DNA of 61,420 nt, taken from the NCBI GenBank assembly GCA_001783515.1, contig MFMN01000003.1, positions 1 through 61,420 of the forward strand, in the 5' to 3' direction. This DNA is from Candidatus Kaiserbacteria bacterium RIFCSPLOWO2_12_FULL_50_10. Its GTDB lineage: Bacteria; Patescibacteriota; Minisyncoccia; Phycocordibacterales; UBA918. The notes below the pieces were generated by a model, which was not told where the DNA came from, did not search any database, and was given only the letters and a program-made list of their open reading frames with translations. Numbering within the stretch: the first letter of the stretch is position 1; every line of letters starts with the position of its first letter. Positions 1-61,420 of this stretch are shown here, one piece after another. Position numbers and translations under genes: made by a program.

Positions 1-2
1 GT

Positions 3-548
3 TTTGCCCGCACTGAACAGCTGCGTCGACATGGTATCAACCCTGAAACGCTCGATGCGGTATATGCTGGCCCCAATCAAAACGAAGCACTTCTTGCGGG
101 GGCTATTGATGTCGCCTTTGGCTACGAGACATCACAAGCAGATGAATTGCGACGAAAAGGATATGCTGTTCGCATACTCGAAAGCGATGCGCCCCGCGCG
201 TATGGTGATCTACTTTTTACGAGCGAAGCAACCCTTGCGAGCAAGCCCGACATAGTGGCTGCCTTCACCCGCGCGACACTGCAAGGATGGGAAGAAGCGC
301 TCTTGCATCCTGACGAAGCAGTTGATGCGGTGCTTGCGTATGATGACGGTATGAATATTTCCATGACACCAGAAGAACAGCGCGCGTTTCTCGAGGCGCA
401 GCGTACCTACCTGAAGCCAACAGATGACTTTGCAATAGGCGCGATGGACCGCGCGGTGTGGGAGTCGATGATACGAAGTTTGTATCATGCAAGGCTTCTT
501 GAAAACCTCATTGCACCTGAAGATTTCATGTACGCTCCGAGTGAGTAA
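3..548 (+). CDS. Substrate-binding protein, NMT1/THI5 (SsuA-like) ABC-type family; 5' end cut by window edge
   Basis: Frame 3 is open from nt 3 to TAA 546-548; the track lists it only from internal M at 147. The translation (AIDVAFGYETSQADELRRKGYAVRILESDAPRAYGDLLFTSEATLASKPDIVAAFTRATLQGWEEAL) resembles the C-terminal lobe of NMT1/SsuA-type binding proteins. Family call is from memory. Confidence 0.55.
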   Translation, partial: FARTEQLRRHGINPETLDAVYAGPNQNEALLAGAIDVAFGYETSQADELRRKGYAVRILESDAPRAYGDLLFTSEATLASKPDIVAAFTRATLQGWEEALLHPDEAVDAVLAYDDGMNISMTPEEQRAFLEAQRTYLKPTDDFAIGAMDRAVWESMIRSLYHARLLENLIAPEDFMYAPSE

Positions 549-618
549 GTCATGATTTTGAGAATTCTGCACATGGCGTATACTAGAGAGAAGAGGTGCC
601 AGACACCCAATCTCTCAT

Positions 619-1623
619 ATGATACAATTATTTTTTCGCAAGCATTATCGCTTGATTATTCTTCTTGTTACCGTGGGCGTTGCTGTTGCTTTCGGCGCTG
701 CCTATTACCTGAGAGCACCGCGCAGTAATCTTGTTGGTGTTTCATTTTCAAACGATGACGTGCCACGCTGGCAGGTTGAATCAGATCGCATGCAGGAGCA
801 GCTCGAAGAAAAGGGATACGATGTTGCGGTTCGTTTTGCACAGGGTAGCAAAGAACTCCAGGCAGAGCAGCTTCAGGAACTTGTCGAGCTTGGCGCTCGT
901 GTGATTGTGGTGAATCCTGTTGATGCAAACAATCTCATACCCGTAATTCGGGATGCGCAAGCAAAAGGGGTGAAGTTTATTGCGCATGATCGTCTTATTC
1001 TTGGGGGTGCGGTTGATTATTTTACAACGATTCGCATGCAAGATGTCGGACGTATTGCTGCGCAGCGATACCTCGTCGCTGCAGCAGGGAAGAACCTTGT
1101 GTATATAGCGGGTGACCCTGCAGACACGAATGCGGGATATCACCATGACGGCACCATGCAAGCGCTCGAATACGCAGTCGAGCGTGGTGATGTTGTCCTT
1201 CAGGGGGATTTAGTCACCGATTGGTCAGCAAAGTCAGCATACGAGGTCATGAAGGAATTCTTGAAAAGTGGCAAAGAAGTAGATGCAGTGATTGGTGGCA
1301 ATGACCTTATTGCAATCGGGGCGCAAAAAGCGCTTGCCGAAGCAGGAATCATGGGAACATTTATAGCTGGTGGAGATGCAGACGTTGCCGCATGTCGCGC
1401 TATCCTTGCGGGCACGCAGACAATAACACTCTATAAACCCTCGATTGCGATAGCGGACGCGAGCGTGCTTGTTGCTGATCACTTCATGCGCGGTGAGAAG
1501 CCGCCGATCTATGGACTCGCTGACAATGGCTTCATGCGTGTGCCAAGTAGCTATGTCGAACCAACCGTAATTGATGCGACAAATGTGCTCATCGAAGGCA
1601 CGACGTGCTCGCCACGTTCATAA
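619..1623 (+). CDS. Membrane-anchored type-I periplasmic-binding-fold protein (sugar-binding, RbsB/XylF-like)
   Basis: 334-aa ORF with an N-terminal TM anchor (LIILLVTVGVAVAFGAAYY). It continues VGVSFSNDD..VIVVNPVDANNL..GVKFIAHDRLI..GGNDLIAIGAQKAL, typical of sugar-binding PBPs. Confidence 0.65.
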   Translation: MIQLFFRKHYRLIILLVTVGVAVAFGAAYYLRAPRSNLVGVSFSNDDVPRWQVESDRMQEQLEEKGYDVAVRFAQGSKELQAEQLQELVELGARVIVVNPVDANNLIPVIRDAQAKGVKFIAHDRLILGGAVDYFTTIRMQDVGRIAAQRYLVAAAGKNLVYIAGDPADTNAGYHHDGTMQALEYAVERGDVVLQGDLVTDWSAKSAYEVMKEFLKSGKEVDAVIGGNDLIAIGAQKALAEAGIMGTFIAGGDADVAACRAILAGTQTITLYKPSIAIADASVLVADHFMRGEKPPIYGLADNGFMRVPSSYVEPTVIDATNVLIEGTTCSPRS

Positions 1624-1632
1624 GATATCACC

Positions 1633-2553
1633 ATGAGTTCTCGCCACGTTACACAGAAAGCTTTGATGCTCTGGCTGTGGGCAGCCTTTTTCGGATTGCT
1701 TGCGTTTATTGTTTTGGTTGGCGGTTTTGTGGTGCTTCAGAAGCAGGCACAGGCGCGCGATGCGGTACGTGCTGCCGAAGCGCAGCAGCTTTTGCAAAAG
1801 GCGAGCGAGATGGTCTATGCCGTTTCTGGTGAGATATTTGCACAGGTCGAAGCTTTGCGTGCCGCACCGAACCCCGAGGCGTGGCAGCAGGTTCTTGCAC
1901 AAAACTACAAGATGATGCCTCAAGAAATCGCATTCTATCACGCCGATGACTCGGGTGCCGACGTTATGATTCTTGCTGATGGTGGCAGATACGCGACCTC
2001 AACAGAGCAGTTTGCATCACGCGCAGTGCCACATTTTCAGCGAGCACTGACGCTCCGTGCGGGCGAGGTGTATATTACCCCTGCACGAAATTCAATTACC
2101 TGCGATTATACTGCGTGTAGGGCCGATACCGATAATGAGATATTTGCGTATGTAGCACCTGTCTATGATGGCGTGGTGCTTCGTGGTGCGCTTGTTGTGG
2201 CATATGACGCAAACATCTGGAGTCACCTTGCAGAGGAAATGAGTGGACTGCCCGAGACGTTCTTTGTTATCGACGCGCAGGGATACTATGTGTGGCACGC
2301 AAACACAGATAAACGTACCGAGCGCGCACGCCACCTCCCCAGCAGTTTCTTCGTAGACTTTAGCGAAGATGCGGCGGCAAACATACTTACCCCGTCAGGC
2401 GGACGAGTGGTACGGCTGGATGACAAGAAAAAGGCATACATGTACCCGGTATCACCATCAACCGAGATGACACGAAACGGCGCGCGCGTGAATATTCCTG
2501 CGCCTGTCACGTCACCACTCAACCAATATTTTGTCATGGGGTTTATTGAGTAA
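1633..2553 (+). CDS. Membrane-anchored extracytoplasmic Cache/PDC-like sensor-domain protein with no output domain
   Basis: 306-aa ORF starting 10 nt after the previous stop, with one N-terminal TM helix. The motif YITPARNS..IFAYVAPVYDGVVLRGALVVAYDANIW is Cache-like. No kinase, MCP, GGDEF or HTH part is present. Confidence 0.45.
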   Translation: MSSRHVTQKALMLWLWAAFFGLLAFIVLVGGFVVLQKQAQARDAVRAAEAQQLLQKASEMVYAVSGEIFAQVEALRAAPNPEAWQQVLAQNYKMMPQEIAFYHADDSGADVMILADGGRYATSTEQFASRAVPHFQRALTLRAGEVYITPARNSITCDYTACRADTDNEIFAYVAPVYDGVVLRGALVVAYDANIWSHLAEEMSGLPETFFVIDAQGYYVWHANTDKRTERARHLPSSFFVDFSEDAAANILTPSGGRVVRLDDKKKAYMYPVSPSTEMTRNGARVNIPAPVTSPLNQYFVMGFIE

Positions 2554-2556
2554 TCT

Positions 2557-3003
2557 ATGCGTACCACAACACACACAACAATTCTTTCCTGGCAAGCAGT
2601 CGTAACGACATGGTTGTATGCACTTTGTGGTGCGCAGCTCTACATGATGATGCTCGCACGTCTTTTTGGTGGCGTCTGGTTTCCTCCTGTATTTAGTTTT
2701 CTTGAGGTTACGGAACCTGTCCTCACCGCAACATTTTTTACCGCGCTTATCATCGCGTATCGATTTGATACACAGGCAGCAAGGCGACGCATGACGATGC
2801 TCGGCTTTGCCTGCGGGTGTCTCCTTATCGTTATCGCAAATATGAACTATCGATTAACCATTTTTGCACCGAGTCCTCTTATAGGATATTTCTATGTTGT
2901 CGTGAGTATTCTCGGCGCGGTCTTTCTGCTCACCACCTTCATCGCGTATCGTCGTATGATATTGCAGTATCGACGCAGACAGTTCAAGAAAACAGTACTA
3001 TGA
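2557..3003 (+). CDS. Integral membrane protein, unknown function
   Basis: 148-aa ORF starting 4 nt after the previous stop, with about four hydrophobic helices. Confidence 0.5.
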   Translation: MRTTTHTTILSWQAVVTTWLYALCGAQLYMMMLARLFGGVWFPPVFSFLEVTEPVLTATFFTALIIAYRFDTQAARRRMTMLGFACGCLLIVIANMNYRLTIFAPSPLIGYFYVVVSILGAVFLLTTFIAYRRMILQYRRRQFKKTVL

Positions 3004-3266
3004 TTTGGATTGCAAACACAATTATCACGCTCCTCATTGGCATTCTATGCCTTTGGGAGTCAACGATTTCCATGCGAGAGCAGGGAACTATTGCATGGTT
3101 CCTGCCACCGTTTTTATTTGGCGTCGCAAGTTGTATGCTTTCCGCGCTCTACTTCTATGAGCTTGCGGGTACTGCGTGGCATATGTTTTTTACCGCCGTG
3201 TATCTCCTGAGTGTGGCAACCTTTGTGGGAGCATACTTCTATCTTCTTGCGCACGAACAGGAATAG
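3000..3266 (+). CDS. Small integral membrane protein, unknown function
   Basis: Internal M62 of track ORF 2817..3266. Its ATG overlaps the upstream TGA (ATGA at 3000-3003). The product MIWIANTIITLLIGILCLW... is hydrophobic. Confidence 0.45.
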   Translation: MIWIANTIITLLIGILCLWESTISMREQGTIAWFLPPFLFGVASCMLSALYFYELAGTAWHMFFTAVYLLSVATFVGAYFYLLAHEQE

Positions 3267-3272
3267 TCTTTG

Positions 3273-5222
3273 TCAGATTATCCGCTCAGGATCATGGGTA
3301 ACCTGGATGGCGTCCCCGAGCGACCCGAGGATATGGGGGAGTGCGGGGTCGGTATCATTGGGGTTAAGGCGTAGGAGCGCGTGGCGGATAGTGAGGGTAC
3401 CATCTGTTTGACCGTTGTAAAAGAACGGTTTTTTTCCGCCGAGGCGCTCTTTGATAACGCTCTCGTGTGCCGCAATGTCTTCAGGCGTGCCGCGATAGGT
3501 GAGGAGGACGAAGCGTGTGAATGGTGGATATCCAAAGGTATCACGTGCAGTAATTTCCTCCGTGTAGAAGCGTTCCGTTGCACCAAGGCGAGCGATGTCG
3601 AGAATGTCATCGGGCTCGACGTCTTTCTTTTCTGCAGAGGCGACGGTGTCCACCCTTGCGTGTTGCGTCTGTGCGTAGACGGTGCCATGCGTGCGTTCGC
3701 GGAGCGTAAGAATGGTGGCAAGCATGTCTTCTTGGGCGCGCCAGGTTGGCGTTGCGCGAAGTGCGTCGGTATTCACGATGACGGACAGTGTGACGTCGTC
3801 ACCGATATAGGGGAGCGCCATAGCGGTCCCGAGCATGAGGGTGCCTGGATTTTGACGGAACCTATCACCAAGGTAACGCGCGCGTTTTGCGGTCGTCGCA
3901 GTGGTGTGATCAAACAAAATAACAGGATGCTCCACACGCTTCACGAGCTCGTCGTAGACATGCTGAATTCCAATGCCGCGTTCGCGAATTCGCCAGGAAC
4001 CACAGTGGGTACAATGATCGGCAGCAGGCAGGCGTACGCCAGAAACTGCATCGACAAAGAGGCGTACCGCTTCGCCGCTTTTTGTGGTGGTACGCACGAG
4101 TGAATAGGGCGCGCCGCTCTGCGGTGAGCGGAAAACGTAGCCGCAGTCAACGCAGGTGACGACAGGTGCGAGTCCGCGTCGTGCAGCATAGAGAAAGACG
4201 CGACCGCCCTCGGCCAAGGTCTTTTCGAGAGCATCAAGCACACGCTTCCCAAACAACTCAAAAGGTTCGGCGTGTGATGAGCGGTGCGGTTTTGCAATGG
4301 GTACTAATTTTCCGGGAAGCGCAAGACGCTTCGGCGTTTCATCAAGTGTCTCGTAGGTGCCGCTGCGGCGGAGATGCTCTGTCTCGACGCGAGGGAAAAG
4401 ATCACCATAAATGAGCGTGCGTCCCGTACGCTCCGCATGCATGCGGACTGCCGTACGCACATCAATATGGGGATAGGTTCTCTGTACGTAATGCGGTGAG
4501 CGCTCGTGCTCAATAATGGTCATGACAATATCATGACGCTCAATGAGGGCGTAGCCGGGGTAGGTGATGATAAGTTTTGGTGTGGCGAATTCTTGGAGCC
4601 CTGCATCAACGGCGCGAAGTTGTTTTGGTGTGAGGTTTGCGTGGATAACAATGGTGCGGTCCTCAATGCCGTGCGCGAGCGTCTTTGCAAGTTCAGTAAC
4701 CTCAATAGAGGTCGGGGCTACAATAAGCACCGAGCCGCCGCGGGCGAATGATTCACGTACGAGCGTGCGGTAGATACGCGTGCGTTCGATATGCGCCCCT
4801 TGCAGTACGCGAATATCTGTTTCAGGAAGGGTTGCCGTTCCGTCAGGCTGCACCACGGCCCCTTTTGGCGTAAATGGAAGAGGTCTGTCGCCGTCGCGAA
4901 TCCCTGCAGGTAAGAGCGCAAAGAGTGCTTCACCAACCGTAATAGCGTAATGGTGTGCAATAGCTACTGCGGTAGCGATGCTTGCAGGTGTAAGTGCTTG
5001 TGCATTTGGTTGCTCGGGAAGTTTTTTGAGAGAGAAGGTCATGCTGCGTAATACCGACTTCACCGACGGCACAGGTTCCGCTGCGACGACCATTGCGGTG
5101 AGGGTACGGTTTCGTACGGGCACGGTAAGGAAGGTGCCGAGCTCATACGGAATACGCGAAAAGTAGGTGAGCTCATCGATATGCCCGCCTTTTTGGAGTG
5201 GTAGTGTGCGAATAATAAACAT
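3273..5222 (-). CDS. priA: Primosomal protein N' (replication restart helicase PriA)
   Basis: 649-aa ORF with a helicase core and the Cys-rich zinc region CVDCGYVF..HCTHCGSW characteristic of PriA. Confidence 0.85.
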   Translation of the reverse strand: MFIIRTLPLQKGGHIDELTYFSRIPYELGTFLTVPVRNRTLTAMVVAAEPVPSVKSVLRSMTFSLKKLPEQPNAQALTPASIATAVAIAHHYAITVGEALFALLPAGIRDGDRPLPFTPKGAVVQPDGTATLPETDIRVLQGAHIERTRIYRTLVRESFARGGSVLIVAPTSIEVTELAKTLAHGIEDRTIVIHANLTPKQLRAVDAGLQEFATPKLIITYPGYALIERHDIVMTIIEHERSPHYVQRTYPHIDVRTAVRMHAERTGRTLIYGDLFPRVETEHLRRSGTYETLDETPKRLALPGKLVPIAKPHRSSHAEPFELFGKRVLDALEKTLAEGGRVFLYAARRGLAPVVTCVDCGYVFRSPQSGAPYSLVRTTTKSGEAVRLFVDAVSGVRLPAADHCTHCGSWRIRERGIGIQHVYDELVKRVEHPVILFDHTTATTAKRARYLGDRFRQNPGTLMLGTAMALPYIGDDVTLSVIVNTDALRATPTWRAQEDMLATILTLRERTHGTVYAQTQHARVDTVASAEKKDVEPDDILDIARLGATERFYTEEITARDTFGYPPFTRFVLLTYRGTPEDIAAHESVIKERLGGKKPFFYNGQTDGTLTIRHALLRLNPNDTDPALPHILGSLGDAIQVTHDPERII

Positions 5223-5239
5223 AGTGGTGGTGTGCCTTT

Positions 5240-6514
5240 TTAGGAAAGAAGGAAGATTGCGGCAAGTCCGAAGAGAGCAAGAAGTCCGGCAACGTCGGTA
5301 AAGGTGGTGATAATAATGCCACTCGAAAGGGCAGGGTCTTTGCCGAGTTTGTGCAGAATAAGAGGTATGAGCGATCCTGCGATAACGCCAACGAACATAC
5401 CAAACGCAACGGCAAGACCAGCAACAAGACCTATGCCGACACCATATCCGAGCACAAAGGTGATCAGTGTAAGAATGCTTGTATGCAGCGCGCCCTGCAT
5501 AAGCACCGCAAGTATTTCGTTGCGCAATGCGGGGAGCGCATTTTTGAGGGTAATTTCGCCAAGCGTTAATCCGCGAATAAATACGGCAAATGTTTGCGTT
5601 CCCGCATTCGAGGCCATGCCACTAATAACGGGCATAAATACTGCAAGTATTGCAATAGCCGCCAGCGTAGAGTGGAAGAGGGTGATAACAAACGCAGCAA
5701 GAAACGTTGTGCCGAGATTGACAATGAGCCATTTGGTGCGTGCCGACACCTTGCGGAATGCCGAATCAAATGGATGCTCGTTTTCTTCGAGGCCCGCAAA
5801 ATTGTAGAGTGATTCTTTTGGCTTCTCTTCAAAAAGGTCAATAATCTCGTGCGTGTAGACGATACCAACAACACTGTCATCACTCGCGTCGGTGATGACA
5901 ATTTTTTGAATCGCGCTGTTCATGGCGAGTGCGGCTACGTCAGTTGCCGTTGCGGTGTGGGGAAGGGTGTGGATTTTCGTTGTTGCGTGCCCAAGCGGCT
6001 CGGAGTTTGGATGCAGAATGAGCGCACGTGGCTCAATCTCGCCAATGCAGACGCCATTTTTGCGCACTAATACTTCAGGGATACGCCCTGTTTCTGCACG
6101 ATGTACCGCGATGGCCTCCGCAGCTTCCTCGATGGTTGTCGTGTGTGGGAGGAGAATATAGTTAAAATGCACAAGCTCATGTGCTGCTCGCACATGGAAA
6201 GCGGTGAATTGTTCGACTTTTTGTTTGAGCTCACGACGAAGCTCGTTCGTGATACGGGTTCTCCGTGCGGCACTGGTTATGCGGCGGAGGTATACATGTG
6301 CACGGTCGGGGTCAAAATGATCAATAAGTTGTACGACAAATGGTACGGGAGCATGATCAAGTACATCACGTTGAAGCGTCGGGGAAAGCTCGTTAAATAC
6401 CGCCATACGCATTGAAGGAGTAAGGGACTCGAGGTAGGTAAGGCGCTCGGCTTTTCTGTGCGTAACATGCGCTACATGCGTTGCGACAGCGGGGTCGTCA
6501 TGATGGTATTTCAT
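5240..6514 (-). CDS. mgtE: Magnesium transporter MgtE
   Basis: MgtE N-domain, CBS region and C-terminal TM domain (GMASNAGTQTFAVFIRGLTLGEI). The start is moved to M56 of the track ORF because TGGTATACT plus 6 nt precedes this ATG. An alternative ATG at 6571 has a GGAGG site. Confidence 0.85.
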   Translation of the reverse strand: MKYHHDDPAVATHVAHVTHRKAERLTYLESLTPSMRMAVFNELSPTLQRDVLDHAPVPFVVQLIDHFDPDRAHVYLRRITSAARRTRITNELRRELKQKVEQFTAFHVRAAHELVHFNYILLPHTTTIEEAAEAIAVHRAETGRIPEVLVRKNGVCIGEIEPRALILHPNSEPLGHATTKIHTLPHTATATDVAALAMNSAIQKIVITDASDDSVVGIVYTHEIIDLFEEKPKESLYNFAGLEENEHPFDSAFRKVSARTKWLIVNLGTTFLAAFVITLFHSTLAAIAILAVFMPVISGMASNAGTQTFAVFIRGLTLGEITLKNALPALRNEILAVLMQGALHTSILTLITFVLGYGVGIGLVAGLAVAFGMFVGVIAGSLIPLILHKLGKDPALSSGIIITTFTDVAGLLALFGLAAIFLLS

Positions 6515-6520
6515 CCCGCG

Positions 6521-6529
6521 AGTATACCA
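6521..6529 (-). promoter_or_regulatory. Extended -10 box TGGTATACT, 6 nt upstream of mgtE ATG (leaderless type)
   Basis: The reverse complement of agtatacca reads TGGTATACT, followed by CGCGGG and then ATG (6514). Confidence 0.6.
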
Positions 6530-6625
6530 CAGACTTCTTCCAAAATTGGTCCATCTGCACTGCTTTTTCATATTTTTAACCTCCGCCGTATTGTGTATAC
6601 GTCTGCGGTCAAAAATATGAAAAAT

Positions 6626-6655
6626 CAGCACATCTGAACTCAATTTTGAAAGAAG
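6626..6655 (+). repeat. Family-1 palindromic element, right-arm fragment
   Basis: CAGCACATCTGAACTCAATTTTGAAAGAAG matches the right end of the copy at 35585-35704 (about 23/27 by eye). No left arm is present. Confidence 0.55.
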
Positions 6656-6709
6656 TCTCCCGCACAAGAAAAATGCCATGGGTTACCATGACATTTTTCA
6701 ATTTTGAGA

Positions 6710-7303
6710 TTAAATCTTACCAACAAGGTCAACAGAGGGGGCGAGTGAGTCGCTGCCGTCGTCGAAGTTTGCAGGGCAGACGTTGCCGGGGTGTGATGCG
6801 GTAAACTTTGCGGCCTTGAGCTTGCGGAGAGTGTCCTTTGCAGAACGTCCAATTGAGCCGTCGGTGATTTCGATCGTCTTGATAACGCCTTCGGGGCTAA
6901 TCACAAACGTACCACGCTGCGCGAGACCATTCTCAGGAATAAGCACCTCGAATGCTTCCGCGACAGCATGTGACGAGTCAGCACCCATTGGGTATTCGAG
7001 CATCTTCATGGTTGGAGAAACTTCCTTCCAGACTTTGTGTGCGAAGGCCGTGTCGGTTGACATTGAGAGGACTTCCGCTCCTTCCTTCTTAAAGTCAGTG
7101 TAGAGTGACTGCATGTCTTCGAGTTCGGTCGGGCAGACAAAGGTGAAGTCGGCTGGGTAAAAGAGGAGGACGGTCCAAGAACCGCGGAAGTCAGCGAATG
7201 TCTTCGGTGAAATCTTCCCCTCATGGAATACTTCAAACGCGAGATCTTCCGGCACTACTTCGCCAATCTTCGGTTCAAAAATATCAAAATCATAATTATC
7301 CAT
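6710..7303 (-). CDS. Peroxiredoxin (typical 2-Cys Prx/AhpC family)
   Basis: 197 aa with the peroxidatic motif FTFVCPTE and a C-terminal resolving Cys (GNVCPANF). Confidence 0.85.
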   Translation of the reverse strand: MDNYDFDIFEPKIGEVVPEDLAFEVFHEGKISPKTFADFRGSWTVLLFYPADFTFVCPTELEDMQSLYTDFKKEGAEVLSMSTDTAFAHKVWKEVSPTMKMLEYPMGADSSHAVAEAFEVLIPENGLAQRGTFVISPEGVIKTIEITDGSIGRSAKDTLRKLKAAKFTASHPGNVCPANFDDGSDSLAPSVDLVGKI

Positions 7304-7338
7304 AGGATTACTTTACATTTTAAACTAATACTTTGGCA

Positions 7339-7347
7339 TGGTAGCAT
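7339..7347 (+). promoter_or_regulatory. Extended -10 box TGGTAGCAT, 6 nt upstream of miaA ATG
   Basis: The sequence reads tggtagcat, aatttt, then ATG (7354). Confidence 0.5.
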
Positions 7348-7353
7348 AATTTT

Positions 7354-8253
7354 ATGAAAAAGCAAAAGGTGGTAGTTATTGTCGGGCAGACAGCATCAGG
7401 AAAGACAGCGCTTTCGCTTGAGCTCGCGCAGAAAATTGGTGCTGAAATTATATCAGCAGACTCGCGGCAGGTGTACCTTGGTATGGATCTCGGGAGCGGA
7501 AAAGTTACCAAAGAGGAGCAGGCTATCGCACTGCATCACCTACTCGACGTTGCTGATCCCAGAAAAGATGTCTTTACGGTTGCAGATTTTGTGGAGCAAG
7601 GAAGTGAAATTCTTGACAAAACTCTGAAGCGTGCTGTTACCCCGATCATTGTTGGCGGTACATTCCTCTATGTTGATGCGTTACTCGGCAAAATAAGCAT
7701 ACCGAAAGTTGCCCCGAACGAGGAATTTCGAGCATCGCTCGAAACATGCAGCAACGACGAACTCTTTGCGATGCTTGCACAAAAAGACGCTCGTCGAGCT
7801 TCTGAGATTGATAAGTATAATCGCGTACGTCTCGTACGTGCGCTCGAAATAATTAACACGCTTGGTTCTGTTCCTGAGGTGATGCCAAGTGAGAAATACG
7901 ATGTGTACACCATTGGGCTTTCCATAGAAAAAGAAAAACTTCACGAACGTATCCATACCCGCCTCCTCCAGCGTTTTGATGAAGGAATGATAGAAGAAGT
8001 TACACGGCTCCATGAGGAGGGTGTGTCATGGGAGAGGCTGCATAGATTCGGTCTTGAATATCGTCATATTGCTGCGTACCTCCAGGGAACTATCCCCAAC
8101 AAAGAAGCACTCATCGCAACGCTCGATCAAGACATTCGGTCGTTCGCAAAACGACAGATGACGTGGCTTACGCGTGACAAAACGATTCACTGGTATCCCT
8201 TTGATGCGCACGAGCAGATCATTGCTGATGTCGAAGGATGGCTTGCTGCATAG
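7354..8253 (+). CDS. miaA: tRNA dimethylallyltransferase
   Basis: 299 aa with P-loop VGQTASGKTALS and ISADSRQVYLGMDLGSGK, the MiaA signature. Confidence 0.9.
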   Translation: MKKQKVVVIVGQTASGKTALSLELAQKIGAEIISADSRQVYLGMDLGSGKVTKEEQAIALHHLLDVADPRKDVFTVADFVEQGSEILDKTLKRAVTPIIVGGTFLYVDALLGKISIPKVAPNEEFRASLETCSNDELFAMLAQKDARRASEIDKYNRVRLVRALEIINTLGSVPEVMPSEKYDVYTIGLSIEKEKLHERIHTRLLQRFDEGMIEEVTRLHEEGVSWERLHRFGLEYRHIAAYLQGTIPNKEALIATLDQDIRSFAKRQMTWLTRDKTIHWYPFDAHEQIIADVEGWLAA

Positions 8254-8302
8254 AATATTTTCCACACCTCTATTTCTGCACTACGTGGTAGTATGTGAGG
8301 AG

Positions 8303-10048
8303 ATGGTTTCAGAGGTAGCACATCGTGCAGGATATGATCTTTCAGAGTGGCGAAGTATCGCGACGCTTCTTGCTGATGCAAGGAAGAGGCTTTCCTCTGA
8401 TGCATACCCAGCATTTTATGCTGCAGTCACCGCGTACTCACGCAGTCGGGGGACTGACACCGCAGCGCTCGCCGAGATTGAATCAGTGCTTTCACAGTGG
8501 GGCAAGGCGCCTACGGCTCCAGCTGTCGCGAAGGAAGCTGGAGTCCACGACGCGGATGCTGATGCCGTACTTGCTGCCGCGGTACAAGAAGCTCAAAAAA
8601 CCCCTGAGGTGCGTGCAGAAGAAAAACCTAAACAAGAAGCAAGAGCAGTGACCCTCGAGGAAGCGCCGCAAAAGCTACTCACTATCGATGAAGCAAAGGC
8701 AAGAATTTTAGTTATTAAGAACGAAATTCACGAACTCATCGGTAACCCCGTCGCGCTTATCGGCGATATGGGTTCGCTCGGAAAGGACTACATGAAGGCG
8801 CTCCTTGGAGCGTCGCGTGCGACAATGGGCGGTGCAGGAGGGGGGCTTATGCCTGCTATGCGAGCTCTGGAAGACGCATATGAAAAACTCCGCACCGCAG
8901 CCATCGAAGGTACGGTTCCTGCAAAAGAAAAGGCTGAACCTGTAGTGGTGACCCCTCCCGAAGCGGCGCCGTTGCAAGAGCAAGAAGAAGCGCTTGAAAA
9001 AGAACCGGAGAAGGTCAGGAGCGAAGAATCACACGCTGAGACTAGGGGTGTAGAAAAGGAGGCAATGGCAGAGCCCGTACACTATGATGATGAAATTCGC
9101 TCGGCACTGAGGGCACGTAAAGAGGAGATCTCTGAGCCCAAGAAACAAGAAGAACCAGAATCGCTCCTGCTTATAAAACCCGAAGTAACGCAGGAAAGAT
9201 CCACCTCTCACGAAGTCATGGAGCATGAACCGCTCGCCAAGGACGAACTCGAAGTGCATGAGCCTACGGAGAGCAAAGAAGAAGAGAAGAAGGAGGATGT
9301 TCCGTTACCTCTGGAGGAAGTGCTCATGCGTCAAGATGCGGAGCCTGCCGAAGAGGGTCTTGGGCGTGAAGAGGAGTCGTCACTTCACCGTGTAGCGCCG
9401 AAAGAGGGGGTGGTCGTGTCGGGTACCGATGACGAGATTGAAGCGTTACGCAAGAAGCTCATGCTCCTCGAGGCTCGACTGGAAGAAAAGGTAGCGGACC
9501 CTAAAGAGCAATCGATAGCGATGTCTCCAGAGACATCACCACAAAGAGAGCCAGCAGAACACCGCACAGAAGCCCCTGCTGCTGCTAAGTCTGTCGCTCC
9601 GAGCCGTGTCTCACGTACGGTTCAGAAAGAGCCCGTGCGCAGTCCGCGTGCGGATACGGTAGTATCATCACAAAAAGCTGCTATTCCCACAAAGGAGATT
9701 GCAACCTTCGTCGATCGCACCGAAAAAGAAAAGCTCTACCAGTCTGAAGCAGTTACCGAAGGACTTCGAAGTTTGCTTATGAGCTGGGAGATATTTCGCG
9801 GAGGTTTTCTCAGTGGAAAAGAGCGCGGTAGAGAGCATCCGTTGTACAAGACGATGCGTGAGGTTGTCATGAGCGATATTCTTTCAGGAAAATTTCAGGG
9901 CGCAAAGACAAATGTTGTTATTTCTGCAAACGACTATGTGAACGCATGGCGGTTCGAGCAGGGTATTGAATATAATCCCGCAGAAACGTTTGAGCACTAT
10001 CTGCGACGCATTGTGCATCGTATATTAACCCGTGCAGGTGAACTCTAA
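8303..10048 (+). CDS. Acidic Glu/Lys/Pro-rich hypothetical protein with conserved-looking C-terminal domain
   Basis: The track ORF 8174..10048 overlaps the miaA end. ATG 8303 is preceded by TGGTAGTAT plus 8 nt. The central part is low-complexity and E/K-rich; the last ~120 aa are ordinary in composition. Confidence 0.5.
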   Translation: MVSEVAHRAGYDLSEWRSIATLLADARKRLSSDAYPAFYAAVTAYSRSRGTDTAALAEIESVLSQWGKAPTAPAVAKEAGVHDADADAVLAAAVQEAQKTPEVRAEEKPKQEARAVTLEEAPQKLLTIDEAKARILVIKNEIHELIGNPVALIGDMGSLGKDYMKALLGASRATMGGAGGGLMPAMRALEDAYEKLRTAAIEGTVPAKEKAEPVVVTPPEAAPLQEQEEALEKEPEKVRSEESHAETRGVEKEAMAEPVHYDDEIRSALRARKEEISEPKKQEEPESLLLIKPEVTQERSTSHEVMEHEPLAKDELEVHEPTESKEEEKKEDVPLPLEEVLMRQDAEPAEEGLGREEESSLHRVAPKEGVVVSGTDDEIEALRKKLMLLEARLEEKVADPKEQSIAMSPETSPQREPAEHRTEAPAAAKSVAPSRVSRTVQKEPVRSPRADTVVSSQKAAIPTKEIATFVDRTEKEKLYQSEAVTEGLRSLLMSWEIFRGGFLSGKERGREHPLYKTMREVVMSDILSGKFQGAKTNVVISANDYVNAWRFEQGIEYNPAETFEHYLRRIVHRILTRAGEL

Positions 10049-10073
10049 AAGCACGAATTGTTCGTGCTTTTTT
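10047..10073 (+). terminator. Intrinsic terminator hairpin
   Basis: AGCACGAA/TTCGTGCT stem followed by a T-run. Confidence 0.7.
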
Positions 10074-10096
10074 GTGCTTTAGGGTATAGTGCAGGT

Positions 10097-10429
10097 ATGG
10101 GAATTATTCTAAATCTCGCCGTTACCACCGCGACTATCTTTCTTCTTGCAGAGTATATGACGGGCATATCGGTAGCTTCGTGGAAGGCTGCGCTTTTCGT
10201 CGCCGTTGTCCTTGGGGTTCTTAATATCACGGTGCGCCCTATTTTGTACCTCATAACACTCCCCGTAACCCTCATCACGTTCGGTTTGTTTACCTATGTG
10301 CTGAATGCATTCATGATTATGCTCGTACCCTACGTTGTGAGCGGTTTTTATGTCGCAGGATTTCTACCGGCACTTATTGCGGCGCTTATTATTACCCTCG
10401 TACAAGCAGTGTTTGGGATGGATGACTAA
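10097..10429 (+). CDS. Phage-holin-4_2 (DUF360)-like small membrane protein
   Basis: MGIILNLAVTTATIFLLAEY..VLNITVRPILYLITLPVTLITFGLF pattern with 3-4 TM helices. TATAGT plus 6 nt precedes the ATG. Confidence 0.6.
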   Translation: MGIILNLAVTTATIFLLAEYMTGISVASWKAALFVAVVLGVLNITVRPILYLITLPVTLITFGLFTYVLNAFMIMLVPYVVSGFYVAGFLPALIAALIITLVQAVFGMDD

Positions 10430-10431
10430 GT

Positions 10432-10767
10432 ATGGCAGGAACAACAAAACGGGCAGGAGGGAAGTATGCAAAGAGTCATAGCACCATGATTCCCGCCGCA
10501 GCGCTCATCTGCAAGGCGCTTGAGCGTCTGCCTGAGGTAACCCGCATCTCACTTGGTTTTATTACCGCCGGTATGCGTACGGTAGCTACACGACGTATTA
10601 AGATTGTTACTGCAAATGACGCTGCGCTGAAACTCTCCATCCGAGACCATATTTCCCACCAAGAGATCTATGTATATCTCGGAACCGCACTTGATAAAGA
10701 TTCGGCAATACAAGCCCTCAAAAAAATAGCCACCCGTGAGCATATGGCGGTCAACGGAGAAATCTAG
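10432..10767 (+). CDS. Hypothetical protein
   Basis: 111-aa ORF starting 3 nt after the previous stop. I recognise no family. Confidence 0.4.
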   Translation: MAGTTKRAGGKYAKSHSTMIPAAALICKALERLPEVTRISLGFITAGMRTVATRRIKIVTANDAALKLSIRDHISHQEIYVYLGTALDKDSAIQALKKIATREHMAVNGEI

Positions 10768-10830
10768 ACCACGGGGGAAGTGCTATGCAAAACATCGACA
10801 TATACCGTTTTTTATGGTATTGATAGCGCT

Positions 10831-11802
10831 ATGTTTATTGATGAACTAAAAATATACGCCCAGTCGGGCAGGGGTGGTGACGGGGTTGTGCGATGGATGC
10901 ACTACCGCGGCAACGAATTTGGTGGGCCTGCAGGCGGCGACGGCGGTCGTGGTGGCGATGTGTATCTTGAGGCGGTACGCAATCTTTCGCTGCTTAGTAA
11001 ATACACGAGCGATAACGAATTTCGCGCAGGAGACGGTCAGCAGGGGCAGAGTAATAATCTCTTTGGGAAAGGTGGTGCCGACTGTGTTATTAAGCTCCCC
11101 GTTGGCTCAAGGGTTACAAATCTGGAGACGGGGGAGGTGTATACGCTCGAAACTGAAGGTGAGCGTATCAAGGTGCTCAATGGCGGTAATGGCGGCTACG
11201 GAAACTTTCACTTTAAGTCAGCAACGAACCGTTCGCCAGAGGAGGCGGTGCCTGGTCAGGCAGCACAGAAAGCCTGGTTTCAGGTTGAGCTTATTCTCGG
11301 TGTTGATGTCGGTCTTATCGGGAAGCCGAATGCAGGAAAGTCAACACTTCTCAACACCTTTACCAATGCAACCTCTGCAATTGGCGCATATCCGTTTACC
11401 ACGCTTGAGCCGCATCTTGGCGAGCTCTACGGCTACGTTCTTGCAGACGTTCCGGGGCTCATAGAGGGCGCTGCAGAGGGCAAGGGACTTGGGCATAAGT
11501 TCCTTCGACATGCATCAAGAGCAAAAATGCTCCTCCACCTTGTTTCACTTGAGGAAGAGAATCCGCTCGAGGCATATAGGGTCGTGCATAACGAAATTAA
11601 GAAATACGACGAAGCCCTTCTTGAAAAGGAGGAGTGGGTAGTATTAACAAAAACTGACACACGAACAGAGGAAGAGGTGTCTGAGATTATGAAAACTATC
11701 GCTGCCGCAACAGGAAAACGAACCTTTGCCATCTCAGCACCCATTGAAGAGGGCACAAAGGAGCTTCAAGACGCACTTATACAGGAATTGAAGTCAAAAT
11801 AA
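10831..11802 (+). CDS. obg: GTPase Obg/CgtA
   Basis: Starts at MFIDELKIYAQSGRGGDGVVRW (Obg fold with glycine-rich repeats). G-domain motifs GKPNAGKST and DVPGLIEGA are present. Confidence 0.9.
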   Translation: MFIDELKIYAQSGRGGDGVVRWMHYRGNEFGGPAGGDGGRGGDVYLEAVRNLSLLSKYTSDNEFRAGDGQQGQSNNLFGKGGADCVIKLPVGSRVTNLETGEVYTLETEGERIKVLNGGNGGYGNFHFKSATNRSPEEAVPGQAAQKAWFQVELILGVDVGLIGKPNAGKSTLLNTFTNATSAIGAYPFTTLEPHLGELYGYVLADVPGLIEGAAEGKGLGHKFLRHASRAKMLLHLVSLEEENPLEAYRVVHNEIKKYDEALLEKEEWVVLTKTDTRTEEEVSEIMKTIAAATGKRTFAISAPIEEGTKELQDALIQELKSK

Positions 11803-11830
11803 AGACACGAAAGACAAATATGTCAATGTT

Positions 11831-11859
11831 AAAAAATGCTTGATATACAAGCATTTTTT
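11831..11859 (+). terminator. Intrinsic terminator hairpin
   Basis: AAAAAATGCTTG-ATATA-CAAGCATTTTTT. Confidence 0.75.
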
Positions 11860-12102
11860 AACACTTTCAAAATAACGAAAACATGCAATTTGACAAAACC
11901 GTGTTTCATGCGGTTATTTGTCCTCGTAGACGCACTATTGAGCACATTTTCGTAATGTACCAAAGAAAAAGAGCCCGACGTTTTCCTTTGGTACCAAGAC
12001 ATGTTCTCTATCTTGCAACACATGTGGACAAGCAAGGAAAAACGATGCATGCAAGGTGGACATTTTTGTCATTTTTCATTTTTTATGTACTATACTTATT
12101 AT

Positions 12103-13506
12103 ATGTATAAACCAACAATAGGAATCGAGGTCCACGCTGAACTCAAAACAAAAACAAAAATGTTTTGCGGTTGTGCAAATGAACCCCATGCAGGTGAACC
12201 AAATGCGAATGTTTGCCCTGTCTGTATGGCAGAGCCCGGCGCTCTCCCGGTGGTGAACCGTGATGCGGTCGAAAAAGTATTGATGGTAGGCGCGGCGCTC
12301 GGAGCAGATATTGCGACATTTACCGAGTTCGATCGAAAACACTACTTCTACCCAGACCTTCCAAAGGGGTATCAGATAAGTCAGTATAAATATCCACTCG
12401 TGAGCAGTGGTACCCTAACGGGGGTATCAATCACCCGTGTCCATCTTGAAGAAGACGCGGCGCGTTCGCAGCACGAAGGACACGAAGGAACATTGGTTGA
12501 CTACAACCGAGCGGGCGTTCCTCTTATGGAGCTCGTTACAGAGCCAGTCATCCACGATATTGCTACCGCAAGTAATTTTGTTCGGGAGCTGCAACTGCTC
12601 CTTCGGACTATCGGTGTCTCAGACGCAAATCTTGAAAAAGGAGAGATGCGTCTTGAGCTCAACTTGTCCCTCAGTAAAGACGAAACATTTGGCACAAAAG
12701 TTGAGGTCAAGAACATCAACTCGTTCAGATCGTTCGAGGCTGCAGCTGCGTATGAAATAAAACGACAGAGCGAGGCTCTTGATCGGGGAGAGCGTGTCAT
12801 TCAGGAAACCCGAGGCTGGGACGAGAATCGTCAAAAGACATTCTCACAGCGTACCAAAGAGGTGGCAGAGCAGTATCGCTACATGCCCGATCCCGACATC
12901 CCAAAGTTTGATCTCAGCAAGATTCCAGAGTTCGAACTATCTCGGATACAAGCAAAACTTCCCGAGATTCCATCAAAAAAGCGCGAAAGATATGGAAATC
13001 TCGGCATACCGAGCAATCTCGCAAACCAGATTGTTGCCGATAGTGGCCTCTCGAAGTATCTAGATATATGTCTTCTTGAAGAGGGGGCACGAGCTCATGC
13101 AAAGACTCTTGCGAACTACATTATGACTGACGTGCCGCCGCTTAGTGCAGAGGCAGGTATACTGCCTGCTGCGGAGACAGCGCCAGCCTTTGTGGAGCTC
13201 ATCACACTTATTGCAGAGGGAACCATTACTTCGCGCGTTGCAAAGGATCTCCTTAAGGAAGTTCTCTATGAACACGCAGTGCCAAAGACGCTTGTTGCAC
13301 AGCGTGGGCTTGCTCAGACAAACGATACCGAAGCGCTCGCGGCGGTCATCGCTGAAGTTATTGCCGAGAACCCGACCGTGGCAGATGAATACCGCGCAGG
13401 GAAGGAAGCAGTGCTCCAGTTCCTGGTTGGTCAAGGCATGAAGAAAACTCGAGGATCAGCGAATCCTGGCGTGCTTGCACAAGCACTTAAAGATGCGCTT
13501 ACCTAG
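12103..13506 (+). CDS. gatB: Asp/Glu-tRNA amidotransferase subunit B
   Basis: MYKPTIGIEVHAELKTKTKMFCGC... is the GatB N-terminus, and a GatB/YqeY C-terminal domain follows. TATACT plus 6 nt precedes the ATG. No gatA or gatC lies adjacent. Confidence 0.9.
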   Translation: MYKPTIGIEVHAELKTKTKMFCGCANEPHAGEPNANVCPVCMAEPGALPVVNRDAVEKVLMVGAALGADIATFTEFDRKHYFYPDLPKGYQISQYKYPLVSSGTLTGVSITRVHLEEDAARSQHEGHEGTLVDYNRAGVPLMELVTEPVIHDIATASNFVRELQLLLRTIGVSDANLEKGEMRLELNLSLSKDETFGTKVEVKNINSFRSFEAAAAYEIKRQSEALDRGERVIQETRGWDENRQKTFSQRTKEVAEQYRYMPDPDIPKFDLSKIPEFELSRIQAKLPEIPSKKRERYGNLGIPSNLANQIVADSGLSKYLDICLLEEGARAHAKTLANYIMTDVPPLSAEAGILPAAETAPAFVELITLIAEGTITSRVAKDLLKEVLYEHAVPKTLVAQRGLAQTNDTEALAAVIAEVIAENPTVADEYRAGKEAVLQFLVGQGMKKTRGSANPGVLAQALKDALT

Positions 13507-13510
13507 CACA

Positions 13511-13537
13511 AAAATACCGACATGCGTCGGTATTTTT
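13511..13537 (+). terminator. Intrinsic terminator hairpin
   Basis: AAAATACCGAC-ATGC-GTCGGTATTTTT. Confidence 0.75.
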
Positions 13538-13643
13538 TGTACTCGAATATTCCCTGTGGTTATGTATTGGATACCCGAGATGTCCACATACATTGTGGAT
13601 ATCTCGGGTTGCTTGTTTCTCTATCCGAGATATACTGTCAGTA

Positions 13644-14414
13644 ATGGAGGTTCTTACTATCAACGGCAAGCAGTTTGTGAAGGCAGTGAATGTTGCTCAC
13701 GAGTTTGGGTATGCGCCTGATTATGTTGGGCAGCTTGCTCGCTCTGGGGCGGTGAGCGCAGAACGCGTCGGGCGAGCATGGTATGTTAGTCGTGACGAGG
13801 TCGCCGCGCATAAGGGGGAGAAAAGACGGTCTGTTGCAGCACGTGCACGAGCAGGAATCGCGGAGCGCGTACGTACGTCATCGGGGGAAGATTCCGCTGT
13901 GCGTGTGTCAGGAATTTCATATCACGATGATGACGCGCCGCTTATGCCGCAGATTGCGCGTCATGAACCTCGCCCTTCTCGTGTTATGGTCGAACCCGCG
14001 GAAGAGCAGGTAGCTCACGAGGTGGACGACAAGATCATTGCCGACACTGCCTTTGAGTCAGTGAAAGAAGATGCTCCAAGCGAGTCTCAGGAAGAATCCT
14101 ACCGAGTTCATGTTCGACAAGTGGAAAAAATAGCGCCACTAGTAGTAGAGCCGAAAGTGAAAGAGGCACCATACGGGGGGTATGAAATTTCTCATAAAAA
14201 AGAGATCTCGGAGCAGACCTTTTCTATCTCATCCTTGCCTCATGTTGAGGTGAAATATCGTTCGAATGTGCCATACATTCTTGTCCTTGGACTCTCGGTC
14301 GTTGTGTTATTTGTAGGGATGTATACGTACGTTGACGGAGTGGCAACGAATCTTCGTCAAGAAAAGAGTTATGGTGTGGATGTAGATGTCGTGAACGCAC
14401 TCATAAATGAATAG
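13644..14414 (+). CDS. Excisionase/MerR-type HTH domain protein with C-terminal membrane anchor
   Basis: The N-terminus INGKQFVKAVNVAHEFGYAPDYVGQLARSGAVSAERVGRAWYVSRDEV fits the HTH_17/Xis-like pattern. A TM helix (ILVLGLSVVVLFVGMY) lies near the C-terminus. TATACT plus 7 nt precedes the ATG. Confidence 0.5.
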   Translation: MEVLTINGKQFVKAVNVAHEFGYAPDYVGQLARSGAVSAERVGRAWYVSRDEVAAHKGEKRRSVAARARAGIAERVRTSSGEDSAVRVSGISYHDDDAPLMPQIARHEPRPSRVMVEPAEEQVAHEVDDKIIADTAFESVKEDAPSESQEESYRVHVRQVEKIAPLVVEPKVKEAPYGGYEISHKKEISEQTFSISSLPHVEVKYRSNVPYILVLGLSVVVLFVGMYTYVDGVATNLRQEKSYGVDVDVVNALINE

Positions 14415-14415
14415 G

Positions 14416-14442
14416 AAAAACAGTGTAGAAGCACTGTTTTTT
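14416..14442 (+). terminator. Intrinsic terminator hairpin
   Basis: AAAAACAGTG..CACTGTTTTTT. Confidence 0.7.
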
Positions 14443-14448
14443 ACTTTG

Positions 14449-14607
14449 GATAATAAGGAGTTCGGCCACGATCGCTTAGTATTTGTTGTTCGCTTGCGCT
14501 CCAAAATACTAAGCGTTGCCGACCCCGCCTTGCCTCCCATTATATAACTCCGCTAAAGCTACGTAATATAATGGGTTCCCAGACGTCCTTTTGAGCCCCT
14601 TATCGTC
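14449..14607 (+). ncRNA. Candidate structured RNA/element, tRNA-linked family, copy 1 (convergent with tRNA-Val)
   Basis: It has a terminal helix, conserved hairpin 1 (CGCTTAGTATTT/AAATACTAAGCG), TTGCCGACCCCGCCT, and hairpin 2 (CCCATTATAT/ATATAATGGG). It aligns end to end with the reverse complement of 33181-33354. The strand is inferred from shared orientation only. Confidence 0.45.
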
Positions 14608-14621
14608 TCACGGCGGGCAAC

Positions 14622-14647
14622 AAAATAAACGCGTACGCGTTTATTTT
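14622..14647. terminator. Palindromic bidirectional terminator between element and tRNA-Val
   Basis: AAAATAAACGCGTACGCGTTTATTTT is a perfect palindrome. Confidence 0.65.
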
Positions 14648-14655
14648 AGCCGCTG

Positions 14656-14729
14656 TGGACGATAAGGGACTCGAACCCCCGACCTCTGCAATGTCAATGC
14701 AGCGCTCTAACCAGCTGAGCTAACCGTCC
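14656..14729 (-). tRNA. tRNA-Val (anticodon GAC)
   Basis: The reverse complement reads GGACGGTTAGCTCAGCTGGTTAGAGCGCTGCATTGACATTGCAGAGGTCGGGGGTTCGAGTCCCTTATCGTCCA. It folds as a cloverleaf with a 7-bp acceptor stem and a TTGACAT anticodon loop. CCA is not encoded. Confidence 0.9.
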
Positions 14730-14839
14730 GTGTTTTGTAGTATAGCCTTTGTTTGTCGAAGCTGTGGCGACCGTCCGTGTTTCCGTTGCTGCTTTGTGCT
14801 CCGCATTATACATATTTTCATGACAAATACTAGCGTAAG

Positions 14840-16273
14840 ATGGTTATCTCTGAAAGAATCCAGACACGTTCTCGTCATGGAAAGAGTATGCTATACTTCA
14901 CCGCAATGAGAAACACGAAGTACATCCTGATTGCTTTTTTGATTATTTCACTAATGGCGGGAACGGCTATTTCGTTGCAGGCGTCAACCGCGTGTGATGC
15001 TTCAAATATCACGAATAAACCTGAAGCTGAGCTCAAAGAATATCTTCAAAAATGTGAAGAAGAGGCTGCGAAAGCACAGGCGGTGCTTAATCAGACAAAG
15101 ACCGAAGTGCGTTCAATTGATGGAGTGGTAAAGACACTTCAGACGAAAATTACTTCAGCAGAAAAGACGATCAAAAATAAGAACTCACTCATCGTTGAAC
15201 TTGGATCTGAGATTCGAACGCGACAAGCTCGTATTGAGGAGCTTGAAGCAGACATCGCTCGCGGTAAGGAATCACTTGCAGAGCTCATTCGTCGCACCAA
15301 TGAGGTTGGTGATTACACGCTCGCGGAGGTGTTCCTTAATACGAAGAATCTCTCTGAGTTTTATGTAGATATTGATAATTATACCGGTATCAAAGCAGAG
15401 CTTGAGCTCTATTTTTCACAGATTCGCGAGACACAGCTACAAACCGAGGGCGAGAAGACACAACTGTCAGAGAAACAAAATGATGAGCTTGATGCGAAAT
15501 ACATCATCGAGCAAGAGAAAAAGAGAATCGCAAGCGACCAGTTAGATCAAAAGAGGTTATTGAGTGCAAAACAGAGCACGGCAAAGGTGCAAGAAGCAAC
15601 CCTTGCAGAGATTCAGAAGAAAGCGGCCGCTATTCGTGCAGAATTGTTCAAGCTTCGTGATGCTGGTGCAATTCCTTTTGAGGACGCGCTCAAATATGCA
15701 CAGACTGCAGAACGTGCGACGGGTGTGCGTGCAGCATTTATCCTTGGTATTTTACGCCAGGAGTCAAACCTTGGATCGAACGTCGGTCGCTGCTATCTTG
15801 CTGACGAGGAAGGAAACGGTCGTTATATTTCAACGGGTGGTTACGTAGACGGTCTCATGCGTGAAGACGCGGTGCGGCAGGATGCCACGGCATTCCTTGC
15901 GCTCGTTAAAAAACTTGGGCGAGATCCGTATGCAACACCCGTGTCATGTCCGATATCGTCAACAACATATGGTGGCGCAATGGGTCCAACGCAGTTTATT
16001 CCGACAACATGGAAGGGTATCGAGGCGAGTCTTATGACTGCCCTTGGTGTAAGCGCAACCGACCCATGGAATCCACAGCACGCTATTATGGCGACAGCGG
16101 TATACGTGCAGCGACTTGGAGCGGCAAAGCAAACCTATACTGCCGAACGAGAAGCAGCAGCGCGGTATTATGCGGGAGGGAACTGGGCAACTATGGGGCT
16201 CTCGTATGCGGCGAGTGTATTAAATCACGCAGAAGGATTCCAGAAAAACATCGACTTCCTGGATCAGAACTAA
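14840..16273 (+). CDS. Secreted coiled-coil protein with C-terminal lytic transglycosylase (SLT-like) domain
   Basis: Signal anchor, then a long coiled coil, then ILGILRQESNLGSN..GGAMGPTQFIPTTW, typical of murein transglycosylases. The start is uncertain (14840 vs 14888). Confidence 0.65.
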   Translation: MVISERIQTRSRHGKSMLYFTAMRNTKYILIAFLIISLMAGTAISLQASTACDASNITNKPEAELKEYLQKCEEEAAKAQAVLNQTKTEVRSIDGVVKTLQTKITSAEKTIKNKNSLIVELGSEIRTRQARIEELEADIARGKESLAELIRRTNEVGDYTLAEVFLNTKNLSEFYVDIDNYTGIKAELELYFSQIRETQLQTEGEKTQLSEKQNDELDAKYIIEQEKKRIASDQLDQKRLLSAKQSTAKVQEATLAEIQKKAAAIRAELFKLRDAGAIPFEDALKYAQTAERATGVRAAFILGILRQESNLGSNVGRCYLADEEGNGRYISTGGYVDGLMREDAVRQDATAFLALVKKLGRDPYATPVSCPISSTTYGGAMGPTQFIPTTWKGIEASLMTALGVSATDPWNPQHAIMATAVYVQRLGAAKQTYTAEREAAARYYAGGNWATMGLSYAASVLNHAEGFQKNIDFLDQN

Positions 16274-16286
16274 TCGAGATGTATAG

Positions 16287-16313
16287 AAAAACACTGCTTG
16301 ATGCAGTGTTTTT
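16287..16313. terminator. Bidirectional terminator hairpin between convergent genes
   Basis: AAAAACACTGC-TTGAT-GCAGTGTTTTT. Confidence 0.75.
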
Positions 16314-16315
16314 GC

Positions 16316-16600
16316 TTATGCGGCGGTAGGGAGGACGTCTACAAACTTCTTTGAAACGGTGTTTCCGTCGAAGCCTGTCTTGCGGCCGGTGCGGAAGGCG
16401 AGTTTTCCAGCAGTCATAGCGAAGAGTGTGTGGTCGTGACCGACACCAACATTCTTGCCAGCTGCCATCTTCGTACCGCGTTGACGGACCAAGACCTCAC
16501 CAACACCAACGATCTGACCGTCAGCACGTTTCAAGCCAAGATAATTTGGCTGTGAATCGCGCCCGTTTTTCGAGGAACCTCCTGCTTTTTTGGTTGCCAT
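16316..16600 (-). CDS. rpmA: 50S ribosomal protein L27
   Basis: [37 protein letters not shown] is the L27 signature. Confidence 0.95.
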
Positions 16601-16628
16601 ATTCGCGTGAATTGATTATGATAAGTAA

Positions 16629-17021
16629 GTGCAGGGGATACTACAAGATTTTCAGAGAAAAATCAAGCACGCACTGCTTGATGATCATTTTTACATGACC
16701 TGCCTCATGATTGCAGTGGGTATTATAGCGTTTGAAATTGGGCGATTCTCAGTTCGCCAGGAGATACAAGCAGCGCCTGCACTTGTATTTCAAACATCTA
16801 CAAAAAGCGCAACAACATCTACTTTTGTAGAGAAAGGGGTAGTGGCTCGCGATACGCCCGACACCTCGGGGCTTCCGTATGTTGGCGCGAAGAGTGGGCG
16901 TGTGTACTACCCGGCAACCTGTGCATCTGCCACAAGGATTGCGGTAGCGAACCGGGTGTACTTTGCATCCGTTGCCGAAGCGGTGGCGGCAGGAAGAACG
17001 CCAAGCGCACAATGTAAATAA
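16629..17021 (+). CDS. Membrane-anchored protein with C-terminal Cys-containing sunset/Ada-like motif
   Basis: One TM helix, then C-terminal GRVYYPATCASATRIAVANRVYFASVAEAVAAGRTPSAQC. The listed start is GTG; ATG 16695 is an alternative. Confidence 0.45.
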   Translation: MQGILQDFQRKIKHALLDDHFYMTCLMIAVGIIAFEIGRFSVRQEIQAAPALVFQTSTKSATTSTFVEKGVVARDTPDTSGLPYVGAKSGRVYYPATCASATRIAVANRVYFASVAEAVAAGRTPSAQCK

Positions 17022-17065
17022 ACGTTGATTTTTCGGGTGTTCTCTGGTAGACTGCGCGCGTCATT

Positions 17066-17845
17066 ATGATGCATCTTTTTGGGACATATGCGCACGCTGC
17101 AGAAACGGCACATGAAGCGGGAAATGCGGCGATTTCTATTCATCTTGCATCAGAACAACTCGGAACTTTTTTTGGTGTCCCTATAACCAATACACTTGTG
17201 ACAACATGGGTCTCTATGCTGGCACTCCTTGTGCTTGCTGCGGTGATAGGCATGAATGTCCGCACTATTCCTGGAAAACTCCAGAGTGTTTTTGAAGCAC
17301 TTATCGCGTTTTCCTACAAATACATTAAGGAGACCTTGGGTGATGAGAGGCTTGCCGCCAGGTATTATCCCGTTATTATGACCATCTTTTTGTTTATTTT
17401 GAGCATTAACTGGGTGGCGCAGATTCCAGGGCTTGAGGCAATTACCTACAAAGGAAGCGCCTTGTTCCATGCTGGAACTGCGGATTTGAACATTACGCTT
17501 GCCTTTGCACTCATTGCCCTCACCACGATTGAGTTTGCAGGAATTGCGGCGCTTGGTGTAAAGGCGTACGGCGGCAAGTTCATTAACTTCCACTCACCCA
17601 TTGGCTTCGTAGTAGGTATTATCGAACTTATTTCAGAGCTTGCTCGACTTATCTCGTTCTCATTTCGTTTGTTTGGTAACATCTTTGCAGGGAAAGTGCT
17701 TCTCCTCGTGGTTGCATTCTTTGTGCCGTTCATCATGCCGGTGCCGCTCATGGCGTTTGAGATATTTGTAGGCTTTATCCAGGCGTTTGTTTTTGCCATT
17801 CTTACACTTTTCTTTATCAAGGCAGCAACCGAAATGCCACACTAA
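17066..17845 (+). CDS. atpB: ATP synthase F0 subunit a
   Basis: 259 aa, polytopic, with the conserved LISFSFRLFGNIFAG arginine motif. Confidence 0.9.
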   Translation: MMHLFGTYAHAAETAHEAGNAAISIHLASEQLGTFFGVPITNTLVTTWVSMLALLVLAAVIGMNVRTIPGKLQSVFEALIAFSYKYIKETLGDERLAARYYPVIMTIFLFILSINWVAQIPGLEAITYKGSALFHAGTADLNITLAFALIALTTIEFAGIAALGVKAYGGKFINFHSPIGFVVGIIELISELARLISFSFRLFGNIFAGKVLLLVVAFFVPFIMPVPLMAFEIFVGFIQAFVFAILTLFFIKAATEMPH

Positions 17846-17910
17846 CCTCGCGGTTAGACACAAGGGGAAACCTTTGTGTCTGCTCACGAGCAGATTACTA
17901 ACGTATATAA

Positions 17911-18150
<240 letters not shown>

Positions 18151-18268
18151 TTCTTCCGAAACGGGCGAATTTGCACTGGTTTCAGAAATATTCTACGCGC
18201 CGTACATGTGGTACGGCTTGGTCGAACACTTCTCTCAGCCAGCACAACTCCATCCCGTTTAGAAAGAA
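18151..18268 (+). repeat. Family-1 palindromic intergenic element, copy A
   Basis: TTCTTCCGAAACGGGCGAATTTGCA...CCCGTTTAGAAAGAA. It starts 0 nt after the atpE TAA. Confidence 0.85.
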
Positions 18269-18301
18269 TTAGATTGCTTTATTTAAAGTATCTTTTAATT
18301 T

Positions 18302-18742
18302 ATGGATTCTCTCATTCACGCATTTGGTCTCGACGTTAAGGTCGTTATCGTACAAATCGTTAACTTCACCATTCTTGCGTTCGCGCTTGTGTGGTTCTTG
18401 TACACGCCTATTCTCAAGGTGTTGCGTGAACGTGAAGAAACCATTGCGCAGGGTCTTGCAGATGCAGAAGCTGCCGCAAAGGCAAAGGATTCTGCAGAGG
18501 CAGAGCGCCTTACTACGCTCGCTGCAGCAGAGAAGGATGCTCGCGATATTGTGGCGAATGGCAAAAAGGTCTCTGATGAAAAGATGATGACCGCTCTTGC
18601 GGAAGCTGATGAAAAAGTAGCCTCGCGCATTGCTTTGGCAGAAGTGCGCGGTGAAGAAATTATTGCGGAGGCACGCAAGGCCGCAGAAGTAGAAGTTGCA
18701 AAACTTGCTATTCTCGACCTCGAAAAGAAACTCACGGCATAA
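18302..18742 (+). CDS. atpF: ATP synthase F0 subunit b
   Basis: 146 aa with an N-terminal TM helix and a long charged helix, in the expected operon position. Confidence 0.8.
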   Translation: MDSLIHAFGLDVKVVIVQIVNFTILAFALVWFLYTPILKVLREREETIAQGLADAEAAAKAKDSAEAERLTTLAAAEKDARDIVANGKKVSDEKMMTALAEADEKVASRIALAEVRGEEIIAEARKAAEVEVAKLAILDLEKKLTA

Positions 18743-18743
18743 T

Positions 18744-19094
18744 ATGGATCGTCTTATTACTACATACGCGCAGCTCATGCTTGCATATGCGCCTGAAAAG
18801 GTGCGTGCCAGCATGGAAAAGCGCGGGCACGGCAAGCTCTGGAAGCGTACGCTCCGTAAGGCCTTGCTTCTCGCAGGGAAAAGTACTGCCCGTACCGAGC
18901 CCGTTGTTATCCTTGCACGCGAAAGCGACAAGCAAAAACATGCTGAAAATATTGCAAAATCTGGCGGTGCGGAAGCGCGCGTTGCGATTGATGCAAGTAT
19001 TGTCGGTGGATTTATTCTCCAAAAAGGATTCTCACGCATCGACCGTTCCTACAAAACAGCACTTCATACACTGTATAAAAAAGTAACCGCATAA
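18744..19094 (+). CDS. atpH: ATP synthase F1 subunit delta (OSCP), short form (116 aa)
   Basis: Operon position between b and alpha. The C-terminal motif IDASIVGGFILQKGFSRIDRSYKTAL is delta-like. The start is the internal M17 of the track ORF, 1 nt after the atpF stop. Confidence 0.65.
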   Translation: MDRLITTYAQLMLAYAPEKVRASMEKRGHGKLWKRTLRKALLLAGKSTARTEPVVILARESDKQKHAENIAKSGGAEARVAIDASIVGGFILQKGFSRIDRSYKTALHTLYKKVTA

Positions 19095-19097
19095 ATT

Positions 19098-20648
19098 ATG
19101 TCAATCATCGAAACAATCAAGAAAGAACTCGAGAATATCTCGACTGACACACAGGCTGAGGAGGTTGGTGTGGTTTCTGCGGTATCTGACGGTATCGTTG
19201 AAATTGAAGGCATCACTGCAGCGCAGATGATGGAAATGGTCGTGTTTGAAACAACCGAAGGGAGGTCGCTTGCGGATACGCTTGCGCCCGATTCTGCGGT
19301 TATCGGACTCGTACTCAACCTCGAAGAAGACCTTGTTCGTGCGGTAGTTCTCGGCGAGTCACACACGGTCCGTGAAGGTATGGTTGTGCGTCGTACCGGT
19401 AAACTTCTCTCGATTCCTGTCGGAGAGGGTATTGTGGGGCGTGTCGTAAGTCCACTCGGCGCTACTATCGATGGAAAGGGTGCTGTGACAGGCGAAACAG
19501 TGGCAATGCCGATTGAGCGCGTTGCATACGGTGTTATGGAGCGTTCATCAGTGAACACACCAATTCACACCGGTATCAAGGCAATTGACTCAATGATCCC
19601 CATTGGTCGCGGACAGCGCGAGCTTATTATTGGTGACCGTGGTACGGGTAAGACAACTGTTGCACTTGACACTATCATTAACCAGAAATACGAACCAAAG
19701 GAAACTCGCCCGCTTTGTATCTACGTTGCCATTGGTCAGAAGCAGTCAAAGACGGCGAATATTATGCGCATTCTCGAAGAAGCAGGTGCGATGGAATACA
19801 CCACCATTGTTTCTGCGGGCGCGGGTGATGCATCGCCCCTTCTTTTCCTTGCACCATTTGCGGGTGCGGCTATTGGTGAATACTTCATGCAGAAGGGCAA
19901 AGATGTGCTCGTGGTCTTCGATGACCTTTCTAAGCATGCGGTAGCGTATCGCCAGATGTCACTCCTCCTTCGTCGTCCGCCAGGACGCGAAGCGTTCCCG
20001 GGAGACATCTTTTACCTCCATTCACGTCTTCTCGAACGTTCTGCAAAGCTTTCCGCAGAGCTCGGCGGCGGGTCACTTACTGCACTTCCGATTATCGAAA
20101 CACAGGAAGGTGACGTTTCTGCATACATTCCAACCAACGTGATTTCTATCACTGACGGTCAGATTTTCCTCGAAACAGATCTCTTCAACAAGGGTGTTCG
20201 CCCTGCGCTTAACGTTGGTATTTCTGTATCGCGCGTGGGTTCTTCTGCACAGACAAAGGCAATGAAGAAGGTTGCAGGCAAAATCCGTCTCGAACTCGCA
20301 CAGTTCCGTGAGCTCGAGGCCTTCATGCAATTTGCCTCAGACCTCGATGAAGAGACCAAGAAGCGTATCGATTCAGGACGCGCCTTTACGGAGCTCTTGA
20401 AGCAAAAGCAAGGAAACCCACAGCCATTCTATAAGCAGGTTGTTTCACTTTTTGCGGCAAACAGCGGCTATATGGAGGGGGTGCCTGTTTCACAGATCAA
20501 GAAACTTGAAGACGACTTTTTGAACTACATTGAACGCGAACATGCGCAGGTGCTTTCTACTATTGAGACAGCTCGTGATCTCTCTGATGAAGTACAGGCA
20601 ACGCTCAAGACAGCAATTGCAACCTTTAAAGAAACCTACACCGCATAG
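19098..20648 (+). CDS. atpA: ATP synthase F1 subunit alpha
   Basis: 516 aa with Walker A GDRGTGKT and overall alpha-subunit sequence. Confidence 0.95.
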   Translation: MSIIETIKKELENISTDTQAEEVGVVSAVSDGIVEIEGITAAQMMEMVVFETTEGRSLADTLAPDSAVIGLVLNLEEDLVRAVVLGESHTVREGMVVRRTGKLLSIPVGEGIVGRVVSPLGATIDGKGAVTGETVAMPIERVAYGVMERSSVNTPIHTGIKAIDSMIPIGRGQRELIIGDRGTGKTTVALDTIINQKYEPKETRPLCIYVAIGQKQSKTANIMRILEEAGAMEYTTIVSAGAGDASPLLFLAPFAGAAIGEYFMQKGKDVLVVFDDLSKHAVAYRQMSLLLRRPPGREAFPGDIFYLHSRLLERSAKLSAELGGGSLTALPIIETQEGDVSAYIPTNVISITDGQIFLETDLFNKGVRPALNVGISVSRVGSSAQTKAMKKVAGKIRLELAQFRELEAFMQFASDLDEETKKRIDSGRAFTELLKQKQGNPQPFYKQVVSLFAANSGYMEGVPVSQIKKLEDDFLNYIEREHAQVLSTIETARDLSDEVQATLKTAIATFKETYTA

Positions 20649-20665
20649 TTTGCGAACACAACAGT

Positions 20666-21571
20666 ATGTCTCTCAAACTTATTAAACAAAAAATCGTCTC
20701 AACACGAAAAACCGGCAAGGTAACGCGTGCTATGGAGGCGGTGTCGGCGGTAAAAATGCGCAAAACGCAGGAGCGTGCTTTTGCGGCGCGCGTGTACGCG
20801 CGTGCTGCCGTACGTATGCTTGCAAGTATTTCGCGTCTCAATGAGTCGGCAGTAGCACACTATACGATGCGCACTACAGAGAATAACCGCGCACTTCTTG
20901 TGCTCGTCACCAGTGATAAGGGGCTCGCAGGCGCCGTAAACAGTGCGGTGCTCAAGCTGGCGGATTCATTTTTGCAAAAGCATACGTGTGACTTCATTTG
21001 TATTGGTCGCAAAGCGGTTGAATACGCAGAGAGAAATGGTGCAGTCATTGTGCACAAGGAAACGAATGTTGCCGACAATGTCTCGCTTCAGAATGTTGAG
21101 CATATTACCAAAAAAGCCCTTGAGGCATATAAGGAAGGGACGTATGGCGTTGTCTATGTCCTCTACCAGAACTTCCTCTCAACGTTTGAACAAAAACCAC
21201 TGGTGCGACAGGTGTTGCCGCTGAACCCCGAAGGGCTTGAGGTGATGGTCCGAGAAATCGTGCCGAAGTCAGGAAAATTTGCAGACCGCACGGAAGAAGC
21301 CGTCGGCACGGGGAGCGAATACCTCATCGAACCTTCTGCGGAAGAGCTTATGCCTGAGCTTGTCTCGCAACTTGTTCACGTCGCGATCTATCATGCGCTC
21401 ATTGAGCATAAAGCGTCTGAACACTCAGCACGTATGGTTGCAATGAAAAACGCGACCGACAAGTCAAAAGAAATAGCAAGGTCGCTCACGCTCAAGTTCA
21501 ACAAAGCACGCCAAGCAGCAATCACTGCCGAAGTGTCGGAGATTACCGCAGGAGCCGCAGCTATCAAATAA
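20666..21571 (+). CDS. atpG: ATP synthase F1 subunit gamma
   Basis: 301 aa with the N-terminal IKQKIVSTRKTGKVTRAMEAVSAVKMRK and C-terminal ITAEVSEITAGAAA helices typical of gamma. Confidence 0.9.
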   Translation: MSLKLIKQKIVSTRKTGKVTRAMEAVSAVKMRKTQERAFAARVYARAAVRMLASISRLNESAVAHYTMRTTENNRALLVLVTSDKGLAGAVNSAVLKLADSFLQKHTCDFICIGRKAVEYAERNGAVIVHKETNVADNVSLQNVEHITKKALEAYKEGTYGVVYVLYQNFLSTFEQKPLVRQVLPLNPEGLEVMVREIVPKSGKFADRTEEAVGTGSEYLIEPSAEELMPELVSQLVHVAIYHALIEHKASEHSARMVAMKNATDKSKEIARSLTLKFNKARQAAITAEVSEITAGAAAIK

Positions 21572-21572
21572 T

Positions 21573-21592
21573 CCCATCCAATTTTGAAAGAA
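21573..21592 (+). repeat. Family-1 element, right-arm fragment
   Basis: CCCATCCAATTTTGAAAGAA lies directly after the atpG TAA. Only the right terminal arm is present. Confidence 0.5.
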
Positions 21593-21607
21593 ATTAGTCG
21601 CCATTAA

Positions 21608-22996
<1,389 letters not shown>

Positions 22997-22997
22997 A

Positions 22998-23117
22998 TTC
23001 TTCCAAAAGTTGGCGAATTTGCATTGGCTTCACAAATTTTTACCCTCACCGTATGCTGAATACGGCTCCGGCAAAAATTTGCTCCAGCCAACGCAACTTC
23101 ACTCAATTTTGAAAGAA
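22998..23117 (+). repeat. Family-1 palindromic intergenic element, copy B
   Basis: It starts 1 nt after the atpD TAG: TTCTTCCAAAAGTTGGCGAATTTGCA...CAATTTTGAAAGAA. Confidence 0.85.
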
Positions 23118-23143
23118 TCTATATAGTTCTAAATAACTATTGT

Positions 23144-23383
23144 ATGAAAACTTTTCACCTCACGATTGCCTCTCTTGACAAATCTGTGTTTGATGGCTTT
23201 GTAACACGCGTTACGGTACCAGGAAGTGAGGGTGAGATGACGATTCTTGCCGATCACGTCCCCCTCATCTCGCGTCTCTCCGCAGGAACGATTACGTGTA
23301 CGGATGCTGCAGGCGATCACACGTTTGCGGTCACGCATGGCGTACTCGAAGTGGGCGCGAGCAGAGCAACAATTCTCATCTAA
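23144..23383 (+). CDS. atpC: ATP synthase F1 subunit epsilon, N-terminal beta-sandwich only (79 aa)
   Basis: Operon position. FHLTIASLDKSVFDGFVTRVTVPGSEGEMTILADHVPLIS matches the epsilon N-domain. The C-terminal helical hairpin is absent. Confidence 0.75.
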   Translation: MKTFHLTIASLDKSVFDGFVTRVTVPGSEGEMTILADHVPLISRLSAGTITCTDAAGDHTFAVTHGVLEVGASRATILI

Positions 23384-23397
23384 ACAGATGAGTTACA

Positions 23398-23424
23398 ACA
23401 AACCGCTTTCCGAGCGGTTTGTTT
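23398..23424 (+). terminator. Intrinsic terminator after atp operon
   Basis: ACAAACCGC-TTTCCGA-GCGGTTTGTTT. Confidence 0.75.
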
Positions 23425-23443
23425 CGTGTATACTGTGAGGCAT

Positions 23444-23965
23444 ATGTTTCGCATCATCGGTATCATTGCGCTCCTGGCGCTCCCCGCTACGCTTTCTGCT
23501 GCGGTGGGTATTTCGCCATCAGGAATTGAGGCAACAGTACCTTCAGGTGCGCAGCAGGACGGTTCAGTTATCTTCATGCGCGATGATGAAGATGCAAAGA
23601 CTGCTATGTATGTGACGGTCTTCTCTGACAGCGCATTTCTTCTCACGGAAGGCGTAGAATATTTTATGGACGCGGGCGTGAAGCGCATAACTATCCCGTA
23701 CCGTTTTGATGCCACGGAGTATGTGCCGGGGAGCTATACCGGCATCTTGTATCTTCGTCCCGAGCGTGCATCCTCACGGGCAGTCAATGGCGTACAGGTC
23801 CAGGTGCAGGGCGGCGTACGGGCAGCCATGACCGTAACGGCGCCTGTAGCAGCGACATGGAAGGATGGTGCTCGGGAGAATATTCGTGATCACTTCGCGC
23901 TGTATCAAGAAACCGCTGGTTACTTGATGGGGAGAGCAAAGGCATATGTAGCGGGTATTTTCTAG
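23444..23965 (+). CDS. Secreted hypothetical protein (signal peptide, GISP N-terminal module)
   Basis: MFRIIGIIALLALPATLSAAVGISPSGIEATV... TATACT lies 9 nt upstream of the ATG. The N-terminal module resembles that of the 24900-26498 protein. Confidence 0.55.
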   Translation: MFRIIGIIALLALPATLSAAVGISPSGIEATVPSGAQQDGSVIFMRDDEDAKTAMYVTVFSDSAFLLTEGVEYFMDAGVKRITIPYRFDATEYVPGSYTGILYLRPERASSRAVNGVQVQVQGGVRAAMTVTAPVAATWKDGARENIRDHFALYQETAGYLMGRAKAYVAGIF

Positions 23966-23974
23966 GCAATGTCT

Positions 23975-24003
23975 AAAAAACACGGACTACATCCGTGTTT
24001 TTT
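23975..24003. terminator. Bidirectional terminator between convergent genes
   Basis: AAAAAACACGGA-CTACA-TCCGTGTTTTTT. It overlaps the lepB stop codon. Confidence 0.75.
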
Positions 24004-24535
24004 AGAAGGAAAAAATGGGGTACGCAAGGCCATATATCCACTGGCGAGGGATGGGGCCAAGAAGTCTCGAATCGGCACGGCTGTGCTCGCGATTATCGCC
24101 AAGTACAAAATATTCATGCTCGGCGAGAGGCCCGAACGTTGCGGGTTTACTGTCCCAGGTGCGGGTGAGGGTACCCTCGCGTAGGTAGGGTTCATCAAGG
24201 AGGACTTCGGTGCCGTCAGTAGCAACAAGATAGACGGCGTTTTTTCGGATACGGAGTGTTTCACCAGGGAGTCCTATGATGCGCTTGACCAGCAACATAC
24301 CGTTTGGTTTGTGCAGGAGCTGTACGATATCGCCACGTTGTGGCTCGCGGACAAGGAGTGACACTTTTTCGATGATGAGGCGCTCGTTATCGCTGAATGT
24401 TGGAAACATTGAAAGTCCATCAACAACGCCGACCGAAAAAAGAAATGAACGCACAAAGAGTGCGGCAATAAGGAAGAGAAAGAATGCAAAGGAAAGCTTG
24501 CCGGCAGTACGTAAAAAAGTGCGATTGAACGTCAT
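24002..24535 (-). CDS. lepB: Signal peptidase I
   Basis: Catalytic region GLSMFPTF, VKRIIGLPGETL and GDNREHSRADSR. The start is moved to M20 of the track ORF because TGGTATACT plus 6 nt precedes that ATG. Confidence 0.85.
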   Translation of the reverse strand: MTFNRTFLRTAGKLSFAFFLFLIAALFVRSFLFSVGVVDGLSMFPTFSDNERLIIEKVSLLVREPQRGDIVQLLHKPNGMLLVKRIIGLPGETLRIRKNAVYLVATDGTEVLLDEPYLREGTLTRTWDSKPATFGPLAEHEYFVLGDNREHSRADSRLLGPIPRQWIYGLAYPIFSF

Positions 24536-24541
24536 GCTTGC

Positions 24542-24550
24542 AGTATACCA
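24542..24550 (-). promoter_or_regulatory. Extended -10 box TGGTATACT, 6 nt upstream of lepB ATG
   Basis: The reverse complement of agtatacca reads TGGTATACT, followed by GCAAGC and then ATG (24535). Confidence 0.6.
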
Positions 24551-24610
24551 CTTACTCCAGAGAACTGAGATACCGTTTCTCTTTTTGGACACCTTGCGTA
24601 TACTTGCGCT

Positions 24611-24877
24611 ATGACGAACACACTTCTTGGACTCAGTGCATCGGTGTATCAGCTCGGTGAAATGGTGGCAATTCTCGCACAGCTTCAGCTCTTGTGGGGA
24701 TTTCTCGCAGGGTTCGGGCTCGCGGTGCTCATGTACTCGTTTATGGCAACAATGCCAGAAAGAACGGTTCGGGCGCCAGGAGCAAGGTCAAAGGCGAGCG
24801 CCATCGCACTTGCCTGTGTCGCACTCTTCTGTCTTGCTTTCACGGTACTTGCCATTATATCCACAGTTCGTTTCTAA
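24611..24877 (+). CDS. Small membrane protein, unknown function
   Basis: 88 aa with 2-3 hydrophobic helices. TATACT (24599-24604) plus 6 nt precedes the ATG. Confidence 0.5.
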   Translation: MTNTLLGLSASVYQLGEMVAILAQLQLLWGFLAGFGLAVLMYSFMATMPERTVRAPGARSKASAIALACVALFCLAFTVLAIISTVRF

Positions 24878-24899
24878 TGACCCGTGGTACACTGCGTCT

Positions 24900-26498
24900 A
24901 TGCAGTTCGCTCTACGTTTATCTACTCGCGCCTTCGTGAGTACGCTCATACTTGTCGTTGTGCTCGCTATGGCGCTTCTCGTGCCTCGTGTGCAGGCTAT
25001 CGGTATTTCACCGCCGATTATTCAGGCGACAGACATCCTCCGCAACTCGGCGCAGTCATACAGCGTGTCACTCCTTATTCAAGATCCCGCGCCGTACGAC
25101 ATGTACTTCAGTGCGGAGCCGCGCGGAGAGTATGGACACTACCTCAAGGGAGCATCGGAGGTCGTCATCCCGCAAGGGAAGACTTCCGTGGTGTACGACT
25201 TTGAACTCGAGCCAATTGACGCAGCGATTGGTTCATACAATCTCCAGCTTGCGTTTACCGAAAAACAGAAGGCTGCGCCTTCAGAGAACGGCGCCGAGGG
25301 TGGCGCAAAAGTGGTTGTGCTCCAGGGGGCTATCCTCGTCATCTCCATGGGTGTTACGGGAGAGGAGCGAGTCTCGTATGAGATTACTCGCGCACAATTC
25401 GAAGACACCGAGCCACGCATTCCGCTTATTGGTACCTACACGGTACGAAACACGGGCAACGTTGAATGGAAGCCAGACCGCATTGAGGTCGAAGCGTATG
25501 AAGTAGCCGATCCAGAAAACAAAGCAATGTTTGAGGTGAAGAGCGAAGCGATTCCGCTCGTGAAGCCAGGGAAAGTGCTCGATGCAAAAATATCGCTCGG
25601 TCACAAACTCACTGAAGGGCGCTATCGCGCAAAGGTTCGTTTCTATTATAAGGATGCGATGATCCAAGAACTCGAGACGCCACCGTTCAGTGTCTTCCAA
25701 GTAGGGACACTCGATCAGGCGGGAGAGCTCGTTGAAGTGACCACCAACAAAACCACCTACAATGTAGGTGAGCAGGTTGTGCTTCGAGGACTCTTTAAGA
25801 ACACAGGAGACGTTACCGTTGAGGGTCAGCTTGAGACGCAGGTCTATAAAGACGGCGCCTTCGTCAATCTTGAAGTATCGCGCACGCTCAATATCGACCG
25901 CCGTCAGGAAACTGTCTTCGAGCAGTTCATTAAGATGAACGAGCCAGGCGAATACACACTTGAAGTTGCGGCAACCTACGGTACGCGCAAAACGCCCGCA
26001 CAAAAGATAACCATCACGGTGCAGTCAGGCACGCTGAGCGCCGTGGGTAATATGTATATTACCATTGCGCTCCTCTCACTCTTTGTTATCGGCGTCATCA
26101 TTTTCCTTATCCTCTTTGCGCGTCGTAAAAAGAAAGAGCAGGCACAGGCGGGCGGCGCAGTCGTGGCGCCCATCGCTCAGCCGGTCGCGGCCGTGACTTC
26201 CGCTCCTGCTGTGCCGGCAACACCGATTGCTGTGCCAGCAGTAGCGCCGCTCCCCACGCCCGTGCCAGCAGCACCCGCTCCAGCTCCGATACCGGTAGTG
26301 ACACCACAAGAAGTTCCCACAGCCCCGCTCCAGACAGTCTCTCTAGAAGCACCCGTAGTCCCAGCACTAATTCCAGACCTCCCGCATGAAGTATCGTTAC
26401 CTAACCTGCCTAAGGTGGAGATTCCTTCAGTATCAGAAATTACTTCAGAGCCGCTTGGAAAACAAAATCCTGAATCAACGACAGCTACCGTAATATAG
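24900..26498 (+). CDS. Cell-surface protein: signal peptide, GISP module, beta-rich repeats, C-terminal TM anchor and Pro/Ala-rich tail
   Basis: The start is at M92 of track ORF 24627..26498 (MQFALRLSTRAFVSTLILVVVLAMALLVPRVQAIGISPP). TGGTACACT plus 6 nt precedes the ATG. Confidence 0.6.
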   Translation: MQFALRLSTRAFVSTLILVVVLAMALLVPRVQAIGISPPIIQATDILRNSAQSYSVSLLIQDPAPYDMYFSAEPRGEYGHYLKGASEVVIPQGKTSVVYDFELEPIDAAIGSYNLQLAFTEKQKAAPSENGAEGGAKVVVLQGAILVISMGVTGEERVSYEITRAQFEDTEPRIPLIGTYTVRNTGNVEWKPDRIEVEAYEVADPENKAMFEVKSEAIPLVKPGKVLDAKISLGHKLTEGRYRAKVRFYYKDAMIQELETPPFSVFQVGTLDQAGELVEVTTNKTTYNVGEQVVLRGLFKNTGDVTVEGQLETQVYKDGAFVNLEVSRTLNIDRRQETVFEQFIKMNEPGEYTLEVAATYGTRKTPAQKITITVQSGTLSAVGNMYITIALLSLFVIGVIIFLILFARRKKKEQAQAGGAVVAPIAQPVAAVTSAPAVPATPIAVPAVAPLPTPVPAAPAPAPIPVVTPQEVPTAPLQTVSLEAPVVPALIPDLPHEVSLPNLPKVEIPSVSEITSEPLGKQNPESTTATVI

Positions 26499-26499
26499 T

Positions 26500-26532
26500 A
26501 CAAAACAAACATGCACTGCATGTTTGTTTTGT
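26500..26532 (+). terminator. Long palindromic terminator hairpin
   Basis: ACAAAACAAACATGCA-C-TGCATGTTTGTTTTGT. Confidence 0.7.
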
Positions 26533-26640
26533 ATGCACCAGATATTTGGATATTTTGTTAGGGTATGTTATATTCTTGCGCGTTGCTCACCCGAGTAACA
26601 TGCTTGATCTTTCACAACTATTTCCTTGAAAGGGAAAAAT

Positions 26641-28173
26641 ATGACAAAGCTATACCGAAGTATTTTTGCGCTCGTTTTTGCAATGTGCGGAGTTATGTCT
26701 GCATATGCGGACGACAATATTGCTGTTGCAGTAGGTGATTCTCATACGCTGTTCCTCAAACATGATGGGACTGTTTGGTCTACTGGTTATAACGGGAACG
26801 GTCAACTCGGGGATGGAAGTCTCTGGAAAAGATCAAGCCCAGTGAAAGTGACCGGGCTTAACAATGTTGTTTCTATTGCCGCTAGTGGGCAGCATTCGCT
26901 CTTTCTAAAAAGCGACGGCACTGTATGGGTCTCCGGCCTTAATAATAATGGTCAATTGGGAATCGGCACACTTGAAAATAAAAATATAGCTGTGCAGGTT
27001 CCTAATTTGTCTAGTGTTGTTGAGCTTGCTGCGAGCGGGGATTCGTCAGCGTTTCTAAAAAGCGACGGCACTGTATGGATTACAGGTAAAATCTGCGGGC
27101 AGTTTGGTATGAATAGGTGTGGAACTCCGCTGATTCTGTTGAATCCAACACAAATAACCAATGCTCCAGTCGGCGTCACTTCAATATCGCTCGCTACTAC
27201 TTACGGTCATTACTTAAAAAATGACGGCACGGTTTGGGCTGCTGGTGAAGGGAGTAACGGACAGTTAGGTGATGGTAGTGGGGTATTTAGTGCAAATCCT
27301 GTACAGGTTAAAAATGTTTCTAACATTATTAAAATATCTGGAGGATTTTTTCTACAGAAAGACGGATCTGTATGGGCTACAGGGAATAATACTTATGGAC
27401 AGCTCGGTGATGGCACTACTGTTTCGCGGAATGAACCAATAAAAATCACTACAATCTCTGACGTAAAAGAGATTAGTGCAAGGTCAGCTCATTCGCTTTT
27501 CCTGAAAAATGACGGCACGGTTTGGGCTGCTGGTTTTAATGGGTATGGTCAACTCGGAGATGGGACAACCGTAAACAAGTCTGTGCCTGTTGCAGTTATT
27601 GGTGCAAAGAATGCTCTCACGCTTGCTTCTATGAGTTATCAGTCCTTTTATGTAAGGGGGGACGGGGTTGTGTATGGAATGGGTTATAACGCCTTCGGTA
27701 AACTCGGTATTGGGTACGAAAGCTCATACGAGGTTACGCCCACTGCGGCTCTGAAAGGTGCATCCATTGATACTTGTAACGATACCTACCTTCACCTCCT
27801 CCCGTGTGGCCCTGTGGTAAATGCAATCTTGCAGAAGACGTACTTGGGTGGCTACCCGACAACACGTGAGCATATTGCCATTACCTATAAGGTCTTCAAC
27901 AAGAGCCTGAGACAGATTCCGCCAGCAACGCTGTATCGCTCTACGTACCTCAACGAGGTGAATGCGCTTGTTGCCACTTGTCAGGCAAATACGCCGTGCC
28001 CCGTGCTTGCGCAGCCTGGAGAGTACTACATCATTGGTGAGTATCTCAATCCCTACGGCAGCGCATCATATCGCATGAAGTCGGTTACGTCGGGCTCTGA
28101 CTGGTTCAACCAGGCAACACTCCTTTTTGTGAGTCATTACGACACGCCAAGCAACCTGCTCTGGACGCACTGA
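26641..28173 (+). CDS. Secreted RCC1-repeat (beta-propeller) protein with extra C-terminal domain
   Basis: Signal peptide MTKLYRSIFALVFAMCGVMSAYA, then 7 or more repeats of the G.NG.GQLGDG..V RCC1 signature. The last ~140 aa are unrelated. Confidence 0.8.
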   Translation: MTKLYRSIFALVFAMCGVMSAYADDNIAVAVGDSHTLFLKHDGTVWSTGYNGNGQLGDGSLWKRSSPVKVTGLNNVVSIAASGQHSLFLKSDGTVWVSGLNNNGQLGIGTLENKNIAVQVPNLSSVVELAASGDSSAFLKSDGTVWITGKICGQFGMNRCGTPLILLNPTQITNAPVGVTSISLATTYGHYLKNDGTVWAAGEGSNGQLGDGSGVFSANPVQVKNVSNIIKISGGFFLQKDGSVWATGNNTYGQLGDGTTVSRNEPIKITTISDVKEISARSAHSLFLKNDGTVWAAGFNGYGQLGDGTTVNKSVPVAVIGAKNALTLASMSYQSFYVRGDGVVYGMGYNAFGKLGIGYESSYEVTPTAALKGASIDTCNDTYLHLLPCGPVVNAILQKTYLGGYPTTREHIAITYKVFNKSLRQIPPATLYRSTYLNEVNALVATCQANTPCPVLAQPGEYYIIGEYLNPYGSASYRMKSVTSGSDWFNQATLLFVSHYDTPSNLLWTH

Positions 28174-28286
28174 TCCCGCTATGCCCTTAGAATAAAATAA
28201 TAGAGAGTTCTTTTTTAACCGCCAGCAATGGCGGTTTCTTTTTGGTGATAGCTCCATGTTATCCACAGTTTGCGTGCGAGGAGTCG

Positions 28287-28295
28287 TGGTATACT
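28287..28295 (+). promoter_or_regulatory. Consensus extended -10 box TGGTATACT with no start codon nearby (orphan)
   Basis: The motif is identical to the leaderless-gene boxes, but the next supported ATG (28483) is 187 nt away. Confidence 0.45.
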
Positions 28296-28482
28296 TGTGC
28301 GTAGGGAAAGGTTGCATCAATTGATGCGAGAGATGCTGCGCTATCAGTACATCTCCTTCAGCGTTCGACGTCCCGTCAGTCTGAGTGTGTGCGTGCGCTA
28401 TCACGTAACACAAACACACTGACACATTATTTGCCACTGCCTCGCAATTATGCGAACAGTGATAATTCATAATTATATTCAT

Positions 28483-29490
28483 ATGGAAGATCGAAGTTCC
28501 GATCATCTTGTGCTCGGGGGACTTTTGTTCCTTGTATTCTCACTCGTCGTAGCACTCGTATTTGTGTATACACGCGCAGCTGATACTACAACTGGTCAGT
28601 CGCCAACAACATCAGCGACTATTGATAACCAGGCACCTGCAGTTGATTCAGTTAACATTGCATATGTTGATAACGGAGACCTAAGTGCTACCAGTGGTAA
28701 CATCGGACTCACCCTTGGTGGGCAAACACAGGTAGTTGTATGGGGAACCCTCTCCGACGCAAACGGTGAAGCTGACATCGACGAAGTATCTGTTGTTCTT
28801 CGTCGCTCAGGCGCAACAAACGCAGATAGCTGTACTGTTGACCTCAACGACTGTTACACAGCATCAGGCACTCAAGCTGTCCCTGGCGCTTGTGAGTTCA
28901 CTGCTGATACTGCGACAACAAAGCATTACGCATGTACAGTGAACCTTGAATTCTTTGCAGACGGTACTACCGCCGGTGGACAGTTTGAAGCAGAGAACTG
29001 GGTAGCAAATGTTGTTGTCACAGACCTCACGCCTACTACAGGAACCGCATCAGCAACAACTGAAGTGAACGCACTCCTCGGCCTCTTTATCCCAACAGAT
29101 ATTGCCTATGGACAGTTTGCTCTTGGTGCAACCTCATCAGCATCAGCATCAGTCTCAGGTAACGGCTCAAACGTTATTCATAACATCGACCAGAAGGGTA
29201 ACGTCATCGCTGACGTAACCGTAGAAGGTGGTGTTATGACCTGTAGCGCACTCGGTACTATCCCAGTGGGTAACCAGAAGTGGGCACTCGCAGCAAACGG
29301 CTACGAAAGTGCAACCGCACTTACGGCCACCGCGTTCGATACTGACCTTGCAGTACAGTACCAGACCGACGACAACTACGTTTCGAACCCATCACGTAAG
29401 CAGCTCTTCTGGTCTATTGGTATTCCAACAACCGGCGTTCGCGGAACCTGTACAGGTACGAACACCATTTCAGTCCTCGCAGCACAATAG
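28483..29490 (+). CDS. Membrane-anchored/secreted Thr/Ala/Gly-rich surface protein, unknown function
   Basis: MEDRSSDHLVLGGLLFLVFSLVVALVFVYT anchor followed by a beta-rich extracellular part. Confidence 0.55.
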   Translation: MEDRSSDHLVLGGLLFLVFSLVVALVFVYTRAADTTTGQSPTTSATIDNQAPAVDSVNIAYVDNGDLSATSGNIGLTLGGQTQVVVWGTLSDANGEADIDEVSVVLRRSGATNADSCTVDLNDCYTASGTQAVPGACEFTADTATTKHYACTVNLEFFADGTTAGGQFEAENWVANVVVTDLTPTTGTASATTEVNALLGLFIPTDIAYGQFALGATSSASASVSGNGSNVIHNIDQKGNVIADVTVEGGVMTCSALGTIPVGNQKWALAANGYESATALTATAFDTDLAVQYQTDDNYVSNPSRKQLFWSIGIPTTGVRGTCTGTNTISVLAAQ

Positions 29491-29524
29491 TGCGACACAT
29501 TAACGGGCTAATTCAATAAGGAGT

Positions 29525-29746
29525 ATGAATTCCAAAAACCTCATTGTGCTCGCGCTCGTCGGTGTCGTTGTGCTTACCGGTGCGCTCATCGTAGCAACAT
29601 CGGACATGCGTGGTGGCGATCGTGCCCCACGCGCAGCAAAGACACAGACTCCGCGTCCATCTGAAGGTAGTATGTCGGGCGAAGCAACACAAACCTCAGT
29701 CGAGATTGTGTCTGACAACGTCGAGACATCAGTTACCGTTCAGTAG
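29525..29746 (+). CDS. Small membrane-anchored hypothetical protein
   Basis: 73 aa with an N-terminal TM helix (LIVLALVGVVVLTGALIVA). Confidence 0.4.
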   Translation: MNSKNLIVLALVGVVVLTGALIVATSDMRGGDRAPRAAKTQTPRPSEGSMSGEATQTSVEIVSDNVETSVTVQ

Positions 29747-29800
29747 CATAAAAAGAACAATCCTAGGCAAATGCTCGGGGTTGTTTTTTTGTCCCGCGTG

Positions 29801-29809
29801 TGGTATATT
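29801..29809 (+). promoter_or_regulatory. Extended -10 box TGGTATATT of the L3 operon, followed by ~129-nt leader
   Basis: tggtatatt at 29801; rplC ATG at 29939. The leader contains hairpins, for example CACGTCTGT/ACAGATGTG. Confidence 0.5.
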
Positions 29810-29938
29810 CCTCAGGCTTTTCAAGACCTACGTACCACGTCTGTGCATAACAGATGTGAGACCAATGGGCAACTAATATTCCCATGCTTGAAAGTACGAC
29901 GTATCCCGTCGGTATTATTCAGTAAGAATCTATCTCAC

Positions 29939-30562
29939 ATGATGAAATATGTTCTCGGCACCAAGGAGCGCATGACGCAAGTCTTCGACGCAACAGGTGT
30001 CGTTACACCCGCGACAGTTATCCATGTCACGCCACATACCGTCACTGCAGTGAAAACTACAGCGACTGATGGCTACGACGCGGTGCAGGTTGCTACTCGT
30101 GAACAAAAGGCTTCACGCGTTGCAAAGGCGCAGCAGACAACGCTCGGCGGTGTAAAAAAGTTCATCCAGGAAATGCGTCCGCGCACAACCAAGGATGAAT
30201 CAATCGAAGGTTTTGCACTCGGCGACACCTTCGATGCCTCTGCGTTTGCAGTTGGCGATGTTATCGAAGTCTCTGCAATTTCAAAGGGTAAGGGCTTCCA
30301 GGGTGTCGTGAAGCGCCATGGTTTCCATGGCGACAAGGCGACTCACGGACGCAAGCGTACGCACCGCGCCCCTGGTTCTATCGGAGCCACAGGTCTCGGA
30401 CGCGTTATCAAAGGTATGCGTATGGCCGGCCGTATGGGCGGCGATCGTGTTACCGTTAAAAACCTCACTGTCGTACAGGTCGACGCAGCTGCAGGCATCC
30501 TCGTAGTTTCGGGAGCAGTTCCGGGACACAAGGGTACACTCGTAGAAGTTCGCGCAAAATAA
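29939..30562 (+). CDS. rplC: 50S ribosomal protein L3
   Basis: MMKYVLGTKERMTQVFDATGVVTPATVI and ...FQGVVKRHGF.G are L3 signatures. The track ORF carries a spurious 56-aa N-extension. Confidence 0.95.
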   Translation: MMKYVLGTKERMTQVFDATGVVTPATVIHVTPHTVTAVKTTATDGYDAVQVATREQKASRVAKAQQTTLGGVKKFIQEMRPRTTKDESIEGFALGDTFDASAFAVGDVIEVSAISKGKGFQGVVKRHGFHGDKATHGRKRTHRAPGSIGATGLGRVIKGMRMAGRMGGDRVTVKNLTVVQVDAAAGILVVSGAVPGHKGTLVEVRAK

Positions 30563-30566
30563 TCGT

Positions 30567-31259
30567 ATGAAAACTACAATCTATACACAGGCAGCAAAGG
30601 CCGCTGGCGAACTCGAGCTTCCAGAAAACACCTTCGGTGTTGCATGGAATGATCAGTTCATGCATGACATGATCGTGAGCTATCAGTCAAACGCTCGTTC
30701 TGGCACCGCACACACCAAGGGTCGTGGCGATGTCGTCGGGACGGGCGCAAAGCCATGGAATCAAAAGGGAACTGGTCGGGCACGTCACGGTGACCGTAAG
30801 AGTCCAATCTGGAAGGGCGGCGGTGTCGCACACGGTCCAACGTCAGCAAGGAACTTCACCAAGAAGATCAATAAAAACGCACGTGCTCGCGCACTTGCCA
30901 TTGCTCTCTCAAAGAAGTTTGCTGATGGAGAAATCCTCTTTGTCGACGCGCTCACGTTTGCAGCTCCAAAGACAAAGGACGCACGCACCGTGCTCTCAAC
31001 CCTCGGTTCTATCGAAGGAAAGGAAGCGCTTGCTACACGTCGCAAGAACGCAGCAACTATCATTCTCGCCGATCGTGACATGAATACCGAAAAGAGCTTT
31101 GCAAACTTCGGCAACATCACGGTTACCCAAGCAAAGGATGTGAACGTTGTTGAACTTCTTACCAATAAGTTTGTGGTCATCGCTGGCGCAAAGGACTCAC
31201 TTGAGACTCTTGTAAAGCGAACGGCAACAAAGACTGCTCGTAAGGCAGCTAATGCATAA
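30567..31259 (+). CDS. rplD: 50S ribosomal protein L4
   Basis: 230 aa with TKGRGDVVGTGAKPWNQKGTGRARHGDRKSPIWKGGGVAHGP. Confidence 0.95.
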   Translation: MKTTIYTQAAKAAGELELPENTFGVAWNDQFMHDMIVSYQSNARSGTAHTKGRGDVVGTGAKPWNQKGTGRARHGDRKSPIWKGGGVAHGPTSARNFTKKINKNARARALAIALSKKFADGEILFVDALTFAAPKTKDARTVLSTLGSIEGKEALATRRKNAATIILADRDMNTEKSFANFGNITVTQAKDVNVVELLTNKFVVIAGAKDSLETLVKRTATKTARKAANA

Positions 31260-31620
31260 TAATTCTATGGCATTGTTTGGTTCAAAGAAAAAGACCGCGA
31301 CAGCGGCACGCAAGGTTGCAGCAAAGGGTGACACTACTCTCGACCGCAACATTGGCAGTAAAATCCTCCGCCCACGCATCACCGAAAAGGCAATGCGTGT
31401 TGCAGAGAAGAACGTCTATGTGTTTGAAATCGCTCAGAAGGCAACAAAGACCGACGTTCGCGATGCAATCCGTACACTCTATGGAGTGAATCCGGTTGCA
31501 ATCCGCACCACCACACGAGTAGCTCACGAAGCTGCAAAGCGTGGTCGCAAGATTCATGTCGCAGGCATTAAAAAGGCTTACGTACAATTGAAGGAAGGCG
31601 ATACTATTACGGCAGCGTAA
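31252..31620 (+). CDS. rplW: 50S ribosomal protein L23
   Basis: ILRPRITEKAMRVAEKNVYVFEIAQKATKTDVRDAI. The start may be 31252 (overlapping rplD) or 31267. Confidence 0.9.
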   Translation: MHNNSMALFGSKKKTATAARKVAAKGDTTLDRNIGSKILRPRITEKAMRVAEKNVYVFEIAQKATKTDVRDAIRTLYGVNPVAIRTTTRVAHEAAKRGRKIHVAGIKKAYVQLKEGDTITAA

Positions 31621-31669
31621 TAGTTTGACAAGTATCGGAAACGTGTTGTTTCCGGCAAAGTAAATTAGT

Positions 31670-32530
31670 ATGAAAAAATATAATCCAACCTCTGAAGGCC
31701 GCCGCGGCATGACGGGCATTGAGTACCGCAAGGTACTTACGTCAAACCAGAGCGCGCCGCTCAAATCGCTCACGAAGGGGATGCGTTCAACAGGTGGACG
31801 CAACTCACAGGGGCGTACGACGATGTTCAACCGTGGCGGTGGCGTAAAGCGCACCTATCGTGTTGTCGACTTCAAGTTCGACAAGAAGGACATTCCAGCA
31901 ACTATCGAGTCAATCGAATACGACCCATTCCGCTCAGGATTCATCGCGCTCGTACTCTACAAGGACGGTGAACGCCGCTACATCCTTGCTCCAAAGGAGC
32001 TTAAGGTGGGCGATACGTTCGTAGTCTCAGCAGAGGCACGCCCAGCTATCGGTAATCGTTTGCCGCTTGGCAAGCTTTCTGCAGGTACCTTCGTGTACAA
32101 CATCGAGACAAAACCACTTGGTGGCGCACGTCTCGTACGTTCAGCAGGTACACGCGCAGAAGTTGTTGCGCAGGATGGTGTGTACACACACATCCGCCTT
32201 CCTTCAACCGAAGTTCGTAAAATTATCGGAACCGCATGGGCAACCGTTGGTACCGTTTCAAACGAAGAGCACAGCCTCGTCGTTATCGGTAAGGCAGGAC
32301 GTGCACGTCACATGGGGCTTCGTCCGAAGACTCGTGGTACCGCAAAGAACGCCGTCGACCACCCACACGGTGGTGGTGAGCAGCGAAGCCCTCGTGGTCA
32401 TCGCCGCGAACGCACCAAGCAGGGTCGCCCAACAGGTAAGGGACAAAAGACACGATCACCGAAGAAGCACTCAAACAAGTTTATCGTGTCTCGTCGCAAG
32501 CCGGGCAAGCTTATGACTTCACGCAAATAA
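31670..32530 (+). CDS. rplB: 50S ribosomal protein L2
   Basis: 286 aa with GRNSQGRTTMFNRGGGVKR and NAVDHPHGGGEQRSPRG. Confidence 0.95.
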   Translation: MKKYNPTSEGRRGMTGIEYRKVLTSNQSAPLKSLTKGMRSTGGRNSQGRTTMFNRGGGVKRTYRVVDFKFDKKDIPATIESIEYDPFRSGFIALVLYKDGERRYILAPKELKVGDTFVVSAEARPAIGNRLPLGKLSAGTFVYNIETKPLGGARLVRSAGTRAEVVAQDGVYTHIRLPSTEVRKIIGTAWATVGTVSNEEHSLVVIGKAGRARHMGLRPKTRGTAKNAVDHPHGGGEQRSPRGHRRERTKQGRPTGKGQKTRSPKKHSNKFIVSRRKPGKLMTSRK

Positions 32531-32542
32531 TAAGAAACGTAT

Positions 32543-32806
32543 ATGAAAACAGATATTCATCCAAAGGGATACCGTAAGGTAATCTTCAAGGATACGTCAG
32601 CAAACGTATCGTTCCTTATTGGCTCAACCGTGAAGGAAGACGGTAAGGACACCTGGACCGATGGTCAGGAGTACCCGATGAAAGAAATCGGCATCTCATC
32701 TGCATCGCATCCATTCTACACTGGTCAGGAAAAGGTCATGGACACTGCCGGACGTGTAGAGAAATTTAAGGCAAAGATGTCAAAAGTTGCATCTCGCAAG
32801 AAATAA
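32543..32806 (+). CDS. rpmE: 50S ribosomal protein L31 (type B-like, no CxxC pair)
   Basis: MKTDIHPKGYRKVIFKD...SSASHPFYTGQEKVMDTAGRVEKF. Confidence 0.9.
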   Translation: MKTDIHPKGYRKVIFKDTSANVSFLIGSTVKEDGKDTWTDGQEYPMKEIGISSASHPFYTGQEKVMDTAGRVEKFKAKMSKVASRKK

Positions 32807-32809
32807 TAG

Positions 32810-32929
32810 TTCTTCCAAAATGGGCGAATTTGCATCAGCTTCGGAAATTTTTATCCTCGCCGTAGGTTGACTACGGCTCCGGTAAAAATTTACCTCCAGC
32901 CGACGCAACTTCATCCCATTTAGAAAGAA
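32810..32929 (+). repeat. Family-1 palindromic intergenic element, copy C
   Basis: It starts 3 nt after the rpmE TAA: TTCTTCCAAAATGGGCGAATTTGCA...CCCATTTAGAAAGAA. Confidence 0.85.
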
Positions 32930-33056
32930 GTACACGTGCGGGAAAACATTTGACAATTTGCTAGATTTCGCTATTATAGCAACACATTCAGGAGACGAAA
33001 GTTTCCGAAATGGTCATAACTGACCGAGCGGCACTACGAAGGTATGTGCCTACCTC

Positions 33057-33129
33057 GGGCCTGTAGCTCATCTGGTAGAGCGCCCCGCTTGCACCGGGGA
33101 GGTAGCGGGTTCAAGTCCTGTCGGGTCCA
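33057..33129 (+). tRNA. tRNA-Ala (anticodon TGC)
   Basis: GGGCCTGTAGCTCATCTGGTAGAGCGCCCCGCTTGCACCGGGGAGGTAGCGGGTTCAAGTCCTGTCGGGTCCA. It folds as a cloverleaf with G3:U70 and a CTTGCAC anticodon loop. Confidence 0.9.
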
Positions 33130-33179
33130 CAAAGACATAAAACCAACGCGTCTAGCGTTGGTTTTATCTTGTCTTTGTG
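33128..33179. terminator. Long perfect hairpin after tRNA-Ala
   Basis: CACAAAGACATAAAACCAACGC-GTCTA-GCGTTGGTTTTATCTTGTCTTTGTG. Confidence 0.7.
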
Positions 33180-33180
33180 A

Positions 33181-33354
33181 GACCCGACAGGACTTGAACG
33201 CCGGAGCCGGTATACAAGATTGTTACTGATACGAAGCTTTTGCGTAGTACAGTAACAATACTTGTCGGAGAGGCGGGGTCGGCAACGCTTAGTATTTTTG
33301 GAGCGGCAGCGAACAACAAATACTTTAGCGATTGTGACCAAGTCCTGTCGGGTC
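33181..33354 (-). ncRNA. Candidate structured RNA/element, tRNA-linked family, copy 2 (convergent with tRNA-Ala)
   Basis: It has a 16-bp terminal helix GACCCGACAGGACTTG/CAAGTCCTGTCGGGTC, the conserved core, and hairpin ATTGTTACTG/CAGTAACAAT. It aligns with 14449-14607. Confidence 0.45.
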
Positions 33355-33364
33355 ATCCCGCATT

Positions 33365-33691
33365 TTACTCGACCGTAAAATTATACCCAGAAAATCTCCC
33401 AGAAAGTATTTGACGCGTGACATCACGGTCTGGTTCAGTCCCGAAAACAGTACTTGTCCCGTAGAGTGTTGCATGGGTGCCTTCCATCTTTATTTTTCCG
33501 CCACCTTTGCAAACACAGATGACATCGTCACCAAGTTCCTTTTGAAACAACGCGAAGAGGTCTTTGTGCCACTCTGCAATGTGTGGTGGCGCTACAGCAA
33601 TATATATTTCTGCACCACAGGTAATCACAATAAATTTTCCACTTTCGAGATGCTCAGTAGGCATAAACACCTGTTGGACTATGTTTTTCAT
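33365..33691 (-). CDS. Hypothetical protein (108 aa)
   Basis: The ORF has AAGTATACT plus 6 nt immediately upstream of the ATG (33698-33703). I recognise no family. Confidence 0.5.
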   Translation of the reverse strand: MKNIVQQVFMPTEHLESGKFIVITCGAEIYIAVAPPHIAEWHKDLFALFQKELGDDVICVCKGGGKIKMEGTHATLYGTSTVFGTEPDRDVTRQILSGRFSGYNFTVE

Positions 33692-33777
33692 ACATGCAGT
33701 ATACTTGAAAAAGTTAGGAAAGAAAAAGGTTTCCTAGATTACACCCAATTTCTCAAAAACTACGGTATACTACACCC

Positions 33778-34152
33778 ATGAACGAACCAACGACACGCTC
33801 GCTTGATGAACTGCTCGGTAAGGAAACGTATGTGTATCAAGGGAAGACCTATGCACGCAGAGACCTCTATAAAGCATCATCGCTCAAAACGGTGCTCATT
33901 ACAGCGTATGTGGTTGTGGTAGTGGTTGCTATTGGTGGCGTAGCGGCGTGGTCGCTCGGTGCTACGATTCCGCTTCCTGATTTTTTGCTGGGGATTCAAG
34001 AAGAAGCGCCGGTCGTGCAGGTGCGAGAGCGTGCAGTAGCGCCACCCGTGGCTCCTGCAGAGGTTGCGACAACAACGGATGCGAACGGGCAGGTGAGTAC
34101 ATCGGTAGAGGTTGTCGGCGCGACGAGTACCGCGAGTACCACGACTCAGTAA
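33778..34152 (+). CDS. Membrane-anchored hypothetical protein
   Basis: 124 aa with one TM helix (VLITAYVVVVVVAIGGVAAW). CGGTATACT plus 6 nt precedes the ATG. Confidence 0.5.
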   Translation: MNEPTTRSLDELLGKETYVYQGKTYARRDLYKASSLKTVLITAYVVVVVVAIGGVAAWSLGATIPLPDFLLGIQEEAPVVQVRERAVAPPVAPAEVATTTDANGQVSTSVEVVGATSTASTTTQ

Positions 34153-34198
34153 TTGCTTATAGGGGCGTGTACGTATTGTTGAGGTTGTTGTTCTAACG

Positions 34199-34266
34199 CC
34201 TGGGTTCCTCCTGAATGACAAAAGTTACCTGTAATGCTTTAGATTGATTGGATGGTTAAAACCATG
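34199..34266 (+). repeat. Family-2 element, left-half copy
   Basis: CCTGGGTTCCTCCTGAATGACAAAAGTTACCTGTAATGCTTTAGATTGATT... is homologous to 53411-53475. No right inverted repeat is present. Confidence 0.55.
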
Positions 34267-34302
34267 TTATAAGAAAACTCGCATTGCTGCGAGTTTTCTT
34301 TT

Positions 34303-34376
34303 TGGTAGCGGGAACTGGAATCGAACCAGTGTCTTGAGGTTATGAGCCTCACGAGGTACCTCTCCTCTATCCCGCT
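34303..34376 (-). tRNA. tRNA-Met type (anticodon CAT; elongator Met or Ile2), CCA encoded
   Basis: The reverse complement reads AGCGGGATAGAGGAGAGGTACCTCGTGAGGCTCATAACCTCAAGACACTGGTTCGATTCCAGTTCCCGCTACCA. It lacks the three G-C pairs of an initiator anticodon stem. Confidence 0.85.
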
Positions 34377-34414
34377 GTGTAATCTTGCTGGTGTTGTTTT
34401 ATAGACCGACACAG

Positions 34415-34472
34415 GTCTTGAGGTTATGAGTCATATAATTCCTCTTGCGAGGTACCTCTCCTCTATCCCGCT
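34415..34472 (-). pseudogene. Partial tRNA-Met copy (5' half plus anticodon loop, 17-nt replacement in anticodon stem)
   Basis: The first 25 nt and the 16 nt CTCATAACCTCAAGAC are identical to the intact gene 38 nt downstream. TGAGG is replaced by CAAGAGGAATTATATGA. There is no T arm and no acceptor 3' strand. Confidence 0.7.
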
Positions 34473-34550
34473 ATATTTTCTGATGATGTTTGGGAACCTG
34501 TACCATAACAAAAAAGATGACAAAAGTCCAGTCGCTCATTTGATGTGGCG

Positions 34551-34559
34551 TGGTATAGT
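34551..34559 (+). promoter_or_regulatory. Extended -10 box TGGTATAGT, 6 nt upstream of mreB ATG
   Basis: The sequence reads tggtatagt, gcaagg, then ATG (34566). Confidence 0.6.
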
Positions 34560-34565
34560 GCAAGG

Positions 34566-35582
34566 ATGTTAGAAGAACTGTTCGGCGTAAGTAAGGTTGG
34601 TATTGATCTCGGCACAACGAGCGTGCTGGTGTATGTGCCAGGGAAAGGGGTGGTAACGTATGAACCATCAGTTGTTGCAGTGTCTGATGACCAGCAGATT
34701 CTTGCGGTGGGCGACGAAGCGAAGCGCATGATTGGACGTACGCCTGAGCATATTCGTGCGTATCGCCCGATGAAGGACGGGGTGATTGCAGACTATCGTG
34801 TGACGGAGGCTATGCTTCGATATTTTTTGCGCCAAGCATGCGGACGATTCTCGCTGCGCAGGCCCGACGTGCTTGTCTCGGTGCCATCAGGGGTTTCGTC
34901 AACAGAGAAGCGCGCAGTCATCGAAGCGGCGCTCAATGCTGGCGCGAAGAATGCCTATGTGCTCAAGGAGCCGATTCTTGCAGCTCTTGGCGCGGGGCTT
35001 CCTATTTATGAGCCGTGCGGACATCTCATTGTTGATATTGGTGGCGGCACGACTGATGCGGCGGTTATTTCGCTTGGATCAATTGTTGCCGCAACGTCAG
35101 TCCGCTGCGCCGGGAACAAAATAGATGCAACGATTGTCGATTATGTAAAGAAGACCTACAATCTTGCGATTGGTGAAAAAACTGCCGAGGATATTAAAAT
35201 AGGTATTGGCTCAGCACTTCCTGTTGAAGAGGAACTCTCCATGGAAGTAAAAGGACGTGATCTCATGTCGGGGCTTCCGCGCACGATTGAACTCAAGACA
35301 AATGAGGTGGTGCGCGCTACACAGAAAGAGCTTCGCGAGATTGTGGGTGCTATCAAAACCGTTTTCCAAGATACGCCGCCAGAGCTTGCTGCGGATATTA
35401 TTGATTACGGGATTATTCTTACCGGAGGCTCGTCACAACTTCGCAACCTTGCAGAGTTTGTGAAGCGTCGTACGGGGGTAAAAACAAAAGTGGCAGAGCA
35501 GGCGCAGTTTTGTGTGGTGAAGGGGACGGGAATAGCACTGCAGCATTTAGACATGTATAAACAGGCCCTAATCAGAAAATAG
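34566..35582 (+). CDS. mreB: Rod shape-determining protein MreB
   Basis: VGIDLGTTSVLVYV, RPMKDGVIADY and DIGGGTTD are actin-fold MreB motifs. Confidence 0.9.
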   Translation: MLEELFGVSKVGIDLGTTSVLVYVPGKGVVTYEPSVVAVSDDQQILAVGDEAKRMIGRTPEHIRAYRPMKDGVIADYRVTEAMLRYFLRQACGRFSLRRPDVLVSVPSGVSSTEKRAVIEAALNAGAKNAYVLKEPILAALGAGLPIYEPCGHLIVDIGGGTTDAAVISLGSIVAATSVRCAGNKIDATIVDYVKKTYNLAIGEKTAEDIKIGIGSALPVEEELSMEVKGRDLMSGLPRTIELKTNEVVRATQKELREIVGAIKTVFQDTPPELAADIIDYGIILTGGSSQLRNLAEFVKRRTGVKTKVAEQAQFCVVKGTGIALQHLDMYKQALIRK

Positions 35583-35584
35583 CA

Positions 35585-35704
35585 GAACTTCCAAAATTGG
35601 CACATTTGCACATGCTTCAGTCGCTCGCTTCTCGCGGTACGTTGGGTACCGCTCCTGCGCTCACTTCTTCCAGCCAGCACAACTGCGCTCAATTTTGAAA
35701 GTTC
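35585..35704 (+). repeat. Family-1 palindromic intergenic element, copy D (variant interior)
   Basis: It starts 2 nt after the mreB TAG: GAACTTCCAAAATTGGCACATTTGCA...CTCAATTTTGAAAGTTC. Confidence 0.8.
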
Positions 35705-35780
35705 TGCCTTCGCGGGAGTTGCGGTATGCTTTGTTGCGGCGGATTGTCTTTTGCGACGATTTATGTATAATGCGCTAACC

Positions 35781-36056
35781 ATGACACACGAGCGAGAAGA
35801 AGACATACAGGCTCTTCATGAGGAGCTCGGAGAACTTCGCAAGGAGCTTGCGAAGAACTCGTCATTGGTAAAGAAGATATACCGCCATACCGCTATTGCG
35901 AACGCAATGCGATTCATCTGGCTCGCTATCATTGTGGGTATTCCCGTTGTTGCCTATATTTTTGCGGGTTCGTTTATTGAAACGATTGCAAATTATATCA
36001 ATGCGCAAATCCAGGAAATCCTCAATGCATACCTCCAGCAGTATCTTGGAAGGTAA
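35781..36056 (+). CDS. Coiled-coil plus TM hypothetical protein
   Basis: MTHEREEDIQALHEELGELRKELAKN followed by a TM segment. TGTATAAT plus 9 nt precedes this ATG (M11 of the track ORF). Confidence 0.45.
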   Translation: MTHEREEDIQALHEELGELRKELAKNSSLVKKIYRHTAIANAMRFIWLAIIVGIPVVAYIFAGSFIETIANYINAQIQEILNAYLQQYLGR

Positions 36057-36072
36057 AATACTATATACCAAC

Positions 36073-36228
36073 GCTTGGGTAGCTCAGTTTGAGGAGACCG
36101 ACCGCTTCCGCGGACCAGGTCGGTCTCGCTGCTAAGGATGTCGGCCGCCGCCGACACTATCAAAAATGTTTGCTTTCGCAAACATGGCAGATAGAGCACT
36201 CATTGCCTGCGATGGAATGCTGAAGAGT
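36073..36228 (+). pseudogene. Degenerate tRNA-Phe copy 1 with ~102-nt D-loop insert
   Basis: GCTTGGGTAGCTCAGTT is identical to the intact gene. Then comes an insert at 36090-36191 with three hairpins, then TAGAGCACTC, an 18-nt insert and CTGAAGAG. There is no T arm. Confidence 0.65.
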
Positions 36229-36235
36229 ATAATAC

Positions 36236-36308
36236 GCTTGGGTAGCTCAGTTGGTAGAGCACTCCCCTGAAGAGGGAGGGGTCACCAGTTCGACCCTGGT
36301 CCCAAGCA
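36236..36308 (+). tRNA. tRNA-Phe (anticodon GAA)
   Basis: GCTTGGGTAGCTCAGTTGGTAGAGCACTCCCCTGAAGAGGGAGGGGTCACCAGTTCGACCCTGGTCCCAAGCA. It folds as a canonical cloverleaf. Confidence 0.9.
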
Positions 36309-36317
36309 CAAAATAAA

Positions 36318-36486
36318 TAGCTCAGTTGGACACCGCTCCACTACGTTCCGCGGCGCAGAGCCTGCACTCGCGATCAAAAAGAACATGCCCTACGGGACAC
36401 GTTCTTTTTGTCACTCGTTTGACTCTGATAGAGCACTCCCCTGAAGAGGGAGGGTGTCGCCGAGTTCCGAACCCTGGTCCCAAGCA
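36318..36486 (+). pseudogene. Degenerate tRNA-Phe copy 3 with 99-nt D-loop insert, lacking 5' acceptor strand
   Basis: TAGCTCAGTTGG, then an insert at 36330-36428, then TAGAGCACTCCCCTGAAGAGGGAGGG (identical anticodon arm). A corrupted T arm follows, then CCCTGGTCCCAAGCA. Confidence 0.65.
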
Positions 36487-36491
36487 CCTAT

Positions 36492-36522
36492 AAAAACGCA
36501 ATGCATACGCATTGCGTTTTTT
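36492..36522 (+). terminator. Intrinsic terminator hairpin
   Basis: AAAAACGCAATGC-ATAC-GCATTGCGTTTTTT. Confidence 0.75.
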
Positions 36523-36525
36523 GCG

Positions 36526-36534
36526 TGGTATACT
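36526..36534 (+). promoter_or_regulatory. Extended -10 box TGGTATACT, 6 nt upstream of ATG 36541
   Basis: The sequence reads tggtatact, ctccct, then ATG. Confidence 0.6.
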
Positions 36535-36540
36535 CTCCCT

Positions 36541-37635
36541 ATGCAGCGAATAAAAACTCTCATAGCGTGGGCAAAGAGTAATCAACATCACCTCCTCTCG
36601 GCGTCGTTTTTTGTGGGGTTTGTTATTGATAACCTTACCCTCAACCGTGTCGACAGTCAGGGTGACAACATTATTCTTGCAACCTATATGGTGCTGATGA
36701 TGTTCTCGACGCTTATGCTGTATGCAGCGCTCGCAACAAAACTGCCTGAACGTATCGTGCCGTTTTGTCGTGATTTCATGCCGTATGTTATGCAGTTTTC
36801 TTTTGGTGGTGTGCTCTCTGGCATGCTTATCTTCTATAGTCGTTCGGGCTCGTGGGAATCAAGCTGGCCGTTTCTCGTCATTATTGTCGGGGTTATTGCG
36901 GGCAATGAGCTTCTTTCGCGACGAGCTGAGCGACTTGTCTTTAACTTGTCGGTGCTTTTCATTGCGCTTTTCTCGTATACTGCGCTCATCATTCCGGTGC
37001 TCATTGGGCGCATGGGCGAAGTGGTGTTTGTAATTAGCAGCATCATTGCACTTGCTATCTTTGTGGCGTTTGTACAGACACTTATCGCTATTGTGCCGAA
37101 CTTTATTCGGCTCCATATCCGCACCATCGTTTTTTCGGTCGGCGGTATTTTCATGACTATGCAGTTTCTCTATTTTGCGAACCTCATTCCCCCAATTCCG
37201 CTTTCGCTCAAAGATATTGGTATCTATCACAACGTGGAGAAGACCCAAGATGGCAGCTATCTCTTAAGTTATGAAAAGCAGCCATGGTGGCAATTTTGGG
37301 ACCGACGCAAAAACACCTTTACCCCGAGCGAGGGGGCGTTCCCGTATTGCTATTCGTCAGTATTTGCACCAACAAAACTTTCAACGGCAATTGTGCATGA
37401 GTGGCAGTACTATGTCGATGCTGAAAAAGAATGGCAGTCGCGTAGCGTTGTTTCTTTTGCCATCGCGGGCGGTCGTGCAGAGGGGTATCGAGGGTATTCC
37501 TACAAGGAGACCTACGAACCAGGGAAGTGGCGCTGCCTGGTGCGGACGGAGCGCGGACAGACAATTGGCTATGTTACCTTCTTAATTCGAGAAGAAGCTA
37601 GCGCCGTGCCTCCGCTCGAAACGGTTATAAAATAG
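36541..37635 (+). CDS. Polytopic membrane protein with C-terminal DUF2914-like domain
   Basis: About 7 TM helices, then YYVDAEKEWQSRSVVSFAIAGGRAEGYRGYSYKETYEPGKWRCLVRTERGQTIGYVTF. The family call is from memory. Confidence 0.5.
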   Translation: MQRIKTLIAWAKSNQHHLLSASFFVGFVIDNLTLNRVDSQGDNIILATYMVLMMFSTLMLYAALATKLPERIVPFCRDFMPYVMQFSFGGVLSGMLIFYSRSGSWESSWPFLVIIVGVIAGNELLSRRAERLVFNLSVLFIALFSYTALIIPVLIGRMGEVVFVISSIIALAIFVAFVQTLIAIVPNFIRLHIRTIVFSVGGIFMTMQFLYFANLIPPIPLSLKDIGIYHNVEKTQDGSYLLSYEKQPWWQFWDRRKNTFTPSEGAFPYCYSSVFAPTKLSTAIVHEWQYYVDAEKEWQSRSVVSFAIAGGRAEGYRGYSYKETYEPGKWRCLVRTERGQTIGYVTFLIREEASAVPPLETVIK

Positions 37636-37730
37636 ATACCACAGCACATCGTTTGACAAGCAAGCGATGTGTTTTCTAGCTGGCCACCATTTTTGCGTTC
37701 TCGAGCAACCGCCCGTATACTAATGTGCAT

Positions 37731-39902
37731 ATGCAATCAATCATTCGCTTCGGAACGCTCGTTGGTATCTTCGCGGTACCGGCCGTTGTGTTCATTGTTT
37801 CGGAAACAATGTTCTTTCCCTACATTACCGGAAAGAACTTTACCTTCCGCATTTTGGTAGAAATTATTACCGCAGGGTGGGTAGTGCTTGCGCTCCTTGA
37901 TGCGCAGTATCGTCCGCGACGGTCGTGGATTCTCAGCGCATTCGCACTGCTTCTCGGTGCTATGTTTATTTCAGATGTGCTCTCGCCCGCGCCGCTAAAA
38001 AGCTTCATGAGTAACTTCGAACGCATGGATGGGTATGTTACCCTCGTGCACACCTTTCTCTACTTCCTTGTGACTGCAAGCATGCTGACAACCGAGAAGC
38101 TGTGGCAGCAGTTTTTTGGCTGGAATGTTGTGCTCGCTACCTTGCTCGCGGGGTACGGCATTTTGCAGGCATCCGGTCAGGCGGCGGTGAGCCAAGGGGC
38201 TTCGTGGCGTATTGATGGTACGCTCGGAAACTCGTCATACATGGCGGTGTACATGCTCTTTAGTGCTTGTATCGCGACAATGTACGCACTTAAGACGCAG
38301 GTGCCGGAGCGACGGTGGGCTGCGGGAGTGCTCGCACTTATTTTTGCAGCACTTATTTTCCAGACGGGTACTCGCGGCACAGTACTTGGGCTTCTTGCGG
38401 GCGGCGGCACTGCGGCGCTATTCCTTGCCGTGCGCGGCGCGAGCATGCCGCGTGTGCGAAAGGTGGCAAGTGGTGCGCTTATCCTCGGCGTACTGCTCGT
38501 TGGCTCCTTCGTGGCGCTGCGTGATACCGCACTGGTGCAAAACTCACCGACACTCGAGCGTCTCACGCATATTTCTCTCAGCGAAGGCGGCATCCGCTTC
38601 ACGAACTGGGGTATGGCATGGGAAGGAGTGAAAGAACGCCCGCTCTTTGGCTGGGGGCATGAAAGTTTCAACTACGTCTTCAACACCTACTACAACCCGG
38701 CAATGTACGGTGCCGAGGAGTGGTACGACCGCGCGCATAACATTGTCTTTGATTGGCTTGTGCAGGGTGGATTTATTGGGGCGACACTCTACTTCGGACT
38801 CATCGGTATCGCGCTCGCGCTCCTTATGCGGCGAACCTCTTCGGAAGAAACAGAAGAGGGCCTTCTCGTGCGTGCGCTTCTTGCCGGCCTTCTTGTCGCG
38901 TACACGGTCCACAACTTCTTTGTCTTCGACAACGTGGTAAGTTATATCTACTTTGCTCTTGTGCTCGCGTACATTCACAGGATGCATGCAGGGGAACCGT
39001 ACGTTCTGCCGAAGCTTGGTGAAGAAGCCTGGGCGCATGTTGCCGTTCCTGTTGGCGTGATACTCCTTGCGGGCGTGCTCTACGCCGTCAATGTGCCAGG
39101 AATTCGTACCGCGCAGGGGATTATTGATGCGCTTACGACAACAGACGGAACTGCGCGCATGGTTGAATTTGAGCGCGTTCTTACACTAGATTCATTCGGC
39201 AATCAGGAGGTTCGTGAACAACTCCTTCAATTTATTGCACAAGCCGCTCCTTCAGCGGCAAGCGAAGAAGCTCGAACGCAGCTCCTTGCTGTTGCAGAGC
39301 GAGAAATAAATGCACAGATTGCAGAGAAACCAGGCGATGCGCGCATCTATATCCTCGCGGGCGGTATGTATCGCTCTGTGGGCCTTCCTGCGGCGGCGCT
39401 ACAATACTATACTGAAGCACTCAAGCTGACACCCGAAAAAACATCGCTGAAGCATGATCTTGGGCTCACGTATATCTCACTCGGCGATACAGAGAAAGGA
39501 CTTGCATACCTACAGGACGCATACGAAAAGGACACCTCGAAAATGCGCGCACGTATGATCTATGCACTCGGTGCAATCCATGCAGGAAAAATGGAGCTCT
39601 ATGACGAACTTGTCGCAGGAGACGAAGCCCTTGCTGCTGCAGCGACGACCGATTTCCTCTACCAAGCACTGTACGGACAAAAAGAATTTGCGCGGGTGCA
39701 GGCGTTATATCGCGAGCGCATTGCGCTAGAACCCACCTCGTACGATGCACGAAAAAATTACGCGATTGTTGCGTACAACATGGGCAAGATTGTTGAAGCA
39801 ATCACGATACTTGAGATCGCGCGTGCGGAGATGTCACTTACGGACGCGCAGTCCGCAGAGATACAAACAATGATCGAGGAGTTACAGAAGGAAAAGAAAT
39901 AG
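37731..39902 (+). CDS. O-antigen ligase/polymerase (Wzy_C)-family membrane protein with C-terminal TPR repeats
   Basis: Many TM helices, FQTGTRGTVLGLLAGG and HNIVFDWLVQGGFIGATLYF motifs, and a TPR-like C-terminus. TATACT plus 9 nt precedes the ATG. Confidence 0.65.
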   Translation: MQSIIRFGTLVGIFAVPAVVFIVSETMFFPYITGKNFTFRILVEIITAGWVVLALLDAQYRPRRSWILSAFALLLGAMFISDVLSPAPLKSFMSNFERMDGYVTLVHTFLYFLVTASMLTTEKLWQQFFGWNVVLATLLAGYGILQASGQAAVSQGASWRIDGTLGNSSYMAVYMLFSACIATMYALKTQVPERRWAAGVLALIFAALIFQTGTRGTVLGLLAGGGTAALFLAVRGASMPRVRKVASGALILGVLLVGSFVALRDTALVQNSPTLERLTHISLSEGGIRFTNWGMAWEGVKERPLFGWGHESFNYVFNTYYNPAMYGAEEWYDRAHNIVFDWLVQGGFIGATLYFGLIGIALALLMRRTSSEETEEGLLVRALLAGLLVAYTVHNFFVFDNVVSYIYFALVLAYIHRMHAGEPYVLPKLGEEAWAHVAVPVGVILLAGVLYAVNVPGIRTAQGIIDALTTTDGTARMVEFERVLTLDSFGNQEVREQLLQFIAQAAPSAASEEARTQLLAVAEREINAQIAEKPGDARIYILAGGMYRSVGLPAAALQYYTEALKLTPEKTSLKHDLGLTYISLGDTEKGLAYLQDAYEKDTSKMRARMIYALGAIHAGKMELYDELVAGDEALAAAATTDFLYQALYGQKEFARVQALYRERIALEPTSYDARKNYAIVAYNMGKIVEAITILEIARAEMSLTDAQSAEIQTMIEELQKEKK

Positions 39903-39903
39903 T

Positions 39904-40953
39904 ATGCAGCATATCGAACTAAGCGCGCACGAAGCGCGCTTCATTCGTGCACAGGTGCCGCTTGCGCCGTACACGACATTTAAGATTGGTGGCACCGCAG
40001 ATTTCTTTGCGGAAGTAACAACACTCGATGAACTTCGTGATGCGCTCCGCTTTGCTAAAAACAATAATTTGAAAACCTTCGTGCTTGGCGGTGGCTCAAA
40101 TCTCCTTATTGCCGACGAGGGGTTTCGAGGACTTGTTGTGCATATGGCAATTCGCGGGATTGTGTATGAGGAACATGGGGGAAAGGTTCTCGTAACGGTT
40201 GGTGCAGGCGAAAAACTTGATGACGTTATTCAAGCTGCAGTGGAAAACAATCTTTGGGGTATTGAAAATCTCAGTGCTATTCCAGGAAGTATAGGAGGCG
40301 CTGCGGTGCAAAATGCTGGCGCATATGGTGTTGAGTTGTCGAGCGTTGTGGATTCAATTACCGTGTATGATACGCAGGAGAAACGCACCAGTGTGCGCTC
40401 CCACGATGAGTGTGCGTACGACTATCGTGAGAGTTTCTTTAAAAGAGAAGAGGGGAAGCATCTTATTCTCACACACGTAACGCTCGCTCTGTCTCGCGCA
40501 GGAGCACCGCAGCTAAGCTATAAAGACCTTGCGGTGGCATTCTCAGAACACACGCCGTCACTGCAAGAAATTCGAGATGCCTTGATTGCCATACGTGCCA
40601 AAAAATTTCCTAATCTTGCGCAGTACGGTACTGCGGGATCGTTCTTTAAAAATCCTGTCATAGCAAAAGAAAGCTATGACGCACTGCAGGAAAAATACCC
40701 GCAGCTGCCGGGGTATGTACTCGAAGGCGCTCGGGTAAAAATTCCCATCGCGTGGATTCTCGATAACGTACTCAAGCTGCGTGGTGTACGAGCCGCCCGT
40801 GTTGGCGCGTGGGAAGCGCAGCCGCTCGTGCTCACAAACTATGGCAGTGCCACAGCGGAAGAGGTTGATGTATTCGCACGGTCTATTGCACAAGCGGTAA
40901 AAGAACATACAGACATCGACATTGAAAGAGAAGTTATTGCCGTTCATGCGTAA
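39904..40953 (+). CDS. murB: UDP-N-acetylenolpyruvoylglucosamine reductase
   Basis: PLAPYTTFKIGGTADFFAEV, VLGGGSNLLI and the rest of the MurB FAD-binding fold. Confidence 0.9.
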   Translation: MQHIELSAHEARFIRAQVPLAPYTTFKIGGTADFFAEVTTLDELRDALRFAKNNNLKTFVLGGGSNLLIADEGFRGLVVHMAIRGIVYEEHGGKVLVTVGAGEKLDDVIQAAVENNLWGIENLSAIPGSIGGAAVQNAGAYGVELSSVVDSITVYDTQEKRTSVRSHDECAYDYRESFFKREEGKHLILTHVTLALSRAGAPQLSYKDLAVAFSEHTPSLQEIRDALIAIRAKKFPNLAQYGTAGSFFKNPVIAKESYDALQEKYPQLPGYVLEGARVKIPIAWILDNVLKLRGVRAARVGAWEAQPLVLTNYGSATAEEVDVFARSIAQAVKEHTDIDIEREVIAVHA

Positions 40954-41082
40954 CTTGTTACCAATACGATGTGTGAGTTATCCACAGGTTGACGTTTTGT
41001 TTTTTTTCAAAGTGACCGCATACTAATCTGAAGCAGACACACTCTGCGGTCGAGATTATAAACATGTTAACTATACGTTCCC

Positions 41083-41268
41083 ATGGTAATGAAGAAGCCA
41101 GCAGCTAAGAAGGTTGCAAAGAAGGCACCAGCGAAGAAGGTTGCGAAGAAGGTTGTTGCAAAGAAGGCACCAGCTAAGAAAGTAGCCAAGAAAGTAGCTA
41201 AGAAGGTTGTCAAGAAAGTAGCCAAGAAGGTTGCAAAGAAGACTGCGAAGAAGACCGCAAAGAAGTAG
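41083..41268 (+). CDS. Lys/Ala-rich histone H1-like basic protein (61 aa)
   Basis: MVMKKPAAKKVAKKAPAKKVAKKVVAKKAPAKKVAKKVAKKVVKKVAKKVAKKTAKKTAKK. TATACG plus 5 nt precedes the ATG. Confidence 0.55.
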   Translation: MVMKKPAAKKVAKKAPAKKVAKKVVAKKAPAKKVAKKVAKKVVKKVAKKVAKKTAKKTAKK

Positions 41269-41339
41269 TCTTCGGACCCAAGAAAACATTACGGTTGCTC
41301 TAGCGTAGTGTTTTTTCTTTGCGCAGGGGAGAGTGCGCA

Positions 41340-41348
41340 TGGTATACT
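41340..41348 (+). promoter_or_regulatory. Extended -10 box TGGTATACT, 7 nt upstream of dnaX ATG
   Basis: The sequence reads tggtatact, cgagggc, then ATG (41356). Confidence 0.6.
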
Positions 41349-41355
41349 CGAGGGC

Positions 41356-42366
41356 ATGGAACATACACTCTATCGAAAATACCGCCCGCAACACTTCACG
41401 GATGTTCGCTCGCAGGATCATGTCGTGCAGGTGCTGCAGGCGTCGATTGCGCAAGGCGCTGTCCCGCACGCGCTTCTCTTTGTAGGTACTCGCGGGACGG
41501 GTAAAACAACCCTTGCGCGTATTTTTGCGCGTGAGCTCGGTGTTGCTGATGAAGATCTCTATGAACTCGACGCTGCATCCAATAACTCTGTAGAAAACAT
41601 TCGTGACCTCAATGAGGCGGTCGTTGCGCTCCCGTTTCTTTCACCGTACAAGGTGTATATCCTTGACGAAGTGCATATGCTTTCGAAGAGTGCCTGGAAT
41701 GCATTTTTGAAAACGCTTGAGGAGCCACCGCGTCATGTGGTGTTCATCATGGCGACCACAGAGCTTGAGAAAGTTCCCGAGACCGTCCTTTCGCGGTGTC
41801 AGGTGTTTGCCTTGCATGAACCAGACCGTGCGGCAATCGCAGCGCTTATTCTGCATGTGTTTGAACGTGAAGGGGTTACTCTTCCGCAGGAAGTTGCGGA
41901 CACCATTGCGATTGCGGCAAACGGTTCGTATCGCGACGCACTCTCTATTGCGCAAAACGTACTCCTTATGGCTAAGGATGGCGCAGTGACCGCAGAGGAC
42001 GCAGCGAGCATTATTGGTGCGCCAACGAGCGCGCTGGTGCAGGATATGCTTGCGGCGCTTGGGCAAGGCGACGCTAAGACCGCGCTCGCGGCGCTTACTC
42101 GTGTGCCTGCACAGACCGCGAGTATCGATATGTGTGCAACGCTTCTCATTGAACGGGTACGTGCGGTCATGCTTTTGCGCGCAACAAAAAACGATGACTA
42201 TGTGCTCTCCTATGGCGAGGAAGCTCCAGCACTGCGTGCACTCGTGGGTAATGCTCGGGTAAATTCACAGATGCTGCAGAGACTTCTTGAGGCACGGCAA
42301 GGCATTGGCGCAGCCTCAATCCCGTCGATTGCACTCGAATGTGCGTTTGTTGAGTTATGCGCGTAA
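41356..42366 (+). CDS. dnaX: DNA polymerase III subunit gamma/tau, short form (336 aa, domains I-III only)
   Basis: LYRKYRPQHFTDV, GTRGTGKTT, YILDEVHMLS and SRCQVF are clamp-loader motifs. Confidence 0.9.
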   Translation: MEHTLYRKYRPQHFTDVRSQDHVVQVLQASIAQGAVPHALLFVGTRGTGKTTLARIFARELGVADEDLYELDAASNNSVENIRDLNEAVVALPFLSPYKVYILDEVHMLSKSAWNAFLKTLEEPPRHVVFIMATTELEKVPETVLSRCQVFALHEPDRAAIAALILHVFEREGVTLPQEVADTIAIAANGSYRDALSIAQNVLLMAKDGAVTAEDAASIIGAPTSALVQDMLAALGQGDAKTALAALTRVPAQTASIDMCATLLIERVRAVMLLRATKNDDYVLSYGEEAPALRALVGNARVNSQMLQRLLEARQGIGAASIPSIALECAFVELCA

Positions 42367-42986
42367 TACTGGTTCGACACGGGAAGACAGGACTTGGTGC
42401 AGCGCGACGCTTTCAGTCTGCAAATACGCCACTCTCGGAAGAGGGGCTTATGCGTGTAGAGGCGTGCGCCACCGAGCTCGCTCACGAGCCTGTAACGAAG
42501 GTATATACAAGCACCTATGAACGCGCTGTCGAAACGGCGCAGCGCATTGCACGAAAGCATCAGTGTGTCCCGGAAGAGCATGCGCTTTTTACAGAAAAAT
42601 ATAACGGCACGAAGGTTATCGGGCGCTCATATTTCTCACTGCCATTCCTGGCACTCGCAGGTGCGACGATAGGGCATCTTTTTGTGCGTCGAGTACGGTA
42701 TGGTGATGAAGAAACCTTAGACGAACTCGGGCATCGTGTCCATGAAGCGAAGCTCTTTCTCGAGGCGCATGCAGCGCATGAGGAGGGAATTGTCGTCGTC
42801 TCACACGCCATGTGGATAGCAACATTTCTCGCACAGGTAGACGCGCAGGCTCCTTCGAGGATATGGCGCTATGTCACGGTGGTGCTGCGCGGCCTTTTCA
42901 TGCGAAATACGCAGCGATATACGTTCGAGTATGATATTACGCGTAAAGTTTGGAATAGAGTAATTTCATGTAACGCAAAGGAATAA
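42357..42986 (+). CDS. Histidine phosphatase family protein (phosphoglycerate mutase-like)
   Basis: MRVILVRHGKT.. RHG motif. It overlaps the dnaX end by 10 nt. Confidence 0.7.
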   Translation: MRVILVRHGKTGLGAARRFQSANTPLSEEGLMRVEACATELAHEPVTKVYTSTYERAVETAQRIARKHQCVPEEHALFTEKYNGTKVIGRSYFSLPFLALAGATIGHLFVRRVRYGDEETLDELGHRVHEAKLFLEAHAAHEEGIVVVSHAMWIATFLAQVDAQAPSRIWRYVTVVLRGLFMRNTQRYTFEYDITRKVWNRVISCNAKE

Positions 42987-43049
42987 TTTTATCTTCTCTT
43001 TATCTCGGTTCGTGCATACTACGAAGTATTATCATCGAATAATAAGACC

Positions 43050-43178
43050 ATGAGTGACTATAAAGAGTACCGTTGTGATTGCCATAAATTGCTTTTTCGT
43101 GGCGACCTCAGCGGAGAATCATCCGTTGAAGTGAAATGTAAACGATGCGGCTCAGTAAATACCTATAAGGCATCGTAG
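43050..43178 (+). CDS. Com-like zinc-ribbon small protein (42 aa), not in ORF track
   Basis: MSDYKEYRCDCHKLLFRGDLSGESSVEVKCKRCGSVNTYKAS. The CxC...CxxC spacing and KLLF..VEVKCKRC pattern resemble Mu Com-family proteins. Confidence 0.5.
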   Translation: MSDYKEYRCDCHKLLFRGDLSGESSVEVKCKRCGSVNTYKAS

Positions 43179-43190
43179 GAGGATTATAGA

Positions 43191-43216
43191 AAAACCGCTC
43201 TAGGTAGCGGTTTTTG
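43191..43216. terminator. Bidirectional terminator hairpin
   Basis: AAAAACCGCT-CTAGGT-AGCGGTTTTT. Confidence 0.75.
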
Positions 43217-43218
43217 CA

Positions 43219-43758
43219 TTAGTCTGCATCGTTTGCAGACGTGTAGACATCTTGAATGTCGGGGTGATCTTCAAGAAGGTCTATGAGTTCACCAAGTTTT
43301 TCTGCGTCGTCGTCAGAGAGATCGATTGGCATTGTTGCGACATAGCCGTCATCACTTTTTTGGAATGCCCACGAGCTACTCCCGGGCGTGCCGAGCGCAT
43401 AGCCATTCTTGCTCAGGAGATGACGGATTTCTTGCGAGGTTCGGTTCGTGTTGTCGGTAAAGCCGGTGATAAGAAGTGCGACGCCGCCTGGGCCGAATGT
43501 TTCGTAAAGTACGGGCTCAATAGACGCGCCTCCCGCGCCGGTGCCCTTTGCGACGGCACGGTCGATGTTTTCTTTTGGCATGTTGTCGCGCTTTGCCCTG
43601 TCGATAGCTGTTGCAAGGGAGGGTGACGCGAGATTGCCTGCAGCTTCCCGTGATGCAATCGCAATGAGAGCTGCGTGCTTTGAGAAAATCTTACTGCGCT
43701 TGGCGTCGGTGGCGCCTTTTTGGCGCTTAATTTGACTCCACTTATTATGTCCTGACAT
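43219..43758 (-). CDS. YebC/PmpR-family transcriptional regulator, short form (179 aa)
   Basis: MSGHNKWSQIKRQKGATDAKRSKIFSK is the family N-terminus. It is about 60 aa shorter than the usual ~240 aa. Confidence 0.8.
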   Translation of the reverse strand: MSGHNKWSQIKRQKGATDAKRSKIFSKHAALIAIASREAAGNLASPSLATAIDRAKRDNMPKENIDRAVAKGTGAGGASIEPVLYETFGPGGVALLITGFTDNTNRTSQEIRHLLSKNGYALGTPGSSSWAFQKSDDGYVATMPIDLSDDDAEKLGELIDLLEDHPDIQDVYTSANDAD

Positions 43759-43795
43759 GATTATTTTTAAATTAATGCACTATACTCAAAGACTT

Positions 43796-43956
43796 GTCAT
43801 CCTCGGGGTCTACGAAAGTAAGGAGGCTTTGCCGACTATACTTTCATGACAGCCGGGGATCCAGGCTGACAAGCATTGCTCTTAATCCTGGATCCCCGGT
43901 TCAGTTGAAAATACAGTCGGCAAAGCCTCCTTATTTTCATACTGCCCGAGGATGAC
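43796..43956. repeat. Family-2-related 161-nt nested palindrome
   Basis: Arm pairs: GTCATCCTCGGG/CCCGAGGATGAC, AAGGAGGCTTTGCCGACT/AGTCGGCAAAGCCTCCTT (18 bp), and CCGGGGATCCAGG/CCTGGATCCCCGG (13 bp). Confidence 0.8.
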
Positions 43957-43968
43957 AAAAACCTGGAG

Positions 43969-44949
43969 TTAGCTGTTAAGTTCTGATAAATGTTTCTGTG
44001 CATCCGCAGTGGCGATGCGGCCTCTTGGGGTGCGTTCGAGGAAGCCTTCGCGGATGAGGTAGGGTTCGAGCACGTCTTCGACCGTTGACTCTTCTTCGCC
44101 TGTTGCTGCAGCGATCGTGTTGAGTCCGACGGGGCCGCCGCGGAACTTGTGGATAATTGCCTCAAGCACACGGCGGTCAGGGGCGTGGAGCCCGCGGTGA
44201 TCGATTTCAAGAAGGGCAAAGGTGCGGTCGACAATGTCATTCGTGATGGCGCTTCCGTCAAGTTGTGCTAAGTCGCGGCAGCGCTTCAAGAGATAGTTTG
44301 CGGTACGTGGCGTTGAACGGCAGCGGGTCGCAATAGAAGAGAGGACGCCGTTGGCAAGCTCTGTTTCGAGAAGATGTGCGGAGCGTTCGAGGATAGCAGC
44401 AATCTCGTCGTCAGTATAAAACTCGAGTCGGAATGTGCCACCAGAGAAGCGAGAGCGCAGCGGACTTGACAATAATGACATTCGTGTTGTTGCCGCAACG
44501 AGGGTAAAGGGGGGGAGCTCGAGTTGTACCGTTCTCGCAGAGGGTCCCTTACCGATGATAATGTCGAGCACACCAGATTCCATTGCGGGGTAGAGTACCT
44601 CCTCGATTGATTTTGAGAGTCGGTGGATTTCATCAATGAAGAGGACGTCGCCAGGGGAAAGATTGGTGAGGATTGCCGCAAGGTCGCCGACGCGTTCAAT
44701 GGCGGGGCCAGAGGTTGTTTTCATGTTGGTGCCGAGCGTGCGCGCAATGAGGTTCGCTAACGTTGTTTTCCCGAGCCCGGGAGGACCGTAGAGCAAGATA
44801 TGCTCCGCGGCGTGTCCGCGTTCGCGAGCAGCGGTGAGCAAAATGCGGAGGTTTTCCTTAATTTTTGCTTGCCCAATATACTCATCCCACTCCTTAGGGC
44901 GAAGTGTTTGGTCGAGGTTGGACGCTTGGTCTTTGGTAAACGTTGCCAT
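43969..44949 (-). CDS. ruvB: Holliday junction branch migration helicase RuvB
   Basis: [32 protein letters not shown] and the RuvB C-terminal winged helix. Confidence 0.95.
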
Positions 44950-45008
44950 AGGAGCAGTGTAGCATAATGCATATCGTTTCGCACATTCGTGGTATACTTT
45001 CGGGTAGT

Positions 45009-47021
45009 ATGACCTCGATAGATCCTGAGCGAATTACCTATTTTGCAGAGACGGACGCGCGCGGGAAGCGTGTGCCGTTTGGTATACGCGCAAAGGATCG
45101 TACTCGTCATGTGTATGTCATCGGGAAGTCAGGCATGGGCAAATCAACCCTGCTTGAAAACATGGCCGTGCAAGACATTCGTAATGGCGAAGGTTTCGCT
45201 TTTATCGACCCCCACGGACAATCGGCAGACGCCATCATGCGACATATCCCGCAAGAGCGTCTCAAAGACGTGCTGTATTTTAATCCGTCTGATCTCGCGC
45301 ACCCGATTGCGTTCAATGTGCTCGAGCGCGTTGACCCAGACAAGCGGTTTTTGGTAGTTGCCGGACTCATGTCGGTCTTTAAGAAGATTTGGGTCGATGC
45401 ATGGTCGGCGCGTATGGAGTATTTGCTCCAGTACACGCTCTCGGCGCTCCTTGAATATCCTGATGCGACACTCCTTGGTGTGAACCGCATGCTCTCCGAA
45501 AAAGGGTATCGAGATGCGGTGGTGGCACACGTCACCGACCCTGCGGTGAAGTCGTTCTGGGAAGACGAGTACGCGAAGTATTCCGAAAAGTACGCACAAG
45601 AAGCGGGCGATGCGATTAAAAACAAAATTGGTCAGTTCACGTCGAACCCCGTTGTGCGTAACATTATCGGGCAGTCACACACAAGTTTTAATTTGCGTAA
45701 GTTTATGGATGAACGCAAAATCCTCATCGTGAACCTCTCAAAAGGACTCATTGGTGAGTCGAACGCAAACCTGCTTGGTTCAATGCTTACGACGAGTATC
45801 TATCTTGCTGCGATGAGTCGTGCAGATTTATCACCGCGTGAGCACGCCGCTGCGCCAAACTTTTATTTCTACGTTGATGAGTTTCAGTCTTTTGCGAACG
45901 CGACGTTTGCGAACATTTTGTCCGAGGCGCGCAAATATAAACTCAACCTCACCATCGCGCACCAGTACGTCGACCAAATGGAAGAAGACGTGCGTAATGC
46001 GGTGTTCGGCAACGTGGGTACCACGATTACTTTTCGTGTGGGGCCGCTCGATGCGGAGGTGCTCGAAAAGATGTTTGAGCCGACCTTTATGGCGACGGAT
46101 ATCGTCTCGCTTGGCTTTGCGCAGATTTATCTCACCATGATGATTGATGGCATCGGGTCGCCGCCGTTTTCTGCAAAGACACTTCCGCCAATCCGTGAAC
46201 CAGAGACGACATACTACGATGTGGCGATTGCGGAGAGTCGTAAGCAGTTTAGTTTGCCTCGCGCGGAGGCCGAGGTGAAAGTAAATGCATTTTATACGGA
46301 ACAATTCGCATCAGCATCAACTGCAAAAAAAGACTTTAAGAAAGATTTCAAAAAAGAAGGCGAGCGAAGTCCTCGCGCAGAGCGTGCGGTGCCTGATGAT
46401 CGAAAACCTCTTTCCGATGAGGAAAAGTCGCGTCATAAAGATGACTTACGTGCGATCCTCTCTGGTTTGGGTGAAGCGCGCCCTGCAGAAGTTTTGACGA
46501 CATCCCCTGAAAAAGAAGAAGAGACATTCGAAGAAAAGCCTACACCAGTCCAAGAAGTTCCTGTACGCAAGGAACCTCGACCTGAAGCAGGAACTAGGGA
46601 AGAGGCGCGTCCGCCACGTCGTCCTGCTCGAGACCTAAGTGCGCGTGAGCGTGGGACAAAGCAAGCGTACGTAGATCACGAACCACCGAAGCAGCACGAC
46701 TTAAAAAACGCTCTCGCCGCTGCACTTGCAGGCATAACACCTCCCGAAAAAGTAGTGTATGAAGAGCCGGTGCCGCGCACCGCCCCTGAAGTCGTCTCTG
46801 TCGTCATTCCTGAAACCCCCGCACCGTCAGTCAAAGAAGATACGCTTGCCGAATCCCACCCCCTGAAACCGAAAGATGTAGAAAAGCTTCGCAAGCACTT
46901 TGACGAAAAAGCCGCTGAAGTTTCTGCCCTACAACGTGCACCGCACGAAGTTACGCCGCAAGCGCTTGCGCACATGATGCGCATCACACTTCGCGATAAA
47001 AAACGTCGCCCAACATCATAA
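45009..47021 (+). CDS. T4SS coupling-protein-type (TraD/VirD4/TrwB-like) P-loop ATPase with long charged C-terminal tail
   Basis: Walker [10 protein letters not shown], Walker [12 protein letters not shown], and [22 protein letters not shown] plus 10 nt precedes the ATG. There is no N-terminal TM segment. Confidence 0.65.
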
Positions 47022-47032
47022 TTGTATATCCT

Positions 47033-47506
47033 ATGCTCTCTGCATTTTTGAACATTCTCCTCGATTTCGCAACACTGCTTGTCGTGCTCGCCGTGTTTCT
47101 TGGCGTGGGAATGAAATGGGGAATTGAGTCGCTCCGCCTCGTGCTGCTCTCGCTTTACTTGGCGGTCCTTGTCTGGCTCATGTTCCCGCACCATGAACTC
47201 GCGACGTCGATTCTAGGGGATTCATCGCTAGCTCGCTTTGCACTCTTCGCGCTTTTTGAAACGTTTACCTTTTGGATTGCCTCATATATTCTCCATCGCA
47301 GTTACGAAAAACCGTTTGAGTTTTTCGGTAAGAAGATTATCTACGCAAGTGCTGGTGCGGTGCAGGTTATTATCATTGCGGTTCATGTTATCTCATTTAC
47401 TACCTTCCCGCTTCTCAGCTCAGGCATACTCGACACGCTTTTTGGAAATCCTGATACCGCGTTCTATTGGTTTATCGCACCGCTCATCCTCGTCGCCGTT
47501 TTTTAG
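47033..47506 (+). CDS. Integral membrane protein, unknown function
   Basis: 157 aa with about 5 TM helices. It starts 12 nt after the ATPase stop. Confidence 0.5.
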   Translation: MLSAFLNILLDFATLLVVLAVFLGVGMKWGIESLRLVLLSLYLAVLVWLMFPHHELATSILGDSSLARFALFALFETFTFWIASYILHRSYEKPFEFFGKKIIYASAGAVQVIIIAVHVISFTTFPLLSSGILDTLFGNPDTAFYWFIAPLILVAVF

Positions 47507-47548
47507 ACGGTTTGGAAGCAGTCTCCACAGACTGTTTTTAGTCGCGCG

Positions 47549-47557
47549 TGGTACAAT
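47549..47557 (+). promoter_or_regulatory. Extended -10 box TGGTACAAT, 8 nt upstream of ATG 47566
   Basis: The sequence reads tggtacaat, ctctgcac, then ATG. Confidence 0.55.
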
Positions 47558-47565
47558 CTCTGCAC

Positions 47566-50500
47566 ATGAAGATGATGCGCGCACTCAACATAGCTCTCTT
47601 TTCTCTCGGCGTATTTTTCATGCCGGTTTCTGTGCATGCAGCGGTTCAGTTTATTGGGGCGACAACAGGCACGAACTCTGCGACGATGCCTGCGGGCGTG
47701 CAGGTAGGCGACATTCTTATTGGTGTGGGCTACCGTGGACAAAACGCAACACCTGTCGGCGTTCCTTCAGGATGGACTGCGATCGATCCGAGCAGCGGTA
47801 GCAACAACAATTCGTCGCGTATTGGTTTTATCTATGTCACCAGCCCCACTATGTCGCTCGGTAATTGGGCGAGTGCAAATAAGGTGATTATTACTGCGTA
47901 CCGCGGCGTACGCAGTGACTACAGTGCGACGAATCTCCCCAATTTTGCAGGTGTATGGACGGGGGCAAGTGCTACTGTTTCATTTCCCTCACTCACACTC
48001 GCCGGCACAACGAACACCTCGCATATTCTTTGGTTCGGGGGGCAACGTGCCACACAGACCTTCTCTATACCGACATGGTCACGAGCGGGAACTATCCGCA
48101 TGCAGTCATCAGGAACAAACGGTTCTATTGTGGCTGCTGACACAAACGGTGTGACCGCGAACGGTTCGTCCATTTTTATGAACACGTCGTCGTCGCAGCA
48201 GTACCGCACGTACGCGATTGAAGTAGAGAGCGCGACACCGCTCGAGCCAACAATGACGCTAGCCGCACAAAATACCACCGTTGCGCTTGGCGGATCAACC
48301 GCACTCACCTGGTCGTCAACCAATGCAGCTTCCTGTACCGCGTCGGGAGGCTGGAGCGGAACCCTTAGCGCCAGCGGTTCGCAGACCGTCGGTCCAATAA
48401 CGCAGAGTACCACCTTCACCCTTGCTTGTTCGGGGGCACAGGGTACGGCAACGTCGTCAGTGACGGTGGTGCCAGGAATCACCGTCGACAATGTTCTTAC
48501 GACAGACCAGGGTTTTCAGGTGTATGCATTCAATGCGAATGGTACACTTTCAACAATTGCGCGGAAAACAGACTTCCCGGCAGGGTACGGTGTTGTAGGG
48601 GGGTGGAGCAGTGTCGAGATTGACAATGTAGGCGGCGCCTCAGAGCTCTTGCGTGTTATTTTTGATAATCCTGCAACAACTACACAGGTACAGGTTGCTT
48701 GGGCACAAGCAGCCGGTCCCTCAGCTATGTATACGCTGTATAACGCTGACGGTATCTTTGTTGCCTCCGGTACAATACCGACAGCGGGCACAGACGGTGT
48801 TGATGACCCAGTAACGCTCGATGCAGGCGGTCAGTCATATTCGCGAATAGATTTTACGGCAAACCTTGACAGGAACTTTATCATTCACAGTATTCTCCTA
48901 CCTGACGGACTTATTGTTGGTGCAGATCCCGTGGTTACTTCAATTGCCGCAATCGGCACGAATGCGGCACGCGAATATACAGTAGGTGACACCGATGGAC
49001 TCATACAGCTTATTGGTACCGATTTCGGAACCACCGCAGGCGCCGTAGTCTTTTCGGGTACATGGGGCACAGCGACGGGAACCATCCATACAACTGCCGA
49101 GGGCTCGTGTGCTGTTGGCGACTTCACGGACACCTCGGTGTGTGTTGAAGTGCCGAGCAGCATTCCTGATGACGTATATACAGCGACCGTTACGCTCGTG
49201 CGTGCAGACGGTGCGGTTGCAACAGCGCCAACACTCACCATTCTTCCTCGCATTACAAGCATGACACCGACGACAGTTTTGGAAGGTGATACCATTACTA
49301 TTGCGGGCAATCACCTCTGCCAGACCGGCACCTGCCCGACAGTATTCGATGCAGGTAATACGATTACGATTGGCGGTGTTACGGCGACGCTTGTCTCATG
49401 GTCGCATACGGGGATTGTGGTGACGGTGCCGTCTGGTATTTCAGCAGGTGTAAATACAGTAACGGTAACAACAGGTGGGACCGCAATTACTGCGGGTTCT
49501 GTCACATTTACCCCACCGCCAACGCTGAATCTCACTGCTGCAGCGACAGTCGTTGCGCTCGGTAGCGCGACGAACCTCTCGTGGTCAACAACAAACGCTA
49601 CATCCTGTAGCGCTTCAGGAACATGGGATGATGTTACGCTGTTTAATGGTGCAAATTGGGTTTCAGGACAAAATAATGGAAGAGCAATCAGTATGAATGG
49701 TACTAATCAGTATGCGGCGGCACCCACCGGCGTTGTCGCGACTGCTGGTGTCACGACTATCTCCGCGTGGGTTAACATGAACTCCCTAAGCACCTGGATG
49801 CGTATATTCGATTTTGGGACAGGAACAAACAACTATATGTTCTTGGCGCCTCGTGGCGGTAGCAATGTGATTCGTTTTGGTATACGAACGCCAGCAGTAG
49901 GTGAGCAGCAGATAAACGGTACCGCAGCACTCCCGACAGGCGGCTGGCATCATGTTGCGGTAACGATGAGCGGCACAACCGGTGTGCTCTATGTTGATGG
50001 TGTACAGGTTGGCAGCAACACAAACATGACACTCACGCCGTCAAGTCTTGGCAACACCACGCAAAACTGGATTGGTCGCTCACAGTGGCCGGATCCATAT
50101 CTCAATGGGCTCGTACAAGATTTTCGTATCGACACGGGCGCATTTACCGCCGCACAAATTACTGCGCTTATGCAAGGAACAGCAAGTGGCGCAACGACGA
50201 TCTTCGCAATAGGCAGCGGATGGAGTGGTGCCTTGGGAACATCCGGCACACAGTCAACAGGCGCTATTACTGCGCCAACAACATTCTCACTTATGTGTAC
50301 CGGCCCCGGCGGCAGCGCATCGTCATCGGTTACGGTCTCGCCAGTTAGTGCGGCAACCGTTTCTCTTACGGCGTCGCCAACAAGCGTTAATCTCAATGGC
50401 ACTTCAACACTTTCCTGGTCGGCAACGGATGCAGATAGCTGTACGGCAACAGGCGGCTGGTCAGGTCCGCTAGGGGCTTCTGGCTCGACATCAACCGCGC

Positions 50501-52638
50501 CGCTTGCAACGTCGACCGTCTTTGGTATTTCTTGTACCAATATCAGCGGCACGGTACTTGCATCGACGACAGTTACGGTTACGCAGCCGCCAACAATCAC
50601 GGGAAGTGGTAACGGCTATACAAATACTACCAACACGGCAGTCAACGACGGCGGCGCTGCCCTCGACAGCATTACTATTACGGGAGAAAATTTTGGTGCA
50701 CAATGCGATACGGCAAACTTCATCACCATCGGTGGCTACCAGATTCCTTGTGCGAACGTGACGAGTTGGACGACAACCAGTATTACGTTTACCATTCCTG
50801 CATCTATCGACAACCTTGGCGGAACTGGAGTCAACGGACTTACCATCACTACAGGCGGACAAACGTCAACGCCAGTAGATTTTGTGGTGTATCCAAGCAT
50901 TACCTCGATTGCAGCACCAAGTACGAACAGTGGCGCAGAAGGAAGTGTTATCCAGCTCATAGGTTCAGCATTCGGCACAGGCGCAGGAACTATCACGTTC
51001 TCAGGCTCATGGGGGACGGCAACCGCAACGATTCAGTTGACCGCGAGCGGTTCGTGTACTGTCGGCGGGTGGACAAACACCTCTGTCTGTGTGACGGTGC
51101 CCGGAGGTATTCCTGATGACGCGTATACCGCAACCATCACCCTCGAGCGCACTGATGGGGCAGCGGCAACGGCGCCGACATTTACCATTGCGCCACAGGT
51201 AGCAAGTATGTCGCCAATGTCAGGTGTTGCCGGCGATACTATCACTATTACAGGTAATCATCTTTGCCAAACGGGCACCTGTCCAACATCGTTCGATGCA
51301 GGGAATATCATCACGATTGGTGGCGTTACCGCAACGCTTGTTTCGTGGTCACATACCGGTATTGTGGTGACCGTGCCGCCTGGCGTTACGATTGGCGCGA
51401 ACACGGTTGTTGTTACTACGAATGGAGTTTCCATTGGTGCGGGTACGTTGAACGTGCTTAGTACCACGCCCAATACACCAGACATCTCGGGCGTGGGAGG
51501 AACCGGGCAGTTTAGTAATGGAAGTGCTGTGGCAGTTGGTGAGGCCGCTGCATCGTCAACGGTGACCTTCACCGCATCACTGAGCGCACAAACGTCAGCA
51601 ACGCTCGCACTTGAAGTTGAAGTAAAGCCGGTCGGTACAGCATTTGATGCATCGGGTATCTTTGTCGGGGGCTCGGTACTCTACAGTGGCGCAGCGGTGC
51701 TTGGTAGTGTGACGTCAGAGCTCAGCAATAATGCGTCGTATCACTGGCGGGCACGAGTGCGCAATGTAAGTACGAATGAAGTCTCTGCATGGGTTGCGTT
51801 CGGCAGTAACCCCGGAGGCGACGGCTCTGGCGATGGCGAGCCTGCGAACATAGACCTCACCATCGCAACAGGCGGGCCAACCGTGAGCGGCGTCGGTACT
51901 GGCCCTGGCTGCACCGCGCATGATTTGGTGAAGGATACCTCGGCGCGTATTGCATGGACTGCGTCGTCAATTCTCTCGCCGATTGCGAATAAAGTTCGCC
52001 TTGCAACGTCGTCATCAATGGCAGACTTTGTTGAGTATCCTGCATCAAACGGTACCGCACCACAGGTAACGCTCACCGGCCTCGTGGCCGAGACGGCATA
52101 CTACTATCAGGTCATCTCACAAGACTCACTCGGCACCGAAACGATACTTCAGGAAAACGAACCGCACTGCACCTTCATTACCGAGGAGGCCTCAAAGCGT
52201 ATCAACAAGCTTTCCGAGTTCTATATTTGTCAGATGCATGCGCAAGACGAAGTATGGACAGGAGGTTCGGGCGTTACCTGTATTTCAGGCGACGACGGTG
52301 CAAAAACATTCAATGTCTTCGTCTCCGAAATGGTTGCGTCGAAGCCGGTGGTGCAAACCTCCGCATTCGTTGAAGTCTTCGGTATTGCAGAAGCCTCGGG
52401 CGACTTCACGGTCACGGTCAACGTCAACAATATCGGACCAAAAACAATCACGGTGAAAAACCCACAAGGTTCAATACCGTATCGAGTACTGTATCATTTG
52501 CCCGACGGCTACAATCTCGATTTTCCCGCAGACACGAGTGCCTCAAACCTCCTTGATGTGCAGGTGAGCGGTGCGGATACGGTGTCCTCAATGGGGGCAA
52601 AGGCAATACTAAACTATTACTATTTCCCAACATACTGA
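47566..52638 (+). CDS. Giant secreted adhesin-like protein (~1,690 aa): signal peptide, Ig-like Cys-pair modules, IPT/TIG-like repeats, LamG domain, FN3-like domain
   Basis: MKMMRALNIALFSLGVFFMPVSVHA signal peptide. The LamG segment is WMRIFDFGTGTNNYMFLAP..GGWHHVAVTMSGTTGVLYVDGVQVG. ITIAGNHLCQTGTCP repeats and an FN3-like ARIAWTASS..TGLVAETAYYYQV are present. Confidence 0.75.
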   Translation: MKMMRALNIALFSLGVFFMPVSVHAAVQFIGATTGTNSATMPAGVQVGDILIGVGYRGQNATPVGVPSGWTAIDPSSGSNNNSSRIGFIYVTSPTMSLGNWASANKVIITAYRGVRSDYSATNLPNFAGVWTGASATVSFPSLTLAGTTNTSHILWFGGQRATQTFSIPTWSRAGTIRMQSSGTNGSIVAADTNGVTANGSSIFMNTSSSQQYRTYAIEVESATPLEPTMTLAAQNTTVALGGSTALTWSSTNAASCTASGGWSGTLSASGSQTVGPITQSTTFTLACSGAQGTATSSVTVVPGITVDNVLTTDQGFQVYAFNANGTLSTIARKTDFPAGYGVVGGWSSVEIDNVGGASELLRVIFDNPATTTQVQVAWAQAAGPSAMYTLYNADGIFVASGTIPTAGTDGVDDPVTLDAGGQSYSRIDFTANLDRNFIIHSILLPDGLIVGADPVVTSIAAIGTNAAREYTVGDTDGLIQLIGTDFGTTAGAVVFSGTWGTATGTIHTTAEGSCAVGDFTDTSVCVEVPSSIPDDVYTATVTLVRADGAVATAPTLTILPRITSMTPTTVLEGDTITIAGNHLCQTGTCPTVFDAGNTITIGGVTATLVSWSHTGIVVTVPSGISAGVNTVTVTTGGTAITAGSVTFTPPPTLNLTAAATVVALGSATNLSWSTTNATSCSASGTWDDVTLFNGANWVSGQNNGRAISMNGTNQYAAAPTGVVATAGVTTISAWVNMNSLSTWMRIFDFGTGTNNYMFLAPRGGSNVIRFGIRTPAVGEQQINGTAALPTGGWHHVAVTMSGTTGVLYVDGVQVGSNTNMTLTPSSLGNTTQNWIGRSQWPDPYLNGLVQDFRIDTGAFTAAQITALMQGTASGATTIFAIGSGWSGALGTSGTQSTGAITAPTTFSLMCTGPGGSASSSVTVSPVSAATVSLTASPTSVNLNGTSTLSWSATDADSCTATGGWSGPLGASGSTSTAPLATSTVFGISCTNISGTVLASTTVTVTQPPTITGSGNGYTNTTNTAVNDGGAALDSITITGENFGAQCDTANFITIGGYQIPCANVTSWTTTSITFTIPASIDNLGGTGVNGLTITTGGQTSTPVDFVVYPSITSIAAPSTNSGAEGSVIQLIGSAFGTGAGTITFSGSWGTATATIQLTASGSCTVGGWTNTSVCVTVPGGIPDDAYTATITLERTDGAAATAPTFTIAPQVASMSPMSGVAGDTITITGNHLCQTGTCPTSFDAGNIITIGGVTATLVSWSHTGIVVTVPPGVTIGANTVVVTTNGVSIGAGTLNVLSTTPNTPDISGVGGTGQFSNGSAVAVGEAAASSTVTFTASLSAQTSATLALEVEVKPVGTAFDASGIFVGGSVLYSGAAVLGSVTSELSNNASYHWRARVRNVSTNEVSAWVAFGSNPGGDGSGDGEPANIDLTIATGGPTVSGVGTGPGCTAHDLVKDTSARIAWTASSILSPIANKVRLATSSSMADFVEYPASNGTAPQVTLTGLVAETAYYYQVISQDSLGTETILQENEPHCTFITEEASKRINKLSEFYICQMHAQDEVWTGGSGVTCISGDDGAKTFNVFVSEMVASKPVVQTSAFVEVFGIAEASGDFTVTVNVNNIGPKTITVKNPQGSIPYRVLYHLPDGYNLDFPADTSASNLLDVQVSGADTVSSMGAKAILNYYYFPTY

Positions 52639-52753
52639 CGCCCAAAATCGGCGAATTTGCACCAGCTTCGTGAAATTTTCTCTCCAACGTACGTCAGGTA
52701 CGACTCCGAGAAAATTTCACTCCAGCCGGCACAACTTCATCCGATTTTGATCG
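52639..52753 (+). repeat. Family-1 palindromic intergenic element, copy E
   Basis: It starts 0 nt after the TGA: CGCCCAAAATCGGCGAATTTGCA...CCGATTTTGATCG. Confidence 0.8.
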
Positions 52754-52791
52754 TCAGTTGAGTGTTTTGTTACTTAAATATTTAGAACAGT

Positions 52792-53382
52792 ATGAAAAAA
52801 GAATCATCAAAAATTGTGTACGAGGTTCCTGCTTCAGCGGAACGACATCCACATACGGTGCCGTGGATTATCGCGGCGGTGTTCGCGCTCTGCGTGCTTG
52901 GGTATGGTGTATGGCAGTATGGGCCGCTCGACGAAGGGGTGTATAGCGTGCCGGTTGTGTCGCCTGAGGGGAACCTCGGTGCGTATGACGCAGCCCTTGT
53001 GGTAGCGCAAAAAGAAGCAAAGGCATGGCAATCAAGTGCTCTCGTTGCTTCCTTTGAACCGCGCGAAACAACCAACGAGCGTGGCGATGCACTTACATGG
53101 CGGTTTATCTTCACAAGCTCCGCGAAGGAGGATGTCGGCTACATTGTCGAAGTAAAAGATGGTGAGGTTACGTTTAAGGAGGAGGCAACCGTGAACGCGC
53201 TCGGCGTACCAATGCCAAGTAATGCAAAAACAATTGATGAAGCAATTGCCGAAGTTCGCGCAATGTCGGGGCGTGCGGACGCACATATTGAAGGTGTTGA
53301 AGCACTTTCAAATGAGGATGGTGTCTGGTATTGGGGGGTGCGAACAGATAAGGGTACAATTTCTGTAAAGATGGAGAAGTAA
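52792..53382 (+). CDS. Membrane-anchored hypothetical protein (PepSY-like feel)
   Basis: 196 aa with a TM helix (VPWIIAAVFALCVLGYGVW) and an extracellular alpha/beta part. Confidence 0.45.
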   Translation: MKKESSKIVYEVPASAERHPHTVPWIIAAVFALCVLGYGVWQYGPLDEGVYSVPVVSPEGNLGAYDAALVVAQKEAKAWQSSALVASFEPRETTNERGDALTWRFIFTSSAKEDVGYIVEVKDGEVTFKEEATVNALGVPMPSNAKTIDEAIAEVRAMSGRADAHIEGVEALSNEDGVWYWGVRTDKGTISVKMEK

Positions 53383-53408
53383 GAAAGGGTTGCAAGCATT
53401 GCTTGTAA

Positions 53409-53544
53409 TTCTGGATCCCTCCTGGATGACAAAAGTTGCATGCGCTGTTTTAGATAGGTTACTGAGTTAAAACGACGTAAATTTTAACGATATCTCTCAC
53501 TAAAACCATGCCTGTTACTTTTGTCATCCAGGAGGGATCCAGGA
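53409..53544. mobile_element. Family-2 MITE-like element with 28-bp terminal inverted repeats
   Basis: TTCTGGATCCCTCCTGGATGACAAAAGT ... ACTTTTGTCATCCAGGAGGGATCCAGGA (27/28 complementary) flank an 80-bp core. No ORF is present. Confidence 0.65.
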
Positions 53545-53547
53545 GTC

Positions 53548-54483
53548 ATGTCAACAAACGTAAAACTACTCATAAGTATACTGGTATGCATAGCACTCGC
53601 AGGAAGCGTGACTGTTTTTGCGCAGCTTGCTCCGGAGGAAGTGCAGCCGACTGAGTTTCAGAATCGTACGACGCGCTCGTATATTTATCAGGCCGAAGGT
53701 ACGCATACTGCACCTGAAGAACTGCACGTGCCGTTTCTCTATTCGGTCACTGAAACATCGCCCTCGGTACAGAGTGCGTTTATACAAATTACGGGCATCG
53801 CCTATCCTGCGGTAGGTACCTCAACGCCCGGTGCTACCATCTCGATTGATGACGAAACGTTTTCTACCACTCGCGCAGAATTCTTCCGTACGAATACTCG
53901 TCCGCAAGGTCGTTCGTTCACCCTTCTCTATGACGTAAGTCCCTACTTCGCGCAGCGTGTCACGGAACCTGGCGACTACACCTTTGTCTGGGACGCGCTG
54001 TTGCAAAATGTTGAATACGGATCGCTCGCGGTTGAGCTCATCACGACGTATCAGTACGAACCAATTGACCCGCTCATGCCTATTTGGGGCACGCTCGACT
54101 CGGGAGTTTTTGATACGGGAACACCAGTCGGCGCGGGGTATAACGCTCTTTCATGGCGTGGCGCGCTTGGCGGACCATCTTTTGATCAGGGGCGTGTGCT
54201 ACTGCAGCTTGCAACATCGCACTGTGCAAACGGCGCGGGGAATGCGCCTGCGTGTGATGATGGTGCTGCATGGGAGTTCCGAGGCGGCGCACTCTGCTCA
54301 GCTGATGACTGGTTTGAGAAACCAGCAAACACGCCAATCGATCTGCATGCGACAGGATGTTTGCCCCACTTCAATGATAAGCGATACTATCGGTATCGTG
54401 TAAAAATATGTTCTGTTGAATGCGATACTGCGGGATTGTTTACGCCAACAGTAGATGAAGTGATAGTCAACTGGTCGCCCTAA
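53548..54483 (+). CDS. Secreted hypothetical protein
   Basis: MSTNVKLLISILVCIALAGSVTVFA signal peptide. The track start at 53521 lies inside the inverted repeat. Confidence 0.5.
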   Translation: MSTNVKLLISILVCIALAGSVTVFAQLAPEEVQPTEFQNRTTRSYIYQAEGTHTAPEELHVPFLYSVTETSPSVQSAFIQITGIAYPAVGTSTPGATISIDDETFSTTRAEFFRTNTRPQGRSFTLLYDVSPYFAQRVTEPGDYTFVWDALLQNVEYGSLAVELITTYQYEPIDPLMPIWGTLDSGVFDTGTPVGAGYNALSWRGALGGPSFDQGRVLLQLATSHCANGAGNAPACDDGAAWEFRGGALCSADDWFEKPANTPIDLHATGCLPHFNDKRYYRYRVKICSVECDTAGLFTPTVDEVIVNWSP

Positions 54484-54601
54484 TTCTTGCAAAATGAGCG
54501 AACTTGCGCAGGCTTCAGTCGCTTACGCCTTCACCGTACTCAGGTACGGCTCAGTTGCGCACTCCCTCCAGCCCACACAATTTCATCTCATTTTGTAAGA
54601 A
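54484..54601 (+). repeat. Family-1 palindromic intergenic element, copy F (variant interior)
   Basis: It starts 0 nt after the TAA: TTCTTGCAAAATGAGCGAACTTGCG...CTCATTTTGTAAGAA. Confidence 0.8.
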
Positions 54602-54628
54602 TTAGATTGATTACCACAAAGTTGTGCT

Positions 54629-55498
54629 TTAGTTTCTGCGAAGTAGACCGCTGCCACTCACAATCTCCCCCATAAGCTCCATACGCATCAAAAGCGTATT
54701 CACCGCACCAACAGAGAGTTGGTGTTTTTCTTGTATCGCGCGAATAACAACATCAGATGCTTTTGGTTCGCGAAGGAGGTGGAGCACGAGCGCTTCTGGC
54801 GTTCCTTCAGGATAGCTAACGGTAGCTGTGGTTTCTTCAGTTCGCTCGGGAAGATGTAGTGCATGCACAATATCAAGCGCACTCGTTACAGGTGTTGCTC
54901 CTATCTTTAGGAATTGATGCACGCCTGCGCTATTTTCAGAGAATATATTTCCGGGCACCACAAGGAGGTCCTTATTGTATTCATGCGCAAGTCGTGCCGT
55001 GATAAGGCTTCCTGATTTTGCTTTTGCCTCAATCACAAGCACTGCATCAGCAATACCTGCAATGATGCGATTGCGCGCGGGGAACATCCATGGCATTGAT
55101 TTCTCCTCTGGCGCAAACTCACTCATTAACATTCCGTCTTCACGCAAAATGCGAACTGCAAGATGGCGGTTGCTTCGTGGATACAATACACTGTCCGCAA
55201 TACCACTCCCTGGAATCGCAATGGTGTGCAGCCCCGCATCAAGCGCTGCCTCATGTGCAAGACCATCAATCCCCAGTGCAAGTCCTGACACAATAGAAAT
55301 AGGGTAGCCTCGGAGTCCTTTGATAAGATGCTGCACACACTGCTTGCCATAGTTTGTATAGTCGCGACTTCCCACAACCGCAAGCATACGAGTACCCGGC
55401 AAAGGCAGCGTGCCGCGCATAAAAAAAGTAGCAGGCACGTCAGGAATCTCCCGTAGCGAAGGGAAGTGTGACGGCGCATACTCATGGATAGGATACAT
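54629..55498 (-). CDS. dprA: DNA-processing protein DprA (Smf)
   Basis: VVGSRDYTNYGK, SGLALGIDGLAHEAAL and FPARNRIIAGIADAVLVIEAKAKSGSLITA. The start is moved to M25 because TATAAT plus 6 nt precedes it. Confidence 0.85.
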   Translation of the reverse strand: MYPIHEYAPSHFPSLREIPDVPATFFMRGTLPLPGTRMLAVVGSRDYTNYGKQCVQHLIKGLRGYPISIVSGLALGIDGLAHEAALDAGLHTIAIPGSGIADSVLYPRSNRHLAVRILREDGMLMSEFAPEEKSMPWMFPARNRIIAGIADAVLVIEAKAKSGSLITARLAHEYNKDLLVVPGNIFSENSAGVHQFLKIGATPVTSALDIVHALHLPERTEETTATVSYPEGTPEALVLHLLREPKASDVVIRAIQEKHQLSVGAVNTLLMRMELMGEIVSGSGLLRRN

Positions 55499-55671
55499 GC
55501 TACGATTATAGTCACATCCACAAAAACGCATAGCCAAAACATATTTGACTTTATGCATAAAATGTGGCATTCTTCAAAATGATTCTGTACGTTCCCCAGA
55601 TCTTTGACAGCAAAAAGATTATACACATGAGTACATGTTCTGTTTTTTGATGCTTACGAAGGAGTATTGGC

Positions 55672-56289
55672 ATGAAGAAAATTTTGGCAGTCGGGGCTCA
55701 CCCCGACGATATTGAACTCGGATGTGGCGGCACAATTGCTCGCCATGTCGACAAGGGCGACGATGTGTACTGTGTCATCCTCACTCGAGGTGAGCACGGT
55801 GCAACTGACGTCAACCGTCACAAGGAAACACTGAGTGCACTGCGTGTGCTTGGGGTACCTGAGGATAATATTCTGGTGCACGATTTCCCGGATCGGGAAC
55901 TCTTCAAGCATTTGAATGGAATCATTACGGTTCTTGAAGACACCGCGCGACGGTATGCTCCACACCGTGTCTACACGATGTTCAAAGGCGACCGTCACCA
56001 GGACCATCGCACAACCTACGAAGCAAGCGCGGTTGCGTACCGAAAGGTGCCGCAAGTGCTTTGCTACGAAACACCGAGCGCATGGCCTGCATTTGACCCA
56101 CAGATCTTCATCAACATTGGTGAATTTTCGGGGAGAAAAATGGATGCTTTGCGCTGTCACGAATCACAAATGGATCGGGACTATATGAAGCCCGAAACAC
56201 TCGAAATCGCTGCGCGCTTCCATGCACAGCAGATCGGTCTTCGTGATATGTGTGAAGCATTTATGGTTCATAAGATGATTCTTGATTGA
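55672..56289 (+). CDS. PIG-L/LmbE-family deacetylase
   Basis: ILAVGAHPDDIELGCGGTIARH motif. A GAAGGAG site lies 7 nt upstream of the ATG. Confidence 0.8.
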   Translation: MKKILAVGAHPDDIELGCGGTIARHVDKGDDVYCVILTRGEHGATDVNRHKETLSALRVLGVPEDNILVHDFPDRELFKHLNGIITVLEDTARRYAPHRVYTMFKGDRHQDHRTTYEASAVAYRKVPQVLCYETPSAWPAFDPQIFINIGEFSGRKMDALRCHESQMDRDYMKPETLEIAARFHAQQIGLRDMCEAFMVHKMILD

Positions 56290-56319
56290 GCATTCAACCG
56301 ATACACAAAAGGAAACACT

Positions 56320-56940
56320 ATGTGGTGGAAAAATATGGAGCGTGAGCTCGCAACCATCGTAAACGTTATGACTCATATGCTGGGTACGTACGCAGACAGC
56401 AGCGCATCGATTGCGCCGACAGCAGTTCTCAAAGGAGATGTTACTGTTGGTGCAGGCACGAAGATTTGTCACGGTGCATTTTTGCAAGGACCTATCAGCA
56501 TTGGCAAGAATTGCCTCATTGGTAACAATGCCATGTTGCGTGGCCCGCTGAAGATTGGCGACAATGTTCGCATTGGTTTTGCGGCAGAGCTCAAAGGAGC
56601 GGTGCTGCGAGACAATTGTAGCATCGGCCCGCAGTGCTTCGTTGCAGATTCGCTGCTTGAAGAGAAGGTCTATCTCGGCGCGCAAGTACGCACGAGCAAT
56701 CACCGTCTCGACTACAGGACTATCCACAGCGCAGCTGCGGGTGGTCTTGTGGACACGGGGCGCGAAAAACTCGGTGCGTTCATTGGTGCAGATGCCCGGT
56801 TGGGCATTCAGTGCATCACGTTGCCGGGGCGCATTATTGCTCCTGACTCGGTCTTCGGACCGCGAATTACTGTCGAGAAAAATCTCCCGGCAGGAACCTA
56901 CATGTTGAAACAAGTGATCGTGAACACCTCGTGTTCGTAA
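56320..56940 (+). CDS. Left-handed beta-helix (hexapeptide-repeat) acyl/acetyltransferase
   Basis: Repeated [LIV]G..x.I hexapeptides (IGKNCLIGNNAMLRGPLKIGDNVRIGFAAELKGAVLRDNCSIG). An AAGGA site lies 6 nt upstream. Confidence 0.7.
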   Translation: MWWKNMERELATIVNVMTHMLGTYADSSASIAPTAVLKGDVTVGAGTKICHGAFLQGPISIGKNCLIGNNAMLRGPLKIGDNVRIGFAAELKGAVLRDNCSIGPQCFVADSLLEEKVYLGAQVRTSNHRLDYRTIHSAAAGGLVDTGREKLGAFIGADARLGIQCITLPGRIIAPDSVFGPRITVEKNLPAGTYMLKQVIVNTSCS

Positions 56941-56950
56941 AGGAGTTTGC

Positions 56951-57985
56951 ATGAAAACAACCTGCGTTATCGTTCCTGCAAAGGACGAAGCAGTTGTCAT
57001 CGAAGACACTCTCACTGCGCTCCTCGCTACAGGCATTGGCGCAGAGAACATCTACCTCGTTGACGACGGTTCGAAAGACAGCACGGGAGACATCGGACGA
57101 AAGCTCGGCGTCAACGTGTTGCGGAACGAAGTAAACATCGGCAAGGCGCACAGCATTGCGCGCGTTGTTGATGTCTTCGAGCTGGATACCAAGTACGAAT
57201 TCATCGGCTTGATGGATGCGGACACCTGTGTTCGGCCCGATTACTTTGAAGCAATGCATGACGGATTCACGAGCCATGATGTGGTGGTGGTGTGCGGGCG
57301 ACCTATCGCTCCGAACTACAACTACATGACGAGCTATCGCGAATTCGTGCATGCCGTGGCGCACTTCATCTACAAGAAAGGGCAGGACAACATGGGGGTG
57401 ATTTCGGTCGCTCCTGGTTGCGCAACCATCTATCGAAGCACTGTCTGGAGAAGTCTTGAATGGAGCAAAGATACGTTGGTTGAAGACGTTGATGTGACCC
57501 TTCAAATCCACAAAAAACGTCTCGGCAAAATCCGCTACTGCCCGAAGGCTTTGGTCTACACCCAGTCACCACGCACGCCGCGCGATTACCTCAAACAACT
57601 CGTTCGTTGGAACACGGGGAATTGGCAGGCGTATCGCAAGCACAAGCTGTACGCGTTCCGTCAAGCGATTGACTTTGAGTGCACGCTGCTTTACGGTGAA
57701 AGTTTCATCTTTTACCTGACCATGTTTTTGGCGCCGGTGTACGGGCTCTATGCTCAAGACTACAAGCTCATGCTTCTGCCGTTTGCACACATGATTCTCA
57801 CGACCGTGTTTGCAGTCATTATCGCAGTTGTCGATAAGCGTCCTGATATTCTCTATCACTCATGGAGGTTTATAGCGTTCCGATACATTGATGCCTATGC
57901 ATTTTTGAAAGGCTTCTGGGTAGCAATCGTCATTCGTAAGGCCGGCGGCAAATGGTTTACGCCAGCACGGTATTCTGGAAAATAA
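56951..57985 (+). CDS. Processive family-2 glycosyltransferase (PgaC/IcaA/NodC/chitin-synthase-like) with C-terminal TM helices
   Basis: Motifs DDGSKDST, MDADT, VEDVDVT and QLVRW (QxxRW), plus 3-4 C-terminal TM helices. An AAGGAG site lies 5 nt upstream. Confidence 0.8.
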   Translation: MKTTCVIVPAKDEAVVIEDTLTALLATGIGAENIYLVDDGSKDSTGDIGRKLGVNVLRNEVNIGKAHSIARVVDVFELDTKYEFIGLMDADTCVRPDYFEAMHDGFTSHDVVVVCGRPIAPNYNYMTSYREFVHAVAHFIYKKGQDNMGVISVAPGCATIYRSTVWRSLEWSKDTLVEDVDVTLQIHKKRLGKIRYCPKALVYTQSPRTPRDYLKQLVRWNTGNWQAYRKHKLYAFRQAIDFECTLLYGESFIFYLTMFLAPVYGLYAQDYKLMLLPFAHMILTTVFAVIIAVVDKRPDILYHSWRFIAFRYIDAYAFLKGFWVAIVIRKAGGKWFTPARYSGK

Positions 57986-58003
57986 CCTTTAGAAAGGATT
58001 GAC

Positions 58004-58756
58004 ATGAAAACCATCCGCTATCGCATCGTCGTTCTGTGCTTGTGCTTTTTCGGGAATGCGTTCGCGCTACCTGATGACTTCCACAAGTACTCTCGAATGG
58101 TGAGCTTCACCTTCGACGATGCGTACAAGTCGGTCGCGACGCATGCCTACCCGCTTTTTCGGAAGCACGGCATACATGCGACCGTCTATCTCGCAACGGC
58201 AACGATGAGTAATCCCGAGCTTTTCCCAGGCTACTTTAGCTGGGATGATGCAAAGGAGGTTGATGTGCATGGCTGGGAAATCGGCGCGCATACGCATATG
58301 CATGTGAATCTTGCAAAATCACCCGAAGAGGCTGCTGCGCAGGAAATCAGTGCGTCGATGCAGTTGTTTCGCGAGCGTGGATTTCGCCCCACTTCGTTTG
58401 CTGCGCCGTATGGCGCAATGCATGAAAAAAGCATGCGTCTCATAAAGCAGAACTATGCATCGCAACGTGATGCATGGGGAGGTGACGGAGTGAATCCGCT
58501 CCCCGTGCAGGACCCTTATCGCATTGTCTCATTGCCACTCAAGGCGACGATGACCATGGCAGATATCCGGGCTGTGCTTGATCGTCTTGAAAAAGACGGC
58601 GGTTGGCTCGTGCTGCAATTCCACGACGTGGGATCGGTAAATACGGGACCATGGTCAACGACGCTCCTTCCGGAGATTGTTGCCGAGGTGCGTCGTCGCA
58701 AGCTTCCTGTTGCGACAGTTTCCGAGGTTCTCAAACATCATTCTTCCACTCACTAA
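58004..58756 (+). CDS. Polysaccharide deacetylase (NodB homology / CE4 domain), secreted
   Basis: Signal peptide, then VSFTFDDAY, HTHMH and other NodB motifs. An AAGGA site lies 5 nt upstream. Confidence 0.8.
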   Translation: MKTIRYRIVVLCLCFFGNAFALPDDFHKYSRMVSFTFDDAYKSVATHAYPLFRKHGIHATVYLATATMSNPELFPGYFSWDDAKEVDVHGWEIGAHTHMHVNLAKSPEEAAAQEISASMQLFRERGFRPTSFAAPYGAMHEKSMRLIKQNYASQRDAWGGDGVNPLPVQDPYRIVSLPLKATMTMADIRAVLDRLEKDGGWLVLQFHDVGSVNTGPWSTTLLPEIVAEVRRRKLPVATVSEVLKHHSSTH

Positions 58757-58769
58757 CCAAGGAGTTTCC

Positions 58770-59519
58770 ATGAAAAAGATTCTGATTGCTACCGCAGCTG
58801 TCACTGCACTCAGTGCAGCGTACGCTGAAGAAACGAACAAGTACCCTGGCTCGTCCTGGGGCTCCATCGGCAACACGTCACCCTCGGAAGAGGGGAACGT
58901 GCTCGCGACGGTTCATGTCGAACAAGGCGTGGTGCTCAAAAAAAGCAACACGCTGACGATGGTTCCGTTTGTCTCCGCAACGGTGTCGAAAGACAGCGAC
59001 GGGCATGACTGGAACAACAAGGCGATTCTCCGTGCGGGCATCAAGCTCGAACGTGCGCTCTTGGGTGGTTCGATTGCGCTACGCCTCGGCGTTGCGCATG
59101 AAAATCGCTTCTCGTCGCACGAAACAGCGTCATCGCCCTACATCTCAGTTGGCCATTGGTTCGGCTGGGGTCATGGCACGCGCTCCCCGGGTTCGACCTG
59201 GGGGCAGCTCGGCTATGGCACGTCGCCAGGGGAGAAGAACAACACCGCTCTCATGGTGCATGCCGAGCAGGGCATCTACGCAACGAAGGTTGGTTCCGGG
59301 AAACTGGTGCCGTTCGTTGATGCGACGATTGCCCGCGACAGCGAAGGCTACGACTGGAACAACAAGAACCAGCTCGGCGCCGGCGTGAAGTACGCGCTGC
59401 CTGTGGCAAAGAACGGCACGCTGAATGTGGGTGTCAAGTACACCCACGAGACCAAGACCAGCTCTGACGTTTCGGCGTCGAATGTGGGCATTTTCGCAAA
59501 CTACTGGCTCGGCTGGTAA
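58770..59519 (+). CDS. Secreted protein with outer-membrane beta-barrel-like features and internal 2x ~95-aa duplication
   Basis: Signal peptide MKKILIATAAVTALSAAYA, alternating amphipathic beta-strand patterns, and C-terminal ..FANYWLGW. An AAGGAG site lies 5 nt upstream. The fold call is inference. Confidence 0.45.
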   Translation: MKKILIATAAVTALSAAYAEETNKYPGSSWGSIGNTSPSEEGNVLATVHVEQGVVLKKSNTLTMVPFVSATVSKDSDGHDWNNKAILRAGIKLERALLGGSIALRLGVAHENRFSSHETASSPYISVGHWFGWGHGTRSPGSTWGQLGYGTSPGEKNNTALMVHAEQGIYATKVGSGKLVPFVDATIARDSEGYDWNNKNQLGAGVKYALPVAKNGTLNVGVKYTHETKTSSDVSASNVGIFANYWLGW

Positions 59520-59548
59520 TCCCTCAATTTTCTTAAGGAGTATTCATC

Positions 59549-60319
59549 ATGAGTATTGGAACACCAGTTGGCGGCTGCTCAGGACTTCTGCATGTGGTTG
59601 CCTCGTATCCGAAAGTTGCGGCGTGCGCTGCGATTCTCGGTCTCGGCGTTGGTGTGAACGTGCTGACGCCTGATCAAGAGGCTAAGTGCGACAAAGCGAT
59701 TGCGCAGTGCCAAGGCACGGCGCAGCCTCCCGTCACACCTCCGCCTGCTGCAAAACCGCAAAGCACGCCGCCTCCGGAGGCTGTTGCAATGCCTGTACCG
59801 TCACCGCCACTGCCACAAGCAGTGGTACTCGACATGTGCGCAGGTGCGCCCATTATTACCGACGCTGACCTCTTCAAGGTCGTGGGGCCGGTACATGTCT
59901 GGCGGCGCGCGGCTGTCGATCCTGTCCGTGGCAAACCCACGGAGCCGTTTCTGCGTATCCTCGGCTATGCCGCGGAAGAACGCACGGTCTTTCTGAAGAA
60001 GATTGCCGACCGCGACTATTCGCGGACGCTCTTGAAAAAGGGAAGTTCCGTCGGACGTTCAACGTCGGGGAATGGCACCTACCATGATGCGGTCGTTGTC
60101 GGTTGGAACCCTGTGGAAAACACGGGCACCAATTACAAGAACGACGCACGCATGAACGTCTACACGTACACGCACAAAGCCATTTACAACGGCGACTGTG
60201 TTGAACGTACGGTGACACTCCTCGAACCACTCGTGTGCCAGAACTGGTCGCGGGTGAGCGATGTGCTTCGCATCGTGCAGTCCGCAGCAGACCGCCAGAA
60301 GGCGCCTGCTAAGAAATGA
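59549..60319 (+). CDS. Membrane-anchored hypothetical protein with Pro-rich linker
   Basis: 256 aa with an N-terminal hydrophobic segment, a PPVTPPPAAKPQSTPPPEAVAMPVPSPPLP linker and a globular C-domain. An AAGGAG site lies 8 nt upstream. Confidence 0.5.
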   Translation: MSIGTPVGGCSGLLHVVASYPKVAACAAILGLGVGVNVLTPDQEAKCDKAIAQCQGTAQPPVTPPPAAKPQSTPPPEAVAMPVPSPPLPQAVVLDMCAGAPIITDADLFKVVGPVHVWRRAAVDPVRGKPTEPFLRILGYAAEERTVFLKKIADRDYSRTLLKKGSSVGRSTSGNGTYHDAVVVGWNPVENTGTNYKNDARMNVYTYTHKAIYNGDCVERTVTLLEPLVCQNWSRVSDVLRIVQSAADRQKAPAKK

Positions 60320-60343
60320 TCTTTTTGTTTTGCCGAAAGGCAG

Positions 60344-60372
60344 GCCGCTTCCCAGGGAGGCGGCTTTTTTTT
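60344..60372 (+). terminator. Strong intrinsic terminator ending the polysaccharide operon
   Basis: GCCGCTTCCC-A-GGGAGGCGGC followed by T8. Confidence 0.8.
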
Positions 60373-60407
60373 GTCTCAGTTTTCAGGAGTCGTAGTATAC
60401 TGCATGG

Positions 60408-60908
60408 ATGGAGCGCGGGATGTCACTTATTGAACTTCTGGTATATATCGCAATTGTCTCGATTGTGGTTGTGGTGCTTTCAGCGACCTACATTTCCTTT
60501 TTGAATGCGCGCGCAAAGACAGAAGCGGTTGCTATTACCGACACCGCACTTCGCTACGTTGCCGAAACCCTTACCCGCGATGTCGAGCGTGCAACAAGTA
60601 TTGTTACACCGGCGTCGGGAGTTGTGGGAACCTCAACGCTCCTGATGCATGGCTCAAGCACGATTGCCTATGCGCTTCTTGATGGTGCACTCACACGCAC
60701 GGTGGATGGTGTTGCTGAAACACTCACAAGCGACCGAGTCGTGGTCACGCAGTTTGCACTCACGCATACCGAGAATACTCAGGAGGTGACGGGCAGCACG
60801 TTTGACGGACTCAGGTGGCAGCTGCAGGCGGAACATGCCTATGGTGCAAACGAGTACCGTTACGATGCTGCGCGACACGGCGCGGCATCACGAAGAAGTT
60901 TTGAATAA
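60408..60908 (+). CDS. Type IV pilin/pseudopilin-like protein (prepilin N-terminal methylation motif)
   Basis: MERGMSLIELLVYIAIVSIVVVVL contains a G/MSLIEL cleavage-type motif. TATACT plus 6 nt precedes the ATG. Confidence 0.7.
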   Translation: MERGMSLIELLVYIAIVSIVVVVLSATYISFLNARAKTEAVAITDTALRYVAETLTRDVERATSIVTPASGVVGTSTLLMHGSSTIAYALLDGALTRTVDGVAETLTSDRVVVTQFALTHTENTQEVTGSTFDGLRWQLQAEHAYGANEYRYDAARHGAASRRSFE

Positions 60909-60910
60909 GT

Positions 60911-61384
60911 ATGGAGCATAAGAAGACACAACGGAATGATTCCCGAGGCGTAGCACTGCTGCCGCTTGTTTTTGTATTTGCGGGGCTTGTGGTGACGGTT
61001 GCCCTTGCGTTTTCAGCAATTTCTATCGCACAAAGCATTGCCGTTGAGAGTGAGTTTGGTGCGGCGCGCGCTTTACATTACGCGGAGGCAGGGCAGAATG
61101 ATGCGCTTATGCGACTTTCGCGTGATAAAAACTATCGCACTACCGTCGAATACGCTATCCCCTTCGGCACAGATGGCTGCACGCAAAGCATTGCCTGTGT
61201 GTTTGTTACTATCGACGAGACCGCATCAGGAACACCCCGCGTAAGCGCCCGAGGCGTTGCCAATACCAACGTACGCGTACTCGAGCGCCTCGTGCACTTT
61301 GACGAAGCAGGGCAGGGCGCCCACACACAAACAACCTGGTGCGAAGAAGGAAGTTCCGTGGCAGGAGCATGTCCCCAGGACTGA
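60911..61384 (+). CDS. PilX/GspK-N-like minor pilin candidate
   Basis: SRGVALLPLVFVFAGLVVTVALAF is a hydrophobic N-terminus of the PilX_N type. It starts 3 nt after the previous stop. Confidence 0.45.
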   Translation: MEHKKTQRNDSRGVALLPLVFVFAGLVVTVALAFSAISIAQSIAVESEFGAARALHYAEAGQNDALMRLSRDKNYRTTVEYAIPFGTDGCTQSIACVFVTIDETASGTPRVSARGVANTNVRVLERLVHFDEAGQGAHTQTTWCEEGSSVAGACPQD

Positions 61385-61420
61385 AACTCCCCGCACGGAG
61401 TGTTACGGGGATCCCCCCCC

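Follow-up and report, generated by a model that had tools for sequence, protein, structure and literature searches.

A family of small structured non-coding elements with arms matching the adjacent tRNA gene in Kaiserbacteria

Small structured sequences located behind the terminators of tRNA genes form a real, non-random and apparently undescribed element family, represented by at least 8 distinct copies at 6 tRNA species in 2 Kaiserbacteria species. Each copy consists of a folded, non-coding core enclosed between two arms which match the end of the tRNA gene located next to it. Two of the copies lie in a window of 61,420 nucleotides (the whole stretch of DNA that was analysed) from Candidatus Kaiserbacteria bacterium RIFCSPLOWO2_12_FULL_50_10 (Patescibacteria/CPR; hereafter W), and were initially noticed in a sequence-only reading of this DNA. 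The explanation that we favor, to which slightly less than an even chance is given, is that of a non-autonomous, non-coding mobile element spreading via a folded single-stranded intermediate.

Copies, distribution and arrangement beside tRNA genes

The nearest sequenced relative of W is Ca. Kaiserbacteria RIFCSPHIGHO2_02_FULL_49_34 (MFLE01; hereafter M). The flanking coding DNA of the two genomes is 70-79% identical, their ribosomal protein genes are about 85-87% identical and the protein adjoining the first window copy is 67% identical; judged by sequence identity, M and W are different species. Pattern scans, synteny walks and the reading of tRNA flanks yielded 8 copies. Four belong to W, namely copy A at tRNA-Val (W_Val, window positions 14448-14611), copy B at tRNA-Ala (W_Ala, window positions 33181-33354) and those found at tRNA-His (W_His, L114:4680-4915) and tRNA-Gly (W_Gly, L121:6217-6379). 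The others belong to M and adjoin tRNA-Val (M_Val, L100:6869-7046), tRNA-Ala (M_Ala, records L003/L038), tRNA-Lys (M_Lys, L001:4888-5070) and tRNA-Phe (M_Phe, L003:3262-3545). An element is present at 4 of the 9 tRNA genes seen in W and at 4 of the 6 seen in M. The elements measure about 160-285 bp with a core of about 130-250 nt, the long variants (His and Phe copies) displaying additional hairpins, one of which sits inside the 3' arm. The genes surrounding copy A (GatB, a membrane protein, an SLT-domain protein and ATP synthase) and copy B (ribosomal proteins L2 and L31, a Janus/Ocnus-family protein and MreB) are devoted to housekeeping.

The two window copies align end to end, as had been noticed from the sequence alone, and a shared core is readily apparent: the window contains the 20-mer AAGCGTTGCCGACCCCGCCT at two places only, 14511-14530 (+) and 33271-33290 (-), for 0.01 occurrences expected from shuffles. 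A covariance model was built from the 8 copies and searched against 238 kb of W, M and relatives. Its only matches were the 8 copies, the 5' domain of copy A scoring 78.3 bits and the core of copy B 85.8 bits. With the filters turned off, an independent homologue was retrieved by a tRNA-Lys gene in a more distant genome (L125:11539-11609, 36.2 bits, E 2e-6), along with a borderline match by a tRNA-Thr gene in another genome (L123, 15.8 bits, E 0.11). Judged from these matches, the family is wider than exact patterns reveal and is fast-diverging.

Exact and degenerate core patterns, when applied to 185,579 GTDB species genomes and to the JGI metagenomes, retrieved only MFLE01 and its metagenome contigs; the remaining matches, roughly 90 in number, are due to chance. 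Pattern scans of viral contigs and GenBank phages detected no element, the gap range of one viral pattern being too short for the common core type. For the next-closest relatives, whose L31 protein is 80-81% identical, the contigs stop in or at the tRNA-Ala gene and provided no new copies. No description of such an element was found in a full-text literature search.

The layout common to 8/8 copies, read along the tRNA strand, is tRNA[X] - trailer - terminator - trailer' - X' - core - X, where X is defined as the last 16-21 bp of the tRNA gene, from the T-loop to the 3' end. The 3' arm X' is an inverted copy of X which turns the terminator into a longer palindrome, each arm of which measures about 45 bp. 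This long, imperfect palindrome is centered on the terminator loop and includes the last ~19 nt of the tRNA, the trailer, both terminator stems, the trailer' and the 3' arm; at the L125 locus, an X - terminator - X' palindrome is observed too, with X' split by a hairpin. The far X, or 5' arm, is a same-strand direct repeat of the tRNA gene end, exact over 16/16 positions in W_Ala and 19/19 in M_Ala. It begins at T-loop position C56 in 8/8 copies, and X' ends at G53/T54. The T-loop consensus GTTCRA, which is nearly self-complementary, is found at the inner end of each arm. The folded core is closed by the pairing of X' with the far X, and the terminal helix described in the sequence-only reading is the pairing of these tRNA-derived arms. 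The inverted arm is ~100% identical to the tRNA and the far direct arm decays from its outer end.

In copy A, which is read on the + strand, the 5' arm (14448..14465) repeats the tRNA-Val 3' end directly, in decayed form (antisense of C56..3' end), and is paired with the 3' arm; 14/18 of its positions agree with the arm of M_Val, with which it shares a derived C>T change. The 5' domain of the core (14466..14535) is composed of the junction GGCCAC, the helix CGAU/GUUG, hairpin 1 (14473-14484 / 14504-14515, with the conserved loop UUCGCU..GCUC) and the junction CCGACCCCGCC. Hairpin 2 (stem 14536-14548 / 14563-14575) and the 3' junction UUCCCAGACGUCC occupy positions 14536..14589, and the P3 helix is degenerate or broken. 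The 3' arm (14590..14611) is the inverted tRNA-Val gene end, from the T-loop to the 3' end, and terminates in CAC; the repeat finder reports an 89% inverted match between 14590-14607 and positions 14658-14675 of tRNA-Val. The trailer', a bidirectional terminator (14622-14647) and the trailer form the center of the long palindrome (14612..14654), which is 91% identical between W and M. The source of the arm sequence, tRNA-Val(GAC), is encoded on the - strand at 14655..14729.

Copy B is read on the - strand. Its 5' arm (33339..33354) is an exact 16-nt direct repeat of the tRNA-Ala end (33112-33127) and its 3' arm (33181..33199) an exact 19-nt inverted copy of the same end (33109-33127). The core (33200..33338) comprises the junction GGUCAC, hairpin 1, the segment CCGACCCCGCC-UC-UCCG, a long version of hairpin 2 (33219-33228 / 33250-33259 with extensions) and CCGG-CUCC-GGCG. 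The trailer, a bidirectional terminator (33137-33167) and the trailer' (CACAAAGACA / TGTCTTTGTG) extend over 33131..33180, next to tRNA-Ala(TGC) (+ strand, 33057..33130), the source of the arm sequence.

The termini had been described as pairing with each other, which holds for copy B over 16/16 positions (33181-33196 with 33339-33354) and imperfectly for copy A. The 3' strand had also been taken for a near copy of the tRNA end; the similarity is genuine (19/19 for Ala and 16/18 for Val), but this strand is part of the long palindrome rather than a free-standing copy. The letters GTCTCAC that had been noted at the ends of both window copies correspond to the GTCCAC of the tRNA with one inserted T and are missing from the Lys, Gly, His and Phe copies. 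The comparison of further copies with their own neighboring tRNA, which had been put forward as a check, was performed and the arms match in 8/8 copies and for six tRNA species. A scan was made of 31 tRNA records, among which several loci stand for one and the same genome region. Only beside an element did the end of the tRNA recur in inverted form 47-50 nt downstream, over 16 nt and with 0-2 mismatches. The element-free tRNAs displayed 6-8 mismatches, and values of 3 and 4 were obtained for the two copies in which a hairpin splits the 3' arm.

Fold, strand and coding capacity of the core

A curated alignment of the 5' domain of the 8 copies was prepared, covering the helices GGUC/GACC and CRRU/RYYG and hairpin 1. 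In this alignment, 87% of the cells are paired and both sides have changed in 9/22 pairs. None of 500 shuffles (0/500) reaches any of five measures and slid controls are 31-42% paired. The core fold is supported by covariation, a signal that fits RNA or folded single-stranded DNA alike. One and the same helix is occupied by CAAU/GUUG, CGAU/AUCG or CAGU/ACUG in different copies. Hairpin 1, whose window stem CGCTTAGTATTT/AAATACTAAGCG was recovered by the repeat finder as had been described, reads GCUAAGUAUUU/AAAUACUAAGC in most copies and CUGUAGUUU/AAACUACAG at tRNA-Gly, with its loop UUCGCU..GCUC kept. A conserved irregularity is located 3 bp from its base, consisting of an A.A mismatch or, at tRNA-Gly, of a bulged U (T in DNA). 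The conserved junction CCCGCC-UC-GCC ... GGC-UCC-GGCG looks like a GC helix with an internal loop (UC/UCC), and the homologue at L125 keeps the fold with new compensatory changes.

The hairpin inserted between the junctions is variable, with at least 3 unrelated versions. Both of the 10-bp second hairpins reported in the window are present according to the repeat finder, and their loops are 16/20 identical as counted by eye. The difference between the two stems had been interpreted as compensation around a conserved loop; it reflects instead two module types, that of copy A recurring at tRNA-Gly. The modules are assembled as a mosaic: M_Val combines a hairpin 1 of the Phe type with a hairpin 2 of the Ala type, and W_Val and W_Gly share the same hairpin 2 type.

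An explanation of the element as a plain decaying repeat, or as a chance similarity devoid of structure and specificity, could invoke the partly degenerate state of copy A, with its decayed arms and broken P3. It is refuted by the covariation statistics, by the tRNA linkage observed in 8/8 copies, by the control tRNAs and by the independent covariance-model match at L125.

The element had been read as convergent with the tRNA genes, a strand assignment that is tentative. When compared to shuffles, the fold reaches z -4.0 (copy A) and -7.7 (copy B) on the strand initially read, and z -5.3 (copy A) and -8.8 (copy B) on the opposite one; the consensus energy obtained with alifold is -65 on the former and -77 on the tRNA strand. 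The opposite strand folds at least as well, and the count of G-U versus A-C pairs in the 5' domain is 5:4. The substitutions accumulated by the decaying 5' arms are wobble-compatible more often on the strand initially read (roughly 9 vs 3, counted by eye). No sigma-70-like promoter was detected upstream of the copies by promoter scans. An outward promoter formed by hairpin 1 and the decayed arm was also considered and rejected, as it is found at tRNA-His only and would elsewhere run antisense to the neighboring genes.

These data bear directly on a host structured non-coding RNA gene, an explanation that we consider possible, although somewhat unlikely. Such a gene would be transcribed toward the shared bidirectional terminator; its closing helix would mimic the acceptor/T-arm minihelix of the adjacent tRNA and be processed by the enzymes that mature tRNA ends, or its 5' arm would be antisense to the 3' end of that tRNA. 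Compensatory pair changes across homologues, as expected from a structured RNA, are indeed observed (9/22 pairs, with the fold kept in the L125 homologue from a third genome), and the conserved loops and junctions combined with hairpin insertions of variable length point in the same direction. The inner closing helix is kept by wobble-compatible changes and one compensatory change. The last ~65 nt of the RNA would equal the 3' part of the pre-tRNA, because the region is palindromic. A host RNA is on the other hand poorly reconciled with the result of the promoter scans, and with strand evidence of 5:4 and an opposite strand that folds better. Mimicry does not need identity to the neighboring tRNA, the 5' arm fits the gene rather than the CCA-tailed mature tRNA, and the G3:U70 pair of tRNA-Ala becomes A-U in the helix. 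Two particular functions were discarded: a primer-binding site of the retroviral type, as the 5' arm matches the gene (GTGGACCC...) and not a CCA-tailed tRNA, and a mimic of the AlaRS minihelix, as G3:U70 is not kept.

The absence of any ORF had been claimed for both window copies. An 81-aa ORF does span copy B (33111-33356), but its frame is broken in the orthologous copy; the element is non-coding, and a protein-coding reading was rejected since ORFs are not conserved between orthologous copies. Searches of Rfam 15 (including tmRNA, RNase P, SRP, 6S, T-box, Y RNA, ribozymes, group I/II introns and ROOL/GOLLD) matched only tRNAs at gathering score, and with E<=10 on three copies returned weak hairpin-type chance matches far below threshold. 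ARAGORN identified the neighboring tRNAs only, with no tmRNA or tRNA-like gene; in the sequence-only reading, no features of tmRNA, RNase P, SRP, 6S, T-box or group I/II introns could be matched either. The description of a structured, multi-copy and non-coding element without a known RNA family, whose termini track the tRNA, is supported.

Gain, loss and exchange between genomes

At tRNA-His, the site is occupied in W and empty in M. The alignment of the two loci establishes that the tRNA-proximal terminator in W is orthologous to the native terminator of M, including a compensatory stem change, and that the extra DNA of W begins right after the T-tract. The insert consists of trailer' - X' - core - X. 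A second, unrelated small repeat is located farther on in W. A possible target-site duplication (AGTTTTTCT / AGTTTCT) is seen at tRNA-His only, with the second unrelated insert in between; none was seen at the other copies. At tRNA-Val, the site is empty in L108, a third genome which is an outgroup to W and M. The Val insertion predates the split of W and M, as judged from the derived far-arm change common to their copies. At tRNA-Phe, the element is present only in M.

The orthologous copies have diverged to very different extents. Between W and M, the identity of the Ala copies reaches 97.1% for the core, 96% for the terminator and 100% for both the inverted (3') and direct (5') arms, amid immediate flanks of 56-67% identity. 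The corresponding values for the Val copies are 65-76% in the core, 91% in the terminator, 91% in the inverted (3') arm, 78% in the direct (5') arm and 63-71% in the immediate flanks, the Val core having diverged about as fast as its flanks. The conservation of the Ala core amid diverged flanks, compared to that of the orthologous Val core, points to a recent exchange of the Ala copy rather than to a uniform constraint. The core of M_Lys is 95% identical to that of W_Ala, with unrelated arms and terminators. Judged by these comparisons, the element behaves as a copied, homogenised and exchanged sequence and not as a uniformly constrained gene. A host RNA gene would account for retention at tRNA-Val since before the species split, but less readily for a Val core diverging at the pace of its flanks or for sites gained and lost between close genomes.

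The same comparisons allow evaluation of classical integrase-borne mini-integrative elements or their scars, an origin that appears very unlikely. Integration in the T-loop would have supplied a new tRNA 3' end together with its terminator, the far repeat being the displaced original end (attL/attR). Integrases that target the T-loop usually have as their identity block the stretch between C56 and the 3' end, and a direct repeat of this very segment, 16-21 nt in length, is found at both insert ends in all copies. A terminator follows the far repeat at tRNA-Val and tRNA-Phe. Its interpretation as a native terminator displaced beyond the far repeat is ambiguous at these two loci and fails at tRNA-His, where the proximal terminator is the native one and the insert lies behind it. 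For the His copy, this comparison rules out an integration of the classical T-loop type in which the element brings its own terminator, and such an integration was rejected as a general model. Such an origin would furthermore leave the inverted arm unexplained, no integrase gene is located in or beside any copy, and cores 95% identical to each other carry unrelated 'att' sequences. Further small inserts, in which the 3' halves of tRNAs are present as long direct copies, exist in the same genomes and may be cited in favor of integrase scars. Of the three roles proposed in the sequence-only reading, a small integrative element targeting tRNA 3' ends nevertheless offers the best fit, in view of the occupied and empty sites and of the flanking direct repeat; its classical integrase version fails at tRNA-His.

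None of the copies adjoins a gene for a transposase, an integrase or a reverse transcriptase, and the flanks are of the housekeeping type. The proteins that were scanned or tabulated, from the surroundings of six loci and from the window, include no reverse transcriptase domain. About 100 kb of W contain one Xer-like recombinase only. No recombinase or nuclease gene of the IS110 bridge RNA or TnpB-IscB type adjoins any copy, and no autonomous relative, such as an IS with shared terminal inverted repeats, was found in the collections scanned. The sole Y1_Tnp gene seen is truncated and has unrelated ends; it lies at 3 kb from the distant copy of L125.

The mobile element that we favor would be a small structured insertion, mobile or at least duplicative, handled by an enzyme encoded elsewhere and passing through an RNA or single-stranded DNA intermediate. 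Entry would take place just 3' of the intrinsic terminator of the tRNA. Copying across the terminator hairpin accounts best for the palindrome: a 3' end located at the terminator foot could snap back, or anneal to a template carrying the same palindromic terminator, and its extension would yield a trailer' and an X' reverse-complementary to the trailer and tRNA end. Hairpin-templated correction would keep X' identical to the selected tRNA and let the far arm drift, which would produce the X' identity and far-arm drift that are seen. The GTTCRA motif present at the inner arm ends could give the microhomology required for switching between the local tRNA and the donor core. The terminal helix that matches the tRNA was more likely left behind by insertion or maintenance, as a footprint, than it is a sign of action on the tRNA.

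Mobility would be consistent with the finding of 8 copies spread over two genomes and six tRNA species, each with arms that match the tRNA beside it, with the occupied and empty orthologous sites at His and Val, with a Phe copy restricted to M, and with a near-identical Ala copy across genomes. The resemblance of the M_Lys and W_Ala cores, the mosaic modules, the inverted arm kept at ~100% while the far arm decays from its outer end, and a covarying fold lacking coding capacity and an Rfam family amid housekeeping flanks also argue for it. Points opposing this reading are the lack of a transposase, integrase or reverse transcriptase beside any copy and the fact that neither a consistent target-site duplication nor an excised or circular form was seen. 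This reading also offers no account of how arms for a new tRNA are acquired. The old orthologous Val copy indicates long persistence in genomes of about 1 Mb, which also fits a host function, and the conserved loops, the internal loop (UC/UCC) and the hairpin 1 irregularity look like those of a functional RNA.

Overlapping with the mobile element is a further reading, that of a programmable guide or bridge-like RNA, which was evaluated as well and is regarded as quite unlikely. Its constant scaffold would carry antisense and sense arms pairing with both DNA strands of an unoccupied tRNA gene, and would direct a trans-encoded recombinase, nuclease or reverse transcriptase (homing). A constant core with locus-specific arms that always match the target, for six tRNAs, is what such an RNA would display; near-identical cores with unrelated arms, a fixed insertion position 47-50 nt after the tRNA end and cross-genome near-identity at the same tRNA are also compatible with it. 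However, no partner gene lies beside any copy, and any target-duplicating insertion would leave such arms. The two arms are moreover mutually complementary, which the guides of a guide RNA are not known to be. In a more specific form, rated as unlikely, the core would be the scaffold of a programmable homing RNA whose arms pair with both strands of an unoccupied tRNA gene, and a trans-encoded enzyme would copy the element behind the terminator, for instance by terminator-primed reverse transcription. Such an RNA could be re-aimed and would use tRNA genes as safe harbors.

Likeness to known systems and significance

Among known systems, the MITEs, REP/BIME and Correia elements share with the present element a short, non-coding, multi-copy nature, boundaries made of inverted repeats, hairpins, a location at gene ends or terminators, and presence/absence variation. 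Unlike a fixed transposase-binding sequence, however, the inverted repeats of the element are locus-specific tRNA copies: no terminal inverted repeats are common to all copies, as the arms vary by locus with the local tRNA. The tRNA-integrating islands and their gene-less, att-flanked, cis-mobilisable derivatives likewise possess a flanking direct repeat of the tRNA 3' segment starting from the T-loop. The element differs from them by the lack of an integrase, the extra inverted copy, the native terminator kept at tRNA-His and the use of one core for at least 6 tRNAs. By analogy, it would work most like a MITE or an att-flanked gene-less integrative element, although it fails the defining tests of both.

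Class C group II introns insert just downstream of intrinsic terminator hairpins, are structured RNAs and may lack an ORF. The element is also structured and located behind terminators, but it is far smaller and duplicates the neighboring tRNA end. Such introns are defined by domains I-VI with a catalytic domain V over at least 400-600 nt; the core reaches 130-250 nt, no group II domains were detected in it and it has no Rfam intron match above chance. Retrons are defined by an adjacent reverse transcriptase gene, which none of the copies possesses. In the integron attC sites and in attP(+) of the CTX phage, inverted segments fold into a duplex resembling the target, with variable stems and conserved irregularities. 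The X - linker - X' - rest - X layout of the element is the expected product of the integration of a folded circle of this kind, but its linker is a native terminator, at least at tRNA-His, its target is a tRNA gene end and it displays no link to an integron integrase or Xer. The palindrome-associated elements derived from IS200/IS605 are defined by imperfect subterminal hairpins for a Y1 transposase to recognize, an insertion site 3' of a fixed tetra- or pentanucleotide and no duplication of the target. Hairpin 1 of the present element is irregular 3 bp from its base, and the element does duplicate its target.

The IS110 bridge RNA and the TnpB/IscB omega RNA combine, as does the element, a constant scaffold with short variable segments matching the insertion-site DNA. 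They differ by their adjacent recombinase or nuclease partner gene, which is found beside no copy of the element, and the variable segments of the latter are mutually complementary. In tmRNA, the YrlA Y RNA and viral tRNA-like structures, the 5' and 3' ends pair and the 3' strand contains T-loop and acceptor sequence, as observed in the element. The element has no T-arm, in contrast, its T-loop bases being included in a continuous helix, and it gave no match with ARAGORN or Rfam.

The long palindromes formed at tRNA ends are of practical importance, as they may break assemblies (three contigs from related genomes end in or at tRNA-Ala) and could be mistaken for integrase att sites. The constant-scaffold, variable-arm design resembles programmable nucleic-acid-guided systems. 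In the unlikely case that the homing RNA is real, CPR bacteria would host a bridge-RNA-like or target-primed system with tRNA genes as its safe harbors. Should the element be mobile, it would represent a small non-coding type with terminal repeats copied from the adjacent tRNA gene instead of being fixed, and this would imply a mechanism of insertion or maintenance, by terminator fold-back copying or guide-like targeting, that is undescribed for bacterial repeats. About half of the tRNA genes seen are occupied in CPR genomes of about 1 Mb, where non-coding DNA is scarce. Such an occupancy in small genomes points to a parasite of unusual success or, alternatively, to a host RNA with ties to tRNA genes.

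Far ends of the element and gene-order changes

The far end of the main element, a non-coding folded insertion located behind tRNA terminators, was compared across genomes at its tRNA-Lys copy (L001:4071-5075 in MFLE01, the nearest sequenced relative, versus L114:10001-11301 in the window's genome and L116 in a third genome). There, on the side away from the tRNA, the MFLE01 copy abuts a holA-like gene. In both the window's genome and the third genome, rnhB directly follows holA with no tRNA between them, and the distal edge of the MFLE01 copy therefore falls at a rearrangement breakpoint. The Janus/Ocnus-family gene found past the tRNA-Ala copy of the window (33365-33691) is likewise absent in MFLE01. 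Three assemblies of related genomes end within tRNA-Ala or precisely at its 3' end (the contig ends of L109 and L110, and position 1 of L003, a sequence of MFLE01); these breaks may be caused by the long palindrome of the element.

A small palindromic repeat with the ends CTAACTCCTGGATCCCG.CAGGATGACAAA was located at L118:4232-4385, L114:~4985-5040 and L003:~380-440. In the window's genome, one such repeat sits immediately past the element at tRNA-His, and the right boundary of that insertion is consequently harder to define.

Recombinase and coupling ATPase genes, and intergenic repeats

An Xer-like tyrosine recombinase is encoded beside an HU gene on the minus strand of L121 (4261-5178), a sequence of the window's genome, 0.9 kb from the tRNA-Gly copy of the main element. 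The window itself encodes a TraG/VirD4-like coupling ATPase (44967-47021, plus strand) followed by an ORF of 1696 aa. A link between the main element and either the L121 recombinase or the window ATPase is not established.

An intergenic repeat of ~120 nt, bounded by the short inverted ends TTCCAAAATGGG ... CCCATTTAGAA, occurs five times in the window (6533-6655, 18148-18268, 32807-32930, 35588-35701 and 52642-52750), and the related genome contains more of them (L038:8502-8623 and 10338-10451). This family is probably an ordinary MITE.

Partial tRNA copies and a second type of insert

Partial copies were also observed around several tRNA genes. The 5' end and leader of tRNA-Val are directly repeated at 14760-14782 (AGCTG.GGCGACCGTCCGTGTTT), 47 nt upstream of the gene and with 83% identity, and this repeat is kept in both other genomes examined. 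The 5' half of tRNA-Met is duplicated upstream of tRNA-Met in the window (34415-34481); tRNA-Met-like units arranged in tandem and uncalled by ARAGORN are found downstream of tRNA-Met in the related genome (L003:1200-1430). tRNA-Phe is preceded by a partial copy of its own 5' end (GGGTAGCTCAGTT ... GATAGAGCACTC), interrupted in the D-loop by a structured insert of ~110 nt, and a similar insert is present upstream of tRNA-Lys in the related genome (window 36070-36201; also L003:2980-3110 and L001:4614-4731).

Small inserts of another type, ~170-210 nt long, are located 3' of tRNA-Phe in the window (36236-36487) and of tRNA-Thr(GGT) in the same genome (L121:2880-3164). Both inserts share a homologous core (GCTCCACTWCGTTCCGC...), each has its own terminator, and neither carries an inverted tRNA copy. 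Beyond this terminator stands a long direct copy of the tRNA 3' part (38-58 nt), followed by a terminator that looks like the native one. These inserts look like remnants of an anticodon- or D-loop-type integration, likewise at more than one tRNA.

What the first reader, a model, noticed from the sequence alone, without database searches (positions are those of the whole stretch)
14449..36486. All four tRNA genes in the window carry partial copies of themselves within 250 nt
- tRNA-Val: copies of its 3' segment in both orientations.
- tRNA-Ala: an inverted plus a direct copy of its 3' segment.
- tRNA-Met: a copy of its 5' half.
- tRNA-Phe: degenerate copies on both sides.

Four out of four is not expected for ordinary bacterial tRNA loci. 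It points to a genome-wide process acting on tRNA genes. Candidates are repeated site-specific integration and excision, gene conversion between tRNA genes and decoys, or tRNA-templated elements. No integrase or transposase gene is present in this window.
Basis: partly seen in the sequence, partly recalled or inferred. Interest (0 to 1): 0.6.

Follow-up and report, generated by a model that had tools for sequence, protein, structure and literature searches.

The report
Hairpin insertion modules at tRNA genes
The partial tRNA copies are real: they mark small, protein-less, tightly folded DNA modules inserted at two fixed spots (T loop and D loop) of about half the tRNA genes of this tiny CPR bacterium, each supplying a spare gene end, and I found no paper that describes such modules.

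Summary
Observation confirmed and extended. All four tRNA genes in the window carry partial self-copies. Genome-wide, 17 of 36 tRNAs do (none of 150 random 1-kb windows per tRNA scores as high). A sister genome has them at 15 of 30 tRNAs. A same-family genome without the modules has 0 of 30.

The copies are junction marks of two classes of non-coding module.
- The 3' class sits at the T loop. It brings a new tRNA 3' end, a terminator, an arm complementary to that end (the inverted copy) and a 140-nt body with strong covariation. The old 3' end is pushed downstream (the direct copy).
- The 5' class is the mirror image at the D loop, with a 100-nt three-hairpin body.

Modules differ between sister genomes, stack serially, and are missing on both sides of tRNA-Phe in a related strain's contig. 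The 3'-class body occurs in 25 of 31 related genomes. It also lies behind tmRNA, rplL and rplB, where the new and old gene ends differ mostly synonymously, so the module arrived from a diverged lineage.

The only recombinase shared by both genomes is a Xer-type enzyme, so the mobilising activity is unknown. This scan has noted the same kind of module in other Patescibacteria genomes. My literature searches found no description.

The parts
14655..14729 (-). tRNA-Val(GAC), intact
   Evidence: ARAGORN; Rfam tRNA 66.9 bits
14622..14647 (-). Val 3'-class module: terminator-like palindrome centre directly behind the tRNA
   Evidence: 13+13 nt perfect inverted repeat
14590..14607 (-). Val module: arm complementary to the tRNA 3' end (the inverted copy)
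   Evidence: 18 nt, 89% complementary to 14658-14675; 16/18
14458..14591 (-). Val module: structured body (two long hairpins)
   Evidence: Covariance model R1 match, E 3.8e-16
14444..14463 (-). Val: displaced old 3' end of the tRNA (degenerate direct copy), followed by its own old terminator at 14416-14441
   Evidence: 12/15 match; terminator-like site
14760..14782 (-). Val: displaced copy of the leader plus tRNA 5' end, 47 nt upstream (5' class without a hairpin body)
   Evidence: 23-nt direct repeat, 83%
33057..33130 (+). tRNA-Ala(TGC), intact
33109..33199 (+). Ala: 91-nt palindrome made of the tRNA 3' end, trailer, bidirectional terminator (33137-33167) and inverted arm (33181-33199)
   Evidence: Inverted repeats I1 and I4; terminator-like on both strands; dominates the fold of a read-through RNA
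33200..33338 (+). Ala module: 139-nt structured body (type A1)
   Evidence: R1 168 bits; 22 of 51 pairs with compensatory changes; folds better on the tRNA-sense strand in 10 of 10 copies
33339..33354 (+). Ala: displaced old 3' end of the tRNA (direct copy from T-loop C56)
   Evidence: 16/16
34303..34376 (-). tRNA-Met(CAT), intact
34415..34472 (-). Met: upstream pseudo-copy of tRNA positions 1-46 with the anticodon-stem 5' strand replaced by 17 nt. In the sister genome the related pseudo-copy lies downstream instead
36236..36309 (+). tRNA-Phe(GAA), intact
36071..36089 (+). Phe 5' class: displaced old 5' end (leader plus positions 1-17)
   Evidence: 19-nt direct repeat with 36234-36252
36090..36191 (+). 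Phe 5' class: three-hairpin body (type B) sitting in the D loop of the displaced copy
   Evidence: Model R2 112.6 bits; 16 of 31 pairs with compensatory changes; the orthologous copy in the sister genome has covarying stems
36190..36235 (+). Phe 5' class: D-arm piece (positions 19-30, junction GA|TAG instead of GG|TAG), then a 32-nt spacer with a TATAAT box abutting the intact tRNA
36310..36470 (+). Phe 3' side: insert made of 8 nt, tRNA positions 8-19, a 99-nt hairpin-rich filler, positions 20-45 and a degenerate T-arm 5' side. Absent in a related strain
   Evidence: joint 36292>36471 in run X9
36471..36487 (+). Phe: second copy of the last 17 nt of the tRNA (from T-loop A58), followed by a terminator hairpin at 36492-36521
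   Evidence: 17/17; the 17 nt are ambiguous at the X9 joint

Best explanation
The partial copies are the junction marks of small non-coding insertion modules that target the two most conserved spots of tRNA genes.

A 3'-class module is joined at the T loop (T55|C56). It carries a fresh copy of the last ~19 nt of that tRNA and its own terminator. It also carries an arm complementary to the tRNA 3' end, which with the new end forms a long palindrome centred on the terminator, and a ~140-nt two-hairpin body. The gene stays intact. Its former 3' end, with its former terminator, is pushed downstream and decays. The inverted copy is therefore the module's arm, and the direct copy is the displaced old end.

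A 5'-class module is the mirror image at the D loop (G18/G19). The former promoter and the first 17-19 nt are pushed upstream. They are followed by a ~100-nt three-hairpin body, a short D-arm piece and a new promoter-proximal stretch that runs into the intact tRNA.

Modules arrive from other lineages with their own gene end, pile up serially at the same site, and can be lost again between the direct repeats.

What is shown: the anatomy, the fixed junctions, the covariation, the turnover between sister genomes, an empty site, and the wide distribution.

What is inferred: the modules are mobilised in trans by an activity not encoded in them. My preferred version is that the complementary arm and matching gene end specify the target for a host or phage-borne recombination function (about 0.3). 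The alternative is DNA uptake followed by one-sided homologous plus microhomology joining at the conserved T-loop or D-loop boxes (about 0.2).
For: Frequency: 17 of 36 tRNAs score above every null window, 15 of 30 in sister genome G001, and 0 of 30 in module-free relative G010.

Fixed junctions: in 24 loci from 14 genomes the old copy starts at C56 in 16, and the arm reaches T54/G53 in 15. All 5'-class copies end with GA|TAG in the D loop.

Body under selection for structure: 22 of 51 pairs (A1) and 16 of 31 pairs (B) carry compensatory changes.

Turnover: G001 has A1 modules behind Lys-TTT and Arg-GCG where G000 has none. The tRNA-Phe downstream side differs between the two genomes. The Ala module is 98% identical between them while flanking genes are 79-87% identical.

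Empty site: one 934-nt contig of run X9 joins 36051>36234 and 36292>36471. That is a tRNA-Phe without either flanking copy, and the second joint falls in the 17-nt direct repeat.

Serial stacking: tRNA, module, old end, old terminator, then an older module (G006 Gln; G001 Arg-GCG and Gly-TCC).

Replacement end from another lineage: at rplL of G013 the new and old last 54 nt differ at 13 positions with one amino-acid change.

Old terminators follow the old ends.

A cargo-bearing relative exists: a 4.1-kb island with a reverse transcriptase lies at tRNA-Lys-CTT, flanked by 203-nt repeats made of the tRNA end, palindrome and B body.
Against: No mobilising enzyme is identified. G001, which has the most copies, has only a Xer-type recombinase.

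No excised or circular form was seen, and no insertion event was observed. An empty site bounded by direct repeats could equally come from deletion.

How one body type acquires arms and ends that match more than 15 different tRNAs is unexplained.

The B modules sit at the same tRNAs in both sister genomes, and their stems covary between orthologues. This looks like long vertical retention under selection and suits a cellular function as well as a parasite.

The Met pseudo-copies carry no hairpin body, so they may have a simpler origin in tandem duplication.
Confidence: 0.6

Rival explanations
1. The copies are scars of ordinary integrase-borne prophages or genomic islands. These integrated at the T loop or other sublocations of tRNA genes and later lost their interior, leaving attL and attR close together.
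For: Integration of mobile elements is the established source of tRNA gene fragments (PMC9897764). The direct repeats run from the T loop to the gene end, as at classical att sites. A 4.1-kb island at tRNA-Lys-CTT and a serine recombinase gene ending at tRNA-Ile(TAT) exist in this genome.
Against: The modules have a uniform length (138-140 nt body) and a conserved, covarying fold across an order-level group. Random deletion remnants would not. The complementary arm is not a feature of att scars. The same body follows more than 15 tRNA isotypes plus tmRNA, rplL and rplB. No integrase other than Xer is present in G001, which has 14 copies. None of 18 viral contigs that matched a core pattern matched the model.
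Confidence: 0.12
2. The bodies are cellular cis-acting RNAs, such as leader or trailer elements for processing, termination or stability of tRNA transcripts. The tRNA pieces around them arise by local duplication and gene conversion, not by insertion.
For: There is strong covariation. For the A1 body there is a clear preference for the tRNA-sense strand: more stable in 10 of 10 copies, 17 G-U cells against 2. B bodies are kept at orthologous tRNAs in both sister genomes with compensatory changes.
Against: The A1 body lies behind a terminator-like hairpin. A read-through RNA would lock the tRNA 3' end into a 40-bp hairpin. Presence differs between sister genomes and strains. Whole genomes of the same family lack them. 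The serial stacks and the rplL old end with synonymous differences need arrival of foreign DNA.
Confidence: 0.15
3. Insertion happens at the RNA level. A structured RNA joins to the folded tRNA at its elbow, where D-loop G18/G19 contact T-loop 55/56. It is then copied back into DNA by a reverse transcriptase and recombined into the gene.
For: The two junction sites are the nucleotides that touch in the folded tRNA (established tRNA structure; junctions). A reverse transcriptase sits in the island flanked by module repeats.
Against: G001 has no reverse transcriptase hit. The arms copy the trailer and terminator, not CCA. rplL and rplB targets have no elbow. D-loop and T-loop boxes are also simply the most conserved DNA blocks shared among tRNA genes.
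Confidence: 0.06
4. The copies are chance matches or assembly artefacts of a metagenome-assembled genome.
For: The genome is a 28-contig MAG. The sister genome's contigs break at the Ala palindrome.
Against: Scores exceed all null windows. The same structures are found in independent assemblies of other samples and studies and in many genomes.
Confidence: 0.01

Closest known systems
Integrative elements (prophages, ICEs, genomic islands) using the T-loop sublocation of tRNA/tmRNA genes (Williams 2002 and Reiter 1989, as cited in PMC9897764)
   Same: The insertion is inside the gene's 3' part. The element supplies a replacement end so the gene stays intact. The old end remains as a direct partial copy. 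Repeated use of the same site gives tandem arrays.
   Different: The modules measure 140-230 nt in all and have no integrase or any other gene. The body is a conserved, covarying fold. Each carries an arm complementary to the target. There is a mirror-image class that replaces the 5' end and promoter at the D loop.
Phage 21 / e14 integration into the icd gene of E. coli (from my knowledge, not tested here)
   Same: The element carries an alternative 3' end of a protein-coding gene that differs mostly at synonymous sites. The rplL case in relative G013 shows the same pattern (13 of 54 nt, one amino acid).
   Different: Those are phage-sized elements with their own integrase. Here the inserted unit is 234 nt and non-coding.
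MITEs and IS200/IS605-derived palindrome-associated elements (PATEs)
   Same: They are small, non-autonomous, hairpin-rich, multi-copy, and present or absent between strains.
   Different: The 'terminal repeats' here are copies of the local target and differ at every locus. No matching transposase was found: Y1, TnpB, rve, DDE_Tnp_1 and IS110 are all negative. Insertion is strictly oriented and site-specific with respect to a gene end.
E. coli tyrT operon 178-bp repeats / rtT RNA
   Same: Copies of the tRNA 3' end are repeated in the trailer of a tRNA operon.
   Different: That is a single locus of tandem repeats, with no inverted arm and no family spread over many tRNAs. The Rfam scan of these loci gave only tRNA.
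Folded single-strand recombination substrates: integron attC sites and the CTX-phage attP hairpin used by Xer (from my knowledge)
   Same: A hairpin in one strand mimics the duplex target, and the joint lies at the foot of the stem. A host Xer enzyme can serve a gene-less or integrase-less element.
   Different: Those target attI or dif, not tRNA genes. I have no evidence that Xer acts here, and no dif-like core was recognised.

Membership tests
Integrase-mediated integrative element at a tRNA gene | Direct repeat of the tRNA segment from the crossover point to the 3' end flanks the insert, with an intact tRNA at one junction | tested here: met
Integrase-mediated integrative element at a tRNA gene | A tyrosine or serine integrase encoded by the element, or at least in the genome | tested here: not met
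   The modules are non-coding. Only a Xer-type recombinase is present in both genomes. One large serine recombinase is found in G000 only.
Integrase-mediated integrative element at a tRNA gene | Excised circular form with attP | not testable with these tools
   Only contigs, not raw reads, were available.
MITE | Terminal inverted repeats that are constant for the family | tested here: not met
   The arm and the old end match the neighbouring tRNA and differ at each locus.
MITE | A related autonomous transposon or transposase in the genome | tested here: not met
   rve, DDE_Tnp_1 and IS110 gave no hits in G000 or G001.
IS200/IS605-derived PATE | Y1 (TnpA) transposase available; TnpB often present | tested here: not met
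Structured cis-acting RNA (trailer or leader element) | Conserved secondary structure supported by covariation | tested here: met
Structured cis-acting RNA (trailer or leader element) | The element is transcribed | not testable with these tools
   No RNA holder was listed.
Structured cis-acting RNA (trailer or leader element) | Membership of a described RNA family | tested here: not met
   Rfam 15 gave only tRNA, at gathering score and at E up to 5.
Retron / group II intron type retroelement | Reverse transcriptase in the genome | tested here: not met
   RVT_1 was found only in G000 (the C23 island) and not in G001, which has 14 copies.
Integron attC-type or Xer-dependent (IMEX) element | A folded hairpin that mimics the target duplex, with the joint at the foot of the stem | tested here: inconclusive
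   The new end, terminator and arm form a perfect hairpin whose foot lies at the T-loop junction. Neither a dif-like core nor recombinase action was tested.

The most novel reading that the evidence does not exclude
The complementary arm is a guide. These modules would be natural, protein-less, retargetable insertion cassettes. A short arm (12-28 nt) that pairs with the target, plus a conserved folded body, would recruit a host enzyme (for example the single Xer recombinase or a repair function). That enzyme would join the cassette at the foot of the arm-target helix of any conserved gene end (tRNA, tmRNA, rplL, rplB). This would be a nucleic-acid-guided integration system different from CRISPR-associated transposons, IS110 bridge RNAs and group II introns.
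Probability: 0.2. Interest if true: 0.9.

Novelty: new variant of a known kind. Interest (0 to 1): 0.7.

Why it matters
tRNA genes are the classic landing sites of integrating elements, but always with a recombinase on board. Here about half of all tRNA genes in two 0.8-Mb genomes have been remodelled by gene-less modules of 140-230 nt. So have tmRNA and ribosomal-protein genes in relatives. The modules replace the gene's end and its terminator or promoter.

If the modules are mobile, the streamlined and supposedly transposon-poor CPR bacteria carry an abundant, unrecognised class of mobile DNA. Its targeting rule can be read from the sequence (arm plus matching end), which invites tests of programmable insertion.

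If instead they are cellular RNAs, they are a large unannotated family tied to tRNA expression.

There are practical consequences either way. The modules create false tRNA calls: ARAGORN's tRNA-Leu(TAA) on contig C9 is one. They break assemblies at palindromes. They also mimic prophage att sites in island-finding software.

Tried and rejected
- Rfam at gathering score and at E up to 5 on the Ala and Phe loci gave only tRNA.
- Genome searches of G000 and G001 for Y1_Tnp, the TnpB zinc-ribbon domain, rve, DDE_Tnp_1 and IS110 gave nothing. One sub-threshold TnpB-domain hit turned out to be an RNHCP-domain protein.
- Sequencing runs: no RNA holder was listed, and all holders are kept as contigs. 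Transcription, RNA ends and circular forms could therefore not be examined.
- Pattern scan of viral contigs with a 20-base core pattern gave 18 hits, none of which matched model R1.
- The same pattern on genome contigs mostly hit unrelated high-GC genomes. It was too unspecific for a distribution map. Only the Paceibacteria and Saccharibacteria contigs were confirmed with R1.
- The 99-nt filler downstream of tRNA-Phe (36330-36428) has no second copy in the genome.
- I compared old ends with the present T stems to ask whether the whole T arm arrived with the module. Two Lys loci suggest so, but mismatches across loci are spread over T stem and acceptor, so this is not decisive.
- I looked for the far end of the serine-recombinase element at tRNA-Ile(TAT). 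No second copy of that tRNA's end is in the assembly.
- Four literature searches found no description of such modules. The library is not exhaustive.
- I rejected a retron-like reading (closing helix as a1/a2) because G001 has no reverse transcriptase. I rejected a TnpB omega-RNA-like reading (scaffold plus guide) because no TnpB or IscB is present.


Full report
**What is there**

The window is contig C3 (positions 1-61420) of a 0.82-Mb, 28-contig genome of about 50% G+C that encodes a tmRNA. An earlier scan note calls it Candidatus Kaiserbacteria (CPR). I did not check the name. The size fits, and the module described below also matches contigs titled Paceibacteria and Saccharibacteria.

ARAGORN and Rfam agree on four tRNA genes. 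For each tRNA I scored the best ungapped match to its own flanks (500 nt each side, both strands). I compared this with 150 random 1-kb windows of the same genome. The four window tRNAs score 12, 19, 25 and 26, against a null mean of about 8.3 and a maximum of 11-12. Contigs assembled independently from another study's soil metagenome reproduce the Ala, Met and Phe loci with 0-3 differences. The structures are therefore not artefacts of this assembly.

**It is genome-wide, and it tracks a repeat family**

In the whole genome 17 of 36 tRNAs exceed every null window, and 15 reach a score of 14 or more. In the same-genus genome G001, 15 of 30 tRNAs scanned reach 14 or more. In G010, a same-family genome of another genus, none of 30 does. 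G010 is also the family member with no match to the module model.

**Anatomy of the 3' class**

The same layout recurs behind Val-GAC, Ala and Gly-GCC, with variants behind Trp, Pro, Leu-GAG and Met. In G001 it recurs behind Lys-TTT, Val-GAC, Leu-GAG, Leu-TAA, Gly-GCC, Gly-TCC, Arg-GCG and Ala. Read in the tRNA sense the order is:
- the tRNA;
- a short trailer with an A-tract;
- a G+C-rich hairpin;
- a T-tract and the mirror image of the trailer;
- an inverted copy of the tRNA 3' end that reaches into the T loop;
- a 138-140-nt body;
- a direct copy of the tRNA 3' end that starts in the T loop.

The body has conserved junction and loop sequences and two long hairpins whose stems vary. In ten copies from two genomes, 22 of 51 predicted pairs show compensatory changes. 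All ten copies fold more stably on the tRNA-sense strand than on the other (mean -63.4 against -52.7 kcal/mol). There are 17 G-U cells on the tRNA-sense strand against 2 on the other.

A covariance model of the body (R1) finds it in 25 of 31 related genomes and in 17 of 18 genomes of the family, with up to 16 copies per genome. Of 24 sampled loci in relatives, 17 lie 27-230 nt downstream of a tRNA on the same strand. The full layout is kept in distant genomes. The junctions are regular. In 24 tRNA loci from 14 genomes the direct copy begins at C56 of the T loop in 16, and the inverted arm ends at T54 or G53 in 15.

**Anatomy of the 5' class**

The mirror image occurs upstream of Phe, Ile-GAT, Lys-CTT and Leu-TAG, and of Lys-TTT in G001. 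The order is:
- a copy of the leader and tRNA positions 1-17/19;
- a ~100-nt body of three hairpins;
- the dinucleotide GA and a D-arm piece starting at TAG (positions 20 to 28-57);
- 32-40 nt with a -10-like box;
- the intact tRNA.

The body thus sits in the D loop of a displaced 5' copy. It shows compensatory changes in 16 of 31 pairs but no strand preference. Model R2 finds this body only in the genus (9 and 7 copies), mostly at the same tRNAs in both genomes. Val, Met and Gln-CTG have displaced 5' copies without a hairpin body. The same body also occurs downstream of Thr-TGT, Tyr and Lys-CTT, next to 3' partial copies.

**Evidence that these are insertions which replace gene ends**

1. Old ends are followed by their own terminator-like hairpins.

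2. Stacks occur. Behind tRNA-Gln of G006 the order is module, perfect old end, old terminator, then an older module of another subtype. Behind Arg-GCG and Gly-TCC of G001 the right end of an older subtype follows the first old end.

3. Sister genomes differ. G001 has modules behind Lys-TTT and Arg-GCG where G000 has none. The downstream side of tRNA-Phe carries different inserts in the two genomes. The Met pseudo-copy is upstream in one and downstream in the other. The Ala module is 98% identical between the two genomes although flanking genes are 79-87% identical.

4. A 934-nt contig from a 2024 groundwater run (a related strain) joins 36051 to 36234 and 36292 to 36471. That is a tRNA-Phe without either flanking copy, and the second joint falls within the 17-nt direct repeat.

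5. Model R1 also hits behind a tmRNA-like 3' end, behind rplL and behind rplB in relatives. At rplL the unit is 234 nt. The new and the old last 54 nt of the reading frame differ at 13 positions but at only one amino acid. Both ends were therefore functional coding ends in diverged lineages, and the module arrived with its own. The arm there is 12 nt long and spans the junction.

6. A cargo-bearing relative exists in this genome. It is a 4.1-kb segment with a reverse transcriptase and a SocA/Panacea-domain protein. It is flanked by 203-nt direct repeats (96-97% identical), each made of the tRNA-Lys-CTT 3' end, the terminator palindrome and a B body.

**What moves them is unknown**

G000 and G001 each have one tyrosine recombinase, and it is Xer-type. 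Y1 transposase, TnpB, rve, DDE_Tnp_1 and IS110 families are not found. G000 alone has a reverse transcriptase, in the island. G000 alone also has a large serine recombinase, whose gene ends at tRNA-Ile(TAT). G001 has the larger number of modules and neither enzyme.

The arm always matches the functional new end and extends a few nucleotides beyond the junction, so it reads like a specification of the uninterrupted target. With the new end it forms a hairpin that mimics the target duplex, and the joint lies at its foot. This resembles the folded substrates of integron integrases and of Xer in CTX-phage integration. That comparison rests on my knowledge and was not tested.

An alternative is uptake of DNA from relatives, with homologous pairing in the conserved tRNA on one side. 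The other side would join by microhomology in the T-loop or D-loop boxes, which many tRNA genes share. At two Lys loci the old end's T-stem strand does not fit the present T stem, as if the whole T arm had arrived with the module. The pattern across loci is not decisive.

A read-through RNA of the Ala locus would fold the tRNA 3' end into the long hairpin (-159.8 kcal/mol, z = -11.3). Termination before the arm is therefore needed for tRNA function, which argues for a DNA-level role of the arm.

**Comparison with what is known, and verdict**

Partial tRNA copies are the known signature of integrating elements (PMC9897764). The T-loop junction, the restored gene and the tandem build-up fit that kind. 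Four features do not fit: the absence of any gene, the uniform and covarying fold, the target-complementary arm, and the 5' class that replaces the promoter and 5' end. No Rfam family matches. Four full-text searches found no description.

Earlier notes of this scan report the same kind of 3' module in other Patescibacteria genomes. My analysis agrees with them. It adds the D-loop class, the strand test, the control genomes, the empty tRNA-Phe site and the rplL/rplB ends.

I rate this a new variant of a known kind, with a real chance that the mechanism is new.

Noticed in passing
window 32810-32929, 35585-35704 and other sites (G000 C27:4998-5126, C10:54415-54539, C4:27609-27727, C4:50438-50546): A separate ~120-nt palindromic repeat family lies directly after stop codons. 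The copy after the gene ending at 32806 is absent from a related strain's contig (joint 32789>32943 with 19 other letters, run X10). The one at 35592-35743 is replaced by 149 other letters in run X9.
   Followed up: partly
G000 C23:1369-5671 (locus L029 169-4471): A 4.1-kb island at tRNA-Lys(CTT) holds a 343-aa reverse transcriptase, a SocA/Panacea-domain protein and three ORFs without Pfam match. It is flanked by 203-nt direct repeats. A 39-nt repeat pair (L029 2155-2193 and 3045-3083, 87%) inside it might be a template/variable repeat pair of a diversity-generating retroelement.
   Followed up: partly
G000 C18:1922-3400: A 492-aa large serine recombinase gene ends inside or at the 3' end of tRNA-Ile(TAT) (3388-3461, minus strand). 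No second copy of that tRNA end is in the assembly. The gene is absent from the sister genome.
   Followed up: partly
G000 C9:15526-15611: ARAGORN's 'tRNA-Leu(TAA)' here is not a tRNA. It is made of the end of a B body, an inverted copy of part of tRNA-Tyr and a terminator hairpin, and the unit is duplicated at 15323-15406.
   Followed up: partly
G000 C10:33311-33415: The leader and trailer of tRNA-Thr(TGT) are complementary over 14 nt and extend the acceptor stem, like a processing stalk, followed by a T-run.
   Followed up: no
G000 C27:23848-23999: An A1 module has a terminator palindrome, an arm and two direct old-end copies but no intact tRNA upstream. The arm specifies a tRNA 3' end that none of the 36 predicted tRNAs has.
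   Followed up: partly
window 36228-36233; 36056-36070: A -10-like box lies only 2-6 nt before the first base of tRNA-Phe and of its displaced 5' copy. This suggests very short or no 5' leaders on tRNA transcripts.
   Followed up: no
D-loop G18/G19 and T-loop 55/56 junctions (all loci): The two insertion points are the nucleotides that contact each other at the elbow of the folded tRNA. This may be coincidence, because they are also the most conserved DNA blocks.
   Followed up: no
G001 C16 end / C18 start: The sister genome's assembly breaks exactly at the tRNA-Ala palindrome. Such modules probably fragment CPR assemblies and hide tRNA loci.
   Followed up: no
G000 C4:54290-54395: tRNA-Lys(TTT) is followed by a ~70-nt insert bounded by a 21-nt direct repeat of the tRNA's last 9-10 nt plus trailer. 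My ungapped scan missed this further small insertion.
   Followed up: no

Follow-up and report, generated by a model that had tools for sequence, protein, structure and literature searches.

Long-hairpin repeats set on stop codons in Patescibacteria look like a new kind of gene-end control element

The repeat and its copies on the contig

The window, by which we mean the whole stretch of 61,420 nucleotides of contig MFMN01000003.1 (Candidatus Kaiserbacteria bacterium RIFCSPLOWO2_12_FULL_50_10) that was analysed, contains seven full copies and one remnant of a ~125-nt palindromic repeat. An eighth full copy lies on the same contig, 10 kb outside the window and after the minus-strand HU gene (hupA), and the eight copies found over 81 kb of the source contig are all intergenic, at about one per 10 kb. 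Copies are 118-131 nt long and each is one continuous hairpin. Those of the window are the following:

6531..6658, + strand: seventh full copy, between a minus-strand ahpC-like gene (6710-7303) and a minus-strand mgtE-like gene (5240-6514); E = 2.7e-27, 105 bits.
18147..18272, + strand: copy after atpE (c-subunit, ORF 17923-18150), in the atp operon; covariance model 116.6 bits; stem CTAATTCTT…AAGAATTAG takes in the TAA stop at 18148-18150; atpF starts 30 nt further on.
21572..21597, + strand: right-arm remnant TCCCATCCAATTTTGAAAGAAATTAG directly after the atpG stop (ORF 20666-21571); weak profile match.
22994..23121, + strand: copy after atpD (beta subunit, ORF 21632-22996); 127.5 bits; stem TAGATTC…GAATCTA takes in the TAG stop; atpC starts 22 nt further on.
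32806..32933, + strand: copy after rpmE (L31, ORF 32543-32806); 128.8 bits; a strong promoter-like site for tRNA-Ala lies downstream (32950-32977).
35582..35707, + strand: copy after mreB (ORF 34545-35582); 110.2 bits; G+C-rich interior sub-type; stem GCAGAAC…GTTCTGC begins at the G of the TAG stop; promoter-like site 35744-35771 downstream.
52633..52759, + strand: copy after a 1696-aa TIG/Laminin_G surface protein (ORF 47548-52638); 130.5 bits; stem CTGACG…CGTCAG takes in the TGA stop; 88% identical to its ortholog in relative L003.
54480..54605, + strand: copy after ORF 53521-54483, between convergent genes; 109.2 bits; stem CTAATTCTT…AAGAATTAG takes in the TAA stop; the site is empty in relative L003.

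The initial annotation of this DNA had listed six full copies and two right-arm fragments. All six places were recovered with an nhmmer profile (E = 5e-38 to 7e-32, all on the + strand), but the total in the window is seven; of the two supposed fragments, 21573-21592 is indeed a remnant, at the atpG stop, and 6626-6655 is an arm of the full copy 6531-6658. Two copies do lie within the ATP synthase operon, after atpE and after atpD, and the two interior sub-types that had been noticed return in the alignment, where the copies after mreB (c35585) and after ORF 53521-54483 (c54484) are set apart from the others.

Copies occur both within operons and at the ends of transcription units. No terminator-like call was obtained at the copies on either strand and their right flanks have no T-run, while a new promoter-like site follows two of them (after rpmE and after mreB). 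The copy at 6531-6658 is anti-oriented to both of its neighbours; the mgtE start is 17 nt away and the ahpC stop 51 nt, with a terminator-like hairpin in between on the ahpC side. No direct repeat was found beyond the stems of the window copies, and no transposase or RAYT (Y1/HUH) gene was found among the called genes and Pfam lists for 81 kb of the source contig; a tyrosine recombinase gene ~10 kb from the window looks, by its domains, to be of the usual Xer type. At Rfam gathering thresholds the window yields four tRNAs only, and inverted copies of tRNA 3' ends adjoin tRNA-Val and tRNA-Ala.

The outer stem of the hairpin is copy-specific; in it the upstream stop codon, sometimes along with the final codons, is paired to the distal end of the repeat (TAATTCTT/AAGAATTA, TAGATTC/GAATCTA, CTGACG/CGTCAG); the outermost 7-11 bp differ among copies, covary and match the flank (TAATTCTT, TAGATTC, GCAGAAC, CTGACG, AGACTTC). 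Inward of this stem lie a conserved AAAAU/AUUUU segment, a conserved asymmetric box (GGCGnnnnUGC in the left arm, GCAnnnnCAUCC in the right), a mostly A/U-rich mid-stem and a conserved tip, CUCACCGUA-loop-UACGGCUC, the centre of the element thus being a conserved hairpin and not a variable spacer. The arm boxes GGCGAATTTGCA and GCAACTTCATCC are conserved, with compensatory changes, and the arms have no small palindromes of their own. The GGAUG/CGCC box with its bulged A and the GGA/GAG loop by the tip look like putative partner-binding sites. Complementary termini and a central hairpin retained with changed bases had been proposed from the letters alone, and compensatory changes at 27 of 43 pairs in a seed alignment of 12 sequences bear this out. 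Among 77 members of the wider superfamily, changes on both sides were seen at 41 of the 43 pairs, and 87.4% of cells were paired, where shuffles gave 53% and slid controls 31-45%; helix 1 has both-side changes at all 15 of its pairs.

Position, orientation and spread

In the source genome, seven of eight copies rest with their stem base on the stop codon of the upstream gene and are co-oriented with that gene, the exception being the copy at 6531-6658. It had been claimed that the repeat begins 0-3 nt past the stop, which is correct for the TTCTTCC start in six copies and not for the element as a whole, whose outer stem includes the stop codon. Constant co-orientation likewise holds for the six copies first listed, each of which follows a + strand ORF, and fails for 6531-6658; lying between two minus-strand genes, the latter also means that the statement that no copy follows a minus-strand gene is not strictly true. 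When distance and orientation were tabulated, a co-oriented stop lay between -10 and +11 nt from the left end in 21 of 25 covariance-model hits. Among tip-motif instances in other genomes, 54 of 97 abut a co-oriented stop (counted as a co-oriented long ORF ending one arm-length upstream of the motif) and only 3 show the mirror arrangement alone, which is not random placement; some 40% of the instances elsewhere are off the stop, at 100-135 nt or with no ORF nearby. Offsets of the stem base measured on antisense folds overlap the stop or the ORF in 34 of 60 cases and fall at 0-10 nt in 12 of 60, those from sense folds being unreliable because internal loops break the outward walk. In relative L016 the element extends up to 18 nt into the coding sequence.

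Orientation follows the gene and not the replication strand. Orientation set by replication, as in IS200/IS605-like elements, was considered and rejected on one clear case, the HU copy, which is co-oriented with a minus-strand, lagging-strand gene at a place where GC skew is unchanged; among 8-kb loci the split relative to replication was 3 to 2. The element as supplier of the stop codon was ruled out as well, since the empty allele of L003 has the same C-terminus and TAA and the C-termini of AtpD are alike at occupied and empty sites. An insertion mechanism that recognises stops, put forward at the outset, is unsupported: the empty L003 allele of the site that is filled in the window (c54484) already has the TAA, no alignable duplication emerges when the two are compared, and no transposase was found in the 81 kb. 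The precise position has a simpler explanation, in that intergenic gaps measure only 12-28 nt and have to leave the start region of the next gene free, which makes the stop codon the sole tolerated place.

The upstream genes in the source genome include those for AtpE, AtpD, HU, MreB and L31, and in relatives those for S7, S10, S12, S15, S18, L31, L7/L12, NusG, KhpA, SSB, AtpE and AhpC. The elements are enriched after presumed highly expressed genes, and the same gene ends (atpE, atpD, SSB, S7, S10, S15, L31) are reoccupied across lineages. Several relatives carry an element after atpE and after atpD; in others these sites are empty and the gaps measure 12-28 nt.

With more than 119 loci sharing the tip motif, the window family belongs to a superfamily of intergenic repeats, long hairpins of ~125 nt, that extends throughout Patescibacteria. 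Conserved sequence boxes are common to many classes of Patescibacteria, and exact-pattern scans placed the family almost only in this group. Elements with the same tip in a 'Deltaproteobacteria' MAG were left out because they reach only 22-39 bits against the model and do not follow the stop rule. The consensus is genome-specific, with 57-82% identity among copies of one genome and 40-58% between genomes at a given site, which implies that copies either spread or become homogenised inside each genome. Adjacent or tandem copies occur in relatives L002 and L005, and nested or insertion-bearing copies are represented by the HU copy and by relative L019. A covariance model was required for the relatives, on which the nhmmer profile was too insensitive; a BLAST self-complement census recovered three of seven known copies, and a custom stem dynamic programme was noisy below a score of ~26. 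A match to a described REP or MITE class, which the initial annotation would have taken as a refutation, did not turn up in Rfam or the literature: no Rfam family (release 15, whole window, gathering thresholds) is matched by the repeat, a permissive search with one copy returned only weak minus-strand resemblances to miRNA-precursor-like hairpins, which scored 15-23 bits where the thresholds are 48-92, and our literature search found no earlier account of such an element in CPR bacteria. Gene callers currently read these elements as spurious ORFs in CPR genomes.

The surface-protein copy and its L003 ortholog are identical at 111 of 126 positions (88%), as conserved as first and second codon positions, whereas four-fold synonymous sites of three flanking genes are saturated (39-55% identical); the downstream spacer barely aligns. 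By this sequence comparison the orthologous copy is evidently under purifying selection. Strains L007-L014 are uninformative in this respect because they are more than 99.9% identical.

Strand asymmetry and likeness to known repeats

The two strands of the element do not pair equally well. In the window copies the sense folds reach -40 to -52 kcal/mol with 0-1 G·U pairs, against -59 to -69 kcal/mol and 4-8 G·U pairs for the antisense folds, and of 105 elements 97 have the more stable fold on the antisense strand, which is also favoured by a G·U to A·C ratio of 188:65. Antisense folds contain 45-54 pairs and uninterrupted helices of up to 18 bp; sense folds are broken by C·A and pyrimidine mismatches, and purine-rich non-canonical pairs, as in the GGA/GAG loop by the tip, are found on the antisense strand only. 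Mutation or composition skew was rejected as the source of this asymmetry, the coding strand being G-rich by background skew and the elements C-rich on that same strand. Nor would the asymmetry be expected from simple selection for a hairpin in the mRNA, because the pairing bias opposes the G-rich background. As a weak test for an independent antisense gene, the antisense strand downstream of the copies was scanned and no consistent promoter-like site was found. Symmetric, terminator-like palindromes that fold equally on both strands do follow stops in other Patescibacteria.

Among described repeats, ERIC may, by analogy, be the closest match for how the element works. ERIC sequences (or IRUs, 127-bp imperfect palindromes) resemble the family in size, in forming one long imperfect hairpin and in being intergenic and multi-copy. 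They are co-transcribed with flanking genes and have an orientation-dependent, ribosome-linked effect on mRNA stability, the proposal being that translating ribosomes unfold the hairpin and so uncover a site for nuclease attack (PMC2229807). ERIC belongs to enterobacteria, however, and the family, which matches nothing in the libraries searched, to Patescibacteria; ERIC is found in either orientation, and descriptions of it do not include an embedded stop codon, whereas the family has a near-fixed orientation and a stem base tailored to its gene. Unlike in ERIC, the strand that pairs better is the antisense one with respect to the upstream gene, and the reported effect of ERIC is to destabilise upstream transcripts, while the gene set of the family suggests stabilisation.

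REP and BIME sequences of E. coli are 3' mRNA stabilisers, as in malE-malF, which shield upstream mRNA from 3' exonucleases and so set differential expression, and a REP within ~15 nt of a stop codon modulates translation by affecting the terminating ribosome. As in our family, these are palindromes outside genes that occur within operons at the 3' ends of genes. REPs are 20-40 nt long with GTAG or CGTC tags (PMC3733652), whereas the family is of 118-131 nt, with variable ends and no conserved tag seen. REPINs are closer in size, being ~100-nt hairpins with conserved arms, a variable spacer and frequent compensatory changes, which form genome-specific sequence populations and may fold as ssDNA or mRNA (PMC3116915). 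The family shares with them the hairpin, the compensatory changes and the populations peculiar to each genome. It differs in sitting on stops in a fixed orientation (7/8 in the source genome, 54/97 elsewhere) where REPINs are distributed and oriented at random in extragenic space, and in having a conserved tip hairpin and a flank-matched outer stem without REPIN counterpart; no RAYT-like gene, the partner of REPINs, was seen in 81 kb of contig.

MITEs have conserved terminal inverted repeats that are recognised by transposase and produce target-site duplications (TA for Correia). The Correia or NEMIS elements resemble the family in being small, non-coding and multi-copy with inverted termini; they fold as RNA and can affect neighbouring transcripts (PMC2229807). 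In contrast to the conserved termini of these elements and of RUP, the outermost bases of the family differ in every copy; like MITEs, the family shows presence/absence polymorphism between related genomes. A TA duplication of Tc1/IS630 type was considered and rejected, as the TA…TA seen in four of seven copies is the stop and its complement, and the TGA copy has no TA.

Possible function and its rivals

The interpretation we favour, which we hold tentatively and at a little less than an even chance, is that the repeat is an ERIC/REP-like hairpin, co-transcribed with its gene, that serves as a 3' stabiliser or processing module. Of the 3'-UTR functions first suggested, a cis role at gene 3' ends is backed indirectly by conservation, by the recurrent gene ends and by an orientation that follows the gene, while the elements are not ordinary attenuators or terminators, because they have no U-tracts and sit inside operons. 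Location within the atp operon implies co-transcription of the copies there, and more generally the element would be transcribed as part of the mRNA of the upstream gene and act at the 3' boundary of that gene. It would block 3'-exonucleases, serve as a processing site or both, with the abundant upstream product (c-subunit, beta subunit, ribosomal proteins, SSB, HU, MreB) being expressed above the downstream cistrons. Because the stop codon lies within the stem base, the terminating ribosome would have to open the outer stem, which would free the A/U-rich 3' arm and could provide a translation-coupled switch of the kind proposed for ERIC. A simple mRNA version of this mechanism fits poorly, in that the antisense strand, and not the mRNA strand, pairs better.

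A rival explanation, which we regard as doubtful, makes the repeat a selfish mobile hairpin that is active as its antisense strand, in the form of ssDNA or of cDNA/RNA, in the manner of REPINs or IS200/IS605. Pairing would be selected on the antisense strand since mobility needs that strand, and the orientation rule would arise because selection removes copies that put a near-perfect hairpin into mRNA. The stop codon would be the only point in gaps of 12-28 nt where insertion does no harm. The family-wide antisense bias against background skew, the genome-specific consensus, the polymorphism and remnants at sites, and the nested, insertion-bearing, adjacent and tandem copies all speak for such an element, REPINs too form hairpins with compensatory changes (PMC3116915), and the reversed copy 6531-6658, behind its terminator-like hairpin, may escape read-through. 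Host-level purifying selection on the orthologous copy would be unusual for individual selfish copies, however, and neither the enrichment after presumed highly expressed genes and the reuse of particular gene ends across many lineages, nor the missing transposase or RAYT call in 81 kb is in its favour. There is no target-site duplication, and outermost base pairs that vary and match the flank are unlike transposase-bound terminal repeats. IS200/IS605-type elements insert into the lagging-strand template, whereas orientation here follows the gene.

A further reading, to our minds unlikely, takes the antisense-favoured pairing as the main clue: these would be a new class of gene-end elements whose selected form is the opposite strand (antisense RNA, a template-strand structure or cDNA/ssDNA), a domesticated mobile hairpin that recognises or remakes stops and occurs throughout the Patescibacteria radiation. 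Copying might build the outer stem as an inverted copy of the last codons and the stop, and the same process might explain the inverted tRNA 3' ends by tRNA-Val and tRNA-Ala.

Alternatively the functional molecule could be antisense RNA, the element being a guard against antisense transcription: a transcript entering from downstream would fold into a near-perfect duplex of ~50 bp and be cut by RNase III or stall the polymerase, sparing the gene antisense interference, while the mismatched sense version would escape cleavage. The long uninterrupted antisense helices set against disrupted sense folds, the GGA/GAG-type purine-rich pairs confined to the antisense strand and the placement exactly at the 3' boundary of presumed highly expressed genes are as this would predict, but the lack of a consistent antisense promoter-like site downstream, and of a U-tract after the antisense hairpin, is not. 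Moreover the copies between atpE and atpF and between atpD and atpC would shield one gene of the operon only, and the stop codon inside the stem is left unexplained. We rate this explanation as quite improbable.

It is very unlikely that the elements are ordinary intrinsic (bidirectional) terminators which appear as a repeat family only because terminators resemble one another. They do stand at the 3' ends of genes, a new promoter comes after two of them, and symmetric terminator-like palindromes follow stops in other Patescibacteria; those palindromes, however, fold alike on both strands where the elements are asymmetric, no copy has a terminator-like call or a U-tract, two are inside the ATP synthase operon, and a length of 125 nt with boxes conserved across classes far exceeds what a terminator needs. 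Integron attC sites, which are imperfect palindromes of 60-140 nt placed after ORFs, co-oriented and functional on one strand only, are superficially like our ~120-nt imperfect palindromes after stops, also co-oriented and folding better on one strand, and there is the tyrosine recombinase gene ~10 kb away, but this reading is effectively refuted by gene content: attC sites go with cassette arrays, an integrase and core sites, none of which was seen, whereas the copies are scattered and follow core housekeeping genes whose synteny is conserved (atp operon, rpmE, mreB, ribosomal protein operons), their ends vary by copy without a GTTRRRY-type core, and the recombinase looks like Xer.

The repeat has the look of a control element at gene ends that is of a new and undescribed kind. 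The genomes of Patescibacteria rank among the smallest and most streamlined in bacteria, and to our knowledge almost nothing is known of gene regulation in this group. The elements mark junctions where unequal expression is needed, such as c-subunit/b-subunit, beta/epsilon, S7/next gene and L7/L12/next gene, and the covariance model is able to annotate them in thousands of CPR genomes. If the antisense pairing bias is explained, a new route of repeat spreading or a strand-selective RNA surveillance could emerge. The element is likely to be part of a conserved post-transcriptional machinery across the Patescibacteria radiation.

Copies in the window and structure of the element

Searching the window for repeats, and then with a profile made from the copies, identified seven full-length copies, all on the + strand (E = 2.7e-27 to 4.8e-38). 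The six copies of the initial annotation were all recovered and each has a + strand ORF upstream. An eighth copy was found when 10 kb more of the contig on either side of the window was included. Gene identities in the source genome were taken from Pfam lists.

ORFs upstream of the six reported copies, and the two additional copies
17923-18150, + strand: atpE
21632-22996, + strand: atpD
32543-32806, + strand: rpmE
34545-35582, + strand: mreB
47548-52638, + strand: gene of a TIG/Laminin_G protein of 1696 aa
53521-54483, + strand: ORF
6531-6658, + strand: seventh copy, between a minus-strand ahpC-like gene (6710-7303) and an mgtE-like gene (5240-6514)
L214 (source-contig stretch left of the window) 3669-3887: eighth copy, on the stop codon of the minus-strand HU gene, with an insertion of ~95 nt near the tip

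The stretch 6626-6655, formerly described as a fragment, is in fact the right arm of the seventh copy, while the second fragment is a true remnant, with TCCCATCCAATTTTGAAAGAA directly on the atpG stop. The seventh copy lies 51 nt from the ahpC stop, past a terminator-like hairpin, and points against both flanking genes; the claim that copies are always co-oriented with the upstream gene thus holds for the six reported copies, this one being the sole exception inside the window. It ends 17 nt 5' of the start codon of minus-strand mgtE, where it could be a 5' leader structure instead of a 3' element, and its strongly pairing strand is the sense strand of the flanking minus-strand genes. It should be added that mechanical ORF listing produced long spurious or over-extended ORFs across elements (17787-18272, +; 18269-19039, -; 5240-6679, -), and gene callers may therefore mis-annotate starts or ends near these repeats.

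All six reported copies do start 0-3 nt past a stop codon if the start is taken as TTCTTCC, but this motif does not bound the element: in every copy the inverted repeat runs further out, through copy-specific sequence which includes the stop codon. The outermost part is thus a variable outer stem matched to the flank (TAATTCTT/AAGAATTA, TAGATTC/GAATCTA, GCAGAAC/GTTCTGC, CTGACG/CGTCAG, and AGACTTC/GAAGTCT), followed inward by a conserved AAAAT/ATTTT segment and a conserved asymmetric box, GGCGAATTTGCA on the left and GCAACTTCATCC on the right. Five copies have an A/T-rich mid-stem and two a G+C-rich one, matching the two interior sub-types described earlier, and an internal loop (3x3 or 4x3) separates the mid-stem from the conserved tip hairpin, CCGTAY-loop-RTACGG. 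From 12 sequences RNAalifold predicted a single hairpin of 43 pairs, 27 of which keep pairing through two-sided changes. Among the tip-motif loci listed, 77 matches to a covariance model of the family had 87.4% of cells in standard pairs, compared with 53% after shuffling and 31-45% with partners slid, and two-sided changes at 41 of the 43 pairs; this alignment was fitted to the model and so is biased towards structure, though the margin over the controls is still very large. The L214 copy and one in a relative (L019 6320-6505) carry an extra stretch beside the tip, of ~95 and ~60 nt, which may be nested insertions into the element.

Other repeats were also present in the window. A palindrome of ~86-98 nt adjoins tRNA-Val (minus strand) and tRNA-Ala (14590-14675 and 33106-33203), in which a terminator-like hairpin is flanked by the 3' part of the tRNA itself and by the same 3' part copied in inverted form; it shares with the main family the theme of a stem built from the end of the upstream gene, and a similar arrangement surrounds a tRNA in L089 (1207-1383), a further locus. 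A second, unrelated palindromic family has GGATCC and GATGACAAAAG motifs and folds about equally on both strands.

Second palindromic family, window coordinates
43779-43973
53409-53544
34200-34267
43863-43896

It includes a near-perfect palindrome of 195 nt beside a ruvB-like gene, whose two strands fold at -113 and -126 kcal/mol. A 61-aa ORF (41083-41268) of nearly all KKxAKK-type repeats (MVMKKPAAKKVAKKAPAKK…) accounts for the tandem repeat of 12/15/27 nt at 41092-41265; the ORF gave no Pfam hit and looks like a histone-H1-like basic protein.

Position, orientation and strand asymmetry

In 21 of 25 distinct model hits the stop codon of a co-oriented long ORF lies at -10 to +11 nt of the left end. 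Among the listed loci found with the tip motif, counting loops of 4-6 nt away from contig edges (n = 97), a co-oriented ORF of 80 codons or more ends one arm-length (45-85 nt) 5' of the tip in 54 instances, three show only the mirror arrangement and 40 show neither; many of these 40 have an ORF end 100-135 nt 5' of the tip with a small extra hairpin between. Many Saccharibacteria-labelled MAGs carry such a small conserved hairpin, GGGCAAAGCCC or CGGCAGAGCCG, just 5' of the element, and the stop is then 100-135 nt, not one arm-length, from the tip (L143, L164, L168, L169, L189, L200). In several relatives the stem even enters the coding sequence: in L016 ATTGATGAAGTAAATTAAC, which encodes the I-D-E-V-N-stop end of AtpD, pairs with GTTAATTTACTTCATCAAT, and a similar reach is seen in L017, L038 and the SSB-associated copies. 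Of 60 antisense folds, 34 have their first paired base within the stop codon or the ORF and 12 have it 0-10 nt further on.

The HU copy is co-oriented with its minus-strand gene while GC skew on the + strand is positive across the whole region, which indicates that orientation tracks the gene, hence its transcription or translation, rather than the replication strand. In the few cases available from 8-kb loci, three copies track a minority-strand gene and two the local majority strand.

The antisense strand, opposite to the mRNA of the upstream gene, pairs better than the sense strand in all seven window copies (-59 to -69 vs -40 to -52 kcal/mol), with 4-8 G·U pairs in antisense folds and 0-1 in sense folds. 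The same was found for the atp-site element of every relative and for 97 of 105 tip-defined elements outside the source genome (mean difference -11.5 kcal/mol); windows picked at random in these loci had no such bias (23 of 58, mean +2.4). A 74-sequence alignment contained 188 G·U against 65 A·C cells on the antisense strand. Background mutation would act opposite to this asymmetry, since the coding strand has an excess of G (overall skew +0.05, and +0.26 to +0.40 on the + strand at the third positions of minus-strand genes) and the elements are C-rich on it (-0.20). Two readings are available: selection may favour pairing on the antisense strand, be it RNA or single-stranded DNA, or it may favour mismatches in the sense RNA. 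In the second case the antisense G·U pairs would be a by-product, since a sense C·A mismatch is reached most easily by a transition. Such mismatches might keep the RNA openable by ribosome or polymerase, or a poor RNase III substrate.

Occurrence, conservation and turnover

By exact-protein matching the window lies on a metagenomic contig of 146.8 kb, versions of which, with more than 99.9% identity, turn up repeatedly in metagenomes of aquifer type. Relatives of its AtpD place the genome in the Patescibacteria (CPR); the best of them, a Kaiserbacteria MAG included, are 87-89% identical. The strict pattern of the window sub-family occurs in only six places in two large collections (two species genomes, both Patescibacteria MAGs, and four metagenome contigs); the covariance model found diverged members in the atp loci of relatives. 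The tip motif alone, CTCACCGTAT-N4-7-ATACGGCTC, matched more than 119 loci; of those listed more than half were titled Patescibacteria or 'Saccharibacteria', a few had other phylum labels, and Kaiser-, Lloyd-, Campbell-, Kerfeld-, Uhr- and Peregrinibacteria were represented. A different palindrome of ~125-150 nt, ACAAACCTGCGATTTGCC…GGCAGGCAACTTGCAGGTTT, is present in many copies in Deltaproteobacteria-labelled groundwater MAGs (L101, L105, L110-L112, L124, L127, L129, L145, L148, L152, L157, L160, L173, L178) and has the family's tip motif but a 7-nt loop; its match to the model is weak (22-39 bits), it does not follow the stop-codon rule, and it may reflect distant relationship, horizontal transfer or convergence.

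A metagenomic contig (L003) is syntenic with window 51734-54729 at ~78% nucleotide identity; the copy that follows the giant gene has an ortholog there, identical at 111 of 126 positions (88%). Between the two, four-fold synonymous sites of three flanking genes are saturated (39-55% identical), identity at first and second codon positions is 87-93%, and the spacer 3' of the element is barely alignable; two compensatory double changes fall in the element's outer stem. A decaying insertion would not be expected to be so well conserved. The site of the copy starting at 54484 is empty in L003, where the same terminal V-N-W-S-P residues and TAA are followed by an unrelated 84-nt spacer. The sites after atpE and atpD are filled in some relatives (L015, L016, L017, L019, L023, L024, L026, L038) and shrunk to 12-28 nt in others (L018, L019, L020, L022, L027, L071). 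Copies are 57-82% identical within one genome and 40-58% at the same site across genomes; the consensus is thus lineage-specific, which implies that copies spread or are replaced within lineages, that they are homogenised, or that they co-evolve with a partner they share. Remnants of one arm, right or left, and adjacent partial copies occur in relatives directly past stop codons or beside full copies (L003 1722-1758; L005 2191-2228; L002 1856-1882), which suggests decay by deletion of one arm.

Possible roles at gene 3' ends

Upstream genes in the source genome encode HU, AtpE, AtpD, L31, MreB, the giant surface protein and a protein of 311 aa that lacks Pfam hits, and AhpC adjoins the reversed copy (6531-6658). 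Elsewhere the proteins encoded include S7 (x2), S10 (x2), S15 (x2), S12, S18, L31, L7/L12, NusG, KhpA, SSB (x4), AtpE (x2) and AhpC, ten being confirmed with Pfam. These are abundant proteins, and at many of the junctions expression needs to drop for the gene that comes next, as between the c and b subunits, between beta and epsilon, and where ribosomal-protein clusters end. Attenuators or processing hairpins are present in E. coli at the rplL-rpoB and rpsO-pnp junctions. The atp operon contains two of the window copies, and the two after rpmE and mreB close transcription units, as strong promoter-like sites lie 3' of them.

We tentatively favour a co-transcribed hairpin module at the gene 3' boundary, working most like ERIC and the E. 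coli REP stabilisers, because it fits the gene set, operon positions, purifying selection, gene-following orientation and embedded stop. As the stop codon sits in the stem, the terminating ribosome would need to melt the outer stem, thereby releasing the A/U-rich 3' arm. This reading does not predict the strand asymmetry. An insertion mechanism that recognises stops, proposed in the initial annotation, is not needed for the exact position: empty gaps are 12-28 nt and must spare the initiation region of the next gene, so that the stop codon is the only tolerated place.

A selfish mobile hairpin active on the antisense strand is a distinctly less probable explanation. It would account for the asymmetry, the lineage-specific consensus, and the gain, loss and remnants of copies, but host-level conservation and the gene set fit poorly, orientation tracks genes and not replication, no transposase or RAYT was found in 81 kb, and neither target duplications nor conserved termini were found. 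A guard against antisense transcription, or an RNase III discriminator, would explain both asymmetry and gene-boundary location; it lacks promoter support and leaves the copies inside operons unexplained, and we regard it as improbable. Plain terminators are very unlikely, as they fail their defining tests and a terminator-like U-tract was not found at any copy on either strand, and attC sites, which fail theirs too, are the least credible of all.

By kind the element belongs among the REP, ERIC, REPIN and MITE-type intergenic palindromes; it fails those defining tests of REP, REPIN and MITE that could be applied. For ERIC, Delihas describes an effect on mRNA stability that depends on orientation, with the ribosome proposed to expose a nuclease site (PMC2229807); the element differs from ERIC in its host, stop-codon embedding, near-fixed orientation and strand asymmetry. 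No Rfam family matched it, the search giving only tRNAs at gathering thresholds and weak miRNA-precursor-like hairpin matches when permissive, and nothing comparable was found in the literature searched on Patescibacteria. To our knowledge these genomes otherwise contain almost no repeats, and a phylum-wide repeat under selection is therefore of real interest in them.
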